Origin: a virus
DNA: 64,000 nt
Strand: one strand, 5' to 3'
IMG/VR virus record: IMGVR_UViG_3300020456_000005
Part shown: in pieces, positions 1-64,000 of the stretch
How the letters are laid out: each line of letters starts with the position of its first letter
Position numbering within the stretch: the first letter of the stretch is position 1
Notes under the pieces: generated by a model
The model's database searches: none
Seen by the model: the letters and a program-made list of their open reading frames with translations, nothing else
Told to the model about the DNA's origin: nothing
Made by a program: the position numbers and the translations under genes

Positions 1-2
1 GT

Positions 3-1919
3 GCAGTTGGTGAGTTGATCAGTGATCAATCTCCTTCCAACTACCTCTATTACTTCCCAGTTAAGGGAACCTTCGTACAGAATGAAGTTGTCACTGGACA
101 AACTTCATCTGCATATGTAACTCTCGTTAATAACACTGATGCAGTCACTGGACAGAAAGGTTTCGTACTTACTGTTGTTGATCTTGCTGCTGGTCCTGAC
201 CAAGGTGGTTCTGTTGAATTGCAGGACAACGGAGTTAATGATGACGCTGGTTCATACGTTATCTCCAACTCCAGCTACACTGCTCCAGATGGTAGAGGTT
301 CTCTAACCGTCAACAGAGGTGCTCTAGGATCTACTGCAGCAGCTCATGATGGTACTACATCTATTACACACTATCCAGAGAACGCAACTGCTGTAACAAC
401 TACATTGAGTGGTGCTATCAACTCAACCTCAACAGGTACTGAAGCAGCACCATACATCATGGGTGTTGATAGTGTTACTGGAATGATTGCAAATGGTTAC
501 GTTGTTGTTAATCAGGAACTCTTTAAGGTTGTAGCAATTATCGCTGCAGACCAGATTGAGGTTGCTAGAGCACAAGACGGAACGATTGCACAAAACCACG
601 CACAAGGCGATGCGGTAACAATTTATCAGACAAAGGTTACTTCTCAGGATGAACTGATTGAAGATACAACTGATGCTCAATTGGCCCTTCGTGTTAAGCG
701 TGCAGACCTCAACTTTGAGGCAAATGATTATGTCAAGATTGACAATGAATTCTTCCTTATCTCTGCAGTAACTCCTGATACTACTGGTATTACTACACTT
801 CTCTTCTCTGATGAGAAAGTAATTGCTGCAGGCGATGGACAAGACTTTAAGATTCGCTATCGTTATTCACAGGTCAGACTAACTGCTCACGACTTCCTAG
901 ACGTTGGTACTGGAAGCAAAGCAAATACTAATTGGCCTGGTCTACCTCTATCACCAAACGTTCCTTCATACGAGACTGATGAATCCCGTCCAGGTCGTGT
1001 TTACTACGTATCCACGGACCAAGATGGTAACTTCGCAGTTGGTAAGTACTTCAGAGTTGAACAGGCAACTGGTAAAGCAACTCTAGACGCTTCCGCGTTT
1101 GACCTATCTGGTCTATCAAGTTTGAGACTTGGTTCTATCGGTGCTCAGTTGGGTGCTGCTATTAACGAGTTCTCAACTGACGGCACGATGGCGCAGAACA
1201 GTAACGAGAAAGTTCCTACTCAGGCAGCAGTCGTTACTTACATCAGCAATCTAAGCGGTGTTGATTCTGACTTTAGCATTGGTGGTAACCTCACTGTTAA
1301 GGGAACTACAACAACAGTTTCTTCTGTTACTGTTACTTCAAAAGACCGTAACATTGAACTTGGTACTGTTGCTTCTGGATCTTTCACTGGTGATATTGCT
1401 GCTGGTTCAACTGATATTACAAACGTTAGTGACACCACAAACCTCGCACCAGGAGTTGCTATTTCACTAACCAGTGGTGGTGGCACAGTTACCATGTCTG
1501 GTTCTTATACAGTATCTTCTATCTCAGGAACTACAGTTACTCTAAGTGCTGTATTCCAAGGTAGTGGTAGTGCAACTGGTGCATCATTCACTGCTGGTGG
1601 ACCTTCAGATGTCACTGGCGACGGTGGTGGTATTACTGTAAAAGCTGGTAACGACAAGTCTATTTCTTGGTCTGCATCTGGTGATAAGTGGGTGCTTTCC
1701 GAGCACGTTGATATTCCTGCTTCTAAGGAATACCACATTGATGGAACCTCTGTTCTATCTGCAACTGCTGTACTAGGTAAGTCATTTGACAATGATACAA
1801 CCCTTGGCGCTGGATCTGCGGATGATGCATCTGTTCCTACTCAATTAGCAGTTAAGACATACGTTGACAGTCAAACTCAAGAAGTAACTGCTATCGGTTA
1901 TTTCATTGCAGCAATGTGA
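3..1919 (+). CDS. Large tail-fibre-like virion protein, 5'-truncated by the window edge
   Basis: Frame open from nt 3; G/T/S-rich; repeated motifs (INEFSTDGT..KVPTQAAVVTYI / FDNDTTL..SVPTQLAVKTYV); lies upstream of neck genes. Confidence 0.7.
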   Translation, partial: AVGELISDQSPSNYLYYFPVKGTFVQNEVVTGQTSSAYVTLVNNTDAVTGQKGFVLTVVDLAAGPDQGGSVELQDNGVNDDAGSYVISNSSYTAPDGRGSLTVNRGALGSTAAAHDGTTSITHYPENATAVTTTLSGAINSTSTGTEAAPYIMGVDSVTGMIANGYVVVNQELFKVVAIIAADQIEVARAQDGTIAQNHAQGDAVTIYQTKVTSQDELIEDTTDAQLALRVKRADLNFEANDYVKIDNEFFLISAVTPDTTGITTLLFSDEKVIAAGDGQDFKIRYRYSQVRLTAHDFLDVGTGSKANTNWPGLPLSPNVPSYETDESRPGRVYYVSTDQDGNFAVGKYFRVEQATGKATLDASAFDLSGLSSLRLGSIGAQLGAAINEFSTDGTMAQNSNEKVPTQAAVVTYISNLSGVDSDFSIGGNLTVKGTTTTVSSVTVTSKDRNIELGTVASGSFTGDIAAGSTDITNVSDTTNLAPGVAISLTSGGGTVTMSGSYTVSSISGTTVTLSAVFQGSGSATGASFTAGGPSDVTGDGGGITVKAGNDKSISWSASGDKWVLSEHVDIPASKEYHIDGTSVLSATAVLGKSFDNDTTLGAGSADDASVPTQLAVKTYVDSQTQEVTAIGYFIAAM

Positions 1920-1920
1920 T

Positions 1921-1928
1921 TATAAATA
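1921..1928 (+). promoter_or_regulatory. T4-type late promoter TATAAATA
   Basis: Exact T4 late consensus, intergenic, upstream of 1973. Confidence 0.75.
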
Positions 1929-1972
1929 ATCAAAACACTCTAAAGTCCGATCATAACAAGGAGAATTAACCA

Positions 1973-2287
1973 ATGGCATCAGGAGTATATGGAAAGGCGG
2001 ACTTAACCGCCTCTACTTGGACGACACTAGTCGCCGCACCTACATCTGGAACTAAAGTTTGTACTGTTAACCTATCTAACAGAACAGGATCTAACATTAC
2101 CGTAAGAATTGCACTCGCATCAACTACTACTGTAACTGATGCTGATTATATTGAATATGAAGTAACTCTTCCAGCAAATGGTGTTTTAGAAAGAACGGGT
2201 ATTGTTCTAGATACCTCAAACGGTATTCAAGTATATGCAGGTGGAACTGGCATTAGTGCAGTTTCATACGGTATTGATGGTAATTGA
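1973..2287 (+). CDS. Small putative fibre-associated virion protein (104 aa)
   Basis: AGGAG RBS; beta-rich; directly follows the fibre gene. Confidence 0.6.
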   Translation: MASGVYGKADLTASTWTTLVAAPTSGTKVCTVNLSNRTGSNITVRIALASTTTVTDADYIEYEVTLPANGVLERTGIVLDTSNGIQVYAGGTGISAVSYGIDGN

Positions 2288-2325
2288 TTCATCATATTGA
2301 TAACGAACTATAATAGGAAAAACTA

Positions 2326-3873
2326 ATGGCTCGCAGATTAACAACAGCTGGAACTGCACTTCAACAGAAAACAATTAATCCATTTTCTCAACCGTGTTTT
2401 ACAGCATACACCATGAACCACTCTCATGGTGGTGGGTACTATCAGTACGATCACAATTTTAACCTAATTGCTGCGGACCATGGTACTGGCGACGGTAGTG
2501 GATATGGTACGTTTAGAACGTATACTACTTCTGCTACTGAATTCTTTGAGAGTTCATCTAGTTATAGTAGTACTCAAACAAACGAAACTTCTAGTACTAA
2601 CGGTGGTTGGTATGTATCTCATACTCCTATGGTCGGATATTTGGGGCATATGAGTCATACTCAAAGTGGCGGATCTTCAGGAAATATGGGTGGTTGGATT
2701 GCTGCTGGACGTGATAATGGTACTTCCTATAGAGCATATGCTTTCAGGGAATGTGTTCCCATTGTAGGTGAAACTTCCCAAGACTACGCACTGTTTTTCC
2801 CTAACGGTCATAATCAATCAAAACAAGAATTAATCTTAGGTCAAAGATCTGCTACAAATTATTATTCATTAAGACGTAACGGTAGATATACTGGAAGAAC
2901 TTATATCCCAAACACTTGGGAAGACCGTGATGGAAACAGTACAAATTTCTACACCACATATGGCGGTGGTTGCTATAACAAGAAACAGAATAAGTTTCTT
3001 ATTATGTACACGACTACTGATGGACGTTTCAAACCAGTAGTTTATAATAACGTTCCTGATCTTAGAGAATTCTCCCATAACGCTCAAGCGTTATACAATA
3101 ATAATTTCACTTCCAGTCAGGATGAGGATAGTAATGCAAACAAATTATACGAGTATTTCCACAATACTGCTAATGCTACTGAATATCAGCAGATAACTGG
3201 TTGGACTCCTTATAACAATCTTTCTAGTACTAATGAATCTAGATATAGACCTGTTCCTTTTCTATGTGACAATGGAGACATTCTACTCTTCTCAATGAAT
3301 CCTAGTTATGGATATAGTATTTGGAAATGGGATGGAACTACAAAAGAGCAAGTAAGAATAAGTAGTAACGAAAATAATCTTAATCAAAACGGCGAATATT
3401 ATCATGCATATAATTGGACTACTAACTATGGTCATGAGCAAGCTCATCAATGGGGTTCAAGATGGCAAGTAAGTACTGATGGTAAATATGCTTGGGCATA
3501 CTGTGCTTCATACTATTATGGTGCTGGTGCATACTTTATGGTAGTTAGAATATCTGACGGTAAAATTCTTAAATTTGAAAATACTGATAGTACTTATGGA
3601 AGACAACCATGTCCCGTAGGTACTAGTTCTATGGGATGGTTAGAATGTTATAACACAGATGGTGGAGCAGGACTTTATTTCTCATGTCATGATTTAGAAT
3701 ATGAATTTGAGAGAAGAGGTAATGGACAGAACCTTTCTTTAGATGGTAACTACATTCATACCCATTTTGAAGCTGGTACTTACAGCACTTCATATCCATG
3801 TATTATTCCAGCACATTATGATACTTCACTATTCAATAGTGAACCACACATGCCCAACTTAGATAACGTATAA
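2326..3873 (+). CDS. Putative receptor-binding/fibre-tip protein, paralogue A (515 aa)
   Basis: Y/W/G/N-rich; collinear similarity to 4413..5894; function inferred from context. Confidence 0.5.
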   Translation: MARRLTTAGTALQQKTINPFSQPCFTAYTMNHSHGGGYYQYDHNFNLIAADHGTGDGSGYGTFRTYTTSATEFFESSSSYSSTQTNETSSTNGGWYVSHTPMVGYLGHMSHTQSGGSSGNMGGWIAAGRDNGTSYRAYAFRECVPIVGETSQDYALFFPNGHNQSKQELILGQRSATNYYSLRRNGRYTGRTYIPNTWEDRDGNSTNFYTTYGGGCYNKKQNKFLIMYTTTDGRFKPVVYNNVPDLREFSHNAQALYNNNFTSSQDEDSNANKLYEYFHNTANATEYQQITGWTPYNNLSSTNESRYRPVPFLCDNGDILLFSMNPSYGYSIWKWDGTTKEQVRISSNENNLNQNGEYYHAYNWTTNYGHEQAHQWGSRWQVSTDGKYAWAYCASYYYGAGAYFMVVRISDGKILKFENTDSTYGRQPCPVGTSSMGWLECYNTDGGAGLYFSCHDLEYEFERRGNGQNLSLDGNYIHTHFEAGTYSTSYPCIIPAHYDTSLFNSEPHMPNLDNV

Positions 3874-3875
3874 CC

Positions 3876-4373
3876 ATGGCTTTCGTAGGATATAATAAAG
3901 AATTTGGCAATGCCACAGGTGTTTATGACACCGAAGCAGAAGCCCTTAAACGTGGGGGAGCTCGCCCAGAAGATTATATTGTAGTAGAATATGATTGGCA
4001 GGAAACCGATTACCTACCGTCAATGACGGTATCAGATGCTGGTGTCATGTCAAATAGATTTCCTGGTAAAACAATTGATGAGCAACGTGCTTTAATTGAA
4101 GCAGAATCTGAACAAAGACAAATTGACACTGAAATCAAATTCAAAACTGAAGCAATTAAACTGCATGCCAGAGTATTACTAGAAGAAATGCAATGGATGG
4201 AAACACGAGCTCGTGATACCGATTTAGTTAATGGTAATAATGATGCGATGAATGCTTATCGTGCAAAAAGAAATTTAGTTAGAACTGAATCAAACGAAGC
4301 AGAAGTGAAATTGAATGCATTAACGACTATTGAAGAACTAAGAGCATTTCAAGCTAAAGACCAATTCAGCTAA
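3876..4373 (+). CDS. Putative tail-fibre assembly chaperone, paralogue A (165 aa)
   Basis: Acidic with helical C-terminus; shares NRFPGKT..EQ.AL with 5925..6458. Confidence 0.45.
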   Translation: MAFVGYNKEFGNATGVYDTEAEALKRGGARPEDYIVVEYDWQETDYLPSMTVSDAGVMSNRFPGKTIDEQRALIEAESEQRQIDTEIKFKTEAIKLHARVLLEEMQWMETRARDTDLVNGNNDAMNAYRAKRNLVRTESNEAEVKLNALTTIEELRAFQAKDQFS

Positions 4374-4412
4374 ATATAGTTGATTGATATCCCAAGATAC
4401 TGAGTATTCCCA

Positions 4413-5894
4413 ATGGCAAGAAGTATTAGCACAAAACCCGCAACGGTTAAATCAAAAACTCAAAATCCATATACACAACCATGTTTTGCTACGTATGCAT
4501 GCGAACATAGTGTATATGGATGTGGGTATATTTTATTTGATCATAACCTTGAAGCAATTGGAAAATACGTTGGTGATGGAAACTATCACCAAAATCAATT
4601 CAGAACTTATACTTCGTATTCTCCAGAATTTTGGAATAACTATGCAGGTTCTGCTTACATGGAGACGCAAGGTCATGCAGGTAGTAGCGAGAATTATGGT
4701 TCTAATACCTGTAATAATGGTTACTTAGGACATATGGGTCATTATAGCGTGACTGAATTTGCTAAAACTGCAGGATATAACCGTGGTTGGCCATCAGCAC
4801 ACAATTATAATGCATATGGATTTAGAGATGTTAATTCTATTGTAGGTGATATCAATCAAGATTGGGCATGGTTTACTGACAGAGATGGAAGTGGACACAG
4901 AATGTTGTTTGGTCAAAGAAGTGCTGCTAAGTATTATCAGAATAGGGTTAGAGAAGGGATGAACATGGTTAATGTCCCAATTCAATCTCAAGAAGGTCCT
5001 ACTAGTAGTACTGGAACTACGGATAATAGATTCTATGGTGGTTCCTGCATCAATACCAGAGCTAATAGAGTTTGCTTGATGCAAACAGATGGCAGTGGTT
5101 ATAAGCAACCCATTGTTTATAACAATGTAAAAATGGATTGGAGAGCATACGCTCTTCATAATAATCATTTTGCAGGAACAACAGAAGCAAGTGCTGCTAA
5201 ATCAGATAGTGATTCAAAGATCTATCAGTTCTTTAACAACAGTGCAAACTATACTGCATATGATAGAGCAAATCATTCTAATGCAGCATCTTACTCAGGT
5301 TCAGGAGAATCTTATTGGAGAACTCAATCTTGTATCTGTGATAATGGAATGGTATATACCTTCTCAATGACACCTGGCAACGGTTGTTCATTTGAAAAGT
5401 GGAATACGGACGGAACATACGCTGGTGTACAATGGAACGGAACTTGGACCACATCATATGGTTATGAGCAAGGTCATCGCTTTGGTTCTAGATGGCAAGT
5501 AAGTAGCGATGGTGAGTATTGGTGGGCATACTGTCCTTCATACTATTATGGTGCTGGTATTTACTTTGCAGTGGTTAGAGTCAGTGATGGTAAGTGGTTG
5601 TATTTCCAATCAAATGATAGTACTCATGGAAGATCTTTGGCACCATTAGGTAAACATAAAATGGTGTATACATATTCCACCAACAAAGATAATCCTGGTA
5701 CTTACTACAGAATTATGGATTTTGATTATGAATTCAGAAGAAGACCTAATGGAGACAATATCGGTGACTGGGATAGTAACTATTCCGCTTACTTACTTGA
5801 TACTGCAGGAAACAGTACTGGATATCCATTCATTATTCCAGCGATGTACAACACTTCCCTGTTTACTTCTCAGTTAGAGAGTAACGTAGAGTAA
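4413..5894 (+). CDS. Putative receptor-binding/fibre-tip protein, paralogue B (493 aa)
   Basis: Shares NP.(S/T)QPCF, GYLGHM.H, GQRSA..YY, GSRWQVS.DG and YYYGAG with 2326..3873. Confidence 0.5.
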   Translation: MARSISTKPATVKSKTQNPYTQPCFATYACEHSVYGCGYILFDHNLEAIGKYVGDGNYHQNQFRTYTSYSPEFWNNYAGSAYMETQGHAGSSENYGSNTCNNGYLGHMGHYSVTEFAKTAGYNRGWPSAHNYNAYGFRDVNSIVGDINQDWAWFTDRDGSGHRMLFGQRSAAKYYQNRVREGMNMVNVPIQSQEGPTSSTGTTDNRFYGGSCINTRANRVCLMQTDGSGYKQPIVYNNVKMDWRAYALHNNHFAGTTEASAAKSDSDSKIYQFFNNSANYTAYDRANHSNAASYSGSGESYWRTQSCICDNGMVYTFSMTPGNGCSFEKWNTDGTYAGVQWNGTWTTSYGYEQGHRFGSRWQVSSDGEYWWAYCPSYYYGAGIYFAVVRVSDGKWLYFQSNDSTHGRSLAPLGKHKMVYTYSTNKDNPGTYYRIMDFDYEFRRRPNGDNIGDWDSNYSAYLLDTAGNSTGYPFIIPAMYNTSLFTSQLESNVE

Positions 5895-5924
5895 TAAATA
5901 ATAAGAGGAAACTAGAGTAATCAC

Positions 5925-6458
5925 ATGGCACACATCTTTTTTACCACAGAAGCAGGGGTGATTAAACCAAAAAATATTTGGGATTTAAAACCATTTGAGG
6001 ACGAGACACTAGAATCTGGTGATTATCTTGTTGAGTATGATTTTGATCCTACTGTTGAGGAATTTCTATCTTTATCATTGAATGATGCCAAAGATACTGT
6101 TGTTAATCGTTTCCCTGGTAAAACATTAGCAGAACAGAAAGCGTTGCTGGCAGAAGAAACTAAAGCAGAAAGAATTGCATTAGTTAAGGATGTTAAAACT
6201 AGAAGAATTAAATCTTTAGTTGCGGATGCTATTGAACCAGTTGAGTGGAGAGCAGAAAGAGCAATAGAACTAGATGCTATAGAAGGTGATGGTGTTACTA
6301 CCAGACAAGCAAAAGTTGCTGCATATAGAAAAGCAGCACGTGATGCTAATAATGCACACGAAGCGGCTTTACTAGCTCTTACTGAAGAAGAAGATATAGT
6401 AGCATTTGATCCTAATTGGGTTCCTGCATTTCAGGCAGCAAATCCAATTGATTTCTGA
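5925..6458 (+). CDS. Putative tail-fibre assembly chaperone, paralogue B (177 aa)
   Basis: Paralogue of 3876..4373. Confidence 0.45.
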   Translation: MAHIFFTTEAGVIKPKNIWDLKPFEDETLESGDYLVEYDFDPTVEEFLSLSLNDAKDTVVNRFPGKTLAEQKALLAEETKAERIALVKDVKTRRIKSLVADAIEPVEWRAERAIELDAIEGDGVTTRQAKVAAYRKAARDANNAHEAALLALTEEEDIVAFDPNWVPAFQAANPIDF

Positions 6459-6472
6459 TCATCATTAGCAAT

Positions 6473-6506
6473 TATAAATACCCTTAGGAAACTAGGGGTA
6501 TTTTTT
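6473..6506 (+). promoter_or_regulatory. Late promoter TATAAATA overlapping a hairpin + T-tract directly before g13
   Basis: TATAAATA 6473-6480; stem ATACCCTTAG-GAAA-CTAGGGGTAT, then T-run and ATG. Confidence 0.7.
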
Positions 6507-7310
6507 ATGGCTCAACCTTCTAGCAGGTCCGAGCTAAGGGACTACTGTTTAAGACAATTAGGGTTCCCAGTTCTGGAAATCAACATAGATGACGATCAAA
6601 TTGACGATGCAATTGATGATGCATTGCAATATTATCGTGAGCGTCATTATGATGGTGTAGAACGTATGTACCTAAAGCATCTGTTTACTGCTGCAGATGA
6701 AACTAAATTTGAAACTTCAAATACCACTACAACAGTTAATGGAGATACATGGGAAGAAAGAAATAGATACATTTCTATCCCTCCTCACGTCATGGGTATT
6801 TCCAGAGTTTTTGGACTTGCAAGTAATGCGATTAGAAATAACCTGTTTGGCATTGAGTATCAGATTTTTCTAAATGATCTTTATGCTGTTGGTTCACTTG
6901 ATATGCTTAACTACTTCATGGTTAAGCAGTGGATGGAAACCATTGATATGGTTTTAAATAATGGTTCTTTTGTTGAGTATAGATTTAATTTACGTCAGGA
7001 TAGATTATACCTAGATGTAGGTAAAGACATGCTTGATGAAGATGTATATGTGATTATTGATTGCTTTAGAGCTCTTGATCCAGATACATTTACTCAAGTT
7101 TATAACGATACTTTTGTTAAAAAGTATACAACCGCATTGATTAAAAGGCAATGGGGTCAGAATCTTATTAAGTTTAATGGTATTCAACTTCCTGGTGGAG
7201 TAAGTATGAATGGCAGACAGTTATATGATGATGCAGAAAAAGAAATTGCTGCACTAATGGAAAAATCTAGCAGCACATTTGAACTTCCCCCAATGGATAT
7301 GATCGGATGA
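6507..7310 (+). CDS. g13: Neck protein gp13
   Basis: LRQLGFPVLEINI, KRQWGQNLIKF..QLPGG; T4 synteny. Confidence 0.93.
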   Translation: MAQPSSRSELRDYCLRQLGFPVLEINIDDDQIDDAIDDALQYYRERHYDGVERMYLKHLFTAADETKFETSNTTTTVNGDTWEERNRYISIPPHVMGISRVFGLASNAIRNNLFGIEYQIFLNDLYAVGSLDMLNYFMVKQWMETIDMVLNNGSFVEYRFNLRQDRLYLDVGKDMLDEDVYVIIDCFRALDPDTFTQVYNDTFVKKYTTALIKRQWGQNLIKFNGIQLPGGVSMNGRQLYDDAEKEIAALMEKSSSTFELPPMDMIG

Positions 7311-8716
7311 AAAAGGTATACTTTCCTCAGTACGGTGGTAATAAGACTGAACAAAATCTTGTACAAGATTTAGTAGACGAACAGATTAAACTGTTTGGTC
7401 AGGATGTCTATTATATTCCTAGAGTTCAAATTAAAGATAGAACGTTAGGAGAAGTTATTCAATCTGAATTCAATCAAAGTTATATGATTGAAATGATGAT
7501 GGTTAACGTAGAAGGTTTTGGAGCAGGCAATGAATTTATCAGTAAATTTGGTCTTAGGATTACTGATGAAATTACATTTGTTGTTTCAAGAAGAAGATGG
7601 GAACAGTCTGCAAATCCTGCTTTAAATTTAGCAGTAGATGGTAGACCCAATGAAGGAGATTTAGTTTACTTTCCATTAACTGAAGATACATATGAAATAA
7701 AGTATGTTGAAAGAGAACAACCTTTCTTCCAGTTGGGGAAACAGTATTTTTATGTTCTTACTGCTGAGCTCTACGAGCAAGGAGCAGACAAATTTGACAC
7801 GGGAATTGACGAAATTGACGGTATTGAAAGAGATTTCAGTAACATCACAACCCTTAATCTTGGTCTTACTACCAGACAGCAAGCAACTGGAACAGTTACC
7901 GTTGATTCTAGCGGCAGTATATCTGGAGCAACTGTAACACTAGCAGGCACTGGATATAACACTGCTCCAAATGTAACGATAACTAATGCTGGAAATGCAT
8001 CTGGTGGAATTATTGAATCAACTATTTCTGATGGAGGTGTAGTATCTTTATCGGTTGTAAATGGTGGTATTAATTTTGATCCATCTAATCCACCAACAAT
8101 TGTGATTGATGCCCCACCAGAAGGAATTCAATTTATTGCAGATGAGCATGTTGTTATTGGTGGGATGGTACAGCAGAGTGGTAGTAGAACATGGACATCA
8201 TCTAATGGTGTCATTGAAGTAACTGCACTTGGTGGATTTGATCCTAACTATGCAACTACCACACAGAAAAAATATTACTATTGGAAATTTGAAGATAGTA
8301 GAATTTCTTATGTGTACACATTTAATGGTACAGATGCAACAACTGTACCAGGACATTTTTATTATGATTCAACAAATTTAAAGTATGTAATCAATGCATA
8401 CACTGAGACTGTTACTAGCGGTCAAAGAGCGCAGATGTTTGACCTAGACAGTGCAACTATTGCTGAGGTTGCAGATTGGAATGGTTCTACTTACACATTA
8501 GAAGTTATGAACCGTACTGGAAACTTTATTGATGGTGATTTGGTTCGTGGTGTAGAATCAAATGCGATATATACAGTTGGATCGTTCTCTACGATTGACA
8601 ACACAAGCACCGAGTTTGATCAAAATCAATCAATAGAAAGTGGTGCGGATGACATTATTGATTGGGGTGAGAAAAACCCATTCGGTGAATTTGGTAATTT
8701 TACAGGTAGCTTCTGA
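7307..8716 (+). CDS. g14: Neck protein gp14 with central insertion
   Basis: EQNLVQDLVDEQIKLFG, RPNEGDLVYFP, C-terminal EKNPFGE. Confidence 0.92.
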   Translation: MKKVYFPQYGGNKTEQNLVQDLVDEQIKLFGQDVYYIPRVQIKDRTLGEVIQSEFNQSYMIEMMMVNVEGFGAGNEFISKFGLRITDEITFVVSRRRWEQSANPALNLAVDGRPNEGDLVYFPLTEDTYEIKYVEREQPFFQLGKQYFYVLTAELYEQGADKFDTGIDEIDGIERDFSNITTLNLGLTTRQQATGTVTVDSSGSISGATVTLAGTGYNTAPNVTITNAGNASGGIIESTISDGGVVSLSVVNGGINFDPSNPPTIVIDAPPEGIQFIADEHVVIGGMVQQSGSRTWTSSNGVIEVTALGGFDPNYATTTQKKYYYWKFEDSRISYVYTFNGTDATTVPGHFYYDSTNLKYVINAYTETVTSGQRAQMFDLDSATIAEVADWNGSTYTLEVMNRTGNFIDGDLVRGVESNAIYTVGSFSTIDNTSTEFDQNQSIESGADDIIDWGEKNPFGEFGNFTGSF

Positions 8717-9513
8717 TGTTAGGAACACAATTTTATAACGAGGCAGTTAGAAAAACTGTCATATCATTTGGAACATTATTCAATAATATTGAATTGAAAA
8801 AAACTGTTGATGGTCAAGTACTTGAGACAGAAAAAGTTCCTTTAGCTTATGGACCTAAACAAAAATTTCTTTATAGACTTCAAGGCAATCCAACTGACGG
8901 AAGAAAAGTAGCAATTACTTTGCCAAGACTTTACTTTGAAATGTCTAGTATTGAATATGATGGGTCTAGAAAAACAACAGCATTACAAAAATATAGAACC
9001 GTAATTGATGATAACGGCACAGAAGTTAAGACACAGTATGTTCCAGTTCCATACAATATCGGATTTGAATTAGGAGTTATTGCAAAGTCTCAAGATGATG
9101 GACTTCAGATTCTAGAACAAATTTTACCATTCTTCCAACCATCATTGAACGTAAGTATTAAATTTATTCCTGATATGGATGAGATTAGGGATGTTTCTAT
9201 TGTACTAAACAATATAAATTTTGAAGATGATTGGGAAGATGATTTTACTACAAGAAGATCTATAACTTATACATTATCATTTACTGCAAAGTCTTACATC
9301 TATGGTCCTTACACCAAGGCAGATGTCATTCGTAAGTCACGAGTTATTGAGACTATTGGTGATCTTAATGTTAATAAGAGGCATGTTGAATTAAACTATA
9401 CTCCTAAGGCAACTGTTGATTATAATCAAGATGGACAAGTTGATGCTGCAGACGATGCATTTGTAACTGCAGATGATGATTTTGGATTTAACGAAGGAGT
9501 TGAATTCTTATGA
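8716..9513 (+). CDS. g15: Tail sheath stabiliser/completion protein gp15
   Basis: FGTLFNNI, VPLAYGPKQKF, QILEQILPFFQP. Confidence 0.93.
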   Translation: MLGTQFYNEAVRKTVISFGTLFNNIELKKTVDGQVLETEKVPLAYGPKQKFLYRLQGNPTDGRKVAITLPRLYFEMSSIEYDGSRKTTALQKYRTVIDDNGTEVKTQYVPVPYNIGFELGVIAKSQDDGLQILEQILPFFQPSLNVSIKFIPDMDEIRDVSIVLNNINFEDDWEDDFTTRRSITYTLSFTAKSYIYGPYTKADVIRKSRVIETIGDLNVNKRHVELNYTPKATVDYNQDGQVDAADDAFVTADDDFGFNEGVEFL

Positions 9514-9923
9514 GTAGTCTAGAAGAAAATATGGAAGACATCCTCAACATAGATGCTGAGGTAGTAGAAAGTAAACCAAGTAAACCAGTTCCACCTAAAG
9601 TGGACAAGGACGACCGCACAAAAGACTATGAGTATACTCGTGGAGAATTGTACTCACTCATAGATCAGGGTCAGGAGGCGGTCAGAGGTGCCTTAGAGGT
9701 TGCTCAGGAAAGTGGGCACCCAAGAGCATACGAGGTTGCTGTAGCGGCAATGAAGCACGTTGCAGACATGACTGAGAAACTACAAGACCTTCATAAGAAG
9801 ATGAAAGATTTAGATGCTGAAGCAAAGAAAGGTCCAAACAGCGTCACTAATAATGCTATGTTCGTTGGCAGTACAGCAGAACTACAAAAAATGCTAAAGG
9901 AAATGGGCGGTGGTAAACGGTAA
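9510..9923 (+). CDS. g16: Terminase small subunit gp16
   Basis: DYEYTR, ESGHPRAYEV, FVGSTAELQKML. Confidence 0.93.
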   Translation: MSSLEENMEDILNIDAEVVESKPSKPVPPKVDKDDRTKDYEYTRGELYSLIDQGQEAVRGALEVAQESGHPRAYEVAVAAMKHVADMTEKLQDLHKKMKDLDAEAKKGPNSVTNNAMFVGSTAELQKMLKEMGGGKR

Positions 9924-9950
9924 ATAAATATCATTGTGAGCAACTAAATT

Positions 9951-10664
9951 ATGGAATTTCAATATCCAAATGAATTTGATTTTATGGAAGGCATAGATGC
10001 CTTTCCTGCATATGTCTATAAAACAAAATTTGATTTTAATTTTAAATCATTTCAATCTAAAGTGGATGAATACTTAAAAGCATCAAAAGAACTTTCTACA
10101 GAAAGAGGTTGGAAAGATCCTGAGCATGGTGATGCTATTACTGGGGTTCATTTCAATAACACTGAAGAATTTAAAGTAGAAACAGATTGGGATGTTCCAC
10201 ATAATTGGAAAGAATTTAAAGAATTTTTTGACTTTGTTGAGTACGTAACTCCATTCTTAATGAATACATGGTTCAAAGCTCCGCCATGCCATATGCATGT
10301 TTCGGAATCTTGGATTAATGTACATAGAAAAGGAGGGTGGACAGAACCACACCATCATCAAAATGCATGTATTGCTATTGCAGCTTATCTAGAAGTTCCA
10401 GAAAAAAGTGGGAACCTTCTAATTGAAAATCCACTAAGACCATATAAATGTTCAGAACCTCTAGCTCAAAATAGTACTGATCTTATCTGGGGACCTATTG
10501 AAGTAGAGACAAATGATGTTTTATTTTTTCCTGGTTGGTTAACTCACAAAACTGAATCAAATCCTATTGACAATCCTCGCTATGTTCTTTCAACTAATCT
10601 AGCAGTATTGAATGGTTTGAAGAGCAAACCTACTTGGCATTACGAAGGTAGGAGAGATAAATAA
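9951..10664 (+). CDS. Putative 2OG-Fe(II) oxygenase
   Basis: SWIN..HHH, FFPGWLTH, RYVLS.N metal/2OG-binding pattern. Confidence 0.8.
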   Translation: MEFQYPNEFDFMEGIDAFPAYVYKTKFDFNFKSFQSKVDEYLKASKELSTERGWKDPEHGDAITGVHFNNTEEFKVETDWDVPHNWKEFKEFFDFVEYVTPFLMNTWFKAPPCHMHVSESWINVHRKGGWTEPHHHQNACIAIAAYLEVPEKSGNLLIENPLRPYKCSEPLAQNSTDLIWGPIEVETNDVLFFPGWLTHKTESNPIDNPRYVLSTNLAVLNGLKSKPTWHYEGRRDK

Positions 10665-10678
10665 TTAACGGTGCGGTT

Positions 10679-10855
10679 ATGGAAATGAGATTAAATACTT
10701 GCGACATTTATCGTCTTAAGCAAGCATGTAAATTGTATCAAGAGAAGACTGGATCTGAATGGATGTGGGAACAATATGATGATCTGATTCAAAAACTTCA
10801 TGTATATCATGAGGAATATTGCGCGGATCAGGAGTGTATGAGGAAAATCTGTTAA
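10679..10855 (+). CDS. Small hypothetical protein (58 aa), not in ORF track
   Basis: Manual translation MEMRLNTCDIYRLKQACKLYQEKTGSEWMWEQYDDLIQKL...; fills the gap. Confidence 0.6.
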   Translation: MEMRLNTCDIYRLKQACKLYQEKTGSEWMWEQYDDLIQKLHVYHEEYCADQECMRKIC

Positions 10856-11079
10856 ATCAATTAAACGCAGAGTGTACTAAACTTTGGTGGAAGTGGCATG
10901 AATTGTATTCAAACCCAGAAACCAGAAGATCTTCTGATGAAAAAGAAGCACGAAAAAACTGGTGTAAATCAGTTGACATACTGAGCGAAGCACTTAGTCT
11001 TGAATTCCTAACAAATCCACGGTACGATAATATAAAAGAACAAGAAAGTAGGGTAAATAGAGATAGATATAATAGTTGA
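10834..11079 (+). CDS. Hypothetical protein
   Basis: + strand ORF filling the gap; start uncertain. Confidence 0.5.
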   Translation: MYEENLLNQLNAECTKLWWKWHELYSNPETRRSSDEKEARKNWCKSVDILSEALSLEFLTNPRYDNIKEQESRVNRDRYNS

Positions 11080-11088
11080 ATAATTTTG

Positions 11089-11412
11089 ATGAAATTTATT
11101 ATTACTTTTCTAGCTACACTATTGTTTGCTGTTCCTGCATGGGCAGTAGATGTAACCATGGGTTCAAATGGTAATCTAGTTTTTGAACCTAGCGACATTT
11201 CAATTAAAGCGGGAGATACTATTCACTTTGTAAATGGTATGCTTCCACCACACAATATTATTGTTGAAGGAAGAGAAGACCTTTCTAGGGAGTCACTTAT
11301 GTTTTCACCTGGAGAATCACAAGATATTACTTTTGCAGATGCTGGCGACTACGAATTCTATTGTGCCCCACATAAGGGTGCTGGAATGGTAGGCACCATT
11401 CATGTAGATTAA
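11089..11412 (+). CDS. petE: Plastocyanin
   Basis: Signal peptide ending PAWA; Cu ligands PPHN and YCAPHKGAGM. Confidence 0.95.
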   Translation: MKFIITFLATLLFAVPAWAVDVTMGSNGNLVFEPSDISIKAGDTIHFVNGMLPPHNIIVEGREDLSRESLMFSPGESQDITFADAGDYEFYCAPHKGAGMVGTIHVD

Positions 11413-11416
11413 AGTC

Positions 11417-11641
11417 ATGGCTATAGGTCATCGTTTCAAGAAATTACCACCACCACCAAATTATGTAACTCGCGAAGAGGTACAGGAGATGATAGATGAT
11501 GCAATACGACAACATAATCGTAACGCTTCAATTATCAGTTTTTGTGTTGGTTGGGTTGTTCTTGCACTTTTTGCTGAGGGTCTTCTTAGACTTATTGGAG
11601 TGATACCTCCCTTACTTCCATGGCTGAAAATCACACTATAG
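11417..11641 (+). CDS. Small membrane protein
   Basis: EVQEMIDDAIRQHNRNASIIS plus TM segment. Confidence 0.7.
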   Translation: MAIGHRFKKLPPPPNYVTREEVQEMIDDAIRQHNRNASIISFCVGWVVLALFAEGLLRLIGVIPPLLPWLKITL

Positions 11642-11802
11642 AATGGATATGGGTTATAACCCTATTCATTATTGGTATAAGTTTATTATGCCAAGGATAT
11701 TTTATTATGACTGGTAAACATGGATACATCCATCACGAGCGTGAAAAACAAAAAATGTATAATGCTCGTAAACAAATTGAAAATTTATTAAAAAACAAAT
11801 GA
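11620..11802 (+). CDS. Small membrane protein
   Basis: One TM helix; ATGA overlap with gnd. Confidence 0.6.
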   Translation: MAENHTIEWIWVITLFIIGISLLCQGYFIMTGKHGYIHHEREKQKMYNARKQIENLLKNK

Positions 11803-12848
11803 AAGTAGGATTAATTGGGTTAGGTCGCATGGGCGAGGGAATGTCTCGTCGTATGATTAAGAAAGGGATTGAAGTACATGGGTATCGCAACAACTATACA
11901 AAAGCTCAAGAACAATATGAGAAGGGTTATATCAGTGGATGTACCACTTCTTTGGAAAACCTTGTTCAAGTAGTACACACTGCAACAGGTGTATTTACTG
12001 ATACAGCGAAAGTACCAGGAATCTTCATGATGGTTGTTCCTGCAGAAACCGTAGAGGAAACACTCAATGAGTTATTACAATTTTGTGTGGAAGGCGATAT
12101 TATTATTGATCATGGCAATTCCAATTTTAAAGACTCTAGACGCAGGGCAGAAAGGCTTGCTAAACTTGGCATCCAATATCTTGACTGTGGTACTAGTGGT
12201 GGTGTTTACGGTCTGGAGCGTGGATACTGTCTTATGGTTGGTGGTGCAAATCATGCAGTACAAACCTGTGCTCCAATCTTTAGGGCACTCGCACCAGGCA
12301 TTGGATCTGCCCCTCGCACAGACCCGCTTAGTCATGAGACATCTTCCGAGTATGGTTGGTTACATTGCGGACCACCTGGTGCTGGTCACTTTGTAAAGAT
12401 GGTTCATAACGGAGTAGAGTATGGAATTATGCAAGCGTATGCAGAAGGTTTCAACATACTTCATGAGGCTAATGCAGGAAGAGCTTATGTGGCTGAGGGT
12501 GATGCCGAAGTGGCTCCCATGGAACACCCCGAAGATTATTGTTACGACATTGATACTGTTGAGGTTGCTGAGTTATGGAGGCGTGGTTCTGTTGTTGGCA
12601 GTTGGTTACTTGATCTTACCGCTGATGTACTACGGCATGATCATGACGATCTCAACAAATTTGACGGCGGTGTTAGCGATAGTGGTGAGGGTCGTTGGAC
12701 TCTTCACAGTGCTGTGGATCTCGGTGTTCCCACTCCTGTTATCTCTGCCGCCTTATTTGAGAGATTTAATTCTAGGAGACTTGGAAAATATGCCAACAAA
12801 ATATTGAATGGAATGCGTTATATGTTTGGGGGGCATCATGTTAGGTGA
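11799..12848 (+). CDS. gnd: 6-phosphogluconate dehydrogenase (decarboxylating, short type)
   Basis: GLGRMG, IDHGNS, GTSGG, GHFVKMVHNGVEY, DSGEGRW, FGGH. Confidence 0.96.
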   Translation: MKVGLIGLGRMGEGMSRRMIKKGIEVHGYRNNYTKAQEQYEKGYISGCTTSLENLVQVVHTATGVFTDTAKVPGIFMMVVPAETVEETLNELLQFCVEGDIIIDHGNSNFKDSRRRAERLAKLGIQYLDCGTSGGVYGLERGYCLMVGGANHAVQTCAPIFRALAPGIGSAPRTDPLSHETSSEYGWLHCGPPGAGHFVKMVHNGVEYGIMQAYAEGFNILHEANAGRAYVAEGDAEVAPMEHPEDYCYDIDTVEVAELWRRGSVVGSWLLDLTADVLRHDHDDLNKFDGGVSDSGEGRWTLHSAVDLGVPTPVISAALFERFNSRRLGKYANKILNGMRYMFGGHHVR

Positions 12849-12966
12849 ATTTCTATTATGGATTGCAGCGCCCTTTGTATGTGCCACCCTCGCATTTGGA
12901 CGACTTAAAGGTGAAAATAACTACTACGAGACAGACAAATATGATGGAAACGGAACCGCTCACTAG
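12838..12966 (+). CDS. ndhP: NdhP-like small subunit of photosynthetic NDH-1 (42 aa), not in ORF track
   Basis: MLGEFLLWIAAPFVCATLAFGRLKGENNYYETDKYDGNGTAH: one TM helix plus Y.T D.Y.GNG(T/S)AH C-terminus as in cyanobacterial NdhP. Confidence 0.8.
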   Translation: MLGEFLLWIAAPFVCATLAFGRLKGENNYYETDKYDGNGTAH

Positions 12967-14284
12967 ACGCATAGTTATATTTGGTGCTACTGGAGACCTA
13001 TGTAAAAAGAAATTAATCCCCGCTCTCTACAAACTTTGGCAGAAAGATCTTTTACCAAAGGATATTTTAATAGTTGGTGCTTCTCGTAGAGAACACACTA
13101 GAGAATCGTGGTTAAATCATCTTGGTGATTATCCAATAGAATTTACTCATTGGTTAGACTTTAGATCTTGTGATTTGGATAACCAAGATAGTTTGCATAT
13201 TCTTCATGATGGAAGTGTAGATACAACTTACTTTTTATCAGTTCCACCAGAAAGATATGAAAATGCAATTATCAATCTTAAAGAAGCTGGGTTCTTGGAT
13301 GACCCAGATCACTCCCGCGTGGTTATTGAAAAACCCTTTGGGCGTGATTATAAATCTGCTGATCATCTACAGTCTGTGGTGGAGCGACATCTACGCGAAA
13401 AACAAGTTTATCGCATTGACCATTATCTTGGCAAAGATACTGTTAATAGTATACTTGCTACTAGGTTTGGTAATATTCTTCTTGAACCACTTTGGAACAG
13501 GCAATACATAGAAGAGATTCAAATTTATGCAACTGAGACTATCACATGCGATGGTCGTTCTCAATACTATGAGACTGCTGGTGCAGTTCGTGACATGCTA
13601 CAGAACCACATTCTTCAGGTTCTTGCACTCATTGCAATGGAAGCACCCTGTCGTATGAATGCTAGGGAAATCAGACGTGAGAAGACAAAAGTTCTTGCTG
13701 CGACTAGACTAGGTACAAATATTATTTTGGGGCAATATGATTCTTACCGTACTGAGCAGGGTGTTGATACTAAGTCTCACACTCCTACCTATTTTGCTGG
13801 TTCTCTGTTCGTTGATAACTGGCGTTGGGAAGGAGTACCTTTTAACGTCATGACAGGTAAAGCGATGCCTTATGGTTGCGTTGAAGTTGTTATTAAATTA
13901 AGAGAACCACCGCTAAAATTATATGAGGGAGAAGTCAAAGATCGTATCGTTATGCGTTTACAGCCTAATCCTCATCTTGACATCCGTATTGATATCAAAT
14001 CTCCTGGCTTATCTGATAATCTTGAACGCGCTACACTCACTCACCCGTATCCAGAAGACAGAGCAATTGACGGATATGAAAAACTTCTCCACGATTCAAT
14101 CAATGGAAACCAATCCCACTTTGTCCACTCCGAGGAAGTAATGGAATCTTGGAGAATTGTAGAGGATCTTTTATGTGTAGGTGATCATTGTCCTGTAAGG
14201 ACGACTCCATACTTATACAAAGAAGGGGTTTGGGGACCATCGCATAAAACGCAATTCATAACAAAATGGGATTATCCAGCATAA
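12941..14284 (+). CDS. zwf: Glucose-6-phosphate dehydrogenase
   Basis: FGATGDL, EKPFG, RIDHYLGK, RDMLQNH; start moved to ATG 12941/12944. Confidence 0.96.
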   Translation: MMETEPLTRRIVIFGATGDLCKKKLIPALYKLWQKDLLPKDILIVGASRREHTRESWLNHLGDYPIEFTHWLDFRSCDLDNQDSLHILHDGSVDTTYFLSVPPERYENAIINLKEAGFLDDPDHSRVVIEKPFGRDYKSADHLQSVVERHLREKQVYRIDHYLGKDTVNSILATRFGNILLEPLWNRQYIEEIQIYATETITCDGRSQYYETAGAVRDMLQNHILQVLALIAMEAPCRMNAREIRREKTKVLAATRLGTNIILGQYDSYRTEQGVDTKSHTPTYFAGSLFVDNWRWEGVPFNVMTGKAMPYGCVEVVIKLREPPLKLYEGEVKDRIVMRLQPNPHLDIRIDIKSPGLSDNLERATLTHPYPEDRAIDGYEKLLHDSINGNQSHFVHSEEVMESWRIVEDLLCVGDHCPVRTTPYLYKEGVWGPSHKTQFITKWDYPA

Positions 14285-14445
14285 AATTTTTTGTTAGAAC
14301 AGTAATGGAAACTCCTTGGTGCTTAGGTATCATGGGGTTTCTTCTTGTGTTTGTACCAATTATTGGTATCAGTTTGATACATAAATATGGTTGGGAACAT
14401 TGGGAACCTTTTAGTAATGAATCTCATTCTAAGACCCCTAAATGA
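14266..14445 (+). CDS. Small membrane protein (..METPWCLGIMGFLLVFVPIIGISLIHKYGWEHWEPF..)
   Basis: Manual translation; TM helix; start may be 14305. Confidence 0.55.
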   Translation: MGLSSIKFFVRTVMETPWCLGIMGFLLVFVPIIGISLIHKYGWEHWEPFSNESHSKTPK

Positions 14446-14563
14446 TGTCAACGATGTAACATGGAGCATTGTTCTGTGTTTGTTGATACTGTTAGCAGGG
14501 GTTACGTTTTACATATATACCATCATGCAATACGCTTTCAAGGAATTAGAAGATGATACCTGA
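14417..14563 (+). CDS. Small membrane protein (48 aa)
   Basis: Manual translation MNLILRPLNDVNDVTWSIVLCLLILLAGV...; overlaps both neighbours. Confidence 0.6.
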   Translation: MNLILRPLNDVNDVTWSIVLCLLILLAGVTFYIYTIMQYAFKELEDDT

Positions 14564-14756
14564 AGATCAAGAATGGAGTTGTCATCTGGATTTAGGAATT
14601 CATGACATTCGCGCATTGTATCAGGTGATTGATTACGCTCTTCAAACATGGCCAGGATCTCCTGCAAGACCTCCTGAGGAACAGGAATATCTTCATTACA
14701 TGAAAAAGCAATTGTTTGCCATGATTGCAGACTACACGTTTACAAACGTAAAATAA
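14553..14756 (+). CDS. Hypothetical protein
   Basis: WPGSPARPPEEQE motif; AGGA upstream. Confidence 0.65.
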   Translation: MIPEDQEWSCHLDLGIHDIRALYQVIDYALQTWPGSPARPPEEQEYLHYMKKQLFAMIADYTFTNVK

Positions 14757-14823
14757 TTCTTATACTTTTGTTACACTTTTTTTACCTACATACGGTATAA
14801 TATGGTTACCAAGAGTTTTATAC

Positions 14824-15117
14824 ATGGATAACGAATTCTCAGATTTTAAGTTAGAGAGGAAGGAGTGTGAGAAGTGTGGTGCCACATGGATTAATGGCAA
14901 ACATGTTTTTCGTGGCACTGGAGCTTCATCTGAAAATAGTGAGCTTGATCTTGCTGGTCTTGTATGCAATAAGTATGGTAATGAACAATGTATAAATCCC
15001 AAGAAAGGGCAAGAGGGTGGTCAGACTTGGGAATACCGTGCTGGATACATTGATGGTGTCTTTGCAGAAAAGAAAAAGCAAATGGAAGATATGCGTGATA
15101 AATTTGGAGACCTCTAA
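14824..15117 (+). CDS. Hypothetical Cys-containing protein
   Basis: C..CGATWING, DLAGLVCN, CINP. Confidence 0.7.
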   Translation: MDNEFSDFKLERKECEKCGATWINGKHVFRGTGASSENSELDLAGLVCNKYGNEQCINPKKGQEGGQTWEYRAGYIDGVFAEKKKQMEDMRDKFGDL

Positions 15118-15142
15118 ATACTAGTAGTGAACTAGTTTTGTT

Positions 15143-16792
15143 GTGTCATCCAACGATATTTACTTGGGGAACCCGAACCTAAAGAAAGCGGGAACCCCAA
15201 TACAATTTACACAAAAGCAAATTAACGAGTGGATCAAGTGTAAGAATGATCCCATTTATTTTGCAATGAATTATATTAAGATCATCTCGCTGGACGAAGG
15301 TTTGGTTCCCTTCAGCATGTATGATTTTCAAAAGGACATCCTTAGAGATTTTCACAACAACAGATTTAACATTGCAAAACTCCCAAGACAGACAGGAAAG
15401 TCAACCACCGTTGTTGCTTATCTACTTTATTACGCTATCTTTTACGACAGTGTTAACATTGGCATTCTGGCTAACAAGGCTTCAACAGCTCGTGAACTCC
15501 TAGGAAGATTACAACTTGCCTATGAGAACTTGCCTAAGTGGATGCAACATGGTATCCTAGTATGGAATAAAGGTAATGTTGAACTTGAAAACGGATCAAA
15601 GATTCTGGCTGCTTCTACGTCTGCAAGTGCTGTCCGAGGTATGTCCTTTAATATCCTCTTTCTTGACGAATTCGCATTCGTCCCGAATCACGTTGCTGAG
15701 CAATTCTTTGCCTCTGTTTATCCTACTATTACTTCTGGTAAATCAACGAAAGTAATTATTATTTCTACGCCAAATGGCATGAACCACTTCTATAAGATGT
15801 GGGAAGATGCTAGACGTGGTAAGAATGACTATGTTACAAATGAAGTACATTGGTCTCAAGTTCCTGGTAGGGATGCTAAATGGAAAGAGGAGACAATCAA
15901 GAACACGTCACCGCGACAGTTTGCTCAAGAATTTGAGTGTGACTTCCTTGGTTCTGCTGACACATTAATTAGTCCAGCAAAGCTCCAAACTATTCCATTC
16001 CATGATCCCATAGCGAGTAATGCAGGACTTGATGTTTATACGAGAGCAGAAAAAGATCACGAATATATTATTACTGTTGACGTTGCCAGAGGTATCGGTG
16101 GTGACTACAGTGCTTTCATCGTGTTTGATATCACCAGTATGCCGTATCAGATCGTTGCGAAGTACAGAAATAATGAGATTAAACCTGTACTGTTTCCCTC
16201 GGTCATCTTCCAAGTAGCAAAGGAATACAACAACCCGTATATTTTAGTTGAGGTAAATGACATTGGAGACTCTATTGCTGCTACTCTTAATTACGATCTT
16301 GAGTATCCCAATGTCCTCATGTGTGCGATGCGTGGACGTGCTGGTCAAGTTGTTGGTCAGGGATTCTCAGGAAACAAAACACAATTAGGTGTTAAGATGA
16401 GTGTAACCGTAAAGAAAATTGGTTGCGCTAACCTCAAAGCAATTATTGAGGAAGATAAGTTATTGTTTAATGACTTCCAAATCTTCCAAGAGCTAACTAC
16501 ATTTGTACAGAAGAAACAAGCGTGGGAAGCAGACGAGGGATATCATGATGACCTCGTAATGTGTATGGTTCTCTTTGCATGGTTAGTCATGCAAGAATAC
16601 TTTAAAGAAATGACAGACCAAGATATAAGGAGAAGAATTTATGATGAACAACGTAATCAAATTGAGCAAGATATGGCTCCCTTTGGTTTTATTGATGACG
16701 GCATGGGTGATGATACCTTCGTGGATGGAGACGGAACCGTTTGGGAGTATGGAACGACACAGGAAGAAGTATCATACATGTGGAACTACTGA
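15143..16792 (+). CDS. g17: Terminase large subunit gp17
   Basis: PRQTGKST Walker A, LFLDEFAF Walker B, STPNG, DVARG, HDDLVM. Confidence 0.97.
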   Translation: MSSNDIYLGNPNLKKAGTPIQFTQKQINEWIKCKNDPIYFAMNYIKIISLDEGLVPFSMYDFQKDILRDFHNNRFNIAKLPRQTGKSTTVVAYLLYYAIFYDSVNIGILANKASTARELLGRLQLAYENLPKWMQHGILVWNKGNVELENGSKILAASTSASAVRGMSFNILFLDEFAFVPNHVAEQFFASVYPTITSGKSTKVIIISTPNGMNHFYKMWEDARRGKNDYVTNEVHWSQVPGRDAKWKEETIKNTSPRQFAQEFECDFLGSADTLISPAKLQTIPFHDPIASNAGLDVYTRAEKDHEYIITVDVARGIGGDYSAFIVFDITSMPYQIVAKYRNNEIKPVLFPSVIFQVAKEYNNPYILVEVNDIGDSIAATLNYDLEYPNVLMCAMRGRAGQVVGQGFSGNKTQLGVKMSVTVKKIGCANLKAIIEEDKLLFNDFQIFQELTTFVQKKQAWEADEGYHDDLVMCMVLFAWLVMQEYFKEMTDQDIRRRIYDEQRNQIEQDMAPFGFIDDGMGDDTFVDGDGTVWEYGTTQEEVSYMWNY

Positions 16793-17013
16793 TGAATATA
16801 GAGGATCAGTTCTCACTAGACCATCTGATATTTACCGAAAGGAAATGTAGAACCTGTGGTGTAACTAAAGAATTGATAAACGATTTCTATAAGATAAGAA
16901 AAAATAGAACTACTCCGTCAGCATATTCATATGAATGTAAAGAATGCACCAAGAAAAGAGTTCTAAAACGTAGAAAAACTGACAGTCAAAGATGGGAGTA
17001 TCCAGACTGGTAG
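16792..17013 (+). CDS. Small Zn-finger protein
   Basis: CRTC...CKEC; TGATG coupling to g17. Confidence 0.65.
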   Translation: MNIEDQFSLDHLIFTERKCRTCGVTKELINDFYKIRKNRTTPSAYSYECKECTKKRVLKRRKTDSQRWEYPDW

Positions 17014-17098
17014 TGAGTTCATGCATCGTTTCCCCTCTGAAGAAACCCTTTTGGATAAATAATTTCAGGTAAAATCGGAATTTCTAAGGAGATAAAAG

Positions 17099-19321
17099 AT
17101 GGCAAGTCAAGTCTCGCCTGGTGTTGTTTTAAGGGAACGCGACCTCACAAATACTACCATTGTGGGCAATTCAGCTCTAACAGCAGCTTTTGCATCATCT
17201 TTCCAGAAAGGACCAATCGGAGAAATCACATCTGTTTCATCTTTGAAAGAGTTTGTTGGTATCTTTGGTACTCCTTCGGAAGCAAATGCAGAAGACTGGT
17301 TAGTTGCATCTGAGTTCCTAGGATATGGTGGTAGACTAGCAGTAGTACGTGCTGAGTCCGCTGTCCTTAACGCAACTTCAGATGGTTCAGCAGTATTAAT
17401 TAAAAACGAAGCAGACTACACTTCAGGTGTTGGTGGTGCTGAAGTATTTGCAGCAAGGACTGCAGGAACTTGGGGTAACTCCCTTAAAGTTGTAGCAGTT
17501 GACCGTGGAGCGGATCAAATCCTAACACTAGCATCTGCACCAGCTACTACTGCAATGAATACTGCATTCACTACCGTAAGTGGAAAGGCAGGAAGAATTT
17601 ATTCTTGGGATGCTGCTACAAGTGAATTGGCAGTCATTCTTGACAACCCAGCATCACTCCTTACATCCGCAGAAGTTTTTGATGAACCAGGTGATGGTGT
17701 TGTTGCAGGAGTTACCCCAGCTGCATATGCAGGACAAGGTTCTCAAAATGGATCTCATGTCGTAGATCCAACTGGTGGAACTGGAACGGGTCTAAGACTA
17801 CAAGTTATCATTGATGTTGGTGGAAGCGTCACCAGTGTTACCATTGTTAATGGTGGTACAGGTTATGCTCAGGGCGATTCAGTTACATGTCCTGCTGCAA
17901 ACTTAGGTACAGGAGCTGTTGCTGATCTAACAGTTAGTGTTGACTCCGTATCTAACGATAACATCGCTATCACTTCAGTAAAAGATTGGTACACCAATAC
18001 AACTATTGCAGGAACAACTTTAAAACTTTCTGCTATTGGTCCACGTCCTGGTACATCACAATTTGCTTCTGATAGAGGTATTTCATATGATGAAATTCAC
18101 CTAGCAGTTATTGATGTTACTGGTAATGTTTCTGGTGCTGCAGATACAGTTCTAGAAAGACTAACATATCTTTCTAAACTAACTGACGCTAAGAATCCAG
18201 AAGGAGCATCACTATACTTCAAAGATATTGTTAATCTAGAATCTGAGTATATCTTTACTAGTGGAGCACTTGCAAATCTAATTGAACCAACACAAGGTGG
18301 TGGAGGAGAAGCATTAGGACAAGCATCTACTGCAATTTCTTCTGGATCTAAGTTGCTTCTAACAGCAGATAACATCTCCAATCTTTCTGGTGGTGCTGAT
18401 GATTATGCATATACTGCTGGCGAAGTAAATGGTGCATATGATCTATTCTTAGATACTGAAGCAACTACAATTGACTTCATTCTAATGGGTGGTTCAATGG
18501 GTAGTGAAGCAGATACTCTAGCAAAAGCACAAAAGGTTGTTGCTGTTGCAGCTGGTCGTAAAGATGCACTAGCATTTGTTTCACCACATAAAGGAAACCA
18601 AATTGGAACTGGCGGATCTGCACTCACTGCTGCTGATCAAAGAACTAACACCGTTAACTTCTTTAACGCAATTTCATCTACTTCATTCGCTGTCTTAGAC
18701 AGTGGTTATAAGTACATGTATGACCGTTTCAATGACAAGTATCGTTATGTTCCTTGCAATGGTGACATTGCTGGTCTTTGTGTTAACACTTCAGAAACAG
18801 TCGCTGATTGGATTTCACCTGCTGGTATGAATCGTGGCGGTCTCCGCAATGTAATCAAACTTGCATTCAATCCAAACAAAGCAGATAGAGACGAACTTTA
18901 TCAGAACAGAATTAACCCAGTCGTTACCTTCCCTGGTAGTGGAGCAGTTCTATTCGGTGATAAGACTGCACTTGCTGCACCTTCCGCATTTGATAGAATT
19001 AATGTTCGTCGTCTCTTCCTTAATATTGAGAAGAGAGTTGAAGAACTTGCTAAGGGTGTTCTATTTGAAATTAATGATGAAACAACTCGTGGTGGATTCC
19101 TATCAACAATCACTTCATATCTTTCTAGCATTGAAGCGCAGCAAGGAATTACAGATTTCCTAGTTGTTTGTGATGGAACTAACAACACAGCTGATGTAAT
19201 TGACCGCAACGAATTTGTTGCAGAACTATTCATCAAACCTGCTCGCTCCATCAACTATGTTTCAGTAACGTTTACTGCAACGAGAACTGGAGTTTCGTTC
19301 AGCGAAGTCGTTGGACGCTGA
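17099..19321 (+). CDS. g18: Tail sheath protein gp18
   Basis: SPGVVLRERDLT, SPAG.NRG, FDRINVRRLF, KPARSINY. Confidence 0.97.
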   Translation: MASQVSPGVVLRERDLTNTTIVGNSALTAAFASSFQKGPIGEITSVSSLKEFVGIFGTPSEANAEDWLVASEFLGYGGRLAVVRAESAVLNATSDGSAVLIKNEADYTSGVGGAEVFAARTAGTWGNSLKVVAVDRGADQILTLASAPATTAMNTAFTTVSGKAGRIYSWDAATSELAVILDNPASLLTSAEVFDEPGDGVVAGVTPAAYAGQGSQNGSHVVDPTGGTGTGLRLQVIIDVGGSVTSVTIVNGGTGYAQGDSVTCPAANLGTGAVADLTVSVDSVSNDNIAITSVKDWYTNTTIAGTTLKLSAIGPRPGTSQFASDRGISYDEIHLAVIDVTGNVSGAADTVLERLTYLSKLTDAKNPEGASLYFKDIVNLESEYIFTSGALANLIEPTQGGGGEALGQASTAISSGSKLLLTADNISNLSGGADDYAYTAGEVNGAYDLFLDTEATTIDFILMGGSMGSEADTLAKAQKVVAVAAGRKDALAFVSPHKGNQIGTGGSALTAADQRTNTVNFFNAISSTSFAVLDSGYKYMYDRFNDKYRYVPCNGDIAGLCVNTSETVADWISPAGMNRGGLRNVIKLAFNPNKADRDELYQNRINPVVTFPGSGAVLFGDKTALAAPSAFDRINVRRLFLNIEKRVEELAKGVLFEINDETTRGGFLSTITSYLSSIEAQQGITDFLVVCDGTNNTADVIDRNEFVAELFIKPARSINYVSVTFTATRTGVSFSEVVGR

Positions 19322-19360
19322 TTTTTCGTTAAATACTAATAGAAGGAGTAACTTAGAAAA

Positions 19361-19939
19361 ATGGCAATTACTAGCAACGTTTCAACTTTTTTAACACAGG
19401 TGAAGCAGGGTGTTAGACCTAATATGTTTGAGGTGGACATTTCGTTCCCCTCTGAGATTGCAGGAGACACATCACTTACAGGACTACTTTGTAAGTCAGC
19501 TGCATTACCTGCTTCAAACGTAGGTGTTATTGAAGTTCCTTTCCGTGGTAGAACTGTAAAGATCGCTGGGGATAGAACCTTTGATAACTGGACTGCAACC
19601 TTTATCAACGATAAAGACATGGCAACCCGCGCACGTTTTGAAGAGTGGTTGAACCTAATCAATACACACAAAGCAAATACAACTGCAGAAGCAGATCCAA
19701 CCGAATATTCAGCTTCAGTAATCATCAAACAACTTGAAAAAGATTCTACCGATGGTGGTAAAATTCTAAGATCATATAAACTGTGGTATGCATTCCCAAC
19801 TAGTGCATCTGCAATTGATCTTGCATATGATAGCAATGATCAGATTGAAGAATTTACAGTTGAATTCCAGTATTCATACTGGACTGTTGGAGATGATACT
19901 GAGACTACCGCTGGAGATAGCAATGCTGCGATCCTATAA
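19361..19939 (+). CDS. g19: Tail tube protein gp19
   Basis: RPNMFEV, FRGRTVKIAGDRTF, IEEFTVEFQY. Confidence 0.96.
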   Translation: MAITSNVSTFLTQVKQGVRPNMFEVDISFPSEIAGDTSLTGLLCKSAALPASNVGVIEVPFRGRTVKIAGDRTFDNWTATFINDKDMATRARFEEWLNLINTHKANTTAEADPTEYSASVIIKQLEKDSTDGGKILRSYKLWYAFPTSASAIDLAYDSNDQIEEFTVEFQYSYWTVGDDTETTAGDSNAAIL

Positions 19940-19942
19940 ATA
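19935..19942 (+). promoter_or_regulatory. Late promoter TATAAATA
   Basis: Exact consensus upstream of g20. Confidence 0.7.
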
Positions 19943-19970
19943 ATAGGAAGCGTACAGTTGAAAAATTATC

Positions 19971-21674
19971 ATGAGTCAGTTATTTGGCTTTCAAATTAAT
20001 CGTAAGGAGGGTCAGAAGGGTCAGTCCCCTGTCCCTCCTTCTGCTGACGAGCCAGTCTCTATTGCCGCAGGCGGTTATTTTGGAACATATGTAGACACAG
20101 ACGCTACTGCAAGGAATGAGTTTGAACTCATTCGTAGGTATAGAGACATGTCTCTACACCCAGAAGTAGACTCTGCTGTAGATGAAATTGTGAATGAATT
20201 TGTGGTTAGCGATGCTAATGACAGTTGTGTTGAGGTTGATCTTAACAACTTAGAAGTTGGAGCGGGAGTTAAGAAAAAAATTCGTGACGAGTTTGACAAG
20301 ATCAAACAGATGTTGAATTTTGACAATCGTGCTCATGAAATTATTCGTAGTTGGTATATTGACGGAAAGTTATTTTATCATAAAGTAATTGATTTAGATA
20401 ATCCAAAGAAAGGTATTACTGAACTTCGTTATATTGACCCACTAAAGATTCGTAAAGTAAGACAAAAACTCAGTAAGGGTTCTGATGACCCTAGAGTAAA
20501 TAGAGCATTGAAAGGTACTGCACTGGAGTATGAATGGGGGCAGTACATTGACTATTTCCTATACAATCCCAAAGGATATCTAAGAGGCGGAGCACTCGGT
20601 CCTATTGGAGATATGTCCAACTCCCAAGGAATTAAGATTGCTGCAGATTCAATTGCATTCTGTTCCTCTGGAGTTCAAGATCTTAACAAGAGAATGCATT
20701 TGAGTTTCCTACACAAAGGAATCAAGTCACTCAATCAACTTAGAATGATTGAGGATGCTCTGGTTATTTACAGATTGTCACGCGCACCTGAGCGTAGGAT
20801 TTTCTATATTGATGTAGGTAATTTACCTAAGGTAAAAGCGGAACAGTATCTCCGTGATGTTATGAGTCGCTATCGTAACAAGCTAGTGTATGACGCAAAC
20901 ACTGGTGAGATTCGTGATGACAAAAAACACATGAGTATGCTAGAGGATTTTTGGTTGCCTCGTAGAGAGGGTGGTCGCGGAACTGAGATCACTACACTGC
21001 CAGGTGGACAAAACCTAGGCGAACTCAAAGATGTTGAGTATTTTAAGAAGAAGCTTTATAACAGCCTCAATCTTCCTCCTTCCCGTCTCACCGACGATAA
21101 TAAAGGATTCAACCTCGGTAAAACCACTGAAGTCCTTAGAGACGAACTTAAGTTCACAAAGTTCATCGGTAGACTACGTAAAAGATTTGGTGAACTCTTT
21201 CACGATATTCTTAAAACGCAACTCATTCTTAAAGGAGTAATTTCTCCTGAAGATTGGGATGATATGAAGGAGCATATTCAATATGACTTCTTGTTTGATA
21301 ACCATTTCAATGAGTTAAAAGAACAAGAACTAATGACACAGCGCATTGCTCTTGCAACTCAGATGGATCCATTTGTTGGTAAGTATTTCTCAATTGAACA
21401 TATTCGTAGACAAATTCTACAACAGAATGAGAAGGAATATAAGGAAATTGAAAAACAAATGAAGAATGAAATTGATGCTGGTCTAGCAATGAATCCATCT
21501 GATGTTAATACATTTGACATGATGGATCGCCAGAATGCTGCATTTGCTCCTGAAATTGCAGCGCAACAAGCTGATGACTCTCACGAACGAGAGCAAGAAA
21601 AAGCAGACGACGCGCATCAAAAACAATTGCAAATGGCGAAAGCGCAACCTAAACCTTCTTCTAATACTAAATAA
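19971..21674 (+). CDS. g20: Portal protein gp20
   Basis: YRLSRAPERRIFYIDVGNLPK, EDFWLPRREGGRGTEITTLPG. Confidence 0.98.
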   Translation: MSQLFGFQINRKEGQKGQSPVPPSADEPVSIAAGGYFGTYVDTDATARNEFELIRRYRDMSLHPEVDSAVDEIVNEFVVSDANDSCVEVDLNNLEVGAGVKKKIRDEFDKIKQMLNFDNRAHEIIRSWYIDGKLFYHKVIDLDNPKKGITELRYIDPLKIRKVRQKLSKGSDDPRVNRALKGTALEYEWGQYIDYFLYNPKGYLRGGALGPIGDMSNSQGIKIAADSIAFCSSGVQDLNKRMHLSFLHKGIKSLNQLRMIEDALVIYRLSRAPERRIFYIDVGNLPKVKAEQYLRDVMSRYRNKLVYDANTGEIRDDKKHMSMLEDFWLPRREGGRGTEITTLPGGQNLGELKDVEYFKKKLYNSLNLPPSRLTDDNKGFNLGKTTEVLRDELKFTKFIGRLRKRFGELFHDILKTQLILKGVISPEDWDDMKEHIQYDFLFDNHFNELKEQELMTQRIALATQMDPFVGKYFSIEHIRRQILQQNEKEYKEIEKQMKNEIDAGLAMNPSDVNTFDMMDRQNAAFAPEIAAQQADDSHEREQEKADDAHQKQLQMAKAQPKPSSNTK

Positions 21675-21684
21675 AGAATAAGTC

Positions 21685-21906
21685 ATGGAAAACAAAATGG
21701 ATCAGGCAAACCCTGAAGCGGAAGTGATGAATATTGTAACTGCTATTGCAGACAATGAAAGGTCTAAAGCAATTGATGCCATCCAAGATTTGCTTTATGC
21801 AAAGGCATCAGAAACTCTGTCTACTTATAAACAGGGTGTAGCAAAGACTTACTTTGATGAACCAGTAGATACGGAAACTAATGAAACTGATAACGGAACA
21901 GATTGA
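21685..21906 (+). CDS. Small prohead-core-like protein
   Basis: Acidic 73 aa between g20 and g21 (T4 g67/g68 position). Confidence 0.55.
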   Translation: MENKMDQANPEAEVMNIVTAIADNERSKAIDAIQDLLYAKASETLSTYKQGVAKTYFDEPVDTETNETDNGTD

Positions 21907-22525
21907 AGATGTACATGTCATCACCGAAGGAACTGGTGATGATAAAAAATTGTACATTGAAGGTGTCTTTCTTCAGTCCGAACTGAAGAATAGGAACGGT
22001 CGTGTATATCCATTTCAAGTTCTAGAACGTGAGGTTGGACGTTACAATGAAGAGTATGTTAAAACTAAGCGTGCTCTCGGTGAGTTGGGTCATCCTGATG
22101 GTCCTACTGTCAACCTTGATAGAGTTTCCCACAGAATTACCGAACTTAGAGCAGAAGGTAATAACTTTATGGGCAAAGCCCAAATCCTAGACACACCTAT
22201 GGGAAAGATTGCAAAATCTCTCTTAGGTGAAGGTGTACAACTTGGTGTATCATCACGCGGAATGGGAAGTATTGACAAACGTGAAGACACCGCGTATGTC
22301 ATGGACGACTTCATGCTAGCAACAGCAGCAGATATCGTTGCAGATCCTTCTGCCCCAGACGCTTTCGTCAATGGAATTATGGAAGGTAAAGAGTGGGTTT
22401 GGGACAACGGAATCCTTAAGGAGTCCGAGGTTGCTAAATATCAACGTTACATGAGTGATTCTACTCGTAAAAACCTAGAGGAGAGAACGCTTCAAGTGTT
22501 CCAAAACTTCCTCGCAGGTTTGTAA
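21881..22525 (+). CDS. g21: Prohead protease gp21
   Basis: MKLITE, GELGHP, GVSSRG, DIVADPSAP. Confidence 0.97.
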   Translation: MKLITEQIEDVHVITEGTGDDKKLYIEGVFLQSELKNRNGRVYPFQVLEREVGRYNEEYVKTKRALGELGHPDGPTVNLDRVSHRITELRAEGNNFMGKAQILDTPMGKIAKSLLGEGVQLGVSSRGMGSIDKREDTAYVMDDFMLATAADIVADPSAPDAFVNGIMEGKEWVWDNGILKESEVAKYQRYMSDSTRKNLEERTLQVFQNFLAGL

Positions 22526-22574
22526 TTTAATAAATAAACAATAGATAATCATAAGATTTACGGAAGGACTCAAA

Positions 22575-23747
22575 ATGTCAGACATGTTAAACGAAAAGTT
22601 TGAGGAGTTTCTGAGCGGACAGCAAGTCGTTATGGAAGCGGGAGCGGATCCCATGCCTCGTGTATCTGCTTCAGTAATTCCTGGTACAGGCTCAGATCCC
22701 TCGGCAGTTTCGGGTGATCCACAACAACGTGGAAGTGGTAAAGATGAACCATCTGGTTCTTCACCAACTGTTCCACCTTCAGTTGCTAACGGACAGTCAG
22801 TAACAGATCTCGGTGGTTCACAGTCCGAACCTCTTCATTCTAATAAAGAAGAAGGCGAGGAGAATCCTGGCGCTAAAGCAGCAGCACCCGTCTCACAAGA
22901 TGGTAGTGTTACTTCAACATCAGGCAAGCCTGGTGACGAAGCAGGTGCTAATTCCCTAGGCGCGGAAATCGCTTATGGAACTGGCAAAGGTCCTGATGTT
23001 TCTTATCCTATCAAACCAGCATTTGAAGAGCTGGATATGTCCTCCGACATTAGTGCCCTATTAGAAGGCACTGAACTCTCCGAAGAATTTGCAGAGAAAG
23101 CAAAAACCATCTTTGAGGCAGCAGTCAAAGCAAAGATCTCCGAAGAGTATGACAAGCTTGTAGAGCATTTCGGTAAAGAATTAGAGAAGCAACTAACATC
23201 TGCTAAAGCAGATCTCTCTGAGGAAGTTAACGGAACTGTAAACTACGCAGTCACTCAATGGCTAGAAGAAAATCAAGTAGCTGTTGATCGTGGCATCAGA
23301 AATGAGATCACTACAGACTTCATTGCAGGTCTTAAAGGTCTCTTTGAAGAGCACTACATCTCTATCCCCGACGACAAGGTTGACGTGGTAGAGGGTATGG
23401 CTGAATCTATTCGTGAGATGGAAGAGCGCCTAGACGAACAGGTCAAGGCAAATGTGAAACTACAAAATCGTCTTAATGAGTCTGCCAAACTCAATATTCT
23501 GTCCACTGTGTCAGAAGGACTCGCAGATACTCAGAAAGAAAAACTCGCAGCACTTGCTGAGGGTCTTGAGTATGTAACTGAAGAGGACTTTACCAAGAAG
23601 GTTAAAACCATCAAGGAGTCATACTTCAAAGAATCAGTTGCTACTCCCGCAGCAGAAGTTGCAGATGAAACTCCAGTTGAAGGATTAAGCGAAGAGGTAA
23701 CACCAGCAATGGCACAATACCTCAGCGCACTCAATCGCTGGAAGTGA
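22575..23747 (+). CDS. g22: Prohead core scaffold gp22
   Basis: TIFEAAV, WLEEN; coiled coil; synteny. Confidence 0.92.
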   Translation: MSDMLNEKFEEFLSGQQVVMEAGADPMPRVSASVIPGTGSDPSAVSGDPQQRGSGKDEPSGSSPTVPPSVANGQSVTDLGGSQSEPLHSNKEEGEENPGAKAAAPVSQDGSVTSTSGKPGDEAGANSLGAEIAYGTGKGPDVSYPIKPAFEELDMSSDISALLEGTELSEEFAEKAKTIFEAAVKAKISEEYDKLVEHFGKELEKQLTSAKADLSEEVNGTVNYAVTQWLEENQVAVDRGIRNEITTDFIAGLKGLFEEHYISIPDDKVDVVEGMAESIREMEERLDEQVKANVKLQNRLNESAKLNILSTVSEGLADTQKEKLAALAEGLEYVTEEDFTKKVKTIKESYFKESVATPAAEVADETPVEGLSEEVTPAMAQYLSALNRWK

Positions 23748-23784
23748 TTATTATCAAACCCTATTTTTCCAAACGGAGCTAAAA

Positions 23785-25170
23785 ATGTTTAATGCAGAAG
23801 CTCTAACAGAAAAGTGGAAACCTGTTCTAGGTCATGAGAGCGCAGGCGCTATCAAAGACAATTATAGAAAGGCTGTTACCGCTGTTCTGTTAGAAAACCA
23901 AGAAAGATTCATGCGCGAAGAGCGTGGCATGATCAACGAAGCAGGTGGTGCAGCAGGTAACTCTGTTGGCGCTATCGGCGGCAACGCTCTTTCAGGTTCA
24001 GGTCTAACCACCCAAACTGGTGGTCTTGCTGGATTTGACCCTGTAATGATCAGCCTCATCCGTCGTGCAATGCCTAACCTCATTGCTTATGACATCTGTG
24101 GCGTTCAACCAATGTCTGGTCCTACTGGACTAATCTTCGCAATGAAGTCTCACTACGAAGGTCGTGACGGTGCTGAAGCACTATACAACGAGCCTGACAG
24201 CGACTTCTCTGCAGGATACGATGCAACTGCAAATGCATACGATACTGCTAATCCAGTTGCAGGCAGCAATCCTGGTCTTCTTAATGACTCTGGCACTTAC
24301 GACCGTGGCGTTAAGCCAATGGCACGTGAGGACGCTGAGGCACTAGGAGAAAGCGGAAAGCTGTTCAGAGAAATGTCATTCAGCATTGAGAAGACTGCTG
24401 TGACTGCACAGTCCAGAGCTCTCAAAGCAGAATACACTCTAGAATTGGCACAAGACCTCAAGGCAATTCATGGTCTTGATGCTGAGCAAGAACTTGCTAA
24501 CATTCTGTCTAGCGAGATCCTTGCTGAGATCAACCGTGAAGTTGTTCGTACTGTATACACCATCGCTAAGCCTGGTGCTCAGAACAACACTGCTAACGCT
24601 GGTCGCTTTGACCTTGACGTTGACTCCAACGGCAGATGGTCAGTTGAAAAATTCAAGGGACTTATGTTCCAGATTGAGAGAGATGCAAACGCAATCGCTC
24701 AAGAGACTCGTAGAGGAAAGGGCAACTTCATCATCACTTCTGCTGATGTTGCTTCTGCTCTCGCGATGTCTGGTACACTAGACTACACTTCAGGTCTAAC
24801 TGGTGCTGGTGGTCCTTCCATCGGTGAAGTTGATGACACTGGTAACCTTCTAGTTGGAACCATGAACGGACGCATTAAGGTCTTCGTTGATCCTTACTCT
24901 GCTAACGTTTCCAACTCCCACTACTACGTAGTTGGTTATAAGGGTACTTCCCCTTATGATTCAGGTCTGTTCTATTGCCCATACGTACCTCTCCAGATGG
25001 TTCGTTCCATCGGTCCTGATACCTTCCAACCAAAAATTGGATTCAAGACCCGTTACGGCATGGTCGCTAACCCATTCGTCCGCAAGGCAAATGGTGATCC
25101 TGATGCTGAGGCACTTACTGCTTCACGTAACCAGTACTACAGAAGAGTCAAGGTTGAAAACCTTATGTGA
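23785..25170 (+). CDS. g23: Major capsid protein gp23
   Basis: GVQPMSGPTGLIFA, ELAQDLKAIHGLDAE, FQPKIGFKTRYG. Confidence 0.98.
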   Translation: MFNAEALTEKWKPVLGHESAGAIKDNYRKAVTAVLLENQERFMREERGMINEAGGAAGNSVGAIGGNALSGSGLTTQTGGLAGFDPVMISLIRRAMPNLIAYDICGVQPMSGPTGLIFAMKSHYEGRDGAEALYNEPDSDFSAGYDATANAYDTANPVAGSNPGLLNDSGTYDRGVKPMAREDAEALGESGKLFREMSFSIEKTAVTAQSRALKAEYTLELAQDLKAIHGLDAEQELANILSSEILAEINREVVRTVYTIAKPGAQNNTANAGRFDLDVDSNGRWSVEKFKGLMFQIERDANAIAQETRRGKGNFIITSADVASALAMSGTLDYTSGLTGAGGPSIGEVDDTGNLLVGTMNGRIKVFVDPYSANVSNSHYYVVGYKGTSPYDSGLFYCPYVPLQMVRSIGPDTFQPKIGFKTRYGMVANPFVRKANGDPDAEALTASRNQYYRRVKVENLM

Positions 25171-25191
25171 TCAATTCACGACAATTCTTTC

Positions 25192-25218
25192 GGGGACCTG
25201 CAAGGTCCCCTTTTTTTT
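25192..25218 (+). terminator. Rho-independent terminator after g23
   Basis: GGGGACCT-GCA-AGGTCCCC followed by T8. Confidence 0.9.
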
Positions 25219-25248
25219 GCTTAAATAGTATTAGTTACGAATGAATAC

Positions 25249-25413
25249 ATGGGACGTGGGAGACTGCTAAAGATTGACATTCAAGCAAGAGTACTTAAAT
25301 TAAAAAACGAATTACACGAAGGTAGATATCATGGTGCAACCAAAGAATGGATGGAGGGATCTCACTATCAATTAAATCAAGTTCTGAACATTATAGAAGA
25401 GTATAGCTGTTAA
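25249..25413 (+). CDS. Small hypothetical protein (54 aa)
   Basis: Manual translation MGRGRLLKIDIQARVLKLKNEL...; TAATG coupling to next ORF. Confidence 0.6.
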   Translation: MGRGRLLKIDIQARVLKLKNELHEGRYHGATKEWMEGSHYQLNQVLNIIEEYSC

Positions 25414-25580
25414 TGAACCCAGACGATAAGAGAGAATTTTATAAAGGTCTACGGGAAAGAATTAAACAACTGAGGATGGGTCACCTTTTTGAAGAACCCT
25501 GTCCTCTATACGAACCAGAGTGGGAGGAAGACCATTGCTGGGATTGTAGATTAACTTACGATCAAGATGACGACGAATGA
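25413..25580 (+). CDS. Small hypothetical protein (55 aa)
   Basis: Manual translation MNPDDKREFYKGLRERIKQLRMGHLFEEPCPLYEPE...; coupled on both sides. Confidence 0.6.
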   Translation: MNPDDKREFYKGLRERIKQLRMGHLFEEPCPLYEPEWEEDHCWDCRLTYDQDDDE

Positions 25581-25789
25581 AATCACAATACACACTAATA
25601 CTTTGTTTTACACCACTAGTAGTCATCTACATAGTGATGAAATTTGCTGTATGGATGAGTGCCGTAAATGTTGAGGCGGATTATGTCAGAAAAGAACCTC
25701 TACGAAAACGAGGACCCTTTGTGGAGAACCCGTATGAAGACGTTGATGAAGAAGAAGAGGAATATGGAGATCGCACAGATTATAGATGA
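25577..25789 (+). CDS. Small membrane protein
   Basis: N-terminal TM helix, acidic tail; ATGA coupling. Confidence 0.6.
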   Translation: MKSQYTLILCFTPLVVIYIVMKFAVWMSAVNVEADYVRKEPLRKRGPFVENPYEDVDEEEEEYGDRTDYR

Positions 25790-25910
25790 AGCATTAGAAG
25801 AACATTATGCAGAGTTAGGACTTCCAGTTCCTGTTTGGAAGAGAGAGAAAAATCCTCAGTGGTGGGTTGAATATCTTATTGAACTAGGTCTTGATCCAGA
25901 GAACCCATAA
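25764..25910 (+). CDS. Small hypothetical protein
   Basis: MEIAQIIDEAL..NPQWW; GAGGA upstream of ATG 25764. Confidence 0.55.
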   Translation: MEIAQIIDEALEEHYAELGLPVPVWKREKNPQWWVEYLIELGLDPENP

Positions 25911-25934
25911 ATACTTATAGCTTGGGAAGTTGAC

Positions 25935-26450
25935 ATGCCTGCTGAATGGTATAAAGAACAAATTGTTAATCGCAATTTTTTATCCCCCGTTGGGTTTAAG
26001 TTAGATCTTGAAATCTTTCGCGGGGTAGATTTCTTTTGCCAATCAGCAAGTATTCCAGAAATCTCAATGCCATTTGCTGAAGTTCCAACTCCATATAGAA
26101 ACATTGCTATCACTCCAAGTGGTGGAGTTTCTTATGGCGATTTGAACGTACGTTTTATTATTGATGAGGAGTTAGTCAACTACCTTTCAATTCATAATTG
26201 GATTACTGAGTATGGTTTAGCTGACGGTAGATCTACTTCCGCTGACCAGTATTCTTCAGCTAGACTATTTGTTATGACTTCTCATAATAATGCTAATCAT
26301 ATTGTAGAGTTTAAAAACCTATTCCCAGTCTCCTTGTCTGGTGTTCCTTTTGATGCTACAGTAGGAGATGTAGAATATTTACTAGCAGACGTAACATTTA
26401 AGTACGAAAAATATACTATACGTGATACAAACTTTAAAGAACGTACATGA
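25935..26450 (+). CDS. g3: Tail tube terminator gp3
   Basis: NRNFLSPVGFK, FFCQSASIP, FIIDEEL.NY; position between g23 and uvsY. Confidence 0.8.
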   Translation: MPAEWYKEQIVNRNFLSPVGFKLDLEIFRGVDFFCQSASIPEISMPFAEVPTPYRNIAITPSGGVSYGDLNVRFIIDEELVNYLSIHNWITEYGLADGRSTSADQYSSARLFVMTSHNNANHIVEFKNLFPVSLSGVPFDATVGDVEYLLADVTFKYEKYTIRDTNFKERT

Positions 26451-26920
26451 ATTTTGAAACTCTTCGTAATAAATTTGAAAAACTGAGAGAAGATTGGGCA
26501 GAAGATTCTGCAGTTGACTTTCAATTCAAGAACAAACAATATAGCACAGATCTGGGACAACTCGCTTTAGACATCCCTTTTCAGCATAATAAATACTTAA
26601 ACCACTACACTGACATTCAGCAGATCAAAACTTCTTTAGAGTTTGAGATCCGTAAAACGGTAAGAGAGAAGCGTGAGTATTACTCTGGCGAGGCAGACGC
26701 TAAGACATACGCCGCTAAACCATTTGGATCATCTATTAAGACTTCTGAAAAAATGAAAGTTTATCTAGAGTCTGATGAGGAAATCATCAACCTAGAAGCA
26801 AAAATTAAATACTTAGATCAGATGCTTTACTGGTTAGATCAAGTTATGAAACAAATCTCTAATAGAGGTTTTCAAATCAAGAGTGCAATTGAGTGGGAAA
26901 AATTTGTTAATGGACAGTAA
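26447..26920 (+). CDS. uvsY: Recombination mediator UvsY
   Basis: HNKYL, EYYSG, NRGFQIKSAIEW. Confidence 0.88.
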   Translation: MNFETLRNKFEKLREDWAEDSAVDFQFKNKQYSTDLGQLALDIPFQHNKYLNHYTDIQQIKTSLEFEIRKTVREKREYYSGEADAKTYAAKPFGSSIKTSEKMKVYLESDEEIINLEAKIKYLDQMLYWLDQVMKQISNRGFQIKSAIEWEKFVNGQ

Positions 26921-27486
26921 TGAAATTTGGTAATCCTCTTGTTAAATTTAAATTGAATGATCACGATCTTTCAATTCTTGAAAATGCGATTCACACACAT
27001 TCACTGATGCCAGGTGAATCAAGTCATCAGGACTTAAGAAAATGTGAGATTGATTGGATTGAAAATTTAGATCTTAGAAATTTATTATTAACTCTTTGCC
27101 ATCAGGCAAATGTAAATGCGGAATGGAATCTTCAAATTTTAGGAGCTGAAGGTTTACAGTATACAGTCTACAATGAAGGAGATCATTACAATTGGCATGT
27201 TGATTGTCAAGGGCATCTAAGATCTCAAATGATGGGTATGTGTCCAGATACTCCTATCAGAAAAATAAGTCTTACAGTATTTTTAAATGACCCTGAAGAA
27301 TATGAAGGTGGTGAATTAGAACTAGAACTCTATGGACCTTTAGCGGAAGAAAGGAGTGTAAAATTTAAAGAACCTAAAGGAACAGTTATATTTTTTCCAT
27401 CAGATACTTGGCACAAAGTTAATCCAGTAACTTCTGGAGTTAGAAAATCGTTAGTAACTTGGTTTGGCGGAAGTCCGTATGTCTAA
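26920..27486 (+). CDS. 2OG-Fe(II) oxygenase (prolyl-4-hydroxylase-like)
   Basis: WHVD, YEGGEL, FPS..WHKV.PV..G.RKSLV.W. Confidence 0.88.
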   Translation: MKFGNPLVKFKLNDHDLSILENAIHTHSLMPGESSHQDLRKCEIDWIENLDLRNLLLTLCHQANVNAEWNLQILGAEGLQYTVYNEGDHYNWHVDCQGHLRSQMMGMCPDTPIRKISLTVFLNDPEEYEGGELELELYGPLAEERSVKFKEPKGTVIFFPSDTWHKVNPVTSGVRKSLVTWFGGSPYV

Positions 27487-28948
27487 TCTAATTGTAAAAA
27501 AGAAGAACGAAGTTTACATTACTATCAATTCAAAAGAACCTCATGTCCATCATGAGTTAGCAGACTACTTTACATTTGAAGTTCCTGAAGCTAAGTTCTT
27601 AAAAAAGAATCCCAGATACAAATACTGGGATGGAACTATCAGATTGTATTCTCCTGGTACAGGTGAATTGTATCATGGTCTTATGAGACACTTACAAGTG
27701 TGGGCATATGAAAGACAATACAATATTGAATACGAAAAGAATGAATGGTACGGAGAAGTTGAAGATACTAATGATTTTGTATCTCCTGCTGGTATCAAAA
27801 CTTTTATGGATAAAATTATCCGTACAGAAATTAAACCAAGACCTTATCAATATAAGGCAGTATACGAAGCTATTAAATATAATCGTAAACTTTTACTTTC
27901 GCCTACGGGTAGTGGAAAATCTTTGATGATCTACTCCCTCGTGAGATACTACACTGCTACCAGCAAGAAGACGCTCATCATCGTCCCTACTACGTCCCTC
28001 GTGGAACAGATGGTCAATGACTTTAATGATTACGGGTGGAACGCGGATGACCATGTGCATAAAATTTATTCGGGCAAGGATAAAAATACGGATAAACCAA
28101 TTATTATTTCAACCTGGCAATCAATCTATAAGTTCCCCAAAAGATACTTTGATGATATTGACTGTGTTATCGGTGATGAAGCACACCTGTTTAAGTCAAA
28201 ATCCCTCACGGGAATCATGACCAAATTACACAACGCCAAGTATCGTTTTGGTTTTACTGGAACATTAGATGGAACCAAGACTCATAAATGGGTACTTGAA
28301 GGATTGTTTGGTGATTGTGAGCAAGTCACGAAGACAGATGATCTAATCAAGTCAGGTTATCTATCTAAGTTTAGGATTAAAATCCTACTTTGTAAACATG
28401 CTCCTCAGCATTTTGACACATATCATGATGAGATGGAGTATCTTGTAGGACATAAAGGTAGAAACAATCTGATTAAAAATTTAGTTAATGATATAAAAGG
28501 CAATACCCTTGTTCTTTTTAACTACATTGAAAAGCATGGTGAACCTCTTCATGATCTAATAAATAATACTGTAGATTCCAAACGAAAAGTCTTTTTCGTT
28601 CATGGCGGAACTGATGTAGAAGATAGGGAAGAAGTTCGTCAAATCACTGAAACTGAAGACAATGCTATAATCATTGCTTCTTACGGAACCTTCTCTACAG
28701 GAATTAACATTAAAAGATTGCACAATATTATTTTCGCCTCGCCAAGTAAATCACGTATACGTAACCTTCAATCTATTGGACGTGTTCTAAGAAAAGGTGA
28801 TGGCAAAGACATGGCAACATTATACGATATCGCTGATGACATCGGCGGTCAAAATTACACCTTGAGACATCTTAATGAAAGAGTCAACATTTATAATGAC
28901 GAAAACTTTAAGTATGAGGTTATAAAAGTAAACCTTAGAGCAAATTAA
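27479..28948 (+). CDS. uvsW: UvsW helicase
   Basis: PTGSGKS, DEAH, QSIGRVLR. Confidence 0.95.
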   Translation: MSNLIVKKKNEVYITINSKEPHVHHELADYFTFEVPEAKFLKKNPRYKYWDGTIRLYSPGTGELYHGLMRHLQVWAYERQYNIEYEKNEWYGEVEDTNDFVSPAGIKTFMDKIIRTEIKPRPYQYKAVYEAIKYNRKLLLSPTGSGKSLMIYSLVRYYTATSKKTLIIVPTTSLVEQMVNDFNDYGWNADDHVHKIYSGKDKNTDKPIIISTWQSIYKFPKRYFDDIDCVIGDEAHLFKSKSLTGIMTKLHNAKYRFGFTGTLDGTKTHKWVLEGLFGDCEQVTKTDDLIKSGYLSKFRIKILLCKHAPQHFDTYHDEMEYLVGHKGRNNLIKNLVNDIKGNTLVLFNYIEKHGEPLHDLINNTVDSKRKVFFVHGGTDVEDREEVRQITETEDNAIIIASYGTFSTGINIKRLHNIIFASPSKSRIRNLQSIGRVLRKGDGKDMATLYDIADDIGGQNYTLRHLNERVNIYNDENFKYEVIKVNLRAN

Positions 28949-28950
28949 AT

Positions 28951-29361
28951 ATGGAAGAAGAATTCCTAGCAACTATGAAATTAGTTACTGGAGAAGAAAT
29001 AATTTCAAAAGTTTCTTACATGCCAGATGACGACAGTCTTGTACTAGAAAATCCTATGGAAGTTACGTATGTAGATAATCAAAGAAGGAATATAAAGGTA
29101 CAAGGATTTTCTTTAACTGAATGGATTAAATCTACTTTTGATCATATGTTTGTTTTACCTAAACAACACATCATTACAATGACAGAAGTTGAAGACAAAA
29201 GAATTGAAAAGTTTTATACTGAATCAGTTAGAAGACATATTACACAACTAAATTCATTTAGAGAATCGTTTGAACCTCAAAAGTTTTCCCGCCAAATGGG
29301 GCACCTAGGTTCTATCAAAGAAACTAAGACCAAACTAGAGGATCTGTTTAAGAGAAGCTAA
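28951..29361 (+). CDS. Conserved hypothetical protein (possibly Sm-like fold)
   Basis: KLVTGEEII N-terminus; position between uvsW and g55. Confidence 0.65.
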   Translation: MEEEFLATMKLVTGEEIISKVSYMPDDDSLVLENPMEVTYVDNQRRNIKVQGFSLTEWIKSTFDHMFVLPKQHIITMTEVEDKRIEKFYTESVRRHITQLNSFRESFEPQKFSRQMGHLGSIKETKTKLEDLFKRS

Positions 29362-29417
29362 AAGCTACAACTTCTCTTGAACCCTTACAGAGTTAGTCTA
29401 CTGGGTTTATCAGGTCT

Positions 29418-29454
29418 TGTCAAGCTTGACATTTTTTGTATGTTGAATTACAAT
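29418..29454 (+). promoter_or_regulatory. Sigma70-like early promoter for g55
   Basis: TTGACA 29426-29431, 17-nt spacer, TACAAT 29449-29454; -35 inside palindrome TGTCAAGCTTGACA. Confidence 0.75.
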
Positions 29455-29476
29455 AAAATCATCACACAAACCTCTC

Positions 29477-29965
29477 ATGAAGAAAAAGACAGAATACTAT
29501 GTCAATAACAAGGAGTTCTTAGAGGCGATCACTGTTTATCGTAACCGCGTCCTCGCGGCTAAGGAAGACGGTAAAGATAGACCTAGAGTTCCTAATTATA
29601 TTGGAGAGTGCTTTTTAAAGATTGCTACACACTTATCATACAAACCAAATTTTGTCAACTACATGTTCCGTGAGGACATGATTTGTGATGGCATTGAGAA
29701 CTGCCTTCAGTATATTGATAACTTTAATCCAGAAAAGTCTTCCAACCCATTTGCATACTTCACTCAAATCATTTACTATGCATTCCTTCGCAGGATTCAG
29801 AAGGAGAAGAAGCAAATGGAAATTAAAAATAAAATCTTAGAAAGATCTGGTTACGATGAAGTTATGCATACTGATACCTACTCTGGTGATATGCAAGGAA
29901 TGAACGCTTCATCCTCAGACATGGGCAGTATTAAAGAAAATATTGAAATTAAGATGAATCGCTGA
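29477..29965 (+). CDS. g55: Late transcription sigma factor gp55
   Basis: YVNNKEFL, NPFAYFTQIIYYAFLRRIQKEK. Confidence 0.96.
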   Translation: MKKKTEYYVNNKEFLEAITVYRNRVLAAKEDGKDRPRVPNYIGECFLKIATHLSYKPNFVNYMFREDMICDGIENCLQYIDNFNPEKSSNPFAYFTQIIYYAFLRRIQKEKKQMEIKNKILERSGYDEVMHTDTYSGDMQGMNASSSDMGSIKENIEIKMNR

Positions 29966-30135
29966 TGCCTGATCCGAATGCCTTATATGATGACATGGAG
30001 AAATTAAATGCTCTCTATGAAGAACTCTGTTGGGACCATGATGATGAACTGGTCTTTACTCATGATGGAGTTGAAGTTATAATTTATAATAAGACTAAAG
30101 AAAATGAACGAGCACCCCGAAATCGCAGAACATGA
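29965..30135 (+). CDS. Small hypothetical protein (56 aa)
   Basis: Manual translation MPDPNALYDDMEKLNALYEELCW...; TGATG coupling. Confidence 0.55.
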   Translation: MPDPNALYDDMEKLNALYEELCWDHDDELVFTHDGVEVIIYNKTKENERAPRNRRT

Positions 30136-30349
30136 ATGGTTTGAAACACCCTATGGAACTTTCCGTGTTGAGGAAAAACGATTTGGAACGTGGACTAGCT
30201 ATAGTAAGGAAGGTGAGGGACTCGTCACCGCACTTACGAGGGAAGTTTGTATTTCAGGAACGAAATTCCACTTGGAAGGTGTCGCAACCAACTGGGCAAA
30301 TGCTAGATCGTCTAAACCTTTTGACGGAACAGTGGGAGGAAAGCTATGA
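30104..30349 (+). CDS. Hypothetical protein
   Basis: ATGA overlap with g47; C-terminus GTVGGKL. Confidence 0.65.
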   Translation: MNEHPEIAEHEWFETPYGTFRVEEKRFGTWTSYSKEGEGLVTALTREVCISGTKFHLEGVATNWANARSSKPFDGTVGGKL

Positions 30350-31386
30350 AGATAGCACTAATAACTGATCAACATTTAGATGGAAGAAAAGGCAACATCA
30401 ATTTCTGGAACTATTTTCAAAAGTTTTATGACAACATCTTTTTTCCTACACTTGAGAAAGAAGGTATCAGCACCATCATTGATTTGGGTGACACTTTTGA
30501 TAACAGAAAGTCTATGGACTTTAATACTTTTAATCGTATTACTGAAAATTATTTCAAGAGATTAGAAGACTATAAGGTTCATATGATTCTGGGTAATCAT
30601 TGTACGTATTATAAAAATACTAACAAGATCAACTCTCCAGAACTACTACTAGAGCAGTACAAGAACATCAATATCTATGCTTCACCTGAAGAGATTACTC
30701 TTGGTAGCAAAAAGTTTTTGTTGATGCCATGGATTAATAAAGAGAATAAAGAAGAGTGTTTGGAATTGATTGCTAACAGTCAAGCAGACATTATGTGTGG
30801 TCACCTTGAGTGTGATGGTTTTGAAGTTACGCCAGGCATGAAGTTTGAAGGGGGATTCAAAGTCTCTGACTTTAAGAACTTTAAACGTGTGTGGTCTGGA
30901 CACTTCCATCACAAATCAAAACATGGTAATGTTCAATACCTAGGCAACCCTTATCAGATGTTCTGGAATGATTATAAGGACACTCGCGGATTCCATATCT
31001 ACGATACTGAAAGTGACAAGCTTAAGTATATCAAGAACCCGTATGAAATCTTTGAGAAAATCTTCTATGACGACGCCAGTGTGGACTACAACAAACAAGA
31101 TGTGTCTAATTATAAAGACAAGTTCATCAAACTTATCGTTGAAGAAAAACGAGACTACCAAATGTTTGAAACATTGGTTGATCGTCTTTACAACGTAGGT
31201 GTTCATGATGTTAAAATTGTAGAAACATTAGTTGACACAGAGGATCTAGATGATGTAGAATTAAACATAAAGGATACTCTAACTTTGTTGAGTGAATATA
31301 TTGATGAGATTGATCTTGCGGTAGATAAAACCGATCTCAAGAAACTAATGCAATCTCTCTACATAGAGTCATGCGAAGCAGTTTAA
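30346..31386 (+). CDS. g47: Recombination nuclease gp47 (Mre11/SbcD-like)
   Basis: TDQH, LGDTFD, GNH, SGHFH. Confidence 0.95.
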   Translation: MKIALITDQHLDGRKGNINFWNYFQKFYDNIFFPTLEKEGISTIIDLGDTFDNRKSMDFNTFNRITENYFKRLEDYKVHMILGNHCTYYKNTNKINSPELLLEQYKNINIYASPEEITLGSKKFLLMPWINKENKEECLELIANSQADIMCGHLECDGFEVTPGMKFEGGFKVSDFKNFKRVWSGHFHHKSKHGNVQYLGNPYQMFWNDYKDTRGFHIYDTESDKLKYIKNPYEIFEKIFYDDASVDYNKQDVSNYKDKFIKLIVEEKRDYQMFETLVDRLYNVGVHDVKIVETLVDTEDLDDVELNIKDTLTLLSEYIDEIDLAVDKTDLKKLMQSLYIESCEAV

Positions 31387-31389
31387 TGA

Positions 31390-31653
31390 ATGTTGTACAT
31401 CATCACTTTACAAGATCAACCGTCTGGTATATACTCTGTTTTTACCGATGATGGCAGTCGTATCATACCTTTGTTTGAGCAGCAAGACGATGCTATGAGG
31501 TATCTTCTTCAGTTAGAGGAGGTTGATGATACTCCAGATCTTGAAGTTGTGGAAGCTGAGAATGATCTCATTATTGCTGCATGTAGAACTCAAGGACAAA
31601 GATTTTCTATCATTACATCTGACGATTTTATAGTACCACCATCTGACCGATAA
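31390..31653 (+). CDS. Hypothetical protein (DUF3110-like)
   Basis: LFEQQDDAMRY; between g47 and g46. Confidence 0.6.
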   Translation: MLYIITLQDQPSGIYSVFTDDGSRIIPLFEQQDDAMRYLLQLEEVDDTPDLEVVEAENDLIIAACRTQGQRFSIITSDDFIVPPSDR

Positions 31654-33398
31654 TGATTATTTTTGAAAAAATTCGTTGGAAAAATTTCCTCTCTACTGGA
31701 AATGTTTTTAACGAAATTGATATTGAAGCGGGTAGAACAAATTTAATTGTAGGATCAAATGGATCTGGTAAGAGCACCATTCTAGATGCTCTTACTTTTT
31801 CTTTGTTTGGAAAACCTTTCCGTAAAATTAATAAAAGTATGTTGGTCAATAGTATCAATGAGAAAGATACTATTGTTGAAATTGAGTTTCGTATCGGTAA
31901 GCAACAGTATAAAGTTGTTCGTGGTATTAAACCAAATAAACTTGAGATCTATGCTAATGGTAAACTTTGGAATCAGGAAAGTAGTTTAGCAGAACAACAA
32001 AAGAATTTTGAGGCGAGTGTTCTAAAGATGAACTACAAGTCATTCACACAAATTGTGGTACTTGGTTCTTCTACATTCGTTCCATTTATGCGTCTTCCGA
32101 CTACACAACGTCGCGATATTATTGAAGACATTTTAGACATTCAAGTATTCTCTACAATGAATGTTCTTCTAAAAGATAAGAACAGAGAAAACTTAGATGA
32201 GATACGTGATATTGAATATCAACTTGATCTTATCAGAGATAAAATTGAGATTCAAAAGCAACACATGTTGACTTTAGAGAAACGTACTCAAGAAGAAATT
32301 GACAGGAAAGAAGAAAAGATTTTTGCATATAAGAAAACTGAACTTCAGGGTGCAGAAGATGTGGCACTCCTGACAGAGCAAATCGGAAATCTTAATAAAG
32401 AAATGCAGGACTATCAAAGTTCTAATGAAAAACTCAAGAAGTTGAACACGTTCTTGATCAAGGTGACACATAAACTAAACACATGCAAGAAAGAGCATGA
32501 GTTTTTTGAAAATAATCATGTGTGTCCAACATGCACACAAGAACTATCAGAAGAGTTTCGTAGTGAAAAACTAGAAGCGGGTCAGTCAAAGGTTGACGAG
32601 ATGACCATGGGTTATGAAGATTTAAATAATGCGATTCTAGAAGAAGAGAATAGATTTTCTAAGTTTACTGAGTTATCTACTGAAGTCAACAATATCAATA
32701 CTACTATCTCTCAAACTAATTTTCAGTTGATGACAATTCGTAAGCAAGTAGAGACACTTCAGGATGAAATCAAAGAACTGCAAGGTGATAATGTTGACAA
32801 GAAAGCGGAGTTTGATAAACTACAAACACTTGTAAACGAAAAGAAAGATCTTGGTAAGCAGCATGCTATTCTCAAAAAAGATCGTGACGTTTTAACAACA
32901 GCAAGTCAACTCCTTAAAGATAATGGTATTAAGTCTAGAATTATCAAGACTTATCTTCCTACCATGAATAAGTTAATTAACGATTTCTTGCAAAGGATGG
33001 AGTTCTATGTCAATTTCACCCTAGATGAGAACTTTGAGGAGATAATTAAATCTAGATACCGTGATGTATTTTCCTATGAGTCTTTTAGTGAAGGAGAGAA
33101 AGCTCGTATTGATATATCTCTTTTGCTTACTTGGCGTTCTATCGCTAAGCTTAAGAATTCTGTGGATACTAACTTACTCATCTTAGATGAAATATTTGAT
33201 GGATCGCTTGACCAATCGGGCACATCTGATCTAGGATGGATCCTTCGCAACTTTGATGATAGTACCAAAGTGTTTGTAATCAGTCACAAGCAGGGATTAG
33301 ACGATAAGTTTGACAGAACAATTACGGTTGACAAAACAAAAAATTTCTCGGTGCTAACTGAGACAGTTAACGAAGTGACACATGGACTGGTCGGTTGA
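31653..33398 (+). CDS. g46: Recombination ATPase gp46 (Rad50/SbcC-like)
   Basis: GSNGSGKS, CPTC hook, FSEGE, LDEIFD. Confidence 0.96.
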   Translation: MIIFEKIRWKNFLSTGNVFNEIDIEAGRTNLIVGSNGSGKSTILDALTFSLFGKPFRKINKSMLVNSINEKDTIVEIEFRIGKQQYKVVRGIKPNKLEIYANGKLWNQESSLAEQQKNFEASVLKMNYKSFTQIVVLGSSTFVPFMRLPTTQRRDIIEDILDIQVFSTMNVLLKDKNRENLDEIRDIEYQLDLIRDKIEIQKQHMLTLEKRTQEEIDRKEEKIFAYKKTELQGAEDVALLTEQIGNLNKEMQDYQSSNEKLKKLNTFLIKVTHKLNTCKKEHEFFENNHVCPTCTQELSEEFRSEKLEAGQSKVDEMTMGYEDLNNAILEEENRFSKFTELSTEVNNINTTISQTNFQLMTIRKQVETLQDEIKELQGDNVDKKAEFDKLQTLVNEKKDLGKQHAILKKDRDVLTTASQLLKDNGIKSRIIKTYLPTMNKLINDFLQRMEFYVNFTLDENFEEIIKSRYRDVFSYESFSEGEKARIDISLLLTWRSIAKLKNSVDTNLLILDEIFDGSLDQSGTSDLGWILRNFDDSTKVFVISHKQGLDDKFDRTITVDKTKNFSVLTETVNEVTHGLVG

Positions 33399-33440
33399 CC
33401 AGTTTCTTTGTTATGCTGTATACATCAGCAACAGAGACAC

Positions 33441-35561
33441 ATGCAAACCCAACAAATCAAAGGAAACCTCGCAAGACTTCTTGCTACTGAGAACCTAGTT
33501 GTAGAACATCGCAAGGTTCCTACTGCTTCCTTTGATGTGGACCGTCGTGTCTTGACCCTGCCAATGTGGGACAAAGCATCTGGTATTGTATACGACATGC
33601 TTGTGGGTCATGAAGTTGGTCATGCTTTGTTTACTCCTAATGAAGACTGGAGAGATACTGTAGATTGTCCTAAAGATTTTATCAACGTTATTGAAGATGC
33701 TCGTATTGAGAAACTTATGAAGCGTAAGTTTCCTGGTCTTCGTAAATCTTTTGCTGGTGGATATAAAGAATTGAATGATAAAGATTTCTTCAGTATTATT
33801 GGAGAAGATCTTAATAACTTTAGTTTGATTGATCGCATCAACCTTCACTTCAAAATTGGTGCTAGTGCAATGATTCCTTTTGGAGCATCTGAACTAGTAT
33901 TTGTTGAGCGTACTGAGAATGCAGAAACCTTTGAAGAGGTATTGCAGATTGCTGCTGATGTTTTTGAGTTTAGTCAAACTGAAAAAGTAGCAGAAGTTTC
34001 TGCAGCACCAAATGCTGAGCAAGGAGATACTGAAAGTGAAGAGACCACTGAGTCTACTCAAGAATCTGATGAAGATCAACCTCAGGTAGTACCTCAGTCT
34101 GGATCAAACATTCCTTCTGGTATGGATGAAGAAGAGGAAGATGATTGGGATGATGAAGAAGAGGAAGAAGATGCTGGTGATAATGGAGGAACAACTTCTC
34201 AAACTCAACGTGCATTTGATGATTCTGCAGAGAATCTTTCTTCTCGTCAAACTGGTAAAAATCCTATCTATGTTGAGATTCCAGAGTCTGTTGATCTTGA
34301 AAAGCATGTTGTAGATTGGACTGAAGTTCATGACTGGATTGATAGTCAAGCATCATCTAATCCAGAAGTTTATGAGTATGTTGATGCAAGGTATTATGAG
34401 TTCCGTAAAAGTTCTCAAAAAGAAGTTAACTACCTTGTAAAAGAGTTTGAGTGTAAGAAATCTGCTGATGCTTATGCTCGTGCAGGTCAATCAAAAACTG
34501 GTGTTCTTGACACTGCTAAATTGCATACCTATAAGTACAACGAAGATCTATTTAAAAAAGTAACTGTAGTTCCTGATGGTAAAAATCATGGTTTGATTTT
34601 TCTTCTGGATTGGTCTGGTTCTATGGCAAATGAATTGCTTGCCACAGTAAAACAACTTTTGAATCTTACTGCTTTCTGTAAGAAAGTTCAGATTCCTTTT
34701 GAAGTATATGCTTTTACTAATGATTGGTTCGTTGTTAATCGCATTAAAGAAGGTAATAATGATACATATCATGACCATGACTATTCTGATGTTAAAAAGA
34801 ACATGGTTTATATCAATGGCGAATGGTTCCATTTGATGAATATGGTTTCATCTCGTTCTAATTCTCGTAATTATGAGCGTATGTCTAAGAACTTGTTCCG
34901 TGAAGCATCTGCATACAGAGGTGGTGGATACCATCCTACCCATGGTCTTAGTTTGTCTGGGACACCTTTGAATGAAGCAGTTATTATGTTGAACTATATT
35001 ATTCCCCAGTTCAAACAAGAGAATGATCTTCAGAAAGTTAATGTTTGCATTCTTTCTGATGGTGAAGGTAGTTGCGCTGCTTATGGTCATGAAATTTATC
35101 TTGATCATAAGGATGAGTATTCAGTTCGTCCACGTCGTCTTGATTATTATCAAATCCTTCGTGACCGTAAAACTGGTCGTACCTACGAACAGTTTGAATA
35201 TGATAATGTAACTAACATTTTCATTAAGCAAGTTCGTGATAGAAATCCTGATGTAAATGTTCTTGGGTTCCGTGTTCTTCCAGGTTCTGCACTTCAAAAT
35301 TTTGTTGGACGTTATGCAACTTATGAAGGATATAGTGAGATTCAAAAACAGTGGAAAAAAGAGAAGTCTGCTGTAATTAAAAACCCTAAAGCATTCACTG
35401 CTTTATATGCTATCTCTAACAATGCATTGAATGAAACTGCTGAGTTCAATGTTGAGTCTGGTGCTAAGAAGGGAGATATCTCCCGCGCATTCAAGAAAAT
35501 GTTGGGCAATAAGTCCACCAACAAAAAACTCCTTAGTTCTTTTGTTGAGTATGTCAGTTGA
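33441..35561 (+). CDS. CobT-like protein: HEXXH peptidase-like N-domain, acidic linker, VWA domain
   Basis: HEVGH, EDARIE, MIDAS DWSGS, GTPL, LSDGE. Confidence 0.8.
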   Translation: MQTQQIKGNLARLLATENLVVEHRKVPTASFDVDRRVLTLPMWDKASGIVYDMLVGHEVGHALFTPNEDWRDTVDCPKDFINVIEDARIEKLMKRKFPGLRKSFAGGYKELNDKDFFSIIGEDLNNFSLIDRINLHFKIGASAMIPFGASELVFVERTENAETFEEVLQIAADVFEFSQTEKVAEVSAAPNAEQGDTESEETTESTQESDEDQPQVVPQSGSNIPSGMDEEEEDDWDDEEEEEDAGDNGGTTSQTQRAFDDSAENLSSRQTGKNPIYVEIPESVDLEKHVVDWTEVHDWIDSQASSNPEVYEYVDARYYEFRKSSQKEVNYLVKEFECKKSADAYARAGQSKTGVLDTAKLHTYKYNEDLFKKVTVVPDGKNHGLIFLLDWSGSMANELLATVKQLLNLTAFCKKVQIPFEVYAFTNDWFVVNRIKEGNNDTYHDHDYSDVKKNMVYINGEWFHLMNMVSSRSNSRNYERMSKNLFREASAYRGGGYHPTHGLSLSGTPLNEAVIMLNYIIPQFKQENDLQKVNVCILSDGEGSCAAYGHEIYLDHKDEYSVRPRRLDYYQILRDRKTGRTYEQFEYDNVTNIFIKQVRDRNPDVNVLGFRVLPGSALQNFVGRYATYEGYSEIQKQWKKEKSAVIKNPKAFTALYAISNNALNETAEFNVESGAKKGDISRAFKKMLGNKSTNKKLLSSFVEYVS

Positions 35562-35572
35562 CAAACTGGTCC

Positions 35573-35608
35573 AAGGTGGTCCCAAACGACCACCTTTCAC
35601 CTTATACT
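35573..35608 (+). promoter_or_regulatory. Hairpin and -10 box upstream of cobS-like gene
   Basis: AAGGTGGTC-CCAAAC-GACCACCTT; TATACT at 35603-35608. Confidence 0.5.
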
Positions 35609-35632
35609 ATATTCATACAACACACACATCAC

Positions 35633-36727
35633 ATGCCTTTCGCTCCCGTTCCTGTTTCAACTGAAGATCTTGTTTCTTATCTTACCGACAAATGCGGTAC
35701 AGAAGTTAATACGAAGCAATTGTTTGAAGCATCTGAGCACTACAACTGCTCTCTCGCTACTGTTAAAAAGCGTCTTAAATCTTATAAGCAAGGAATTGGT
35801 AAGTGGAATCTGACTGTTCAAGAAAAACTTGAGCAAACCTACCAAGCACCTTCTGCTGCTCCTGCTGTTGAGCAAAATTTGATTCCTTCTAAGGATGATA
35901 ACTATGTTCCTTTCGGCAACTTTGCTGATGTCAAGAAAATTATCCAGTCTGGTGTTTTCTATCCTACTTTCATTACTGGATTGTCAGGAAATGGTAAGAC
36001 CTTCTCTGTTGAGCAAGCATGCGCGACTCTAAATAGGGAATTGATTCGTGTAAACATTACCATTGAAACCGACGAGGATGATCTTATTGGTGGGTTTCGT
36101 CTTGTTGATGGCAACACTGTTTGGCATAACGGACCCGTCGTGGAAGCTCTTGAGAGGGGAGCTGTGCTGCTTCTAGATGAAGTGGATCTCGCCTCTAACA
36201 AAATCTTGTGTCTTCAATCTATTCTTGAAGGCAAAGGTATCTTCTTGAAGAAGACTGGTCGTTATGTTCACCCTGCTAAAGGATTCAATGTTATTGCAAC
36301 TGCAAATACTAAAGGTAAGGGGTCTGATGATGGAAGGTTTATTGGTACAAATGTTCTTAATGAAGCTTTCCTTGAGCGTTTCGCATTGACATTTGAGCAA
36401 GAGTATCCTACTCCTGCTACTGAAACTAAAATTCTTCTTCGTGTTGCTGCAGCACTTGGTAAGCATGATGAAGAGTTCTGCACTAACCTTGCTAACTGGG
36501 CAGACATCATCCGCAAAACTTTCAAAGATGGTGGTATTGATGAAGTGATTTCCACTCGTCGTCTTGTTCATATCATGAGAGCATATGCTATCTGGAACAA
36601 CCGTATGAAAGCAATTAAAGTTTGTGTAAATCGTTTTGATGAAGAGACCAAGCAATCTTTCATTGAATTGTATGATAAGATTGATGCAGGAGTTCAAGTT
36701 AACGAGGAGGAAACTGAAGATGCCTAA
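35633..36727 (+). CDS. cobS: CobS/MoxR-like AAA+ ATPase
   Basis: GLSGNGKT, LLLDE, ATAN, LNEAFLERF, STRRL. Confidence 0.88.
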   Translation: MPFAPVPVSTEDLVSYLTDKCGTEVNTKQLFEASEHYNCSLATVKKRLKSYKQGIGKWNLTVQEKLEQTYQAPSAAPAVEQNLIPSKDDNYVPFGNFADVKKIIQSGVFYPTFITGLSGNGKTFSVEQACATLNRELIRVNITIETDEDDLIGGFRLVDGNTVWHNGPVVEALERGAVLLLDEVDLASNKILCLQSILEGKGIFLKKTGRYVHPAKGFNVIATANTKGKGSDDGRFIGTNVLNEAFLERFALTFEQEYPTPATETKILLRVAAALGKHDEEFCTNLANWADIIRKTFKDGGIDEVISTRRLVHIMRAYAIWNNRMKAIKVCVNRFDEETKQSFIELYDKIDAGVQVNEEETEDA

Positions 36728-36887
36728 AGTAGGAGATTGCACCTTTATCGGTAGTATCATCCACATTAGTGGAATGGGATCTGCAAGAGTTACAAAGGTA
36801 GTTGATGACATTATTACAGTCATCAACCTTGACGGCGAAAGTCAAGAGTGCTATTATGAAGATATTGAATACGTATGCATGCCGTGA
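36720..36887 (+). CDS. Small hypothetical protein
   Basis: GGAGG upstream; overlaps cobS stop. Confidence 0.55.
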   Translation: MPKVGDCTFIGSIIHISGMGSARVTKVVDDIITVINLDGESQECYYEDIEYVCMP

Positions 36888-37171
36888 CTTACAAATATAA
36901 TGAAGAAGAGCTCCTCACGGAGCTCCGTGATTACATCACTGGAACTTACAAACAACACTACTCTGCTGGAAATGATCAAATTCAAACGTTAGATTTGATT
37001 GAAGCATGTGGTGATGCTGAGGCATTTTGCCGAAGTAACATCCTAAAGTATGCTTCCCGATACGATAAAAAGGGAACTGCCCGACGTGATATCATTAAGA
37101 TTCTACACTACGGCATTCTTCTTCTCCACTTCTCTGATAAAACTAACGTTACTGAAACCTACAATCAATGA
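36875..37171 (+). CDS. Conserved T4-like phage hypothetical protein
   Basis: YKYNE, TYKQHY, NILKYASRYDKKG, DIIKILHY. Confidence 0.75.
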   Translation: MHAVTYKYNEEELLTELRDYITGTYKQHYSAGNDQIQTLDLIEACGDAEAFCRSNILKYASRYDKKGTARRDIIKILHYGILLLHFSDKTNVTETYNQ

Positions 37172-37839
37172 GCAAAGTTACACTTTCAAAAAACACGCTA
37201 GATGTCCTCAAAAATTTCTCAACGATTAACTCATCAATCGTATTCCGCAAAGGATCTACAGTTAGGACTATCTCCAATGCAGAAAACATTCTGGCAAAAT
37301 TCACTGGCGAAGAAGTATTTCCTGTGGACTTCGCGATTTATGATCTCAGTCAGTTTCTTTCTGGGATCTCTCTGTTTAACGATCCTCAGTTGGAATTCAC
37401 ATCTGGCGATTTTGTCAGCATCCGTGGCGGTCGTCAGTCTGCTAAGTATTATTTTTCTGATCCAGAAATTACACTCAAGAGTGCTCCAGAAAAAAATGTA
37501 AAATTTCCTGGTGCAGACATTCAATTCAATCTAACTGAATCTGATTTGATTGCATTGCAAAAAGCGTCTGCTGTGTATAGTCTTCCTGACTTGACCTTCC
37601 AATCTGAGGAAGAATCTGATACCATTAAAATTATCCTTAGGGACAAAGAAAATGATACCAGTAATACTTACGATATCACCGTGGCGGGTTGTTCTACTGG
37701 CACCTATTCTCTTGATCTTAAGATTGAAAACATTCGTGTCCTACCTGGTGACTATACTGTTAAAGTATCTCAGCATCTAATTTCTGAGTGGACCAATACT
37801 AACACTGACCTTACTTATTACATTGCCCTTGAACCTTGA
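37168..37839 (+). CDS. g45: Sliding clamp gp45
   Basis: LKNFSTINSSI, FAIYDLSQFL, YYIALE. Confidence 0.95.
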   Translation: MSKVTLSKNTLDVLKNFSTINSSIVFRKGSTVRTISNAENILAKFTGEEVFPVDFAIYDLSQFLSGISLFNDPQLEFTSGDFVSIRGGRQSAKYYFSDPEITLKSAPEKNVKFPGADIQFNLTESDLIALQKASAVYSLPDLTFQSEEESDTIKIILRDKENDTSNTYDITVAGCSTGTYSLDLKIENIRVLPGDYTVKVSQHLISEWTNTNTDLTYYIALEP

Positions 37840-38351
37840 ATATATTCGTTACCGACCTCAGTCCAATAAAGTCTGCTCAGGTATTACCTGACAAACATAT
37901 TGTCAAGATGCCTTTAGAAACATGTCAAATGTTATCTATTGTGGCATCTGAAAAATGGGGTCGTGGTTTTGGCGAATTACCTAAACTTGATGGTACACCA
38001 TACAAAACAGATAAGGGTGCTTTTCGTAATCACCCATGTACTATCTGGGCACAACATCGTTGGTCATGGTTGATACGTCATGGTCTAGCATTATGTGAAG
38101 AGTACACATACAGGTATGGTAAAATACACAGTTGTGAGAAAACTATTCTCCATGCTGAGAAGATTTTTCCATTTCAATATCTCGGATCTGTGGCAGACGA
38201 GACTTGGGAATTTGCTAGAGCAATGCCTGATCAATGGAAGTATGATAAAACCATTGATGATATTACAGCATACAAAAGATACATTGCGTCTAAACCTTGG
38301 GTGAAAGATAATTACCTTCGCAAACCAGAACGCAAACCTGATTGGATTTAA
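37836..38351 (+). CDS. Pyrimidine-dimer DNA glycosylase / DenV-family-like protein
   Basis: MNIF, DKHIVKMPLE..QML, HPCTIW, EYTYRYGK.H. Confidence 0.7.
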   Translation: MNIFVTDLSPIKSAQVLPDKHIVKMPLETCQMLSIVASEKWGRGFGELPKLDGTPYKTDKGAFRNHPCTIWAQHRWSWLIRHGLALCEEYTYRYGKIHSCEKTILHAEKIFPFQYLGSVADETWEFARAMPDQWKYDKTIDDITAYKRYIASKPWVKDNYLRKPERKPDWI

Positions 38352-38353
38352 TT

Positions 38354-39298
38354 ATGAGTAAAGAGTTTTTGTGGGTGGAGAAATACCGCCCCAATAAAGT
38401 TGATGATTGTATTCTTCCTGACACTATTAAAGAAGTGTTTAAGGGATTTGTTAATCAGGGAGAATTGCCTAACCTTTTGTTGAGTGGTACTGCAGGTGTT
38501 GGTAAGACCACCATCGCTAAGGCACTGTGTGAGGAGATTGGTGCCTCTTACATCGTGATCAACGGATCGGATGAAGGACGCTTCCTAGACACCGTGAGGA
38601 ACCGTGTGAGGCAATTTGCCACTACGGTATCCCTGACTTCTGGAGCGTCCCACAAGGTCGTTATCATTGATGAGGCAGACAACACCACTAATGACGTGCA
38701 ACTGTCCTTGAGGACTGCTGTGGAGGAGTTTCATGGTAACTGTAGATTTATTTTTACCTGCAACTTCATTAACAAGATCATTGAACCATTGCACTCACGT
38801 TGCACAGTTGTTGATTTTAGGATTAAAAATGATCAAGCAGTAAAACTTCAAGGTGAGTTTTTTACACGTCTTAAAACTATTCTAACAAATGAGAATGTAG
38901 AGTATGAAGACAAAGTTCTCGCTAAACTTACGAAACGGTACTATCCTGACTGGCGTCGTCTTATTAATGAGTGTCAGCGTTATGCTGCCACTGGAAGTAT
39001 TAATTCTGCTATTCTTGTTGACGTTGCCGATGTTAACTTGGATAGTCTCCTTAGTGCTTTAAAGAAGAAGGAGTTTACTACAGTTAAGAATTGGGTTGTC
39101 CAACATATGGACAATGATCCTACTATGGTAATGCGTAAGATTTATGATAGTCTGTACAACGTATTGAAACCTGCTTCTATTCCTGAGGCAGTTCTTATCA
39201 TTGCCAAATATATGAACAGCATTCCTATTGTTCCTGATCAAGAAATTAATTTACTAGCATGTTTAACAGAAGTTATGATGAGTTGCGAATTCCGTTGA
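38354..39298 (+). CDS. g44: Clamp loader large subunit gp44
   Basis: LWVEKYRP, GVGKTT, IIDEAD, SRC. Confidence 0.96.
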   Translation: MSKEFLWVEKYRPNKVDDCILPDTIKEVFKGFVNQGELPNLLLSGTAGVGKTTIAKALCEEIGASYIVINGSDEGRFLDTVRNRVRQFATTVSLTSGASHKVVIIDEADNTTNDVQLSLRTAVEEFHGNCRFIFTCNFINKIIEPLHSRCTVVDFRIKNDQAVKLQGEFFTRLKTILTNENVEYEDKVLAKLTKRYYPDWRRLINECQRYAATGSINSAILVDVADVNLDSLLSALKKKEFTTVKNWVVQHMDNDPTMVMRKIYDSLYNVLKPASIPEAVLIIAKYMNSIPIVPDQEINLLACLTEVMMSCEFR

Positions 39299-39558
39299 AT
39301 AAAAAGACAACTCCTGAAAATGTAAAAGAAGCTCATGAAGGACTTTTTTATGCTACAATGAATCTACCTACCGCAGCAAAACATTGCGGTATGACCCAGA
39401 AGGAGTTGAAAATGACATTCTTTGAATACCTTAAGTACAATGCCCCAAACTTTGAAATCACTGAAGACACCCCTGAGGTACCCAGGCGGCAAGAGCAGGG
39501 CTCTGGCAAACCTGTTCCGATTCCTCCCAGACCTTTCCCAGGTAACAGAGTATCGTGA
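39295..39558 (+). CDS. Hypothetical protein overlapping the dam 5' end
   Basis: TTGA coupling to g44; HTH-like NLPTAAKHCGMT. Confidence 0.55.
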   Translation: MNKKTTPENVKEAHEGLFYATMNLPTAAKHCGMTQKELKMTFFEYLKYNAPNFEITEDTPEVPRRQEQGSGKPVPIPPRPFPGNRVS

Positions 39559-40279
39559 ACCTTTCTTGGGCGGCGGTAGTGTCGCCCTTGAGGTTACTAA
39601 AAGATATCCTAGACTGAATATTTGGGTCAACGATTTGTATGAACCGTTGACTAATTTTTGGAAGACTTTGCAGGACGATGGGTACAACATGTACAAACGT
39701 CTTCAAGAACTAAAGTCTAGGTATCCAGATCAAGAATCTGCACGTGGATTGTTTGAAGAAGCAAAAGATCTTGTAAATGATTCTGACACTTCTCATCTAT
39801 ATCGTGCTTGTGCTTTCTATGTTATTAACAAGTGTAGTTTCTCTGGTTTAACTGAGTCTTCATCATTCTCTAAGCAAGCATCTGAATCTAATTTTTCAAT
39901 GCGTGGAATTGAAAGATTGCCAGCATATACAGAACTAATTGAAAATTGGAAGATTACTAATGGTCGCTACCAAGAACTCCTTACTGATGACAAAAACATA
40001 TTCACCTACCTTGATCCACCCTATGAAATCGGATCCAATTTATATGGTAAGCGTGGAAGTATGCACAAAGGATTTGACCATGATGGGTTTGCTACTATTT
40101 GTGACCGTTTTGTCGGTCCTCAACTTATATCTTACAATTCGTCTCAGATGATTCGTGACCGTTTTAAGGAGTGGACAGTTGCGGAATTTGCACACACTTA
40201 CACCATGCGCTCTGTGGGGAGTTATAATATAGATCAAGCGTCTCGTAAGGAACTAGTCCTTTTTAATTATGAAATGTGA
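39440..40279 (+). CDS. dam: Dam-like DNA adenine methyltransferase
   Basis: RYPGGKS, EPFLGGGS, YLDPPY. Confidence 0.92.
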   Translation: MPQTLKSLKTPLRYPGGKSRALANLFRFLPDLSQVTEYREPFLGGGSVALEVTKRYPRLNIWVNDLYEPLTNFWKTLQDDGYNMYKRLQELKSRYPDQESARGLFEEAKDLVNDSDTSHLYRACAFYVINKCSFSGLTESSSFSKQASESNFSMRGIERLPAYTELIENWKITNGRYQELLTDDKNIFTYLDPPYEIGSNLYGKRGSMHKGFDHDGFATICDRFVGPQLISYNSSQMIRDRFKEWTVAEFAHTYTMRSVGSYNIDQASRKELVLFNYEM

Positions 40280-40409
40280 AGTCACCCTCTACGTAGCAGG
40301 AACCGTTTTTAAGGAGCAGGTTCATGCTCGTGATTATCAAGAAGCACGTCAAGTTGCTCTTGCTCGCAACCCCAATGCGAAAATTGTTGGAGTCACTGCT
40401 AAATTCTAA
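40269..40409 (+). CDS. Small hypothetical protein (46 aa)
   Basis: Manual translation MKCEVTLYVAGTVFKEQVHARDYQEARQVALARNPNAK...; TAATG coupling. Confidence 0.6.
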   Translation: MKCEVTLYVAGTVFKEQVHARDYQEARQVALARNPNAKIVGVTAKF

Positions 40410-40621
40410 TGTGGCAAATTTGGAAATACGCATTAGGTAGTTTCAGTGACGACAAGACAGCTCCTTTTGATAATTACGTTGCTATCATACGCACCGTTAT
40501 TTTTGTTAGTTACATGGTCACTAACGCTTTTATTATATTTGGAGTAATTAGACACTGGAATGACGTACCAACTGAAAGACTATCTCTACAGTATCAATCA
40601 ATCAAAAAAGAGTATTCTTGA
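40409..40621 (+). CDS. Small membrane protein
   Basis: WKYALGSFSD..TM..IRHW. Confidence 0.6.
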   Translation: MWQIWKYALGSFSDDKTAPFDNYVAIIRTVIFVSYMVTNAFIIFGVIRHWNDVPTERLSLQYQSIKKEYS

Positions 40622-40952
40622 TGGCGACCTTGATGCTGAGCGAGGTTATCCTCCTTACATTATTAACAGGTGCCTCAGCTCTTTTACGGATACTGTCTTA
40701 TTTTCCAATGAGATGAATAAGAACCCGCATCTACCAAAGAAGATGCAGTATGACTTTTTTATAAATAGTGTGAAGCCAAGGAAGCGTTTCTCTCCTTGGG
40801 CTCGTAAAGATTCTATTGATTATCTTGAGTTAGTAAAAGAGTATTATGGTTATAATGACGATAAAGCACTCCAAGCTCTTAGGATTCTCACTAAGGATCA
40901 ACTAGATCATATTAAAAAGGCATTGAGCAAAGGTGGAAAACATGAGCGGTGA
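40560..40952 (+). CDS. g62: Clamp loader small subunit gp62
   Basis: YPPYIINRCLS, RKRFSPW, VKEYYGYN. Confidence 0.92.
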   Translation: MTYQLKDYLYSINQSKKSILDGDLDAERGYPPYIINRCLSSFTDTVLFSNEMNKNPHLPKKMQYDFFINSVKPRKRFSPWARKDSIDYLELVKEYYGYNDDKALQALRILTKDQLDHIKKALSKGGKHER

Positions 40953-41367
40953 AACTGAGATCCAGTGGAAACAAAATGATATGGTAGAAGTGGTTCTTAG
41001 TGAACCTGATGATTTTCTAAAAGTGAGAGAAACGCTAACAAGGATTGGTGTTGCATCACGTAAGGAAAAAAAGATCTATCAATCTTGTCACATCCTGCAT
41101 AAGCAGGGAAAGTATTATATTGTACACTTCAAAGAGTTGTTCGCTCTTGATGGAAAGAATACAAATTTCTCTTTAAATGATTTTCAGAGGAGAAATAGAA
41201 TTGCACAACTCCTTTCTGATTGGGGTTTAATTTCTGTTGTTAATAAAGAAAAAATTGAAGATCTTGCTCCATTAAATCAAATCAAAGTACTTGCTTTCCG
41301 TGATAAGGAAGCTTGGACTCTTGAATCTAAGTATAATATTGGTCGTAAGAAACAGGAAACCGAATAA
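40942..41367 (+). CDS. regA: Translational repressor RegA
   Basis: DDFLKVRETLTRIG, HILHKQGKYYIVHFKELF. Confidence 0.96.
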   Translation: MSGETEIQWKQNDMVEVVLSEPDDFLKVRETLTRIGVASRKEKKIYQSCHILHKQGKYYIVHFKELFALDGKNTNFSLNDFQRRNRIAQLLSDWGLISVVNKEKIEDLAPLNQIKVLAFRDKEAWTLESKYNIGRKKQETE

Positions 41368-41407
41368 TATCTTTCGGTTTATACACCATATAAACCAAGG
41401 CTACCAC

Positions 41408-41415
41408 TATAAATA
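41408..41415 (+). promoter_or_regulatory. Late promoter TATAAATA upstream of hsp20
   Basis: Exact consensus, intergenic. Confidence 0.7.
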
Positions 41416-41509
41416 CCTCCGTAAGAGGTGTGGGACTGCGGTCCCCCTTTTACTCCAAGTATGATGCCGTATGGGTCATACACTTAATGTTGCTTACGAG
41501 GACACAATC

Positions 41510-41914
41510 ATGGTAGACTTTCAATGGGAAACCTATACCCCATATTCAATTGGATTCAATGAAACATTCAGCAGACTTGAAGCTCTTGCAGGAGGTGGAA
41601 AGAATTACCCTCCTTACAACATCGTTAATGGAACTGATGGTAGAACCACTTTGGAAATCGCTCTTGCTGGATTTTCAAGAGGAGATATTAAGGTTGAGAC
41701 AGAAAGGAATGTTCTAACAGTCTCTGCTGAAAAGAGTCCAGAAACAAAAGACAGGGAATATACACACCGAGGAATATCTTATAAAACATTTGCAAGAAAC
41801 TGGCAAATGGCAGATGATGTAGAGGTTGAATCAGTTGATTACGAGGATGGTCTTCTCACCATCGTACTCAAAAAAGAACTCCCCGAACATCAGAAAAGAA
41901 AGACTTGGTTTTAA
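41510..41914 (+). CDS. hsp20: Small heat-shock protein Hsp20
   Basis: YPPYNI, EIALAGF, HRGIS...F, DGLLTI; GAGGA RBS at 41498. Confidence 0.93.
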   Translation: MVDFQWETYTPYSIGFNETFSRLEALAGGGKNYPPYNIVNGTDGRTTLEIALAGFSRGDIKVETERNVLTVSAEKSPETKDREYTHRGISYKTFARNWQMADDVEVESVDYEDGLLTIVLKKELPEHQKRKTWF

Positions 41915-41922
41915 ATTAACAT

Positions 41923-41948
41923 AAAGGGGACTTGACGGTCCCCTTTTT
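41923..41948 (+). terminator. Rho-independent terminator after hsp20
   Basis: AAAGGGGAC-TTGACG-GTCCCCTTTTT. Confidence 0.85.
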
Positions 41949-41960
41949 ACTTGCTATACT
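41932..41960 (+). promoter_or_regulatory. Sigma70-like early promoter for the g43 operon
   Basis: TTGACG, 17-nt spacer, TATACT (preceded by TGC). Confidence 0.7.
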
Positions 41961-41980
41961 ACTAGAAACGTTTTTAAACT

Positions 41981-42382
41981 ATGGCTGAATCTATTGATCA
42001 TAATGTCCGTATCATTCATCTGATGACTGGTGAACATGTTATCTGTAACTTCACTCAGATTAGGGAAGAAGATAAGTTTGTTGCATATCAAATGCTTTAT
42101 CCTCTTACCCTTACTCTTTCCCAAGAGGATGGAAATGTTGAAGCTTACAACGTAACATATCGCAGGTGGAATCCTTTCACTCCTTATGAGGATCATCGGG
42201 TATCTCCTACTGCAGTGGTTACTGCAATGCCACCTTCTGGTGAGATCCTTCTTAACTACGTGACTAAATTAAAAGAGGCAGGTGTTGATCTTGCTTTCCT
42301 ACCTAATAATGGAGATGATATCCTTGGAAAAACTACTGAAAGTGCTGTTACTGAAGGACCAGTGGCTGCTGGCGCAAGTTGA
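41981..42382 (+). CDS. Hypothetical protein
   Basis: HLMTGEHVIC..W.PF; upstream of g43. Confidence 0.65.
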   Translation: MAESIDHNVRIIHLMTGEHVICNFTQIREEDKFVAYQMLYPLTLTLSQEDGNVEAYNVTYRRWNPFTPYEDHRVSPTAVVTAMPPSGEILLNYVTKLKEAGVDLAFLPNNGDDILGKTTESAVTEGPVAAGAS

Positions 42383-42590
42383 AGAAATTGAAGATGTAAC
42401 GTTTGGTGATCCAGACTGCATCTTAGTTGATCCTATGCTGATTGATGGGGACCAGTTGACAGACTGGCTCCCTTTTGCCACTAAAAAGGAGGCAGTCATC
42501 CGATCTTCTGATATAATTACATTTGTTGATCCGAGTAGCGACATGATTACTCGGTACTATGGTGGAAAACCCGCACTGCTTACTGAATGA
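42309..42590 (+). CDS. Hypothetical protein
   Basis: GDPDCIL.DP, WLPF; ATGA coupling to g43; start uncertain. Confidence 0.65.
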   Translation: MEMISLEKLLKVLLLKDQWLLAQVEEIEDVTFGDPDCILVDPMLIDGDQLTDWLPFATKKEAVIRSSDIITFVDPSSDMITRYYGGKPALLTE

Positions 42591-45076
42591 AGTTTTATAC
42601 TAATGTTGAACAGGCAGGCAACCGCCTGCTGGTCCGTGGTTATGAAGGTGGTCAACCTTTTTCATACAGGGTATCTTTCAGTCCTACCCTGTATGTCCCT
42701 ACAAAGAATTATTCTGAGTGGAGGACACTAGAAGGTAACTGCGTTGAACCTCTTAACATGGGTTCTATTAACGAAGCGAAAGAGTTCATCAAAAAGTATA
42801 AAGAAGTTGAGGAGTTTCCTATTTACGGAAACAGCAGGTATCTGTATCAATATATTGCTCAAGAGCATCCCGAAGAAGAGATTCGTTATGACGTTTCTAA
42901 GATTCGTGTGTTTACTATTGATATTGAAACCGCAGCAGAGAATGGTTTTCCCGACATTGAAACTGCAGACCAAGAGATCTTAGCGATCAGTATCAAAGAT
43001 TCATATACTGGTCGCATTGTTGTCTTTGGAGCTCGTCCATTTGACAACAAAGATTCTATGGTTGATTACATGCATTTTAATTCTGAAGAGTCAATGCTTT
43101 CAGCATTTCTTCAGTATTGGAATGAAAATTGTCCTGACGTTGTTACAGGTTGGAATGTTCAGTTGTTTGATATTCCCTATATTGCTAGGCGTATTGATAG
43201 GGTACTTGGTGAGAAGTTTACTAGGACTCTTAGCCCTTGGAAACTTATTTCTTCTAGAGAGATTTTCATTAAAGGAAGAAAGCAGGTCGCTTATGATCTA
43301 CCAGGAATTTCTACGCTGGATTATTATGACTTGTATAGGAAATTTACCTATCAGAATCAAGAGTCTTATAGGTTGGATCATATTGCCTTTGTTGAACTCG
43401 GACAAAAGAAATTAGATCACTCTGAGTACGATACATTCAAAGAGTTCTACGAGAACGATTGGCAAAAATTCATTGAGTATAACATCCACGACGTACGTCT
43501 GGTTGATAAACTTGATGATAAAATGAAATTGATTGAACTTGCATTTACTATGGCATATGATGCCAAGGTAAATTATGAAGATGTGTTCTCACAAGTTCGT
43601 ATGTGGGACAACTACATTTATGTGGAACTTCTGAAGAGGAAGATTGCAATTCCTCCTAAAAAAGAAGCGACAAAAGATGCAAAATACGCAGGAGCATATG
43701 TCAAGGAACCGAAACCAGGATTCTATGATTGGGTTGTTAGTTTTGACCTTAATAGTCTGTATCCTCATCTTATCATGCAGTACAATATCTCGCCAGAAAC
43801 ACTCAGGGAAGCTAGACATCCCAGCGCGAGCGTTGAGGGGATTCTAAACAAACAAGTTGAACTAGATCCTGAGTTTTCTACGTGTGCTAATGGAGCACAG
43901 TACAGAAAAGATGTTCATGGATTCCTACCCCAGATGATGCAGAAGATGTATGACTCTAGGGTTATTTTTAAAAAGAAAATGATTAAAGCGAAGCAGGAGT
44001 ATGAAAAAACTCCTACTGTTGAACTCATGAATGAGATCGCTCGCTGTAATAATATTCAGATGGCAAAGAAGATTTCTTTGAACTCTGCTTATGGTGCCAT
44101 TGGTAATGAACACTTTAGATATTATCGTCTTGCTAATGCTGAAGCAATCACATTGAGTGGTCAGGTTTCAATTCGCTGGATTGAGAACAAAATGAATGAA
44201 TATCTAAATAAACTACTCTCTACTGATAAGGTTGATTATGTTATCGCATCTGACACCGACTCAATTTATCTTAACCTCGGACCTCTTGTTAATAAATTTT
44301 TTAGTGCTAAGTCTGGCGACAAAGCAGCAATTGTGGACATACTTGACAAGATCTGCCAAGAGAAATTGGAACCTTTTATTGAACGTTCATATGAAGAACT
44401 TGCGTCGTACGTATCAGCGTATGACCAAAAGATGCAAATGAAGCGTGAGAACATTGCAGACCGTGGCATCTGGACTGCAAAGAAGCGTTACATTCTTAAT
44501 GTTTGGGATAGTGAGGGAGTTAGATATAAAGAACCCAAGATGAAGATCATGGGTCTTGAAACAGCAAGGAGTTCTACTCCTGCGTATTTTAGAGACAAGT
44601 TGTATGCAGCATTTAAGATTATTATCGGGAAAACAAATGATGAGCTTATCAATTTCATCAATGACGTGCGGTCGGAAACCCGAATGCGACCATATGAAGA
44701 AGTTGCTTTCCCGCGAGGAGTTAATAACCTTGCAAAATATCGCCACCCAAACGAAATATACTCCAAAGGGACTCCAATCCATGTGCGAGGAGCATTGTTG
44801 TATAATCACTATGTTAAAAAACACGGAGTAGAAAACAAACATCCTCTCATCCAAGAGGGTGAGAAGATTAAATTCATGTATTTGAAAACACCTAATCCAA
44901 TCCATGAAAACTGTATCAGTTTCTTTGGGCAATTACCTAAAGAATTTGGTATTGAAAAGTATGTGGATTATCAGACACAGTTTGAGAAATCTTTCTTGGA
45001 ACCATTAAAAAATGTGTTACAATGTATCGGATGGACCCATCAAAAAACTGTGTCAATTGGGAGTTTCTTTGAATGA
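42587..45076 (+). CDS. g43: Family B DNA polymerase gp43
   Basis: DIET, SFDLNSLYP, KISLNSAYG, SDTDS, KKRY. Confidence 0.98.
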   Translation: MKFYTNVEQAGNRLLVRGYEGGQPFSYRVSFSPTLYVPTKNYSEWRTLEGNCVEPLNMGSINEAKEFIKKYKEVEEFPIYGNSRYLYQYIAQEHPEEEIRYDVSKIRVFTIDIETAAENGFPDIETADQEILAISIKDSYTGRIVVFGARPFDNKDSMVDYMHFNSEESMLSAFLQYWNENCPDVVTGWNVQLFDIPYIARRIDRVLGEKFTRTLSPWKLISSREIFIKGRKQVAYDLPGISTLDYYDLYRKFTYQNQESYRLDHIAFVELGQKKLDHSEYDTFKEFYENDWQKFIEYNIHDVRLVDKLDDKMKLIELAFTMAYDAKVNYEDVFSQVRMWDNYIYVELLKRKIAIPPKKEATKDAKYAGAYVKEPKPGFYDWVVSFDLNSLYPHLIMQYNISPETLREARHPSASVEGILNKQVELDPEFSTCANGAQYRKDVHGFLPQMMQKMYDSRVIFKKKMIKAKQEYEKTPTVELMNEIARCNNIQMAKKISLNSAYGAIGNEHFRYYRLANAEAITLSGQVSIRWIENKMNEYLNKLLSTDKVDYVIASDTDSIYLNLGPLVNKFFSAKSGDKAAIVDILDKICQEKLEPFIERSYEELASYVSAYDQKMQMKRENIADRGIWTAKKRYILNVWDSEGVRYKEPKMKIMGLETARSSTPAYFRDKLYAAFKIIIGKTNDELINFINDVRSETRMRPYEEVAFPRGVNNLAKYRHPNEIYSKGTPIHVRGALLYNHYVKKHGVENKHPLIQEGEKIKFMYLKTPNPIHENCISFFGQLPKEFGIEKYVDYQTQFEKSFLEPLKNVLQCIGWTHQKTVSIGSFFE

Positions 45077-45249
45077 GTAAGAAAGTCTTTGTGGTAACAT
45101 GGACAAATCACGTAGTCGGTCAAATTGGATCTGAAGACATCAAATGTTTTGAAGACTACAAAACTGCTCTTGCGTTTGCTAAACTAATGCGAGACAATTA
45201 TACTTATGTAAACTTTTATGAGGATGAAGCAACACAATGGGATTTTTAG
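45073..45249 (+). CDS. Small hypothetical protein (58 aa)
   Basis: Manual translation [18 protein letters not shown]...; ATGA coupling to g43. Confidence 0.6.
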
Positions 45250-46250
45250 ATACTGTAATTAAAGATAGTGGAAACGAATTTGCTGGTTTGGTTAGTGAAG
45301 GAGTTGCTGCTGGCGACATTACTAATTACGTTGATACTGGCAGTTATATCTTTAACGCCTTGGTTAGTGGTTCGTTGTTTGGAGGCTTGCCTTCCAACAA
45401 AGTTACAGCCTTGGCAGGAGAATCAAGCACGGGCAAGACTTTTTTTGCTCTCAGCGTCGTTCGTAATTTCCTTGACGCTAATCCTACAGGTGGCGTCATT
45501 TATTTTGAAACTGAATCCGCCATTTCCCGTGACATGATTGAGTCTCGTGGCATTGACAGTTCTCGTATGGTACTGTTCCCTGTTGCTACCATTGAGGAGT
45601 TCAGGACACAGGCATGCAGGATCCTTGACAAGTATCTTAAGGAACCAAAGGAGAGCAGACAACCAATGATGTTTGTGCTAGACTCTCTTGGTATGCTTTC
45701 AACCAATAAAGAGATGGAAGATGTTGCTAACGACAAACAAGTTCGTGACATGACCAAATCACAGTTGATCAAAGGTGCCTTCCGTGTGCTAACATTGAAG
45801 CTTGGTCAGGCACAAGTCCCTATGATCGTCACAAACCATACCTATGATGTGATCGGTTCCTATGTCCCTGCAAAGGAGATGGGAGGCGGTACAGGTCTTA
45901 AGTATGCTGCATCTACTATCATCTATCTTGGCAAGAAGAAGGAGAAAGATGGCACTGAACTGGTGGGTAACATCATCAAGTGCGAAGCAAAGAAATCTCG
46001 TCTAACCAAGGAGGGTAGTAAAGTTGAAACTCGTCTATTTTTTGACGACCGTGGACTTGACAAGTATTACGGGCTACTGGAATTGGGTGAACAGTACGGA
46101 ATCTTCAAGCGGGTGGGGAATCGCATTAAGTTTGGTGAATCTTCTGTTTATCCTAAATCTATTCTCTCTAATCCTGAGAAGTATTTTACCGAAGAAGTAA
46201 TGGCAAAACTAGAAGAAGCTGCCAGAGAAGAATTTACCTACGGAAACTAA
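45237..46250 (+). CDS. uvsX: RecA-like recombinase UvsX
   Basis: [22 protein letters not shown]. Confidence 0.96.
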
Positions 46251-46939
46251 TGAACTATTCTGAATTTATTACTAAGTACAAAACTATTAAAGAAAAGGGA
46301 TTTATTAAATCTCAACGTAAAGGTGATGGTGCTGTTGGTAATACATTTGAAGATGAATTGGGACTGCAAGAAAATAACATAGCAGGACCAGACATTGAAG
46401 GTAACGAATTAAAAGTTAAGCGAGCAACTGCTAGTGGACTACAAACTCTCTTCAACAAAGAAGGTGAGTGGCAAATGACACAAATTGAATTTCTTGAGGG
46501 ATATGGATTCCCACATACCAAATATGTTGGTGAAAAAACTGCTCAATCTACAGTTAAAAAAACACCTAACAAGAGAGGGTATTATTTTGAAACTGATGAA
46601 GAGCATCTCTATGTTAAATGTAAAGATGTCACCATTGTAAAATGGAATTGGACTCAGTTGGTAGAGCAATTTGGTAAGAAATTTCCTAATTGTATTAAAG
46701 TATTAGCAGAGACAAAAAAGATTGGAGGTGTTGAATACTTTCATTATAATAAAGCATACTTGTTTAAAGGAACTACAAAAGAAAAGTTCAAAGAGTTAAT
46801 TGAAGAAGATGTAATTTCTATTGACTTCAGACTTTACACTCAGTATAATAAAGGTAAGGGAGTAAGAAATCGTGGTACTGCTTTTCGTATCCGTCACGAA
46901 GATATGGATAAATTATTTGTTAAGGAGACTCTAAATTGA
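46250..46939 (+). CDS. MvaI/BcnI-family restriction endonuclease
   Basis: RKGDGAVGNTFEDELGLQENNIAGPDIEGNELK (PD..ELK), C-terminal RNRGTAFRI. Confidence 0.8.
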   Translation: MNYSEFITKYKTIKEKGFIKSQRKGDGAVGNTFEDELGLQENNIAGPDIEGNELKVKRATASGLQTLFNKEGEWQMTQIEFLEGYGFPHTKYVGEKTAQSTVKKTPNKRGYYFETDEEHLYVKCKDVTIVKWNWTQLVEQFGKKFPNCIKVLAETKKIGGVEYFHYNKAYLFKGTTKEKFKELIEEDVISIDFRLYTQYNKGKGVRNRGTAFRIRHEDMDKLFVKETLN

Positions 46940-47787
46940 AGGACACAATTCTCTTTGGTGATTGTCGTGAAACATTAAAAGAGTTTACTGGTAAGGCGAG
47001 GATGTGTGTAACATCACCGCCTTATTATGGTTTGAGAAACTATGGTGGTGAACAAGATCAAATTGGTCTGGAACAAACACCAGAAGAATATGTTGACAAT
47101 CTCGTAAAAGTATTTCGTGAGGTAAGAAATTGTCTTACTGATGATGGAACATGCTGGGTTAATCTTGGTGATAGTTACTATAACTATAGACCAGGTAAAG
47201 GACAAGCAATTCATAAACAATCAGTATCTAAAACTAACCAAGATTTACCTAGCACATGTGCTAGACGAGGTAACAAACTAGAAGGTCTTAAAGAAAAAGA
47301 TCTTATTGGTATTCCTTGGATGTTTGCTTTTGCTATGAGAGCAGACGGATGGTATCTAAGACAAGATATTATCTGGAATAAACCTAATCCTATGCCTGAA
47401 AGTGTACGAGATAGATGTACTAAATCACATGAGTATATCTTTTTGTTTAGCAAAAGTCAGAATTATTATTTTGATGTTGATGCTATCAAAGAACCAACTG
47501 TAGATGGTAAAGGATTGAAGCGTAAGAAAACTGTGTGGGAAGTTAAAACCAAACCATATAAAGGAGCACACTTTGCTGTGTATCCACCAGAACTAATTGA
47601 ACCGTGTATTAAATCTGGAAGTGAAGAAGGTGACATTGTATTAGATCCTTTTATGGGATCTGGTACAACTGCTTTAGTATCCAAATCATTACAAAGGCAC
47701 TATCTGGGTTGCGAATTACATGAAGATTATGGTAGACTAATTCAGAAAAGGTTGAGTGAAAAATCATTTGCAAAAATTAAATTCTAA
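46936..47787 (+). CDS. Beta-class N4-cytosine/N6-adenine DNA methyltransferase
   Basis: TSPPY motif IV near N-terminus, DPFMGSGT motif I near C-terminus. Confidence 0.9.
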   Translation: MKDTILFGDCRETLKEFTGKARMCVTSPPYYGLRNYGGEQDQIGLEQTPEEYVDNLVKVFREVRNCLTDDGTCWVNLGDSYYNYRPGKGQAIHKQSVSKTNQDLPSTCARRGNKLEGLKEKDLIGIPWMFAFAMRADGWYLRQDIIWNKPNPMPESVRDRCTKSHEYIFLFSKSQNYYFDVDAIKEPTVDGKGLKRKKTVWEVKTKPYKGAHFAVYPPELIEPCIKSGSEEGDIVLDPFMGSGTTALVSKSLQRHYLGCELHEDYGRLIQKRLSEKSFAKIKF

Positions 47788-49172
47788 TGGCTGAACGAAT
47801 TGAAGAAATTATTTTACGAAACCTTCTCTTTAACGAAGAATATTATCGTAAGGTAGTGCCTTTCTTAAAGGCAGAATATTATGAGATTTACCATGAGAAA
47901 ATTATCTACGAAGAGATTGCTGACTTCGCTAGTAAGTACGATAAAGTTCCTACTAAAGAAGTTCTTACGATTAATCTACAAAACCGTAATGATCTTACTG
48001 ACGAATCGTTCAAAGATTCGGTACAGGCAGTATCCAACCTCTCGGACGAGTGGGTTGACTACGACTGGTTGCTTGACGCCACAGAAAAGTGGTGCAAGGA
48101 CCGAGCTATATACCTCGCACTCATGCAATCAATCAAGATTGCGGACGGCGGCGATCAGAAGATTTCGCGAGATGCGATACCCTCCATTCTCCAAGAAGCC
48201 TTGGCGGTTTCGTTTGATGAACACATCGGACACGATTACATAGAACAAGCAACAGACAGATATGATTTCTACCACAGAACAGAAGAAAAGATTCCCTTTG
48301 ACCTTGATAAGTTTAACTACATTACCAAAGGTGGTCTCCCTAATAAGACTCTCAACATCGCTCTTGCTGGTACAGGCGTCGGGAAAAGTCTATTCATGTG
48401 CCACTGCGCTGGTGCCGCGCTCACTCAGGGGAGGAACGTTCTCTACATTACATGTGAAATGGCAGAGGAGAAAATTGCTGAACGAATTGATGCAAACCTT
48501 CTGAACGTTAGTATTAGAGATCTTGCTGATCTACCCGAAGTTCTTTTCTCTAGTAAAGTTAATGAGATTGCTCGTAAAACTCAGGGCAAACTTATCATTA
48601 AAGAGTATCCAACAGCGTCTGCACATGCAGGACATTTCAGGGCACTCTTAAGTGATCTTAAACTAAAGAAAGATTTCAAACCCGATATTATTTTTATTGA
48701 TTATTTAAACATATGTGCAAGTGTGAGGTACAAAGGTGCGATTGTTAACTCGTATACCTATGTTAAAGCGATTGCTGAGGAGCTCCGTGGCTTTGCTGTG
48801 GAGTGTAACGTACCTATTATTAGTGCTACTCAGACTACTCGTTCTGGTTATGGGAATAGTGATCCAGATCTTACCGATACTTCTGAGTCTTTTGGTCTAC
48901 CTGCCACTGCTGATCTTATGTTTGCCCTTATCTCTACTGAGGAGTTGGAACAACAAGGTCGCATCATGGTCAAACAACTTAAAAACAGATACAATGAAAC
49001 CGCTGCCTCACGAAAATTCATGGTGGGAATTGACAGATCAAAAATGAAGCTGTATGATGTAGCGGATGACGCATCAGAAATTAATATTTCAGATGAAGAT
49101 ACGGGAGAACAGTTCTCCCAGTTTGCAGAATCCCAAACTAGATTATCCAAATTTGCCGAGTGGAATGTATGA
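47787..49172 (+). CDS. g41: Replicative helicase gp41
   Basis: AGTGVGKS, IDYLNI, ATQTTR, KQLKNRY. Confidence 0.96.
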   Translation: MAERIEEIILRNLLFNEEYYRKVVPFLKAEYYEIYHEKIIYEEIADFASKYDKVPTKEVLTINLQNRNDLTDESFKDSVQAVSNLSDEWVDYDWLLDATEKWCKDRAIYLALMQSIKIADGGDQKISRDAIPSILQEALAVSFDEHIGHDYIEQATDRYDFYHRTEEKIPFDLDKFNYITKGGLPNKTLNIALAGTGVGKSLFMCHCAGAALTQGRNVLYITCEMAEEKIAERIDANLLNVSIRDLADLPEVLFSSKVNEIARKTQGKLIIKEYPTASAHAGHFRALLSDLKLKKDFKPDIIFIDYLNICASVRYKGAIVNSYTYVKAIAEELRGFAVECNVPIISATQTTRSGYGNSDPDLTDTSESFGLPATADLMFALISTEELEQQGRIMVKQLKNRYNETAASRKFMVGIDRSKMKLYDVADDASEINISDEDTGEQFSQFAESQTRLSKFAEWNV

Positions 49173-50746
49173 AGATTAAAAGTATTATGGTTGTTGGCGG
49201 TGGGTCATCTGGTTGGATGACTGCTGCTGCTTTATGTAAAAAATTTGGTAAAGATATTAAAGTATCTGTTATTGAAGGAAAGAATTCCAATCCAGTTGGA
49301 GTAGGTGAATCTACTATTACTAAATTTAATTCTTATTTGAATTATATTCTTGAAATTGAAGATAAAGAGTGGATGCCTCATTGCAATGCCACCTATAAAA
49401 CTTCAATTAGATTTACTAATTTTAGAGATGGTAATGGTGAGGTATTTGAATACCCATTTGCAGGGTATCATAATGAAGATTCTTTTGGTAGGTGGTCTGT
49501 TGTCCGCGCAAAATATGATTTGGGACCAGACTCTTTCAATGAGTTTATGAATCAGGCTTATTGGTTAGCAAAACATAATAGGATGACTGACAATCCTGGT
49601 TTTGAATTTCAATTCTCATTGAAAAAAGATTCGGCATATCATTTTGATGCTGGTCTTTTTGGAAAGTTTCTTAAGAAAAGATTCTGTAAGAAAGCAAAGC
49701 ATTACATTGACGATGTTGTTGCCGTAAAAAAAGATGAAGACGGATACATCACTTCTTTAGTTGGAGATTCTGGAACTGAATACTCTGCAGATCTGTATGT
49801 TGATTGTACTGGATTTAAATCTTTACTCCTAGAAAAGGAAATGGGATCTGAGTTTGTTTCTTTCAAACCATGGTTAGATAACGATAGAGCTATTGCAACT
49901 CATTTACCATATAAAGATAAAAAGACAGAGCTCTGCAACGTTACCAATTGCACAGCATTAAGTAGTGGATGGTCATGGAATATTCCTTTATGGAATCGTA
50001 TGGGATCTGGATATGTTTACTCTAGTGATTTTATCAGTGATGATGATGCAGAAAAGGAGTTTAAAAAACATGTAGGTAATGAAGATATTGATATTCGTAA
50101 GATTAATATCCGACATGGAGTGAGAGAAAGAGGATGGGTTAAAAATGTAGTTGGTGTAGGTCTTGCGTTTGGTTTTATTGAACCACTAGAATCTACAGGA
50201 CTTGTGTCTACCCATGAAATGATTGAGCAACTAATTGAAATTCTTGATAGACGTAAGTATAATATTACTGGTTTTGATAGAGACTCTTACAACTATACTT
50301 GTCAGTTAGTTGTAACTGGATACATGTATTTTGTTTCTCTTCATTATAAACTTTCTCAAAGAAGTGATACTCCTTACTGGAAATATCAAACTGAACTTAA
50401 AGACTGGTTTAAACTTTCTGATCCTAGATTGTTTGCACAAAGAAAAGTTCATATTTCATATGATAATGGATCAACAAATCACTATGAAAATGTACATCAG
50501 ATGCATTCTCTAGCACACAGATGGGATCCTGAAAAACATGGTATTGCATATATCATGGCAGGCATGGGACATGTTCCTTATGCAGATTATCTTTATAAAG
50601 TCTTCTCAGATTCTGCGAAAGATAATCTTCAAGATGATGTTGATAAACTCTACAAGGAATTTAGAAACTATGTTAAAATACTAGAGGAAAAAGTTCTTAC
50701 ACTTCCAACATCTTACGAATTTCTACAACAAAACATTTATTCTTAA
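49169..50746 (+). CDS. prnA: Flavin-dependent (tryptophan) halogenase family protein
   Basis: GGGSSG, GVGEST, ATYK, YHFDA, DCTGF, WSWNIP, FIEPLESTG. Confidence 0.88.
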   Translation: MKIKSIMVVGGGSSGWMTAAALCKKFGKDIKVSVIEGKNSNPVGVGESTITKFNSYLNYILEIEDKEWMPHCNATYKTSIRFTNFRDGNGEVFEYPFAGYHNEDSFGRWSVVRAKYDLGPDSFNEFMNQAYWLAKHNRMTDNPGFEFQFSLKKDSAYHFDAGLFGKFLKKRFCKKAKHYIDDVVAVKKDEDGYITSLVGDSGTEYSADLYVDCTGFKSLLLEKEMGSEFVSFKPWLDNDRAIATHLPYKDKKTELCNVTNCTALSSGWSWNIPLWNRMGSGYVYSSDFISDDDAEKEFKKHVGNEDIDIRKINIRHGVRERGWVKNVVGVGLAFGFIEPLESTGLVSTHEMIEQLIEILDRRKYNITGFDRDSYNYTCQLVVTGYMYFVSLHYKLSQRSDTPYWKYQTELKDWFKLSDPRLFAQRKVHISYDNGSTNHYENVHQMHSLAHRWDPEKHGIAYIMAGMGHVPYADYLYKVFSDSAKDNLQDDVDKLYKEFRNYVKILEEKVLTLPTSYEFLQQNIYS

Positions 50747-50747
50747 T

Positions 50748-51152
50748 ATGACTATCAATTTTAATCGCTATGAAGAGTTTGTTTCAGAAGTCACTTCGGA
50801 GGCTTCAACAAACTTTGTTGATTTCGCTGATCGTATTGGCGAGTTGGATCGTGAGGGTGCCAATATTGAGCGTCTTCTTACTGCTGGTGTTGGGATTAAT
50901 GCTGAAGGGGGTGAGTTTCTTGAAATCATTAAGAAGATGGTTTTCCAAGGAAAACCTTGGAACGAAGATAACCGTGAGCATCTTATTATTGAGTTGGGTG
51001 ACCTTCTATGGTATGTCGCTCAAGCAACAATGGCATTGGATGTCTCTTTTGATGAAGTCATTGAACGGAATGTGAAAAAACTAGAGAAACGTTATCCTGG
51101 CGGTAAGTTTGAGATCAAACGATCTGAAGTCAGGGCAGCAAATGACCGATAA
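50748..51152 (+). CDS. mazG: MazG-like NTP pyrophosphohydrolase
   Basis: EGGEFLEIIKK, ELGDLLWY, KLEKRYP. Confidence 0.92.
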   Translation: MTINFNRYEEFVSEVTSEASTNFVDFADRIGELDREGANIERLLTAGVGINAEGGEFLEIIKKMVFQGKPWNEDNREHLIIELGDLLWYVAQATMALDVSFDEVIERNVKKLEKRYPGGKFEIKRSEVRAANDR

Positions 51153-51160
51153 TGTAACAT

Positions 51161-51196
51161 CCTCCCCTCTAAATAACTAGACGGGGAGGTTTTTTT
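51161..51196 (+). promoter_or_regulatory. Terminator-like hairpin with late-promoter core in the loop and RBS in the 3' arm
   Basis: CCTCCCC-TCTA-AATAAC-TAGA-C-GGGGAGG-T7-ATG. Confidence 0.75.
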
Positions 51197-52348
51197 ATGG
51201 CTTATAATTTAATACCGTCTACGTTTTCTGATGCAGGTTCTTCTGTAAAGCATATGGATAATGCTGCAGCAGCAGAAGCATTGAGGTTATGGAATTATCT
51301 TGTCACTACATATGGCATGGAGAATCCTCTTGCATTTAATCCGAGTAACAAAAAAGCAGTAAAGATTGCTAGAGCATTACAGACAGAATTTACAAAGGCA
51401 GAGATAAAAAGGAAACTAAAACTAACCTCTCTCAATTTTGACTTTGGTGATGGTAGTAGAGGTAATCGTGGTACAGGTAATAGAGGTAATTTATTTGAAG
51501 AACAACTAGAAGCAGGTATCAATGACTGGATTGAAAATCCAGACGACTTAGCGAGTAACAAATACAAAGATTTTATTTACGGTTTAGTAAAACATTATCA
51601 CCTTGAGGATTGTATTGCAATAAGAGTAATTGCAGAAGGTGCAGAAAATAAACCTAGACCTATGAAGATTGTCAATGGACATTGGCAAATAGGAACTGCG
51701 TCACCATCAACTGGATATAATATTGGTGCTACAGTTACTGACTTAACTTTAGAATCTAAGTGTAAAGGAAAACCATTGCACAAATATTACCTCTCATTAA
51801 AGATGAGTGGAACTACTAATCTATCTAATCTGGGATTGAAGAAAGAAGTATTTCCAGTTGATCAAGTAAAAGCATCTCAGATTACAACCGAAGCTGGTAA
51901 AGCTTTGATGAAAACTTTTGGATTAGATGAAGAATTATTTTGTAGAACTTTTAATGAATACCAATCAGGGAATAGGAACTTTAAAGTATTAGATTCTTCT
52001 CCAAACTATAACAAGGCATTGTTGAAAGAACTTATCAAAGGTTCCTTGGGATATGGATTCCATTATGTTCATCTTAACAAAGGTAAGATAAAACATATGG
52101 AAATTGATGAGGCATTTTTGAACAAAGCATCCAGTGCTAGTAATGTATCAATATCATATGGTGGTGAAACTGGTGGTGCAAAGAGAGTCAATATTAATCT
52201 GAAAACTCCACTGCTTGACATGTCTTTCAACATAAGAAATACTTCAGATAAAGGGTCTGCTGCAGATCCAGATCGTGTATACCCAGACAAGTTACAGTCA
52301 GGATACAAAATGAAGGGTGAAAGTATTGCAACGGTATTTAACGACTAA
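51197..52348 (+). CDS. Hypothetical protein, possible PD-(D/E)XK nuclease fold
   Basis: GNLFEEQL...VTDLTL...YYLSLK pattern; fold is inferred. Confidence 0.5.
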   Translation: MAYNLIPSTFSDAGSSVKHMDNAAAAEALRLWNYLVTTYGMENPLAFNPSNKKAVKIARALQTEFTKAEIKRKLKLTSLNFDFGDGSRGNRGTGNRGNLFEEQLEAGINDWIENPDDLASNKYKDFIYGLVKHYHLEDCIAIRVIAEGAENKPRPMKIVNGHWQIGTASPSTGYNIGATVTDLTLESKCKGKPLHKYYLSLKMSGTTNLSNLGLKKEVFPVDQVKASQITTEAGKALMKTFGLDEELFCRTFNEYQSGNRNFKVLDSSPNYNKALLKELIKGSLGYGFHYVHLNKGKIKHMEIDEAFLNKASSASNVSISYGGETGGAKRVNINLKTPLLDMSFNIRNTSDKGSAADPDRVYPDKLQSGYKMKGESIATVFND

Positions 52349-53541
52349 TGGCAAATATTAAACAACTAAAACACCTAGAACATCTAGAAGATGAGATGCT
52401 TAACTATGGAGTTGAGGGTTGTAAAGCTGCTGTATCTTTTTTAAAAGAACTTCGTAAGATGTTAGGTCAGGAAGATAGTGGTGGTTTCATGCAAACCAAG
52501 TGGGATGGTGCTCCATCAGTTATATGTGGAACAGATCCTAACAGTGGAATGTTTTTTGTTGGTACTAAATCTGTCTTTGCAAAAACACCAAAGATTTGTT
52601 ATACAGATGTTGATGTTGATCTATATTATGAGGGAGATTTAGCAGAGAAATTAAAATTCTCTTTGAGATACTTTTCTACCCTAGGTATAAAAGGGATAGT
52701 ACAGGGAGACTTATTGTTTACTAGTTCAACATTAAAGACTGAAGTTATTAAAGGTGAAAAACTGCATACCTTTAGACCTAATACTATTACATATGGTATT
52801 CCTACTGACCATCCTATCGGAGTAGCAGCAGGTAGAGCAAAGATTGGAGTAGTATTTCATACACATTATAGAGGCGATGATTTTCAATCTATGCAAGCAC
52901 TTGCAGGAGCTGATGTAGATGGGTCTAATGATGCTTTAGTAGTAAAAAATGATACTCCAATGCATAAGGTTGGGTTTACATCAACTGAGATGCAAAAGTT
53001 TGATAACTACATCTCTAAGATTGAACGCATGTGTCAGATGTGTGGTGATTTTCTTGATGAATTGGTAGCAAAAACTGGTACAACAGGAGATAAAAAATTT
53101 CATATAGCATCTTACCTCAAACAATTTTTTAATAATGAAATTAAAAATGCTCGTAGCATAGGAAATGTAGATGAAGCGATGTATGACATGCTCAATTTCT
53201 ATGGTGACAAGATGGAGAAGGAACTATCAAAAATTAAAACTGTTGCGAACCTAACTGCAAAAAGAAATCTTGTATATGGCAGTCAGAATTACGTGGTAGA
53301 TAATGTATATAAATTCAAGTCAATGCTTGCTTTATATAAAGAGCTTCAGGCAGTTAAACAAATGGTTATAGATAAACTTGACCACCTAGAAGAGTTTAGA
53401 ACATACGTTCAGACTGAAAAAGGATATAAGGTTACTACTCCTGAAGGATATGTTCTTCACAAAGATGGCAGCATGATCAAGTTTGTCAATCGCATGGAGT
53501 TTGCATACAATAACTTTACTCTTCAGAAGCAATGGCGTTAA
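52348..53541 (+). CDS. Conserved phage protein (DUF6267-like) with ligase-like motifs
   Basis: EHLED, TKWDGAP, QGDL, EGYV, MIKFV. Confidence 0.6.
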   Translation: MANIKQLKHLEHLEDEMLNYGVEGCKAAVSFLKELRKMLGQEDSGGFMQTKWDGAPSVICGTDPNSGMFFVGTKSVFAKTPKICYTDVDVDLYYEGDLAEKLKFSLRYFSTLGIKGIVQGDLLFTSSTLKTEVIKGEKLHTFRPNTITYGIPTDHPIGVAAGRAKIGVVFHTHYRGDDFQSMQALAGADVDGSNDALVVKNDTPMHKVGFTSTEMQKFDNYISKIERMCQMCGDFLDELVAKTGTTGDKKFHIASYLKQFFNNEIKNARSIGNVDEAMYDMLNFYGDKMEKELSKIKTVANLTAKRNLVYGSQNYVVDNVYKFKSMLALYKELQAVKQMVIDKLDHLEEFRTYVQTEKGYKVTTPEGYVLHKDGSMIKFVNRMEFAYNNFTLQKQWR

Positions 53542-54095
53542 ATTGCAACAAGTGTTATTTTACTTTTGGTAGGTTTCAACCACCAACAACTGGACATAAA
53601 GAGAATTTTGCTGGTGTGAAACAAGCAGCAGGGTCGCACGACTATCGCATCTACATTTCACAAACTGTAGATAAGAAAGGTAGCAATCCTCTCCCACCAG
53701 ATCGCAAATTACATTACATGAATAAGATGTTCCCAGAACATCGTGGTAAAATATTTTCTGGACCAAAACAACCTGTTGCTATCCTTCAGGATTTGATGCT
53801 TGCTGGATATAATGAAGTGATATTCCTTGTAGGTTCGGATAGAGTTGCTGCTATGCAATTCCTCCATAAATATAACGGAAAGGATTTCTCATTCAGGAAG
53901 ATTGAAATAAAATCTTCTGGGAGTAGAGACGCTGATGGTGATACATTCGCTATTTCAGGAACGAAAATGAGACGCGCTGCATTTGCTGGTGACTTTAAAA
54001 CATTTCGTTCTGGCATTCCTAGAGCATTAAATGATAATGATTGCCGTGCTCTTATGCAAGAGATAAAGGCAAATTTGCCCGCTAATTTTAAATGA
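53532..54095 (+). CDS. Cytidylyltransferase-like (HxGH) nucleotidyltransferase
   Basis: FGRFQPPTTGH, VGSDR, ISGTKMR. Confidence 0.85.
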   Translation: MALNCNKCYFTFGRFQPPTTGHKENFAGVKQAAGSHDYRIYISQTVDKKGSNPLPPDRKLHYMNKMFPEHRGKIFSGPKQPVAILQDLMLAGYNEVIFLVGSDRVAAMQFLHKYNGKDFSFRKIEIKSSGSRDADGDTFAISGTKMRRAAFAGDFKTFRSGIPRALNDNDCRALMQEIKANLPANFK

Positions 54096-54304
54096 AAGAT
54101 TTCAAGAAACTGAGAGAACAAGCACTCCGCCAAGCACATCGTCAGAATGATGTGATTTCTGAGGGAGATATCGTTATGTCTGCTAGAACTGGTGACAAAG
54201 GAACCGTTCATCGCACTGGTGTGAACTATGCAATTGTGGTTACAGAGGACGGAAGGATGTTTAGAGAGTGGGTAAAAGACATTCGTGCTATAAATAAACC
54301 ATAG
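54092..54304 (+). CDS. Hypothetical protein
   Basis: ATGA coupling; GD.V..G.V.R.G.NY. Confidence 0.7.
   Translation: MKDFKKLREQALRQAHRQNDVISEGDIVMSARTGDKGTVHRTGVNYAIVVTEDGRMFREWVKDIRAINKP
54289..54296 (+). promoter_or_regulatory. Late promoter TATAAATA
   Basis: Exact consensus upstream of 54325. Confidence 0.65.
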
Positions 54305-54324
54305 AAGATCTTCAATTTTAAACA

Positions 54325-54864
54325 ATGGATAAGCAGAGACCTGTTAATAAAGTAGTGCATAATGATGCCTATTCTGCATCTCTAATGGAGATGTATACTC
54401 AATGGATGGACGGTGATTGCTTCCAAGGTAGCAATATTCCTGAGGCATTTGAGGGTATGGATCCTCAATCTCATGGTGCTGAAGTAGAGGACGTTACCAA
54501 GAAAAAGAAAAAGATTGACAAGAAAGAAAAGTCAGTTGCTGAAGAGGTTGTTCTTGAGCGTGAAGAGATTGAAGTTGATGGTGAAGTAATCATCATTGAG
54601 AAGAAGAAAGGTCTTGATGGCAAAGCTTGCTGGAAAGGTTACAAGCAAATGGGCACCAAGATGAAGGGTGGTAAGCGTGTTGACAACTGTGTTAAGGCAG
54701 GTTTTGAACCAGAAGGTGAGGAGATCAAAGAAAAGAAACTTGACCCAGTAGGTAAGGAAGATAAGGACGTTGATAATGATGGAGATCACGATAAGTCCGA
54801 CAAGTATCTTCTAGCACGTCGTAAGAAGGTCAGTAAAATCATTGGAATGAGCAAGAAAAAATGA
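54325..54864 (+). CDS. Charged hypothetical protein, possibly capsid-internal
   Basis: K/E-rich; CWKGYK..GTK.K..VDNCV and LDPVGKED.DVDNDGD modules. Confidence 0.65.
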   Translation: MDKQRPVNKVVHNDAYSASLMEMYTQWMDGDCFQGSNIPEAFEGMDPQSHGAEVEDVTKKKKKIDKKEKSVAEEVVLEREEIEVDGEVIIIEKKKGLDGKACWKGYKQMGTKMKGGKRVDNCVKAGFEPEGEEIKEKKLDPVGKEDKDVDNDGDHDKSDKYLLARRKKVSKIIGMSKKK

Positions 54865-54989
54865 AAAACTTCAGACAACTACGTGAAGAGTGTGAGTCTA
54901 AGGACAAAGAAAGGAAGTCAAAGAAGAAAACTGTGGAAGTAATGCCACAGATTAAGGATAATAACGGACAGAAGATGGGTGTTAAATAA
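54861..54989 (+). CDS. Small basic protein (42 aa)
   Basis: Manual translation MKNFRQLREECESKDKERKSKKKTVEVMP...; ATGA coupling. Confidence 0.55.
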   Translation: MKNFRQLREECESKDKERKSKKKTVEVMPQIKDNNGQKMGVK

Positions 54990-55017
54990 ATAGTTACTGC
55001 ACCTTGTAATTAAGATC

Positions 55018-55221
55018 ATGCTTTCATTTTTACTACCACTAGCATCTAAAGTCATTCGCGATGCTGTAGACAACATTCCTGAGAATGAGGAACTAGGAGA
55101 AAAACTAATTGACATTTGCCTAGCAATTCTAGGTAAGGCAGTTAAACTCACTAAGACCGAAATGGATGACCAACTTCTAGAAGTTGTAACCAAAGCAATC
55201 CAAACACGCGAAGAAGCGTGA
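55018..55221 (+). CDS. Small hypothetical protein
   Basis: TAAATA upstream, terminator downstream. Confidence 0.65.
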   Translation: MLSFLLPLASKVIRDAVDNIPENEELGEKLIDICLAILGKAVKLTKTEMDDQLLEVVTKAIQTREEA

Positions 55222-55227
55222 TAGGAC

Positions 55228-55258
55228 GGGGGACAATAGTCCCCCTTTCTTATAAATA
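55228..55258 (+). terminator. Terminator hairpin followed by late promoter
   Basis: GGGGGAC-AATA-GTCCCCC-TTT; TATAAATA 55251-55258. Confidence 0.75.
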
Positions 55259-55290
55259 AAATTTAGATAAAGTCATTTACTGGAGAACCC

Positions 55291-55581
55291 ATGTCTCTAT
55301 ACGGAAGAACTGACAGCAATGCCAACGTCACAAAGGCTGGTAGAGGCATCGCAGCGTCATCACAATCAAAAACTGTTGTCTTTGTTGATGAAACAGAAGC
55401 AGCACTATCTGTGAACAAAGCTCGTGGTATCAATGCACCTGGATGGTGGTCGTATTTTACATACACCGATTCATCTGGAGCAACACGTCACAAAGCAGAG
55501 CATTTAGTTACTCTTGCTAATGCTGACATTAATGCTAATGAAACTCAGGAAGATGATACTATCGCAGCAGATACCGAGTGA
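55291..55581 (+). CDS. Hypothetical protein, possibly virion-associated
   Basis: GGAG RBS; PGWW..RHKAEHLV; late promoter upstream. Confidence 0.6.
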   Translation: MSLYGRTDSNANVTKAGRGIAASSQSKTVVFVDETEAALSVNKARGINAPGWWSYFTYTDSSGATRHKAEHLVTLANADINANETQEDDTIAADTE

Positions 55582-55587
55582 GGATGA

Positions 55588-55944
55588 ATGAAATTTGATG
55601 AATTGAATCAGGACAATTGGGTCCTTTTTGCCATTAAAAATTATGATAATCCTCAGTCGGTTACATATGCTGACTTTGAGGAAGACATTAAAAAATTTAA
55701 ATATATTAAACGACTCCTCCGTAGGTATCACACCACGGGGGAGTTTAAAAAGCATTTGATTTTAAATCATATTATATGCTTGTATAATATGTTTGGTGAT
55801 GCAGCAACTCCGTTGTTGTTTTTTAAACTGGAGAAACCTTACTGGTCTATTCTTAAAGCATTTTTATTGTTTTTAGATAGACTTCCTCCCGCACTAAATA
55901 AGGATATAGATGACAATTGTCTAAAGGAATTGGATCTGATATGA
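55588..55944 (+). CDS. Conserved T4-like phage hypothetical protein
   Basis: FAIKNYDNP, FKYIKRLL, LILNHII. Confidence 0.75.
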   Translation: MKFDELNQDNWVLFAIKNYDNPQSVTYADFEEDIKKFKYIKRLLRRYHTTGEFKKHLILNHIICLYNMFGDAATPLLFFKLEKPYWSILKAFLLFLDRLPPALNKDIDDNCLKELDLI

Positions 55945-56639
55945 AAAACATTTCAGAAATGACAGCAGGTGACGGAAGTGGTTTGGCATTACCACCCGCT
56001 TTTGTATTTGTTAATCCTAGACAACACCGTCGTATTAAAAAGTCCAATCAAGATAAAGTTGATGGACGAACATCAGGCGCTCGTGCTCTTTTTAATCGTA
56101 TTCAACGTAGGAAAATGAAGGAAGAATTAGAAACAACTATTTCTGAAGCTGCTCCCTCTGAGACTGAGAGAGCACAGAAACAGATCGGTCAGATGAAAAA
56201 ACTGAACCGCCAAAAAGATCTGCAGAAAAAACGTGATGAAGCGAAGAAAAAAATGCAGTCCAAGACGAAAGAAATGGATGTATTAATGAAGGCACGTTTG
56301 TCTGACTTCAAAAAGAAAGCAACTTCTCAGACGAAGAAGCTTCAGAAAATGAATAACTCAGTAGAATTTACAGGTGATAACATTATGGAAAATCAAGATG
56401 TAGTGCAGGTTGCACTAGATGTGGCAACCAGCGAACTTAATCCTCAGGGCGAAACTAACTTCGCGAAGATTCAGTTTGGCGATGGTTCTACCCAGAACCT
56501 AGATAACTTTTCAGCAAAACGTATTGCTGCTTGCTATGCTCAGTTGGATGATACACATAAGCAACAGTTCCAGTACATGCTGAACAAAGATGCTACCACA
56601 TATCAATCCGCTCTTGACTTTGCTATCAGAAACGTCTGA
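55941..56639 (+). CDS. Hypothetical coiled-coil protein
   Basis: ATGA coupling; DGRT; K/Q-rich helix. Confidence 0.7.
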   Translation: MKNISEMTAGDGSGLALPPAFVFVNPRQHRRIKKSNQDKVDGRTSGARALFNRIQRRKMKEELETTISEAAPSETERAQKQIGQMKKLNRQKDLQKKRDEAKKKMQSKTKEMDVLMKARLSDFKKKATSQTKKLQKMNNSVEFTGDNIMENQDVVQVALDVATSELNPQGETNFAKIQFGDGSTQNLDNFSAKRIAACYAQLDDTHKQQFQYMLNKDATTYQSALDFAIRNV

Positions 56640-56653
56640 TTGAGGGCCTTATT

Positions 56654-57085
56654 GTGGACGACAATACCAATATAAACACAGCTATCCTTGAAAGATTGGA
56701 AAGAGTAGTTGAATCGCTACAAGAAAATTCAATTCAAATGGGTAAGTTGCTTGCCGTTCATAATGAAAAACTAGATAAACAGGACAGGATAGATGCTGTC
56801 TTGTTTGAGAAGGTAGAGAGTCTTCATCGTGAGGTTAACCGACAATCACTGGAGATAAAGAAAGGTTGTGAAAGAGACATCAGAAAAATTGATGAACGAC
56901 TTCGCCTCATGGAAAAGAAAATGTGGACTATTTTTGGTGGGCTTGCTATTATTAGTTTCATGGTTTCTCCACTCGGACAAACAATAATCAAACCAGTTAT
57001 TCAACCGTCACAGGACCGCTTGACAACTGGCACTCCTGTTGGTACACTACCTTCAGTGGTGATGCCCCTTAGTGAGTTATCTTGA
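56654..57085 (+). CDS. Coiled-coil protein with C-terminal TM helix
   Basis: Heptad pattern then WTIFGGLAIISFMVS. Confidence 0.65.
   Translation: MDDNTNINTAILERLERVVESLQENSIQMGKLLAVHNEKLDKQDRIDAVLFEKVESLHREVNRQSLEIKKGCERDIRKIDERLRLMEKKMWTIFGGLAIISFMVSPLGQTIIKPVIQPSQDRLTTGTPVGTLPSVVMPLSELS
57020..57048 (+). promoter_or_regulatory. Sigma70-like early promoter for primase/nrd operon
   Basis: TTGACA 57020-57025, 17-nt spacer, TACACT 57043-57048. Confidence 0.7.
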
Positions 57086-58061
57086 CGTTAAGTATATCAA
57101 TTTAATATCCCCTCGCCTGAATCTTTTCAGTCGCAAGAAGGCAGACCTGTACAATTTCAGGTGTCCTTACTGTGGTGACTCGCAAAAGAGACGCAATAAG
57201 GCGAGGGGATATTTGTTTAAGATTAAGAACGATTTTGTATATAAATGTCATAATTGTGGCATGGGTAGAACCTTATCAAATTTTATTAAGGATCAAGATA
57301 GTTTTTTACATGACCAGTATGTCATGGAGAAATTTAAAGAAGGTAAGTCTGGCAAAGGAACTACCGTACCCAACCCTAAATTAAATTTCAGCGAACCAAA
57401 ATTTGTTAAAAGAGATACCGATTTACAGAAAATATCGGACCTAAATAGTTCTCACCCAGCGCGAATCTATCTTGAAAAAAGAGGTATCAAAGACCTAGAT
57501 TATTTTCACTACTGTCCTAAATTTAAAGCATGGACAAATAAACAAAAGAAAACTTTTGACACCTTAAGACAAGATAGCGACCGCATCATCATCCCTTTCA
57601 AAGACAAACAAGGTAACCTTTTTGGATTCCAAGGCAGATCACTAGCCCCCAAGGCAAAGTTAAGATACATCACGATCATGCTGGACGAGGCACAACCCAA
57701 GATCTTTGGACAGGATAGAATTAATACAGAAAATCCGATCTATATTGTGGAGGGACCATTTGACTCAACCTTCTTGGAAAACTCGGTTGCTATGGCTGGG
57801 TCCGATGTTGATATTCGGACGTTTGGTTGGAGCAATTATATTTGGGTTTTTGATAATGAACCACGCAATAGAGAAATCGTCAATAGAATCTCCAAAGTCA
57901 TTGACAGAGGAGACAAGGTAGTCATTTGGCCTACTGGAATAAAAGAGAAAGACATCAATGACATGTTCTTAGCTGGACATGATGTGCAATCTCTGGTAGA
58001 CTGTAATGTCTATCGGGGATTAGAAGCAACCCTTAAATTTAACACTTGGAAGAAAGTATGA
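57072..58061 (+). CDS. g61: DNA primase gp61
   Basis: CPYCGDS..CHNC Zn ribbon, VEGPFDS, DNEPRN, KDINDM. Confidence 0.95.
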   Translation: MSYLDVKYINLISPRLNLFSRKKADLYNFRCPYCGDSQKRRNKARGYLFKIKNDFVYKCHNCGMGRTLSNFIKDQDSFLHDQYVMEKFKEGKSGKGTTVPNPKLNFSEPKFVKRDTDLQKISDLNSSHPARIYLEKRGIKDLDYFHYCPKFKAWTNKQKKTFDTLRQDSDRIIIPFKDKQGNLFGFQGRSLAPKAKLRYITIMLDEAQPKIFGQDRINTENPIYIVEGPFDSTFLENSVAMAGSDVDIRTFGWSNYIWVFDNEPRNREIVNRISKVIDRGDKVVIWPTGIKEKDINDMFLAGHDVQSLVDCNVYRGLEATLKFNTWKKV

Positions 58062-60376
58062 GCAACGGTCACGGAACAAAAGTTCGTAAGCGTAATGGGT
58101 CTGTGGAACCCTTGAACCTAGAAAAGATCCACAAGGTAGTAGAAGAAGCATGCGAAGGTCTTGGCGGGAGCATCAGTTCTTCTCAAGTTGAAATGAATTC
58201 TGGGATTCAGTTTTATGATGGTATCACCACTGCTGAAATTCAAGAGATTCTTGTGCGTTCTGCAAGTGATTTGATTAGTTTGGATGCACCTAACTACCAA
58301 TTTGTTGCTGCTAGATTGCTTCTATATGGTCTTAGTAAGCAGGTGTTTGGTCCTGAATGGACCAATGGGTATCCTCCCGTTCTAGAACATGCTACAAAGT
58401 GTGTAGAGAAAGGTATCTACGACTCTGGTATCATTGGTAAATATAGTGATGAAGAGTGGGAAGCATTGAATCGTGTCATTGATCATGACCGAGACATGTT
58501 GTTTACGTATGCTGGATTGCGTCAGGTAGTTGATAAGTACTTGGTGCAAGATCGTAGTTCTGGAGAAGTCTACGAGACTCCACAGTATATGTACATGATG
58601 ATTGCTGCAACACTATTCCAAAACTATAAAGAGGATAGACTGGAGTATGTCAGAGAATACTACAACGCAATCAGCAGACACAAAATCAACATCCCAACAC
58701 CAATCATGGCAGGGGTCCGAACACCTCTTCGTCAATTTGCATCTTGTGTTCTGGTTGATGTTGATGACACCCTCAATAGTATCTTTAGCAGTGATATGGC
58801 TATTGGCTACTATGTCTCACAAAGGGCTGGTATCGGTATTAACGCAGGTAGAATCAGGGGAATCAACGCTAAAATCAGAGGCGGAGAAGTTCAACACACA
58901 GGTGTGGTCCCCTTCCTTAAAAAGTTTGAATCAACTGTCAGATGCTGCACTCAAAACGGGATCAGAGGTGGGTCAGCGACTGTCCACTTTCCTATCTGGC
59001 ACCAAGAAATAGAAGATATTATTGTACTAAAAAATAATAAAGGAACAGAAGATAACCGTGTCAGAAAACTTGATTACTCAATCCAACTCTCCAAACTCTT
59101 CTACGAAAGATTCATTGCAAATGGAGACATCACCTTATTCTCACCTCACGATGTCCCAGGTCTTTATGATGCTTTTGGCACTGATGATTTTGATGATCTC
59201 TATACACGTTATGAATCTGATGGATCTATTCCGAAGAAAACTATCGGCGCTCAAGAACTTATTCTTGATCTCCTGAAAGAACGTGCAGAGACTGGTCGTC
59301 TATACTTGATGAACATTGATCACTGTAATAGTCATTCATCATTCAAGGATAAAGTAAACATGAGTAATCTTTGCCAAGAGATTACTTTGCCTACAGATCC
59401 CATCAATCATATTGATGATACTGAAGGAGAAATTGCACTATGTATTTTATCTGCAGTCAATGTAGGTAAACTTAAGTCTCTTGATGAACTGGAAGCACTA
59501 TGTGACCTTTCTGTTCGTGGACTTGAGGAATTGATTGACTACCAAAACTATCCAGTAAGTGCAGCAGAACGTTCTACACTTGCACGAAGAAGTTTAGGTA
59601 TTGGTTATATCGGATTGGCACATTACCTAGCAAAACATGGAGCACATTACGATGACCCAGCAGCATGGAAACTTGTCCACGACTTGTCTGAATCTTTCCA
59701 GTACTATCTACTCAAAGCCAGCAACACAATTGCAAAAGAAAAGGGAGCATGTGAATATTTCTCTCGCACCAAGTATGCAGACGGTCTCCTCCCTATTGAC
59801 ACGTACAAGCGTGACATTGATGAGTTCTGTGGAAGTGAATTGAATCATGATTGGGATTCTTTACGGTCTGACATCAAAGAGTTTGGATTGCGACACAGCA
59901 CGTTGTCCGCACAAATGCCTTCAGAGAGCAGTTCCGTTGTGTCAAATGCCACAAACGGAATTGAACCACCTCGTGGATACTTGTCCACTAAAAAATCAAA
60001 GAAGGGACCCCTTAAGCAAATTGTTCCACAGTTCACAACTTACAAGAATAATTACACGCTTCTTTGGGACATGAAAGACAATGATGGTTATATCAAAGTT
60101 GTCTCTGCTATGCAGAAGTTCTTTGATCAAGCGATCTCTGGTAACTGGAGTTATAATCCAGAAAATTATGACAACAATGAGGTGCCAGTTTCTGTTATGG
60201 CAGGTGATCTTCTAAAGACCTATAAGTATGGTTGGAAGACTTCATATTATCAGAACACATATGATCAGAAAGGAGAAGAACCACAATTAACTGACGAGAA
60301 AAAAGAATCAATTCAGAATTTGTTAGAAGACATATTTACAACCGAGGAGGACGATTGTGACAGCTGCAAAATTTAG
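58058..60376 (+). CDS. nrdA: Ribonucleotide reductase class Ia alpha subunit
   Basis: ATP-cone, SNLCQEI, MPSESSS, KTSYY, C-terminal CDSC. Confidence 0.97.
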   Translation: MSNGHGTKVRKRNGSVEPLNLEKIHKVVEEACEGLGGSISSSQVEMNSGIQFYDGITTAEIQEILVRSASDLISLDAPNYQFVAARLLLYGLSKQVFGPEWTNGYPPVLEHATKCVEKGIYDSGIIGKYSDEEWEALNRVIDHDRDMLFTYAGLRQVVDKYLVQDRSSGEVYETPQYMYMMIAATLFQNYKEDRLEYVREYYNAISRHKINIPTPIMAGVRTPLRQFASCVLVDVDDTLNSIFSSDMAIGYYVSQRAGIGINAGRIRGINAKIRGGEVQHTGVVPFLKKFESTVRCCTQNGIRGGSATVHFPIWHQEIEDIIVLKNNKGTEDNRVRKLDYSIQLSKLFYERFIANGDITLFSPHDVPGLYDAFGTDDFDDLYTRYESDGSIPKKTIGAQELILDLLKERAETGRLYLMNIDHCNSHSSFKDKVNMSNLCQEITLPTDPINHIDDTEGEIALCILSAVNVGKLKSLDELEALCDLSVRGLEELIDYQNYPVSAAERSTLARRSLGIGYIGLAHYLAKHGAHYDDPAAWKLVHDLSESFQYYLLKASNTIAKEKGACEYFSRTKYADGLLPIDTYKRDIDEFCGSELNHDWDSLRSDIKEFGLRHSTLSAQMPSESSSVVSNATNGIEPPRGYLSTKKSKKGPLKQIVPQFTTYKNNYTLLWDMKDNDGYIKVVSAMQKFFDQAISGNWSYNPENYDNNEVPVSVMAGDLLKTYKYGWKTSYYQNTYDQKGEEPQLTDEKKESIQNLLEDIFTTEEDDCDSCKI

Positions 60377-61541
60377 GATCAATGATAAACCCATGACTAG
60401 TGTAGACGGTATTACAGTATTCAATACTGACCAAGTAGATACAACGAAACAAAAAATGTTCTTTGGACCACCACTAGGTGTTCAAAGATATGATAAGTTT
60501 AAGTATCCTATCTTTGATAAACTAACACAAACTCAACTTGGATTTTTCTGGAGACCAGAAGAGGTTTCTTTGCAGAAAGATCGTGCCGATTATCAAACTC
60601 TAAATGATGCACAAAAACACATATTTACTAGCAATCTCAAGTATCAGATCCTCTTGGACTCCGTACAAGGTCGTGGTCCTGGCATGGCATTCCTGCCTTA
60701 TTGCTCACTACCTGAGCTTGAAGGGTGCATGAATATTTGGCAGACCATGGAGATGATCCATAGTCGTTCCTATACGCATATCATTAAAAATGTATACCCA
60801 GATCCCTCTGTCGTCTTTGACCACATTCTAGACGACGAGAAGATCCTCTCACGAGCACAATCAGTTACACGTGCATATGATGAGTTCCTACAGGCAGCTC
60901 ATGTATATGATACAGGTAATATGTGGCGTGAGGGGTGGAGAGAATCACCAACCGCAGCATGGGAACTCCATGATATCAAAAGAAAATTATATAGAGCGGT
61001 CGCTAATGTCTATATCCTTGAGGGAATTAGATTTTACGTGTCGTTTGCTTGTTCTTTCGCATTCGGGGAACTTAAACTTCTGGAAGGAAGTGCTAAAATT
61101 ATCGGACTCATCGCAAGAGATGAATCACAACACATGACTGTCACTCAGAACATTCTGAATAAGTGGCGTGATGGTGATGATCCTGAGATGGCAGAGATTG
61201 CCAAGGAAGAAGAGGATAACGTTTATAATATGTTTAAACAGTGTGTAGAAGAAGAGAAACTTTGGGCAGAGTATTTGTTCAAGGATGGATCTATCATTGG
61301 TCTCAATGATAAACTACTTGCTAAGTATGTTGAGTGGACTGCCAATCGTCGCCTGAAATCTATTGGTCTTAAGGCAATCTTTGACACTCCTATTAGTAAT
61401 AACCCACTACCTTGGACAGCACACTGGTTGTCTTCTAAAGGACTACAAGTAGCACCACAAGAGACAGAGGTAGAGTCATACATGATCGGGAGCATTAAAC
61501 AAGATGTCAAAAAAGACACCTTCGCAGGGTTTAAATTATAA
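60357..61541 (+). CDS. nrdB: Ribonucleotide reductase class Ia beta subunit
   Basis: FWRPEE, E..HSRSY, EGIRFY, RDESQH, APQETE. Confidence 0.97.
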   Translation: MTAAKFRINDKPMTSVDGITVFNTDQVDTTKQKMFFGPPLGVQRYDKFKYPIFDKLTQTQLGFFWRPEEVSLQKDRADYQTLNDAQKHIFTSNLKYQILLDSVQGRGPGMAFLPYCSLPELEGCMNIWQTMEMIHSRSYTHIIKNVYPDPSVVFDHILDDEKILSRAQSVTRAYDEFLQAAHVYDTGNMWREGWRESPTAAWELHDIKRKLYRAVANVYILEGIRFYVSFACSFAFGELKLLEGSAKIIGLIARDESQHMTVTQNILNKWRDGDDPEMAEIAKEEEDNVYNMFKQCVEEEKLWAEYLFKDGSIIGLNDKLLAKYVEWTANRRLKSIGLKAIFDTPISNNPLPWTAHWLSSKGLQVAPQETEVESYMIGSIKQDVKKDTFAGFKL

Positions 61542-61992
61542 TTTTGAAATTGTCTTTGACAAGGAAAAAGAAACAACGCTGCAGAAAATAAAGAGGTGGA
61601 TCAGTAAACAGAAACCACCTCTTGATACTATTCTTAAATACCTTTTCTCATATGTGGAAAAATGGTATTGGGATGGTAAAGTTTTGAATACCATGGCAGG
61701 TGTTGACTTAGAAACCAAAAAATTGCATGAACTATGGGAGGAAGATGACAGACAAATCACCCCACACATCGTGGAGACAGGAGTTTTTGGAGATGAAGGC
61801 TGGTCTATCTCAATATCAAATCCAATTGTTGAAAGAGGGACCACGTTCACTAGCCCAGTCGTGGATGCTTCAGGCAATGTACGGTCAGTGGAAGACACTA
61901 AAGGGGATCAAGGATCCAGAACCACCAGATTGTCAGAGCAGTCTGAAGGAGTGGGAGGAGTCAGTAAAGAAATACCAGACCCGTGGGACTGA
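61504..61992 (+). CDS. Hypothetical protein
   Basis: Long ORF after nrdB; start uncertain; 3' half overlaps next ORF. Confidence 0.55.
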   Translation: MSKKTPSQGLNYNFEIVFDKEKETTLQKIKRWISKQKPPLDTILKYLFSYVEKWYWDGKVLNTMAGVDLETKKLHELWEEDDRQITPHIVETGVFGDEGWSISISNPIVERGTTFTSPVVDASGNVRSVEDTKGDQGSRTTRLSEQSEGVGGVSKEIPDPWD

Positions 61993-61996
61993 ATAA
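61745..61996 (+). CDS. Hypothetical protein (overlapping frame)
   Basis: GGAGG RBS upstream; WRQEFLEMKAGLS..LLKEGP.SLAQSW. Confidence 0.6.
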   Translation: MTDKSPHTSWRQEFLEMKAGLSQYQIQLLKEGPRSLAQSWMLQAMYGQWKTLKGIKDPEPPDCQSSLKEWEESVKKYQTRGTE

Positions 61997-62019
61997 ATAC
62001 TAGAGGATATTATGATTAT

Positions 62020-62487
62020 GTGGAAAAAACAGATTACCCAAACCCTTGGAGATATATGGGCACCGTTTTTGATCGGGACCTTATTCGGGATAACTACGGT
62101 TTTGTTTATATCATTACCAATCTCTCCAACGAACGACAGTACATTGGGAGAAAGTATTTTTGGCAGAAAAGGAAACCAAAAGGGGGTAAGCGTAGAGTCA
62201 CTTCAGAGAGTGACTGGAAAAAATATTACGGGTCATGTCCAGAACTAAAGGACGACATCAAGGAGTATGGTAAGGACAGTTTTAGTCGTGTCATACTCTC
62301 GCTCCACACCACGCCAGGACGTGTAAACTATGAAGAGACAAGGCAACTTTTTCTCCATGATGTTCTGACAAAAGCCTTGACAGACGGCACTCCTGCCTTT
62401 TATAATTCCAACATACTTGGACGTTACTACAGGAAAGATTATTTTGATTTTGGAAATACTGGCGGCGCTGACGCCAATGGATTATGA
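62020..62487 (+). CDS. GIY-YIG-like endonuclease
   Basis: GFVYIITN...YIGRK, YYGS, FYNSNI. Confidence 0.7.
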   Translation: MEKTDYPNPWRYMGTVFDRDLIRDNYGFVYIITNLSNERQYIGRKYFWQKRKPKGGKRRVTSESDWKKYYGSCPELKDDIKEYGKDSFSRVILSLHTTPGRVNYEETRQLFLHDVLTKALTDGTPAFYNSNILGRYYRKDYFDFGNTGGADANGL

Positions 62488-62833
62488 TCATTTAGCAAGA
62501 GCAGTACAAGTTGAAGCAGCACCAAACACAATGGATGAATATTGTGTGGCAGTATCTATTATTAATCGTGTCCGCTCACCTAAATATCCAAACACGGTTG
62601 CGGATGTTGTATATTCTCCCAATCAATATGAAGGATTTCTTTATTGGAACCCTACTGCTAAAGATGCAGTTGTGAATCGTCTTAAAGATAATGTTAAGAT
62701 GCTCACAGCATATAATATGATCGGTGATCGTACAGACTTCAAGGGTCAGAGTATGCTACGATATCGTGTAGCGTCAGAAGATCCAATGTGTGCCCCCAAT
62801 GGAAACTTCTACCACTACTACTGGCAATCATGA
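62444..62833 (+). CDS. SleB-like cell wall hydrolase
   Basis: VEA..VA.SIINRV.SPKYPNTV.DVV...QY; start uncertain. Confidence 0.75.
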   Translation: MILEILAALTPMDYDHLARAVQVEAAPNTMDEYCVAVSIINRVRSPKYPNTVADVVYSPNQYEGFLYWNPTAKDAVVNRLKDNVKMLTAYNMIGDRTDFKGQSMLRYRVASEDPMCAPNGNFYHYYWQS

Positions 62834-63189
62834 AAATTATCAATTCAATTAAAAGATTCATGAAAGTAAAACCTTACACTGGAGTTCCTGCTCCTGTTAT
62901 TCTAGAAGATGACCCATGGTTTGGTCCTACTCCTATTCTTTCTGAAAAACAGAGAGAGTATCTTGATATGGTAAAACAGTTAGAAGAAGAAAAGCAATTA
63001 CTCAGTGCAGATTCTGAAGACATGTCAAAAGAAGTGGACAATATCCACGAAGTGCTGTATAATGTTGCTACTAAGGGAGGCAAAACCACTACTCAACTCA
63101 ACCCTCTTCCAGAGTTTGGTGGTGGATCAGAGAATTTTCATACAGGACCAGATGGTTGGATGTCTGGTACAGGATTCAATCAATTCTGA
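62830..63189 (+). CDS. Hypothetical protein
   Basis: ATGA coupling; EDDPWFGP. Confidence 0.6.
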   Translation: MKIINSIKRFMKVKPYTGVPAPVILEDDPWFGPTPILSEKQREYLDMVKQLEEEKQLLSADSEDMSKEVDNIHEVLYNVATKGGKTTTQLNPLPEFGGGSENFHTGPDGWMSGTGFNQF

Positions 63190-63206
63190 TTGTCTCCTTC
63201 TTTATT

Positions 63207-63280
63207 GACTCAGTAGCTCAGCTGGATAGAGCAACTGCCTTCTAAGCAGTCGGTCGTAGGTTCAAATCCTACCTGAGTCG
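63207..63280 (+). tRNA. trnR: tRNA-Arg(TCT)
   Basis: Cloverleaf; acceptor GACTCAG/CTGAGTC; anticodon arm ACTGC-CT TCT AA-GCAGT; GTTCAAATC; no encoded CCA. Confidence 0.93.
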
Positions 63281-63284
63281 CCTT

Positions 63285-63367
63285 GTCGGTGTGGCGGAAT
63301 CGGTAGACGCGATAGATTTAGGTTCTATTGTCTTTATGGCGTGGAGGTTCAAGTCCTCTCACCGACA
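63285..63367 (+). tRNA. trnL: tRNA-Leu(TAG)
   Basis: Acceptor GTCGGTG/CACCGAC; ATAGA-TT TAG GT-TCTAT; long variable arm. Confidence 0.92.
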
Positions 63368-63371
63368 CTCA

Positions 63372-63443
63372 GGGTGAATAGCTCAGCGGTAGAGCATCTC
63401 CTTTACACGGAGGCGGTCGGGGGTTCAATCCCCTCTTCACCCA
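63372..63443 (+). tRNA. trnV: tRNA-Val(TAC)
   Basis: Acceptor GGGTGAA/TTCACCC; TCTCC-TT TAC AC-GGAGG. Confidence 0.92.
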
Positions 63444-63471
63444 TTACTTCAAAGAGGTTAAATGCTGAATA

Positions 63472-63720
63472 ATGTTAACGGCGAGATGCAAAGCATGCAA
63501 TGTAGAATTGACAAGCACTAGCAAGGTTCAATTCTGTGGTTGTCCTAATCAAATGAGAGTTGTGGATGATCATGTTGGTGCGAATGACTTAAGTCAAGTT
63601 GTGCTAACCAATCATAAAAAGAATATTAAATATAATGGAATCCTAACACAATCTGATTTACAATATCAGGAGAACCGTCGCAAGCGTAAGGTTCGTAAAC
63701 TTGACTTTGAGGAACGATGA
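63472..63720 (+). CDS. Small Zn-ribbon protein
   Basis: CKAC..CGC.N; GAGG upstream. Confidence 0.7.
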   Translation: MLTARCKACNVELTSTSKVQFCGCPNQMRVVDDHVGANDLSQVVLTNHKKNIKYNGILTQSDLQYQENRRKRKVRKLDFEER

Positions 63721-63953
63721 TCAACCTAGATGACAGATACCATTCTTATCTTCATACAAATAAGTGTTTAAACATTAATAATCAATGTGAAAACGTAATT
63801 GGTTATGGATTTACATGTGATGGTAAGGACATTGATGGTTATTATGTATTGACAAAGAACTACCGACTGTACTATAATCTAAACGAACAGTTCGTTAAAC
63901 TAGAAACAAGGAAAGGTGGCAGAGTGGTTGATTGCATCAGTCTTGAAAACTGA
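63717..63953 (+). CDS. Hypothetical protein running into tRNA-Ser
   Basis: GAGGA RBS and ATGA coupling. Confidence 0.6.
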   Translation: MINLDDRYHSYLHTNKCLNINNQCENVIGYGFTCDGKDIDGYYVLTKNYRLYYNLNEQFVKLETRKGGRVVDCISLEN

Positions 63954-63997
63954 CGATGTGAGAGCATCCGTGGGTTCAAATCCCACCCTTTCCGCCA
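63910..63997 (+). tRNA. trnS: tRNA-Ser(TGA)
   Basis: Acceptor GGAAAGG/CCTTTCC, G73, encoded CCA; TCAGT-CT TGA AA-ACTGA; long variable arm. Confidence 0.93.
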
Positions 63998-64000
63998 CGG

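Follow-up and report, generated by a model that had tools for sequence, protein, structure and literature searches.

Loss of CCGG and TCGA from a marine cyanomyovirus genome stretch, independent of its MvaI/BcnI-type nuclease and methylase cassette

Why does a 64,000-nucleotide stretch of phage DNA (the window) lack the short palindrome CCGG, and is a restriction-type nuclease encoded in the same DNA responsible for the loss? Megablast places the window in a T4-like marine cyanomyovirus: its structural genes are about 78% identical to those of Synechococcus phages ACG-2014j, S-CAM4 and S-RSM4. Apart from two mis-binned phage contigs, a scan of genome contigs with the phage zwf matched only genomes that are not cyanobacterial. 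The phage psbA led to D1 proteins on a phage contig, on a contig of a freshwater Cyanobium and in cyanobacteria that are not hosts, among them L185, whose HetZ gene is characteristic of filamentous forms. The stretch can be described as follows.

1..64000, no strand: cyanomyovirus genome stretch, free of CCGG and TCGA and depleted in GGCC and AGCT (counts, null models, megablast).

A preliminary description had reported CCGG to be absent, and counting confirmed that CCGG, CCCGG and CCGGG each occur 0 times in the 64,000 bases, at a G+C content of 38.7%. Expectations were taken from a maximal-order Markov model of the window, which keeps sub-words, and from 300 synonymous-codon shuffles of the 72 plus-strand ORFs that make up 93% of the window; both nulls carry composition, dinucleotide content and codon usage. 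For CCGG, the Markov model expects 42.4 sites (Poisson P(0|42.4) = 4e-19) and the codon shuffle 47.2±6.2, the lowest shuffle still holding 32. TCGA, overlooked in the preliminary description, presents a stronger case than CCGG: as the most depleted word of the window, it is observed 0 times versus 107.7 in the Markov model and 180.7±10.7 in the codon shuffle. GGCC was rightly called rare, with 6 sites versus 27.5 and 42.2±5.5 (the last of them lies at 57928, previously given as 57927), and about half of AGCT is gone (103 observed versus 182-231 expected). The statement that CCWGG, GCGC and GATC are frequent stands only in part. GATC, observed 277 times versus 309 (Markov) and 267±12 (shuffle), shows no depletion, and CCWGG is indeed present, but its 46 sites (18 CCAGG and 28 CCTGG) are mildly low against 70 expected (0.66), as are the 37 GCGC sites versus 58.5 and 53±7 (0.63-0.70).

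The losses are confined to the palindromes themselves. One-letter neighbours of CCGG and TCGA occur at 0.78-1.47 of expectation, mostly at or above it, and the neighbours of CCGG all reach or exceed expectation except CCTG (0.78). Given that a synonymous change can always remove CCGG, that the word is absent under both nulls and that its neighbours stay near expectation, the earlier claim of strong selection against CCGG holds. Depletion against both nulls and specific to palindromes is what restriction-site avoidance looks like. That composition, codon usage or a mutational process such as deamination of methylated CCGG produced the absence, without selection on the word, is scarcely credible: words containing CG do tend to be somewhat low in the window at 38.7% G+C (ACGT 0.77, GCGC 0.63), but nulls that include composition and codon usage still expect 42-47 CCGG and 108-181 TCGA, and CCGG persists in a close relative with a similar G+C content (87 observed versus 109 expected). 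Decay through m5C deamination was ruled out, its products not being enriched (CTGG 1.04, CCAG 1.01). The residual GGCC sites are the following.

683..686, plus strand: GGCC in Leu-Ala (TTG GCC), synonymously removable.
934..937, plus strand: GGCC forced by a Trp-Pro dipeptide (TGG CCT).
4789..4792, plus strand: GGCC forced by Trp-Pro (TGG CCA).
14650..14653, plus strand: GGCC forced by Trp-Pro (TGG CCA).
56645..56648, no strand: GGCC in an intergenic spacer.
57928..57931, plus strand: GGCC forced by Trp-Pro (TGG CCT).

TGG-CCN, encoding Trp-Pro, is the sole context in which a protein forces GGCC; it accounts for four of the six residual sites, and these four are all the W-P dipeptides of the window's ORF set.

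As one of two possibilities, the preliminary description had linked the loss of CCGG to the nuclease of a two-gene cassette (46250-47787).

46250..46939, plus strand: MvaI/BcnI-family restriction endonuclease, 229 aa (Pfam PF15515, E 2.4e-46).
46936..47787, plus strand: N4/N6 amino-methyltransferase, 283 aa, with an SPPY motif (Pfam PF01555, E 2.8e-57).

The nuclease scores 159 bits on PF15515 (cut-off 25), its residues 7-223 lying on profile positions 1-227, and finds MvaI (1e-16) and BcnI (2e-12) among PDB chains by phmmer. The methyltransferase gene is translationally coupled to it, and its product matches PF01555 with 194.7 bits; SPPY stands at residue 27 and VLDPFMG at 235, so that motif IV precedes motif I, the order of the PF01555 class. 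In having SPPY, as N4-cytosine enzymes typically do, this partner resembles M.MvaI, although the latter, at about 454 aa, is larger than the phage enzyme of 283 aa. R.MvaI cuts CC^WGG and M.MvaI methylates the inner C at N4 (PDB 2OA9/2OAA; PMC1874612), while R.BcnI cuts CC^SGG (PDB 2ODI/3IMB) and contacts the central C:G pair of CCSGG through H77 and H219 (PMC3089477). The catalytic TFE...GPD...ELK of the phage nuclease aligns with MvaI E36/D50/E55/K57 (PMC1874612; the aligned MvaI chain is numbered with an offset of +3 relative to that paper), and the catalytic residues are kept in the homologues L001-L005. At the position of BcnI H77 the window nuclease has Asn (TLFN) and MvaI has Thr; at that of H219 both have Ala, within an identical GTAFRI. 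Neither histidine occurs in any of the five phage homologues, which have Thr or Asn and Ala instead, L005 carrying Thr as MvaI does. Because the BcnI histidines are missing and the Ala and GTAFRI match MvaI, the nuclease is more likely a CCWGG cutter, and we predict that it is probably specific for CCWGG rather than CCSGG, a specificity that we infer from the residues it shares with MvaI and from its pairing with an SPPY methylase. The enzyme therefore does not look BcnI-like, as had been considered earlier, H77/H219 being N/A here and T/A in MvaI. Likeness to R.MvaI extends to the Pfam family and the catalytic E..PD..ExK, but overall similarity is distant (phmmer E 1e-16), Asn replaces Thr at the BcnI-H77 position, and, unlike the MvaI system, the cassette sits in the replication operon of a lytic phage. 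The coupled methylase would mask CCWGG sites from the phage's own nuclease.

The nuclease is rare, being found in 1 of 50,697 phage records and in 6 of the 84 loci fetched, while the methylase is far more widespread: copies 65-73% identical, without the nuclease, occur in many cyanomyoviruses, and L025 and L031-L035 hold such a copy in the same uvsX-gp41 slot. CCWGG levels showed no clear pattern with the SPPY methylase, since every myovirus lies at 0.66-0.85 whether it has that methylase or not. A set of 78 related uvsX loci without the nuclease, 910 kb pooled, contains 31 CCGG versus 512 expected, with none at all in 71 of the 78; there, observed over expected counts are 142/628 for GGCC, 1054/2870 for AGCT and 4727/5274 for GATC. 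Two complete nuclease-free genomes behave alike (CCGG 0/98 in G003 and 0/83 in P-SSM2), so that CCGG is wholly missing from cyanomyovirus genomes of 190-250 kb. HMM and tblastn searches, with a positive control that worked, did not find the nuclease in these nuclease-free genomes. Since depletion is just as strong in relatives that lack the cassette, the CCGG purge is independent of the phage's nuclease and methylase cassette, and the proposed tie between the two is broken.

These results bear directly on the proposal that CCGG was avoided for safety from the phage's own BcnI-like, CCSGG-cutting nuclease, leaving only host DNA to be cut. Being free of CCGG, the window also lacks CCSGG, and the cassette nuclease does belong to the MvaI/BcnI family, with the same monomeric MutH-like fold as R.BcnI; a CCSGG cutter would spare a CCGG-free genome. 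However, nuclease-less relatives are just as free of CCGG, the nuclease is rare, both histidines for the central C:G pair are missing from it and from the five phage homologues, a coupled methylase is kept that a site-free genome would not need, and loss of TCGA and GGCC is not accounted for by an own CCSGG nuclease. We therefore regard self-protection as extremely unlikely.

In a quick, midpoint-rooted uvsX tree, CCGG-free loci occupy all deep clades and the few CCGG-bearing tips are nested among them, TCGA-free loci are scattered among close relatives, and AGCT-free loci cluster. The loss of CCGG is thus old and common to almost the whole sampled cyanomyovirus radiation, while TCGA was lost only in scattered close relatives, few in number. 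No words are more widely depleted than GGCC and CCGG across the cyanomyoviruses sampled, and different words (AGCT, CTAG, GCGC and CGCG) are purged in other lineages. An exception is G001, of the ACG-2014e/S-CAM4 lineage and similar to the window in G+C, which tolerates CCGG (87/109). A methylate-or-avoid rule for this tolerant lineage was dropped, as G001 has no recognisable m5C or N4/N6 methylase. In the literature that we searched for avoidance of CCGG, of palindromes or of restriction sites by cyanophages, there was no account of CCGG or TCGA loss in marine cyanomyoviruses.

The best reading, which we consider probable, is that the sites were lost in escape from site-specific nucleases, the selecting nucleases being, as we infer, host type II enzymes. 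Selection on synonymous codons would have removed short palindromes (all CCGG, all TCGA, most GGCC and about half of AGCT), as in restriction-site avoidance, where a nuclease that requires a given site finds nothing to cut in DNA lacking it; the enzymes would be those met over a broad host range, and a host CCGG cutter is a plausible selecting agent. Words for which the phage has a plausible methylase are kept, CCWGG at 0.66 (SPPY) and GATC at about 1.0, the latter matching the following gene.

39422..40279, plus strand: D12-class (Dam-like) DNA methyltransferase (Pfam PF02086, E 5.3e-29).

Homologues of this methyltransferase are present in G001, G003 and P-SSM2, and none is found in the pelagiphage HTVC008M, in which GATC is observed 83 times versus 379 expected.

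Phages of other families on the same host genera weaken the host-enzyme reading. Podoviruses and one siphovirus are not depleted in CCGG (observed/expected 27/32 in P-SSP7, 186/197 in Syn5, 145/148 in P60 and 232/235 in P-SS2). Among T4-like cyanophages are generalists able to infect 7-9 of 17 strains, while T7-like phages are specialists (PMC6708340); depletion limited to myoviruses fits this difference, and the narrow host range of T7-like phages may lie behind the undepleted genomes. It also counts against host enzymes that restriction-modification is reported to be uncommon in the picocyanobacterial hosts, with recognisable active defence systems in only 4 of 17 strains (PMC6708340), and that strain WH8102 has no recognisable defence system (PMC11726456). 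A further observation against them is that the ACG-2014e/S-CAM4 lineage tolerates CCGG, with no recognisable protective methylase in G001.

Host DNA methylation offers another route to the same words, in that those marked by cyanobacterial orphan methylases (GGCC, rCCGGy) might be avoided because the marks attract type IV nucleases or disturb phage functions. Such methylases target GGCC and rCCGGy in several cyanobacteria (PMC6105098, PMC4390886), and GGCC and CCGG are the very words most widely depleted here. Yet GATC, the other conserved orphan methylase target, is not avoided, the purges of TCGA, AGCT, CTAG, GCGC and CGCG misfit, CCGG is missing from the window in every flank context rather than in rCCGGy alone, podoviruses replicating in the same cells are undepleted, and picocyanobacteria differ from other cyanobacteria in their orphan motif systems (PMC4390886). 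We consider this explanation very unlikely. A type IV YCGR target was ruled out, the non-palindromic YCGR words TCGG and CCGA standing at 1.07 and 1.24 of expectation.

The selecting nucleases might instead be borne by cyanomyoviruses themselves, as a solitary own nuclease that shreds host DNA, to which the site-free phage would be immune, or as the weapon of rivals in co-infection. This would explain why the depletion is specific to myoviruses, and the reported scarcity of host restriction systems (PMC6708340) points the same way. The window shows that cyanomyoviruses can carry restriction-type nucleases, the cassette methylase is much more widespread than the nuclease, as expected of immunity genes, and a Cyanobium chromosome stretch (L228) offers 153 CCGG in 21 kb. 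The searches for such enzymes, however, speak against it. Family searches detected no HpaII-, MspI- or TaqI-family gene in G003, P-SSM2, G001 and G002, the HpaII and TaqI searches scoring above cut-off in a control genome and the MspI control match staying sub-threshold. The genes that G003 and P-SSM2 share and that G001, the one CCGG-bearing genome used in the comparison, does not have amount to no more than 2OG oxygenases, a helicase, a methylase and three small ORFs of 62-96 aa, one of which was scanned and had no Pfam match. No window ORF at 34-60 kb tracks the TCGA-free loci, and Pfam scans of about 54 window ORFs disclosed no further restriction-type nuclease. One endonuclease gene is distributed the wrong way round.

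62020-62487: GIY-YIG endonuclease, found in G001, which bears CCGG, but missing from the CCGG-free G003.

We therefore hold cyanomyovirus-borne nucleases to be an unlikely source. In a fuller version, which we think a shade more doubtful still, such nucleases rather than the scarce host systems would have driven both the loss of CCGG and the lineage-specific losses of TCGA, AGCT, CTAG, GCGC and CGCG, with site-free genomes and orphan methylases as the immunity side of a phage-versus-phage arms race.

Among classic cases of avoidance, Staphylococcus phage K has no GATC and Bacillus phages have no HaeIII sites. Like the virulent dsDNA phages surveyed for avoidance by Rusinov et al. 2018 (PMC6286503), the window has lost 4-bp palindromes completely or nearly so versus a Markov expectation and by synonymous change, the words differ between relatives, and a phage methylase goes with retention of its word. 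Classic avoidance is, however, defined by a cognate enzyme, while here the hosts are reported to have few restriction systems (PMC6708340) and other phage families are undepleted. The cassette itself recalls those of a lytic virus group of phototrophs that pairs type II nucleases with protecting methylases, the chloroviruses, which infect eukaryotic algae and package restriction enzymes in the virion. Chloroviruses use their restriction-modification systems against host DNA (cited in PMC6286503, ref. 21). The present cassette is seldom found among relatives and fails to explain the site loss.

Site avoidance is a record of the nucleases that a phage lineage has faced, and here the record is extreme. 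The cassette is now separated from the site loss, with CCWGG as its predicted target. A reservoir of nucleases specific for CCGG, GGCC and TCGA may have escaped recognition in marine picocyanobacteria, or the nucleases may come from the phages themselves; either outcome, if true, would alter the view of a mostly passive defence in abundant phototrophs of the ocean.

The preliminary description held that CCGG is missing from the window and that GGCC is rare, and counting bore out both statements, with the positions read by eye for GGCC right save one, which was off by 1 base.

Word counts in the window, observed and expected from a Markov model and from codon shuffling
CCGG: observed 0, Markov 42.4, codon shuffle 47.2±6.2 (minimum 32 in 300 shuffles)
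TCGA: observed 0, Markov 107.7, codon shuffle 180.7±10.7
GGCC: observed 6, Markov 27.5, codon shuffle 42.2±5.5
AGCT: observed 103, Markov 182, codon shuffle 231
GATC: observed 277, Markov 309, codon shuffle 267

TCGA, on which the preliminary description is silent, is the most depleted word of the window, more so than CCGG, the Poisson probability of zero being 4e-19 for CCGG and 2e-47 for TCGA. Selection against CCGG, proposed previously, is supported against both null models with one-letter neighbours of CCGG and TCGA staying at 0.78-1.47 of expectation; the deamination products CTGG (1.04) and CCAG (1.01) are near expectation, and the non-palindromic YCGR words TCGG and CCGA reach 1.07 and 1.24. 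Four of the six GGCC sites (at 934, 4789, 14650 and 57928) are TGG-CCN codons (Trp-Pro), the sole GGCC context impossible to recode, and they cover all four Trp-Pro dipeptides in the window's ORF set, indicating that GGCC has been purged almost to the protein-permitted limit. Taken together, the counts, the neighbour words, the protein-forced GGCC and the Poisson values indicate that the observation is real, that it extends to TCGA and protein-forced GGCC, and that word loss far beyond chance has the hallmark of selection acting directly on these words. As for CCWGG, which had been called common, it is present 46 times, but this is only ~0.66 of expectation.

By megablast, window positions 17000-25000 match myoviruses of marine Synechococcus and Prochlorococcus and nothing else; ACG-2014j, S-CAM4 and S-RSM4 rank first with ~78% identity across sheath, portal, scaffold and capsid genes. 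Pfam matches comprise the proteins usual for T4-like phages (neck protein, gp15, terminase, UvsW, UvsY, gp46/47-like, clamp and clamp loader, DNA polymerase, UvsX, gp41, primase, NrdA/B and RegA) together with products of auxiliary genes of the cyanophage type (gnd, zwf, MazG, 2OG oxygenases and tryptophan halogenase). The features used below are as follows.

39422-40279, D12 (Dam-like) methylase
45237-46250, uvsX, 5' of the nuclease-methylase cassette
46250-46939 (+), MvaI/BcnI-family nuclease, 229 aa (PF15515, 2.4e-46), between uvsX and gp41
46936-47787 (+), N6_N4 methylase, 283 aa (Pfam, 2.8e-57), between uvsX and gp41
47787-49172, gp41, 3' of the cassette
49160-50746, tryptophan halogenase, 3' of gp41 (PF04820, 9e-102)
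62020-62487, SegE/GIY-YIG endonuclease, directly downstream of nrdA/nrdB (PF19835, 3e-52)

A homologue of the tryptophan halogenase is present in just 3 of 84 related loci. In T4, the gene that comes after nrdB is denA (endonuclease II). Two loci, L085 and L086, are contigs in a Methanobacteriota and a Rhodopirellula MAG with zwf 76-79% identical to the phage gene, and are probably cyanophage DNA mis-binned there.

CCGG loss had been tied tentatively to the phage's own nuclease. We fetched 80 loci around uvsX, of which 78 are without the nuclease (910 kb pooled). In these 78, CCGG occurs 31 times against 512 expected and is at zero in 71, while the other words give 142/628 (GGCC), 1054/2870 (AGCT), 1921/2768 (TCGA) and 4727/5274 (GATC), observed over expected. 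Among complete genomes, which show purges of their own, G003 (194,437 bp) has CCGG 0/98, GGCC 9/119, CTAG 32/428 and GTAC 191/647, and the cyanomyovirus P-SSM2 (252 kb) has CCGG 0/83, GCGC 0/71 and CGCG 0/34. Neither an HMM search nor tblastn found the nuclease in G003 or P-SSM2, and the same HMM search recovered it in both records known to carry it. The observation is thus confirmed and selection supported, but cassette-free relatives, being equally depleted, refute a tie to the cassette, just as the preliminary description had said such an outcome would.

The nuclease itself is closer to MvaI (1e-16) than to BcnI (2e-12), with the catalytic E, PD and ExK kept and aligning with MvaI E36, D50, E55 and K57 (PMC1874612). 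In BcnI, His77 and His219 read the central C:G pair, and a smaller residue at either position weakens discrimination against CCWGG (PMC3089477). Both histidines are missing from the phage enzyme, in which the aligned residues are Asn and Ala; MvaI shares the Ala and the identical GTAFRI motif but has Thr in place of Asn. All five phage homologues carry TLFN or TLFT, plus GTAFR. From these residues and the partner methylase we infer that the enzyme cuts CCWGG rather than the CCSGG of a BcnI-like nuclease, the possibility raised previously; if so, the 46 CCWGG sites would need the methylase, and CCGG would be irrelevant to the cassette. The methylase carries VLDPFMG at residue 235 and SPPY (motif IV) at residue 27, a motif form typical of N4-cytosine methylases. 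M.MvaI protects by N4-methylation of the inner C (PMC1874612).

The nuclease is rare, with 1 match among 50,697 phage records, and is found also in four IMG/VR loci and as two more divergent copies in L005 and L006. Methylases without it are common in cyanomyoviruses (65-73% identity), and loci L025 and L031-L035 hold the methylase alone in the same uvsX-gp41 slot, so that the nuclease was either added beside a resident orphan methylase or lost repeatedly. In L005 (11089-12623) and L006, the methylase is 95% identical to that of the window and the adjoining nuclease just 54%; therefore, the nuclease gene was swapped or is evolving much faster than its partner.

In a quick uvsX tree, every deep clade has CCGG-free rows, and the rows that do bear CCGG (L014-L016, L037, L053, L031 and L055) sit as tips nested among them; the complete genome G001 is also CCGG-bearing (87/109). 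CCGG loss therefore looks ancestral with few later relaxations, as judged from one gene, a midpoint root and genomes of mosaic type. TCGA-free rows are scattered inside the clade to which the window belongs: besides the window they are L007, L018 and L028-L030, each relative with 0 against 11-21 expected, and L032, a weak case with 0 against 6; L024, L025 and L027 are nearly TCGA-free. None of these TCGA-free or nearly free relatives has the nuclease, while the cassette-bearing L001, L005 and L006 contain TCGA. AGCT-free rows form a separate group (L048, L060, L069, L071 and L076). The word purges are thus a mosaic turning over among close relatives.

GATC is kept at ~1.0 in the window, and cyanomyoviruses with a D12 methylase have it at expectation. 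The related pelagiphage HTVC008M (L205-L212) is without a D12 homologue and has GATC 83/379, TCGA 2/95 and CGCG 1/68. Words with a plausible phage methylase are retained, which fits a methylate-or-avoid pattern with GATC as the putative D12 target; D12-class enzymes can also be GGCC-specific in cyanobacteria (PMC4390886). G001 (L175-L184) keeps its CCGG despite having no recognisable m5C or N4/N6 methylase.

The signal has the form of restriction avoidance, a well-documented phage strategy (PMC6286503). A solitary nuclease borne by the phage could select for word loss, and this has become less likely. No HpaII, MspI or TaqI family gene was found in the CCGG-free complete genomes by searches that, for HpaII and TaqI, scored above cut-off in a control genome and, for MspI, gave a sub-threshold control match only. 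In a comparison with one CCGG-bearing genome, what G003 and P-SSM2 share and G001 lacks amounts to oxygenases, one helicase, one methylase and three small ORFs of 62-96 aa (one scanned with no Pfam match, two outside the Pfam scan); the family searches are of a kind that would miss novel nuclease folds. The GIY-YIG endonuclease has the wrong distribution, being found in P-SSM2 and the CCGG-bearing G001 but missing from the CCGG-free G003, and no ORF between 34 and 60 kb of the window, which is part of a phage genome, tracks the TCGA-free loci.

Host type II enzymes, the usual culprit, are not established as the selecting nucleases. Phages of other families infecting the same host genera have CCGG at expectation (podoviruses P-SSP7 27/32, Syn5 186/197 and P60 145/148; siphovirus P-SS2 232/235). 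Host range may reconcile this with selection by host enzymes: T7-like cyanophages are specialists, and T4-like ones include generalists entering many strains (PMC6708340), so that myoviruses would meet rare host restriction systems far more often. A 21-kb stretch of freshwater Cyanobium (62% G+C), standing in for a marine host, has CCGG 153/169 and 139 CCWGG; a picocyanobacterial chromosome like it would be cut densely by an enzyme of either specificity. In its form the phenomenon belongs to a known kind, restriction-site avoidance.

Follow-up and report, generated by a model that had tools for sequence, protein, structure and literature searches.

The window analysed here (the whole 64,000-nucleotide stretch from the IMG/VR virus record IMGVR_UViG_3300020456_000005) contains, between uvsX and g41, a two-gene cassette that on balance probably encodes an active MvaI-type type IIP restriction-modification (R-M) module, most likely directed to CCWGG, and that would be a mobile element of marine T4-like cyanophages. 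To our knowledge, no complete R-M system has been described in T4-like cyanophages. A previous sequence-only reading of this DNA had proposed that a lytic cyanophage, in fact a T4-like one, carries a complete R-M pair at the boundary of uvsX and g41, and this proposal was upheld by comparison with relatives, whose flanks are contiguous without the ca. 1.54 kb of the cassette. The features of the locus are as follows.

45237..46250, + strand: uvsX (RecA-like recombinase), upstream flank; Pfam RecA E 2e-12, annotated as uvsX in relatives
46250..46939, + strand: R, putative MvaI/BcnI-family type IIP restriction endonuclease of 229 aa; match to PF15515
46349..46414, + strand: predicted catalytic residues of R, E34, D48, E53 and K55 (E...PD...ExK); alignment to MvaI
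46821..46849, + strand: promoter-like TTGACT-N17-TATAAT in the 3' part of R; 11/12 match to the consensus
46823..46888, + strand: predicted recognition-lobe residues of R, D192, R194, R206-N207-R208 and R213; alignment read against the base contacts of MvaI
46922..46939, + strand: AAGGAG ribosome-binding site, TTG start of M and TGA stop of R; from the sequence
46936..47787, + strand: M, putative beta-class amino-methyltransferase (N6_N4_Mtase) of 283 aa; PF01555, PHROG 67
47011-47025, + strand: motif IV of M, TSPPY, residues 26-30; invariant in 12 homologues
47191..47195, no strand assigned: sole CCWGG site of the cassette, within M; from the site list
47644-47670, + strand: motif I of M, DPFMGSGTT, residues 237-245; invariant in 12 homologues
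47787..49172, + strand: g41 (DnaB-like primase-helicase), downstream flank; Pfam DnaB_C E 5e-19, annotated as g41 in relatives

The open reading frames and their overlaps agree with the translational coupling proposed earlier: the uvsX stop and the R start share TAATG (46248-46252), the R stop (TGA, 46937-46939) and the M start (TTG, 46936) share TTGA, and the M stop and the g41 start again share TAATG (47785-47789). The AAGGAG motif lies 9 nt upstream of the TTG start, and the same arrangement with the TTGA overlap is present in two related loci, L003 and L028, whose uvsX products show 89-94% amino acid identity with that of the window; members of the M family elsewhere have an ATG start at the aligned position. 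The TTGACT-N17-TATAAT sequence, which precedes the M start by 87 nt, is conserved in all 7 A-type alleles of R compared, including a rarer GAC Asp codon, and is missing from a second group of alleles (R', see below). It might be a separate promoter for M, although it is a weak candidate, since the sequence coincides with a conserved protein motif.

R matches the Pfam profile MvaI_BcnI (PF15515) over its full length (positions 1-227 of 227; E 2.4e-46, 159 bits, cut-off 25), and its sequence matches in the PDB are MvaI (1e-16) and BcnI (2e-12). The AlphaFold model of R (pLDDT 92.5) is predicted to be a two-lobe MutH-like fold, with Foldseek TM values of 0.82 against the BcnI-DNA complex (2ODI) and 0.81 against the MvaI-DNA complex (2OAA), E 1e-18. 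As anticipated from the intact PD..ELK site of the earlier reading, P47-D48...E53-L54-K55 and E34 align with E36/D50/E55/K57, the catalytic residues of MvaI (PMC1874612), and the four are invariant in 20 homologues with identities down to 36%. Likewise, D192, R194, R206-N207-R208 and R213 are the equivalents of MvaI D207, R209, H223-D224-H225 and R230, with R194, R206, R208 and R213 being invariant in A1. In MvaI, the central W pair is contacted from the major groove by R209 alone, and BcnI has a Cys at the R194 position; in the minor groove, the residues of R at MvaI N28/T29 are DG, as in BcnI, and not NT. Searches of NCBIfam and PHROGs assigned no family to R, which is always annotated as "hypothetical protein" in databases, and in the literature we found no report of the MvaI/BcnI-like family in phages.

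M, which had been read as an SPPY-type methyltransferase, matches the profile N6_N4_Mtase (PF01555; E 2.8e-57, 194.7 bits, cut-off 26.7), so that both profile searches suggested earlier gave matches above the cut-off, and also PHROG 67 (E 1e-74). Its (S/D)PPY motif IV is N-terminal to the FxGxG of motif I, which is the beta-class order. SPPY rather than DPPY in motif IV suggests N4-C methylation. The best solved relatives of M by sequence are N6-adenine enzymes (CcrM, MboIIA), and a profile search against solved structures is compatible with N4-C or N6-A, SPPY alone pointing to N4-C. The M of the window has 26 aa fewer than that of AG-345-L05, but we discarded the idea of a damaged enzyme, because each of the two lengths is widespread, the outgroup having the short one.

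In megablast comparisons with Sf-CH1b, ACG-2014h, S-RSM4, S-WAM2 and S-H9-1, the flanks matched in two pieces, with around 1542 bp of the window skipped; the synteny comparison proposed earlier thus shows the cassette to be inserted with respect to the nearest relatives, as it is absent from these five complete isolate genomes and uvsX and g41 adjoin in Sf-CH1b. In the ancestral state, uvsX and g41 overlap by 11 nt, ATGGCAACTGA. There is no CCWGG in the empty uvsX|g41 junction, TATGGCAACTGAGCG, and in cassette-free relatives the nearest one lies 180-900 bp from the empty site. The sequence-only reading had also drawn attention to CTAATG at both junctions, with removal of the cassette restoring a coupled uvsX-g41 pair. 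The hexamer does occur at 46247-46252 and at 47784-47789, yet it does not qualify as a meaningful repeat or scar, nor as a target-site duplication, because the window contains 47 copies against 40 ± 7 expected and it is not kept in other copies of the cassette: the junctions in L003 are TTAATG/TGAATG and the R' loci have a 77-nt spacer, with no conserved repeat at the cassette junctions of the window and related copies. The ancestral 11-nt overlap is, moreover, a different one. Judging from these sequences, CTAATG at both ends is a chance stop/start overlap.

Marine phage contigs are almost the only place where the clade of R occurs, with 58 contigs in IMG/VR. In about 50 of these, M comes directly after R; the R of the window alone belongs to a 90% cluster with more than 100 contigs. 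Only 1 of 50,697 phage records has a relative of R, and complete R-M systems number 9 in 831 phage genomes (PMC4176335), in line with the earlier remark that such pairs are rare in lytic phages. The cassette occupies at least four contexts: between uvsX and g41, after a ResIII helicase, in a P-HM2-like 2OG-oxygenase region, and in a complete 236-kb cyanomyovirus genome that has it elsewhere while its own uvsX and g41 are adjacent. No cyanobacterial donor was found, the best cellular matches being at most 43% identical, except for two MAG contigs that we rejected as cellular carriers because they are evidently misbinned phage DNA. The phylogeny was a quick IQ-TREE. We also dismissed the ideas that the "type II DNA modification enzyme" of S-CAM4 is what remains of a decayed cassette, its identity being only 39% over 62 aa, and that the 67-70 aa members of cluster P0084 are truncated nucleases, their sequences being unrelated.

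Two R alleles with only 54% identity occur at one and the same uvsX|g41 site alongside a single M (94% identical), and in the R' loci R has been exchanged for another intact allele, not lost. Values of dN/dS were 0.12-0.15 for R and 0.05-0.13 for M, comparable to 0.06-0.12 for g43, uvsX and g41, showing that purifying selection acts on R and M, two genes that are also intact and inherited together. With respect to L003, dS is around 0.6 in the cassette and 1.2-1.8 in the backbone, indicating that the cassette is the younger of the two.

We ranked about 500 pentamers by under-representation in six carrier contigs and five non-carriers. CCWGG was the most depleted pentamer in four of the six carriers: the window (46 observed/75 expected, z -3.4), G002 (42/71), G003 (104/180, z -5.7) and G004 (122/250, z -8.1); it ranked 3rd in G005 and, weakly, 22nd in AG-345-L05. 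Because the window and G002 belong to related lineages, the independent carriers are fewer than six. In the five non-carriers, CCWGG ranked 47-310, with ratios of 0.87-1.03. The depletion occurs with either R allele on the same M, and in G001, a distant carrier of R with no PF01555 methyltransferase on its 127 kb, the CCWGG frequency is near normal. Together, the carrier-specific depletion and the invariant Arg at the MvaI R209 position point indirectly to CCWGG as the target and to activity in vivo; since carrier genomes have lost many of these likely target sites, the nuclease probably attacks DNA of the host or of rival phages that lacks protection. In a separate case, the absence of TCGA from the window could not be tied to a nuclease-like gene at 51197-52345, because an 83% orthologue is present in L035, where 6 kb contain 13 TCGA.

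We thus favour a model in which M would add an N4-methyl group to the inner cytosine of CCWGG, whereby packaged phage DNA would already be protected on entering the next host. In MvaI, methylation of one strand blocks cutting of both; by the same rule hemimethylated replicating phage DNA would stay safe, and the phage would pay little for having R before M and no controller protein. The nuclease, presumably monomeric and expressed from the uvsX-g41 replication operon, would cut any DNA with unmethylated CCWGG inside the infected cell, including the host chromosome and co-infecting phages that lack the cassette (relatives have about 1.5 sites per kb), and leaky self-cutting would select against CCWGG in carriers. 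Because the cassette is patchy, found in several contexts and younger than the backbone, the main pay-off is probably phage-phage competition plus its own spread, with the breakdown of host DNA as a possible side benefit. The three roles put forward in the earlier reading, namely degradation of host DNA, exclusion of co-infecting phages and a selfish element, are all plausible. More tentatively, and with less confidence than in the activity of the module itself, T4-like cyanophages might wage restriction warfare, in which a phage-restricted clade of CCWGG R-M cassettes would hop between genomes and destroy or gene-convert unmethylated co-infecting rivals, with R swapped and M kept, possibly as an escape from inhibitors, site depletion as the scar, and the solitary MjaI-like nuclease of phage S-SM2, whose genome has zero CTAG, as a second case.

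The choice between CCWGG and CCSGG had been left undecided, and a system active on CCSGG, as BcnI, or on CCNGG, agrees with a family that includes both CCWGG and CCSGG specificities, with a predicted fold as near to BcnI as to MvaI and with the DG at MvaI N28/T29. CCSGG is missing from the window, G002, G003, G004 and AG-345-L05, which cannot discriminate, because it is absent alike from those cyanomyovirus carriers and non-carriers that have no CCGG; a CCSGG target would, however, make the conserved M needless in genomes without such sites and leave the depletion of CCWGG unexplained, and the Arg at the R209 position, Cys in BcnI, is invariant. The evidence favours CCWGG, and we regard another site as quite improbable. 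The depletion could alternatively come from a host CCWGG restriction system met by these phages. In a further reading, which such depletion would also suit, only M would matter, as a protection against a host system of this kind, R being a passenger or inactive; solitary protective methyltransferases are common in phages (PMC4176335). Yet R is retained with M in the some 50 loci mentioned above, with invariant catalytic residues and a dN/dS of 0.12-0.15, and where the original R is gone a second intact allele stands in its place; besides, host-imposed avoidance is total in carrier genomes (CCGG 0, TCGA 0), whereas that of CCWGG is partial (ratio 0.5-0.6). We thus find a role for M alone highly improbable.

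A different main function for an active module would be host takeover, by early shredding of the unmethylated chromosome for host shut-off and nucleotides for the phage. Parallels are EndoII/EndoIV of T4, with its hydroxymethyl-cytosine, and the packaged restriction enzymes of chloroviruses. The apparent co-transcription of the cassette within an early/middle replication operon, its nuclease gene being first, the R-M precedent of chloroviruses and the indifference of MvaI to 5-methylcytosine, so that Dcm-type host methylation would give no protection, all suit this function, but most cyanomyoviruses, including the nearest relatives, manage without the cassette, its patchy, multi-context and recently transferred distribution better fits a competitive or selfish element, and the analogous marseillevirus system leaves host DNA undegraded; we consider it possible but doubtful. 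In turn, a purely selfish element would behave as in homing, R cutting cassette-free relatives near the empty uvsX|g41 site and UvsX-dependent repair then copying in the cassette, from which the phage would gain nothing. The free-standing homing endonuclease genes of T-even phages are likewise placed between conserved genes. The precise intergenic placement between two conserved genes, the CCWGG sites at 180-900 bp, the relative youth of the cassette and its several contexts agree with this possibility. Nevertheless, the empty site itself has no CCWGG, so there is no predicted cleavage site at or beside the insertion point, the junctions have no conserved repeat, and R, with hundreds of targets elsewhere in each rival genome, would more likely kill than convert, while strong purifying selection on R and M is equally expected if the phage benefits. 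Pure homing is therefore improbable.

T4-like cyanophages are abundant and kill a large share of ocean picocyanobacteria. The R-M family itself is known; what is new here is the phage-borne clade of R and its pairing with M, the allele swap and the depletion of CCWGG, in a cassette that is common in marine metagenomes and unnamed throughout. If active, the module offers testable mechanisms for how some cyanophages discriminate between self and host DNA without hypermodified bases, and for the mutual exclusion of related phages in co-infection. Carrier-specific depletion also makes it possible to look for phage-borne nucleases in uncultured viruses by inexpensive computation, and, should restriction warfare be true, phage-borne restriction enzymes, and not host ones alone, would shape the oligonucleotide composition of phages.

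Lytic DNA viruses with a full type II R-M pair and a methylated genome of their own are known among eukaryotic giant viruses, such as the chlorovirus PBCV-1 (CviAI/CviAII) and melbournevirus (mel_015/mel_016). The chlorovirus systems degrade host DNA, whereas that of marseilleviruses degrades rival viruses and not host DNA, the melbournevirus REase being transcribed before the MTase (PMC7253447). These involve other enzyme families and the sites GATC and CATG; the cassette described here, known from sequence alone, would instead move between genomes of T4-like bacteriophages. Like the seg and mob genes of T-even phages, it is optional, lies exactly between core genes, is absent from close relatives and spreads among related phages, but it has no single cognate empty site and brings its own predicted protecting methyltransferase, with many targets per genome. 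T4-like cyanophages also include the Synechococcus phage S-SM2 with SSM2_066, a solitary MjaI-family nuclease and thus likewise homologous to type II restriction enzymes. The scarcity of CTAG in that genome (0 in 180 kb, 283 expected) parallels the depletion of CCWGG here, but the case differs in enzyme family, in having no adjacent recognisable methyltransferase and in a complete, not partial, loss of sites. With R.BcnI/M.BcnIB from Brevibacillus centrosporus (CC/SGG; PDB 2ODH, 2ODI), R shares the family, the predicted fold, a probable monomeric architecture and the minor-groove DG, but BcnI has Cys where R and MvaI have Arg, and the window and its close carrier relatives have no CCSGG sites and are selectively depleted in CCWGG. 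With R.MvaI/M.MvaI from Kocuria varians (CC/WGG; PDB 2OA9, 2OAA), it shares the Pfam family, the two-lobe fold, the catalytic E/D/E/K, the Arg at the central-base contact (R209), an amino-methyl beta-class partner and, probably, CCWGG as the target. R and MvaI are only about 25% identical, with R-N-R contacts to the CC half predicted here against H-D-H in MvaI, and, unlike the MvaI system, that of the window is a lytic-phage cassette within a replication operon, with R first and overlapping genes.

The window derives from a T4-like cyanomyovirus of the Kyanoviridae and shares, at positions 44500-49500, 80-83% nucleotide identity with Synechococcus phages Sf-CH1b, ACG-2014h, S-RSM4, S-WAM2 and S-H9-1. 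The predicted nuclease (R) and methyltransferase (M) genes of the restriction-modification (R-M) cassette lie within this gene order:

42587-45076, + strand, g43 DNA polymerase
between g43 and uvsX, + strand, 58-codon ORF
45237-46250, + strand, uvsX
46250-46939, + strand, R, 229 codons, Pfam MvaI_BcnI
46936-47787, + strand, M, 283 codons, TTG start, N6_N4_Mtase
47787-49172, + strand, g41
49160-50746, + strand, tryptophan halogenase (Pfam Trp_halogenase, E 9e-102)
from 50748, + strand, MazG

The sequence-only reading had described overlaps of TAATG, TTGA and TAATG between uvsX, R, M and g41, all three of which are borne out by the window sequence. AAGGAG precedes the TTG start of M by 9 nt, and this start is credible because other family members have an ATG at the same aligned position.

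Synteny also confirmed that the cassette is inserted between uvsX and g41, since alignments to five isolate relatives skip ca. 1542 bp of the window and uvsX adjoins g41 there. A PF15515 profile search of the five complete relatives' genomes, run without a positive control, gave no match, and tblastn was concordant. The coupled uvsX-g41 pair that removing the cassette would restore, given the CTAATG present at both junctions, does not reflect the ancestral arrangement: uvsX and g41 share an 11-nt overlap in Sf-CH1b (ATGGCAACTGA), and the ancestral junction thus differs from the TAATG that a deletion would leave. We also rejected the repeat as meaningful: the window contains 47 copies of CTAATG, with 40 +/- 7 expected, and other cassette copies at this site show TTAATG/TGAATG (contig L003) or a 77-nt spacer. 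As judged from this count and these junctions, it arose by chance where stop and start codons overlap twice. Separately, g41 leads directly to MazG in Sf-CH1b, S-RSM4, ACG-2014h and the contigs carrying the diverged nuclease allele R'; on gene order, the predicted halogenase gene lying between them in the window (49160-50746) represents another insertion specific to this lineage within the operon.

R aligns with the entire Pfam MvaI_BcnI profile (E 2.4e-46), and MvaI (1e-16) and BcnI (2e-12) were its only matches among sequences of solved structures. The active site of MvaI consists of Glu36, Asp50, Glu55 and Lys57 (PMC1874612); these align with E34, D48, E53 and K55 of R, which are invariant across 20 homologues with identities down to 36%, in agreement with the claimed MvaI/BcnI-like nuclease with an intact catalytic site. 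An AlphaFold model built from that homologue alignment is confident (pLDDT 92.5) and superposes on DNA-bound BcnI (TM 0.82) and DNA-bound MvaI (TM 0.81), with no other close fold among solved structures. M, in turn, matches N6_N4_Mtase (E 2.8e-57), so that HMM searches place both genes in the anticipated families. Its motifs follow the beta-class order, with TSPPY (residues 26-30) preceding DPFMGSGTT (237-245), both invariant among 12 relatives, which upholds its description as an SPPY-type methyltransferase. SPPY is the usual form in N4-cytosine methyltransferases, and the closest solved sequences to M are N6-adenine enzymes; the first feature would predict N4-cytosine as the modified base, the second N6-adenine. 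We discarded the idea that M is damaged: it lacks a 26-residue stretch found in some relatives, but long and short forms are each widespread, and the outgroup has the short one.

Among 50,697 deposited phage records, a single one encoded a relative of R. This is Marine virus AG-345-L05, a single-cell-genome contig of the Kyanoviridae, whose R and M are 77% and 71% identical to those of the window. There is no family for R in PHROGs, and the 124 relatives retrieved from a large protein collection, nearly all marine metagenomic, are all unnamed or "hypothetical protein"; one member of the 90% cluster of window R was found on 87 contigs. Scanning IMG/VR with a profile yielded 58 viral contigs, in about 50 of which R is directly followed by a relative of M, the remaining loci being mostly cut off at contig ends or distant family members. 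The same scan, applied to a single genome for each prokaryote species, recovered cellular relatives of at most 43% identity, except for two at 54-56%. These two are MAG contigs with phage-clade copies of the cassette, L064 (NZVD01000053.1, 'Rhodopirellula sp.') and L065 (NHGE01000052.1, 'Euryarchaeota TMED129'); one is identical to a 14,985-bp contig classed as viral in IMG/VR, and the other nests among cyanophage R' alleles. Both are probably phage contigs misbinned into cellular genomes. In a quick maximum-likelihood tree of R, the window, 29 other viral rows and three MAG rows form one clade (SH-aLRT 99), sister to a 55-row cellular clade; neither this tree nor the prokaryote scan revealed a cyanobacterial donor.

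These loci occur in diverse contexts: between uvsX and g41 (the window, L003/L007 and the dozen contigs L024, L026-L035 and L049); following a ResIII/DEAD helicase gene, in AG-345-L05 and in contigs L014/L020/L061 of 145-284 kb; in P-HM2-like Prochlorococcus myovirus contigs, flanked by 2OG-Fe(II) oxygenase genes on the downstream side of the tail fibres; at another position in G004, a complete 236-kb cyanomyovirus in which uvsX adjoins g41 with no cassette between them; and in an S-CAM4-like variable region (G003). The distant T4-like contig G001 (IMG/VR 3300005611_000007; g43 46% identical) has an R-type nuclease of 47% identity (L048 5001-5693) amid clamp-loader-region genes, upstream of g43. 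In its 127 kb we found R alone, with no PF01555 gene, and CCWGG is near expectation (94/113); it could have a solitary nuclease or another kind of methyltransferase, or be an incomplete contig.

The dN/dS of R is 0.12-0.15 against four diverged copies and 0.25 against a fifth (L010), and that of M is 0.05-0.13. Because g43, uvsX and g41 show comparable values (0.06-0.12), selection, as estimated from substitution rates, maintains both genes in phages. In comparison with L003, the cassette has a much lower dS (ca. 0.6) than g43 and uvsX beside it (1.2-1.8), which suggests that the cassette moved between both lineages after their split. The dozen R' contigs share with the window uvsX (94% identity), M (94-95%) and g41 (86-88%) but not R, only 54% identical with saturated dS and in a different deep subclade of the quick tree; similarity ends at the uvsX stop and returns ca. 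30 nt before the R stop. We thus infer that the nuclease gene was exchanged as a module and the methyltransferase kept. The 77-nt spacer that follows uvsX in R' loci (L028 4923-5000; L035 263-340) contains a terminator hairpin that is rich in GC and has a T run, together with a promoter (TTGCAA-N17-TATAGT) and a ribosome-binding site (GAGG); by these predicted signals the R' form is an autonomous transcription unit, whereas in the window R is coupled to uvsX with no spacer.

MvaI cuts CCWGG and BcnI cuts CCSGG, and we compared site counts for these two candidate targets. The window has no CCGG (43-90 expected) and hence no CCSGG, and close relatives, with or without the cassette, likewise lack them; a BcnI-type enzyme would therefore be targetless in the window and its close carrier relatives, and the well-conserved M pointless.

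CCWGG counts (observed/expected, maximal-order Markov model), z score and rank among ca. 500 pentamers
Window; cassette; 46/75; -3.4; 1
G002 (R' allele); cassette; 42/71; -3.4; 1
G003; cassette; 104/180; -5.7; 1
G004; cassette; 122/250; -8.1; 1
G005; cassette; 122/191; -5.0; 3
AG-345-L05; cassette; 39/54; -2.0; 22
Sf-CH1b; no cassette; 74/81; -0.8; 115
S-RSM4; no cassette; 74/82; -0.9; 110
ACG-2014h; no cassette; 70/68; 0.3; 310
S-CAM4; no cassette; 225/259; -2.1; 47
S-SM2; no cassette; 300/325; -1.4; 99

Over these eleven genomes or contigs, compared with no formal phylogenetic correction, observed/expected ranges are disjoint (0.49-0.73 in carriers, 0.87-1.03 in non-carriers), although the window and G002 are related and there are fewer than six independent carriers. 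Partial loss of its own site is a classical mark of an active resident R-M system; unlike CCWGG, host-imposed sites are fully erased in these genomes (CCGG; TCGA in the window). In MvaI, Arg209 makes the sole major-groove contact to the central T:A pair, and the aligned R194 of R is invariant across the clade, BcnI having Cys. Against an MvaI-type reading, the minor-groove loop of R is DG as in BcnI, not NT as in MvaI, a contact that contributes little specificity according to the MvaI authors. Site depletion and this structure-based residue reading make CCWGG quite likely the target of R.

Other sites are also avoided. TCGA, the TaqI site, is absent from the window (108 expected by the Markov model, 225 by base composition) and kept in Sf-CH1b (128/170), S-RSM4 (85/158) and G002 (84/129), its avoidance being specific to the window lineage among the close relatives compared; a nuclease-like gene at 51197-52345 was tested as the cause and rejected. 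GGCC is scarce in the window (6/31), and CCGG and GGCC are similarly depleted in Sf-CH1b, S-RSM4, ACG-2014h and G002. GANTC (GACTC plus GAATC) shows the strongest depletion of any pentamer pair in Sf-CH1b (L144) and S-RSM4 (L145), with combined z of -6.1 and -4.8, and not in the window, which suggests exposure of those phages to a different restriction system.

In MvaI, an N4-methyl on the inner cytosine of one strand blocks cutting of both, and 5-methylcytosine is not protective. If R were MvaI-like, phage DNA would enter fully methylated and stay protected while hemimethylated during replication, and M would merely need to keep pace. The R-first order, with no controller protein, would be harmless to the phage and dangerous to unmethylated DNA in the cell, whether of the host chromosome or of co-infecting cyanophages that lack the cassette and have some 1.5 CCWGG per kb. 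Within the terminal part of R, a TTGACT-N17-TATAAT, kept in 7/7 A-type (window-like) alleles examined and overlapping a conserved peptide, might tentatively be a separate promoter for M. Attack on host DNA and attack on rivals both have viral precedents. Chlorovirus R-M nucleases degrade host DNA; in melbournevirus the nuclease is transcribed before the methyltransferase, and rival viruses are degraded and host DNA spared (PMC7253447). Given its patchy distribution, mobility, recent transfer and swapped nuclease, the cassette would in our analysis most likely serve inter-phage competition and self-spread, and secondarily nucleotide scavenging. Spread might possibly be homing-like, but not in the classical manner, as the empty uvsX/g41 site lacks CCWGG, the nearest sites lying 180-900 bp away in relatives.

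The literature searched contained no report of phage members of the MvaI/BcnI family, of T4-like cyanophages with a complete R-M pair, of a phage-restricted R clade, of modular exchange of the nuclease gene or of carrier-specific site depletion. R and M themselves are ordinary members of two known families, and type II R-M systems have already been described in chloroviruses, in marseilleviruses and in a few phages. A survey found nine type II systems in 831 phage genomes and "practically none" in virulent ones (PMC4176335), which supports the earlier statement that R+M pairs are unusual in lytic phages. The cyanomyovirus isolate S-SM2 has an annotated nuclease, but this is solitary and of the MjaI family (L180 3725-4252 = NC_015279.1 50147-50674; Pfam RE_MjaI, E 1e-46), whereas that of the window belongs to the MvaI/BcnI family and is paired with M. 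The MjaI site, CTAG, is absent from the 180 kb of S-SM2 (283 expected) and normal in the window (186/169) and S-CAM4 (487/551); from these counts, S-SM2 looks to protect itself from its own nuclease by eliminating CTAG.

Follow-up and report, generated by a model that had tools for sequence, protein, structure and literature searches.

RNA ligases that seal nicks and repair breaks, namely Naegleria NgrRnl (Rnl5), T4 Rnl1 and trypanosome REL1/T4 Rnl2, are the closest known counterparts of P2, a DUF6267 protein encoded in the viral DNA analysed here. In the T4 Pnkp-Rnl1, Pnkp-Hen1 and RlaP-associated systems, the ligase is encoded together with end-modifying enzymes. To our knowledge, the RNA ligases described so far lack an obligate HxGH-nucleotidyltransferase partner of the kind found with DUF6267. 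T4-like cyanophages are missing g30, and reviews from 2005, 2010 and 2021 state that neither DNA or RNA ligases nor polynucleotide kinases can be recognised among their genes (PMC1079782, PMC2984593, PMC7824862).

Organization of the gene set

The window, the whole 64,000 nt stretch that was analysed (IMG/VR virus record IMGVR_UViG_3300020456_000005), contains a set of coupled genes with the g41 helicase gene on one side and the g61 primase gene on the other:

51161–51196, + strand: hairpin CCTCCCC…GGGGAGG, then a T7 run (read directly from the sequence)
51197–52348, + strand: P1, ORF of 383 aa
52348–53541, + strand: P2, ORF of 397 aa, Pfam DUF6267 (PF19782)
53532–54095, + strand: P3, ORF of 187 aa
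54092–54304, + strand: P4, ORF of 70 aa
54325–54864, + strand: P5, 179 aa, possible fifth member

Coupling of the genes, proposed in an earlier note on this DNA, is borne out by four + strand ORFs that overlap by 1 nt at the P1/P2 junction (TAATG), 10 nt at P2/P3 and 4 nt at P3/P4 (ATGA). P1 has MazG upstream and DUF6267 downstream. The hairpin and T7 run lie directly 5′ of the P1 start and appear to mark the 5′ boundary of the coupled set; the 3′ arm of the hairpin also reads as a Shine–Dalgarno-like GGAGG.

P5 is highly charged, with a CWKGYK…NC motif at residues 102–122, and is a possible further member. It belongs to phrog_4359 and has phrog_22379 in common with P4; phrog_764 ‘cytidyltransferase’ is also shared. 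In other phages, segments related to P5 either lie on the downstream side of P3/P4 proteins or are joined to them, and a P5-like gene is present in 34 of 80 loci.

A ligase-like domain in DUF6267

In the predicted structure, P2 looks like a divergent covalent nucleotidyltransferase domain of the ligase superfamily. The series KWDG, QGDL, EGYV and IK, previously read in this protein as ligase motifs, is confirmed in canonical order as motifs I (51–54), III (119–122), IV (366–369) and V (377–378, within IKFVNR 377–382), and a motif IIIa-like FRPNTITY is located at 142–149. All of 105 homologues, with 28–59 % identity, retain K51, D53, G54, D121, E366, G367 and K378. Because such residues are invariant among the homologues of P2, as they are among those of P1 (below), the motifs of the two proteins are not due to chance. 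The short form in P-SSM2 has KIDG at motif I. The second lysine of motif V is not conserved in DUF6267; R382 is nearly invariant. Structure prediction, suggested earlier as the check for a ligase nucleotidyltransferase fold in the KWDG protein, returned a model with that fold. K51 ends a strand (47–51) and is followed by a turn, D121 lies in strand 117–125, E366-G367 at strand 367–372 and K378 in strand 375–380.

The predicted architecture of P2 is of the RNA-ligase type, a nucleotidyltransferase domain without an OB domain and with a helical module ahead of motif IV. Motif V is followed only by a single helix (382–391), which leaves no OB domain with motif VI. RNA ligases give the closest structural matches, and DNA ligases score about 2 Z units below them. 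In comparison with Rnl1, Rnl2 and Rnl5, a helical insert of about 150 residues (~200–348) between motifs IIIa and IV replaces their N-/C-terminal accessory domains. Also unlike these ligases, P2 has an N-terminal HLEHLED motif (9–15), invariant in DUF6267 as HxEHxED. Searches with the Pfam models PF09511 (T4 Rnl1/Trl1 family) and PF09414 gave no significant match. When the DUF6267 alignment was compared by hhalign with single sequences, T4 Rnl1 gave only a 21-column match over motifs IV/V (Rnl1 221–242) and T4 Rnl2 gave none. Querying the PDB with the sequences of P1, P2 and P3 returned no useful match. A capping-enzyme reading is unsupported, as no capping enzyme is among the structural matches listed and neither a triphosphatase nor a methyltransferase was seen as a partner.

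DUF6267 is a previously unassigned family of 2,255 clusters at 50 % identity and is near-universal in its phage family. A scan of cellular genomes yielded phage-like MAG contigs and no genuine cellular homologues. That other cyanophages have related genes, as the earlier note stated, holds: by tblastn, homologues of P2, P3 and P1 are found in 466, 556 and 24 phage records, respectively. Marine T4-like phages, of the Kyanoviridae and related groups, have the module in common.

A constant nucleotidyltransferase partner

Sequence comparison points to P3 as the constant partner of DUF6267, and fusions of P3-like proteins with DUF6267 occur in both orders. P1 is found in 13 of 80 loci. P3 contains GRFQPPTTGH (13–22) and ISGTKMR (141–147), motifs shared as GRFQPxTxGH and ISxTxxR with NadR/NadM/NadD, PPAT and TmcAL/citrate-lyase ligase. 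Membership of the HxGH superfamily therefore agrees with the earlier note, yet the exact motif does not: TTGH (19–22) is T-x-G-H, with Thr for the first His of NMNATs and other HxGH enzymes, and P3 is a TxGH variant. Against PF01467 P3 scores 15.2 bits, below the cut-off of 21, and several fused relatives score above it (27.7–30.8 bits); P3 matches phrog_3041 ‘cytidyltransferase’ with E 4e-69. The weak best matches are all NMN/NaMN adenylyltransferases, and the only NCBIfam matches are NMNAT models. However, the scores are far below the cut-offs of the NadR/NadM/NadD equivalogs, at 18.8 bits versus 341 for TIGR01526 (relatives ≤28.6) and ≤27 bits versus 112 for TIGR00482 in relatives, so assignment as an NMN adenylyltransferase does not follow. 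Profile matches in the PDB are MJ0951 (UPF0348, TmcAL-related), MJ0541 (the M. jannaschii NMNAT), PPAT and NadR. An ESM Atlas search with P3 added nothing.

P4 is the detached C-terminal domain of the HxGH protein, P3 and P4 being a single ORF in most distant relatives. Its matches to the uL2 SH3-like domain and Spt5 KOW are weak but uniform (E 0.04–1), and P4 is probably an SH3/KOW-like β-barrel; its public label, ‘ribonucleotide reductase alpha subunit’, probably reflects an error passed on between annotations. NMNATs differ from P3 in this respect also, P3 having such a domain attached or, here, encoded by the next gene.

In relatives the P3-type protein is fused to a P-loop kinase, Pol-beta nucleotidyltransferase, ATP-grasp or PAP2 domain, and members of the module carry fused domains of the kinase, phosphatase and Pol-beta nucleotidyltransferase types. 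P3-like genes also stand alone in jumbo enterobacterial and Pseudomonas phages, with neither DUF6267 nor another ligase nearby.

A putative end-joining module

The core of the gene set is best explained as a two-enzyme polynucleotide end-joining module, consisting of P2 as a divergent ligase with P3+P4 as its partner (probability roughly 0.55). The analysis itself shows the predicted folds, the invariant residues, the synteny, the fusions and, in the relatives searched, a lack of other ligases; for the chemistry, substrate and division of labour we infer the following scheme, by analogy with known ligases. Lys51 of KWDG would attack a nucleotide cofactor, most likely ATP, to form enzyme-AMP; the AMP would then pass to a 5′-phosphate end, and attack by a 3′-OH would seal the break. 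P3+P4, an HxGH nucleotidyltransferase to which a small SH3/KOW-like barrel is tethered, would be the obligate partner of P2, acting on the same nucleic-acid ends or supplying or regenerating the nucleotide cofactor of the ligase. Since the partner is fused to end-healing-type domains in distant relatives, a heal-and-seal system is suggested. The substrate would most likely include RNA, either in the repair or processing of broken RNA or as RNA-containing nicks.

A ligase encoded with end-modifying enzymes would recall T4 Pnkp-Rnl1, Pnkp-Hen1 and the RlaP-associated ligases. Those RNA repair systems are sporadic, whereas nearly all members of this phage family carry the module. The module also differs in its constant partner, an HxGH enzyme, and kinase/phosphatase genes are absent from the module in the window. 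The earlier suggestion of a cut/seal, capping or NAD/nucleotide counter-defence module is supported in part. PADLOC returned no defence-family match.

The upstream nuclease-like gene

P1 (phrog_8438; no Pfam family) is predicted to adopt a HinP1I/MspI-type PD-(D/E)xK endonuclease fold over residues ~98–376, at ~10 % sequence identity to those enzymes. The E...TD.....Y.SLK pattern that had been likened to PD-(D/E)XK nucleases corresponds to E101, T181-D182 and Y198-L-S200-L-K202. E101, D182, S200 and K202 are invariant across 26 homologues, down to 22 % identity, and a D…(D/E/N/Q/S)xK catalytic triad is thus present and conserved. The sites of MspI and HinP1I are TD-X17-NxK and SD-X18-QxK; TD-X17-SxK of P1 matches, with Ser for Asn/Gln ahead of the Lys, in a correspondence drawn from spacing rather than residue-level superposition. 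P1 further differs from HinP1I/MspI in an N-terminal extension of ~95 aa preceding the fold, with a Gly-rich loop at 83–97, and in that its gene belongs to a lytic phage and is coupled with one for a ligase-like protein. There is no adjacent methyltransferase, and none in the coupled set, so the context is not that of type II restriction-modification.

The slot upstream of P2 is filled by at least three different families or is empty, and several D…SxK nuclease-like genes, P1 among them, occupy it interchangeably. The odds are only slightly less than even that P1 is functionally unrelated to P2–P4, a mobile or selfish restriction- or homing-type nuclease or a host-DNA-degrading one in a permissive slot, with coupling to P2 an expression convenience only. 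This concerns P1 alone and fits any other reading. The rarity of P1 relative to P2 and the varied occupancy of the slot point in this direction, as does the lack of denA, denB and ndd in cyanomyoviruses, which must degrade host DNA some other way (PMC2984593). On the other hand, every occupant family examined has the D…SxK signature, and abutting or overlapping stop and start codons recur in distant lineages, HTVC008M, Melnitz, C48C1 and DLP6 among them, exceeding the expectation for random insertion. Upstream families include phrog_1462 and phrog_22045; for phrog_1462, the ESM Atlas gave only sub-threshold restriction-enzyme leads (0.83). Within the end-joining module, P1 may be the source of the breaks, or else a passenger that is selfish or cuts host DNA.

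DNA ligation and NAD+ metabolism as alternatives

It is doubtful that in P2 the T4-like cyanophages have their long-sought DNA ligase, replacing T4 gp30 at Okazaki, recombination and repair nicks, with P1-type nucleases nicking or resolving DNA and P3 in an NAD+/NMN role (making NAD+ from NMN and ATP as cofactor, or recycling the NMN leaving group). The position between g41 and g61, and beside uvsX and helicase in HTVC008M and Melnitz, would suit a replication ligase, as would the presence of DUF6267 in essentially all cyanomyovirus records, the KxDG form of motif I and the NMN/NaMN adenylyltransferases among the weak matches of P3. Also in favour are the missing g30 of the literature and six complete Kyanoviridae-type genomes, which contain no match to PF01068 or PF01653 and none to PF09414 or PF09511 (the PF09511 search being without positive control in three of the six); PF01068 is also absent from six further phage-sized MAG contigs. 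Among the genomes searched, those of relatives rather than of the window's own phage, DUF6267 is the only ligase-superfamily gene found in these marine phages. However, P2 lacks the OB domain and motif VI that DNA ligases need, and differs in this from T4 gp30, Chlorella virus and archaeal Lig enzymes; PF01068 is likewise absent from P2 and all 105 members. RNA ligases are its nearer structural neighbours, and the 18–28 bits of P3 compare with NMNAT cut-offs of 112–341. Phage DLP6 encodes a canonical, gp30-type ATP-dependent DNA ligase plus the full DUF6267–HxGH pair, and therefore the two are not interchangeable there. Host LigA, it has been argued, could cover DNA sealing (PMC2984593).

The gene that Iyer et al. 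described as a ‘standalone ligase DNA-binding domain’ (AAX44695.1, PSSM2_317) encodes 207 aa, is distinct from DUF6267 and has no homologue in the window.

Unlikely is a new two-component ligase system in which the T4-like phages that dominate the ocean have no nucleic-acid ligase other than DUF6267 with its HxGH partner, the two together sealing both replication nicks and nuclease-made breaks. The HxGH enzyme would then either pre-adenylylate 5′-phosphate ends (NMNAT chemistry on a polynucleotide) or regenerate a dinucleotide cofactor in place.

Nucleotide/NAD+ metabolism or counter-defence, with P3 a true NMNAT rebuilding defence-depleted NAD+ and P2 AMPylating or otherwise nucleotidylating a protein or small molecule through its lysine, is improbable: the NMNAT-only family matches, MazG pyrophosphatase upstream in 30 of 80 loci, the solitary P3-like genes of jumbo phages and, in some relatives, fusion of the HxGH protein with RimK-type ATP-grasp and Zn-protease domains would suit it, but every NMNAT score is far below cut-off, no PADLOC family matched, NAD-salvage partners such as Nampt or Nudix were not seen in the module, the full motif set of P2 is of the polynucleotide-ligase type, and the nucleic-acid-binding-barrel likeness of P4 and the Pol-beta/kinase fusions point to polynucleotide substrates.

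Significance

T4-like cyanophages and their relatives on SAR11 and Methylophilales (OM43) are among the sea's most abundant viruses. Placing DUF6267 in the ligase superfamily offers a concrete and easily tested candidate for their missing ligase activity. The assignment would define a new family of ligases in which an unusual helical module is inserted and an HxGH nucleotidyltransferase is the constant partner; we know of no described ligase with such a pairing. Widespread mis-annotations (‘hypothetical’, ‘cytitidyltransferase’ and ‘ribonucleotide reductase alpha subunit’) would be corrected as well, and a compact, OB-less ligase family may be of enzymological or biotechnological interest. If true, the reading of DUF6267 and its partner as the sole ligase would answer the twenty-year-old question posed by cyanomyoviruses without gp30.

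Genomic setting of the coupled genes

The window is a portion of a T4-like cyanomyovirus genome. Its closest public relative is Synechococcus phage Sf-CH1b, with ~80 % nucleotide identity across 63 % of the gene set at 51197–54304. The set lies within the replication and recombination module. The four plus-strand ORFs claimed by the earlier note are all found and are coupled by overlaps, with a TAATG junction, a 10 nt overlap and an ATGA junction in turn. A hairpin followed by a T-run is located directly upstream.

Genes in and around the coupled set
47787–49172, g41 helicase, upstream of the set
49160–50746, plus strand, tryptophan-halogenase-family flavoenzyme, 528 aa (PF04820, E 9e-102; phrog_2928)
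Upstream of the set, after the halogenase-like gene, MazG
51197–52348, plus strand, P1, nuclease-like protein, 383 aa
52348–53541, plus strand, P2, DUF6267 (PF19782) protein, 397 aa
53532–54095, plus strand, P3, HxGH-superfamily nucleotidyltransferase, 187 aa
54092–54304, plus strand, P4, 70 aa
54325–54864, plus strand, P5, very charged protein, 179 aa, starting 20 nt after P4
At 57072, g61 primase, downstream of the set

The halogenase-like gene is located between the helicase gene and MazG, and its start overlaps the helicase stop. The nuclease-, ligase- and nucleotidyltransferase-like motifs previously read from the sequence are all present, except that the ‘HxGH’ of the 187 aa protein is actually TTGH.

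DUF6267 as a ligase-like family

P2 strongly matches DUF6267 (E 2e-121), a family of 2,255 clusters at 50 % identity; no paper mentioning it was found in a literature search. Relatives in other cyanophages are abundant, as DUF6267 occurs in 466 phage records, nearly all of them cyanomyoviruses. Carriers outside this group are Pelagibacter phage HTVC008M, Methylophilales phage Melnitz, two Vibrio phages, one Pseudoalteromonas phage and Stenotrophomonas phage DLP6. Across 105 homologues (28–59 % identity), K51, D53 and G54 (KWDG), D121 (QGDL), E366 and G367 (EGYV) and K378 are invariant, and an N-terminal HxEHxED motif is likewise conserved. All motifs are retained in the 296 aa short form of P-SSM2.

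From this alignment, AlphaFold2 gives a model of very high confidence (pLDDT 94.7, pTM 0.91). In it, every motif lies in a beta-strand, as in ligases, and a helical module (residues ~200–348) is inserted between motifs IIIa and IV; motif V is followed by one short helix only, hence an OB domain is lacking. A Foldseek search by itself gave no significant match to the model; among the best 50 structural matches listed, approximately 40 are ligases and the remainder are helical proteins aligned to the insert. Weak sequence-level support comes from Pfam RNA_lig_T4_1, matched by 3 of the 105 members (best E 6e-4), and from hhalign, which aligns PEGYVLHK-DGSMIKFV of P2 to IEGYVAVMKDGSHFKIK of T4 Rnl1, a stretch containing the essential motif IV/V residues E227, G228, K240 and K242. 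The ligase-like fold proposed for the KWDG protein is therefore supported by structure prediction, and DUF6267 is very probably a divergent covalent nucleotidyltransferase of RNA-ligase architecture (probability of the fold assignment roughly 0.85).

Pfam SWI2_SNF2 (PF18766) is also weakly matched by 12 of the 105 proteins (best E 2e-4), in the relative P0315 at residues 385–509, inside the DUF6267 region. These matches are probably spurious.

The HxGH partner and its fusions

Co-occurrence of the genes across phages is evident for P2 and P3. Among 80 diverse IMG/VR loci with DUF6267 relatives (33–91 % identity), 59 carry a P3-type gene downstream on the same strand, and a contig edge ends most of the exceptions. 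Phage-record totals of the two families parallel each other in cyanophages, and of 26 long DUF6267 representatives, no fewer than 11 join DUF6267 to the HxGH domain, in either order. HTVC008M and Melnitz keep the order helicase, one upstream gene, DUF6267, small ORF and large ‘cytidyltransferase’; in C48C1 and DLP6 the core order is shared from the upstream gene onward. In jumbo phages, P3-like genes may stand alone, with no DUF6267 nearby. In DLP6 a nuclease-type gene annotated ‘exodeoxyribonuclease VII large subunit’ follows the DUF6267–HxGH pair (L089, 8910–10211).

Fusions to an AAA_33/Zeta-toxin-type P-loop kinase are found both for DUF6267 (P0315) and for the HxGH protein (locus L044). 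The HxGH protein is also fused to Pol-beta-type nucleotidyltransferases (L035, L049 and L055), and at L055 to a PAP2 phosphatase as well. In repair systems, RNA ligases are usually accompanied by kinase, phosphatase and Pol-beta (‘RlaP’) enzymes (PMC7824862). The kinase–HxGH fusion is ambiguous, since NadR is built likewise. Further fusions of the HxGH protein, to a RimK-type ATP-grasp and a PF05618 Zn-protease at L058 (5537–8671) and in P0380, which has DUF6267 too, hint that the module may include chemistry for ligating peptides or amino acids.

P3 strongly matches PHROG ‘cytidyltransferase’ families and weakly matches Pfam CTP_transf_like, the cut-off of which is exceeded by several fused relatives. 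It carries the motifs GRFQPPTTGH and ISGTKMR. A PDB profile search returned only HxGH-superfamily matches, all weak: MJ0951 (UPF0348; TmcAL-related), MJ0541 (listed as hypothetical; the M. jannaschii NMNAT), PPAT and NadR. In NCBIfam, nearly all matches of P3 and of four relatives are to NMN/NaMN adenylyltransferase models, at 18–28 bits against cut-offs of 112–341; thus, P3 is a superfamily relative nearest to NMNATs and not an orthologue.

P4 is a standalone ORF only in close relatives of the window phage; more distant viruses encode P3 and P4 as one protein. Its profile matches almost only the uL2 ribosomal SH3-like barrel and the Spt5 KOW domain (E 0.04–1), weak but uniform matches suggesting that P4 may be a small nucleic-acid-binding barrel. 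P4 homologues in many cyanophage records, and phrog_4808, are labelled ‘ribonucleotide reductase alpha subunit’, ‘NrdB’ or ‘aerobic NDP reductase small subunit’. As a 70 aa SH3/KOW-like domain cannot be a ribonucleotide reductase, the label looks like a propagated annotation error. P5 carries a CWKGYKQMGTKMKGGKRVDNC motif; in other phages, related segments form part of fusions with P4-like and ‘cytidyltransferase’ proteins (phrog_22379, phrog_764), and such segments lie downstream of DUF6267 in 34 of the 80 loci.

The variable upstream slot

P1 matches no Pfam family, has only 268 close homologues and occurs in 24 phage records. Its invariant residues E101, D182, S200 and K202 form TD-X17-SxK, equal in spacing to the MspI motif, TD-X17-NxK. 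At the 68 loci with sufficient upstream sequence, the slot before DUF6267 is occupied by P1 in 13, by phrog_1462 (~460 aa) in 28 and by phrog_22045 (~276 aa) in 4. Of these 45 upstream genes, 24 overlap or abut the start of DUF6267. The commonest occupant, phrog_1462 (L009:884–2401, L042:6508–7881 and 28 other loci), has the conserved pattern DKWNPADIW…GISLKK; its nearest named clusters in the Atlas, the HaeIII and HpaII restriction enzymes, score 0.83, which is below threshold. The DLP6 upstream gene groups with phrog_1462-like ORFs, and those of HTVC008M and Melnitz belong to phrog_22045, in which KTDI…CSMK aligns with low probability to VTDL…LSLK of P1. Given this variation in slot contents, DUF6267 often, but not always, has a D…SxK nuclease-like companion gene, and this companion is replaceable.

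Ligase genes in DUF6267-bearing phages

Cyanomyoviruses are reported to lack g30, rnh, rnlA, pseT, denA, denB and ndd (PMC1079782, PMC2984593), and most ‘subgroup 2.1’ jumbo phages, for which the example proteins cited are from P-SSM2, are said to have no known DNA ligase (PMC7824862). Profile searches of six complete DUF6267-bearing genomes (P-SSM2, two IMG/VR genomes of 196 and 177 kb, HTVC008M, C48C1 and Melnitz) gave no match to the DNA-ligase families PF01068 and PF01653 or to the RNA-ligase family PF09414. Likewise, PF09511 had no match in the six, the search of P-SSM2 and the two IMG/VR genomes being one in which no control gave a match; in other searches with the RNA-ligase families PF09414 and PF09511, T4 provided the positive control. 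Six further DUF6267-bearing, phage-sized MAG contigs (121–194 kb) gave no PF01068 match. The exception is DLP6, which has a gp30-type ligase plus the DUF6267–HxGH pair, and in which neither Rnl1 nor Rnl2 was found. Together, the scans and DLP6 indicate that DUF6267 is the sole member of the ligase superfamily that these marine phages encode and not simply a gp30 substitute.

Contigs of cyanomyovirus genome size also occur inside GTDB ‘cellular’ genomes: L093 (193,981 bp, ‘Synechococcus sp.’ MAG), L095 (189 kb, Prochlorococcus single-cell assembly) and L104 (188 kb, Nonlabens xiamenensis isolate assembly). Co-assembly or mis-binning of phages is the probable explanation; in the Nonlabens case, a T4-like phage may have accompanied the isolate.

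Proposed function

The best-supported reading of the module is a polynucleotide end-joining system, for which we infer the chemistry, substrate and role of the partner. P2 would be a ligase acting via a Lys51-AMP intermediate; P3 and P4 would be the constant partner, working on the same ends or managing the nucleotide cofactor; and a variable nuclease-like gene lies upstream of the ligase–HxGH pair. RNA is slightly favoured as the substrate on account of the RNA-ligase-like architecture, the lack of an OB domain, the healing-type fusion partners, the KOW-like barrel likeness of P4 and the coexistence with a DNA ligase in DLP6. Sealing of DNA by P2 is a serious alternative, as the module is near-universal, is located among replication genes and occurs in phages without another ligase. 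A role in NAD or nucleotide metabolism is the least supported.

No prior description of a DUF6267 ligase-like module was found in the literature search, and the folds themselves are already known. What is new is that DUF6267 is placed in the ligase superfamily, carries an inserted helical module, has an obligate HxGH partner and stands as the sole ligase-like gene of a globally abundant phage family.
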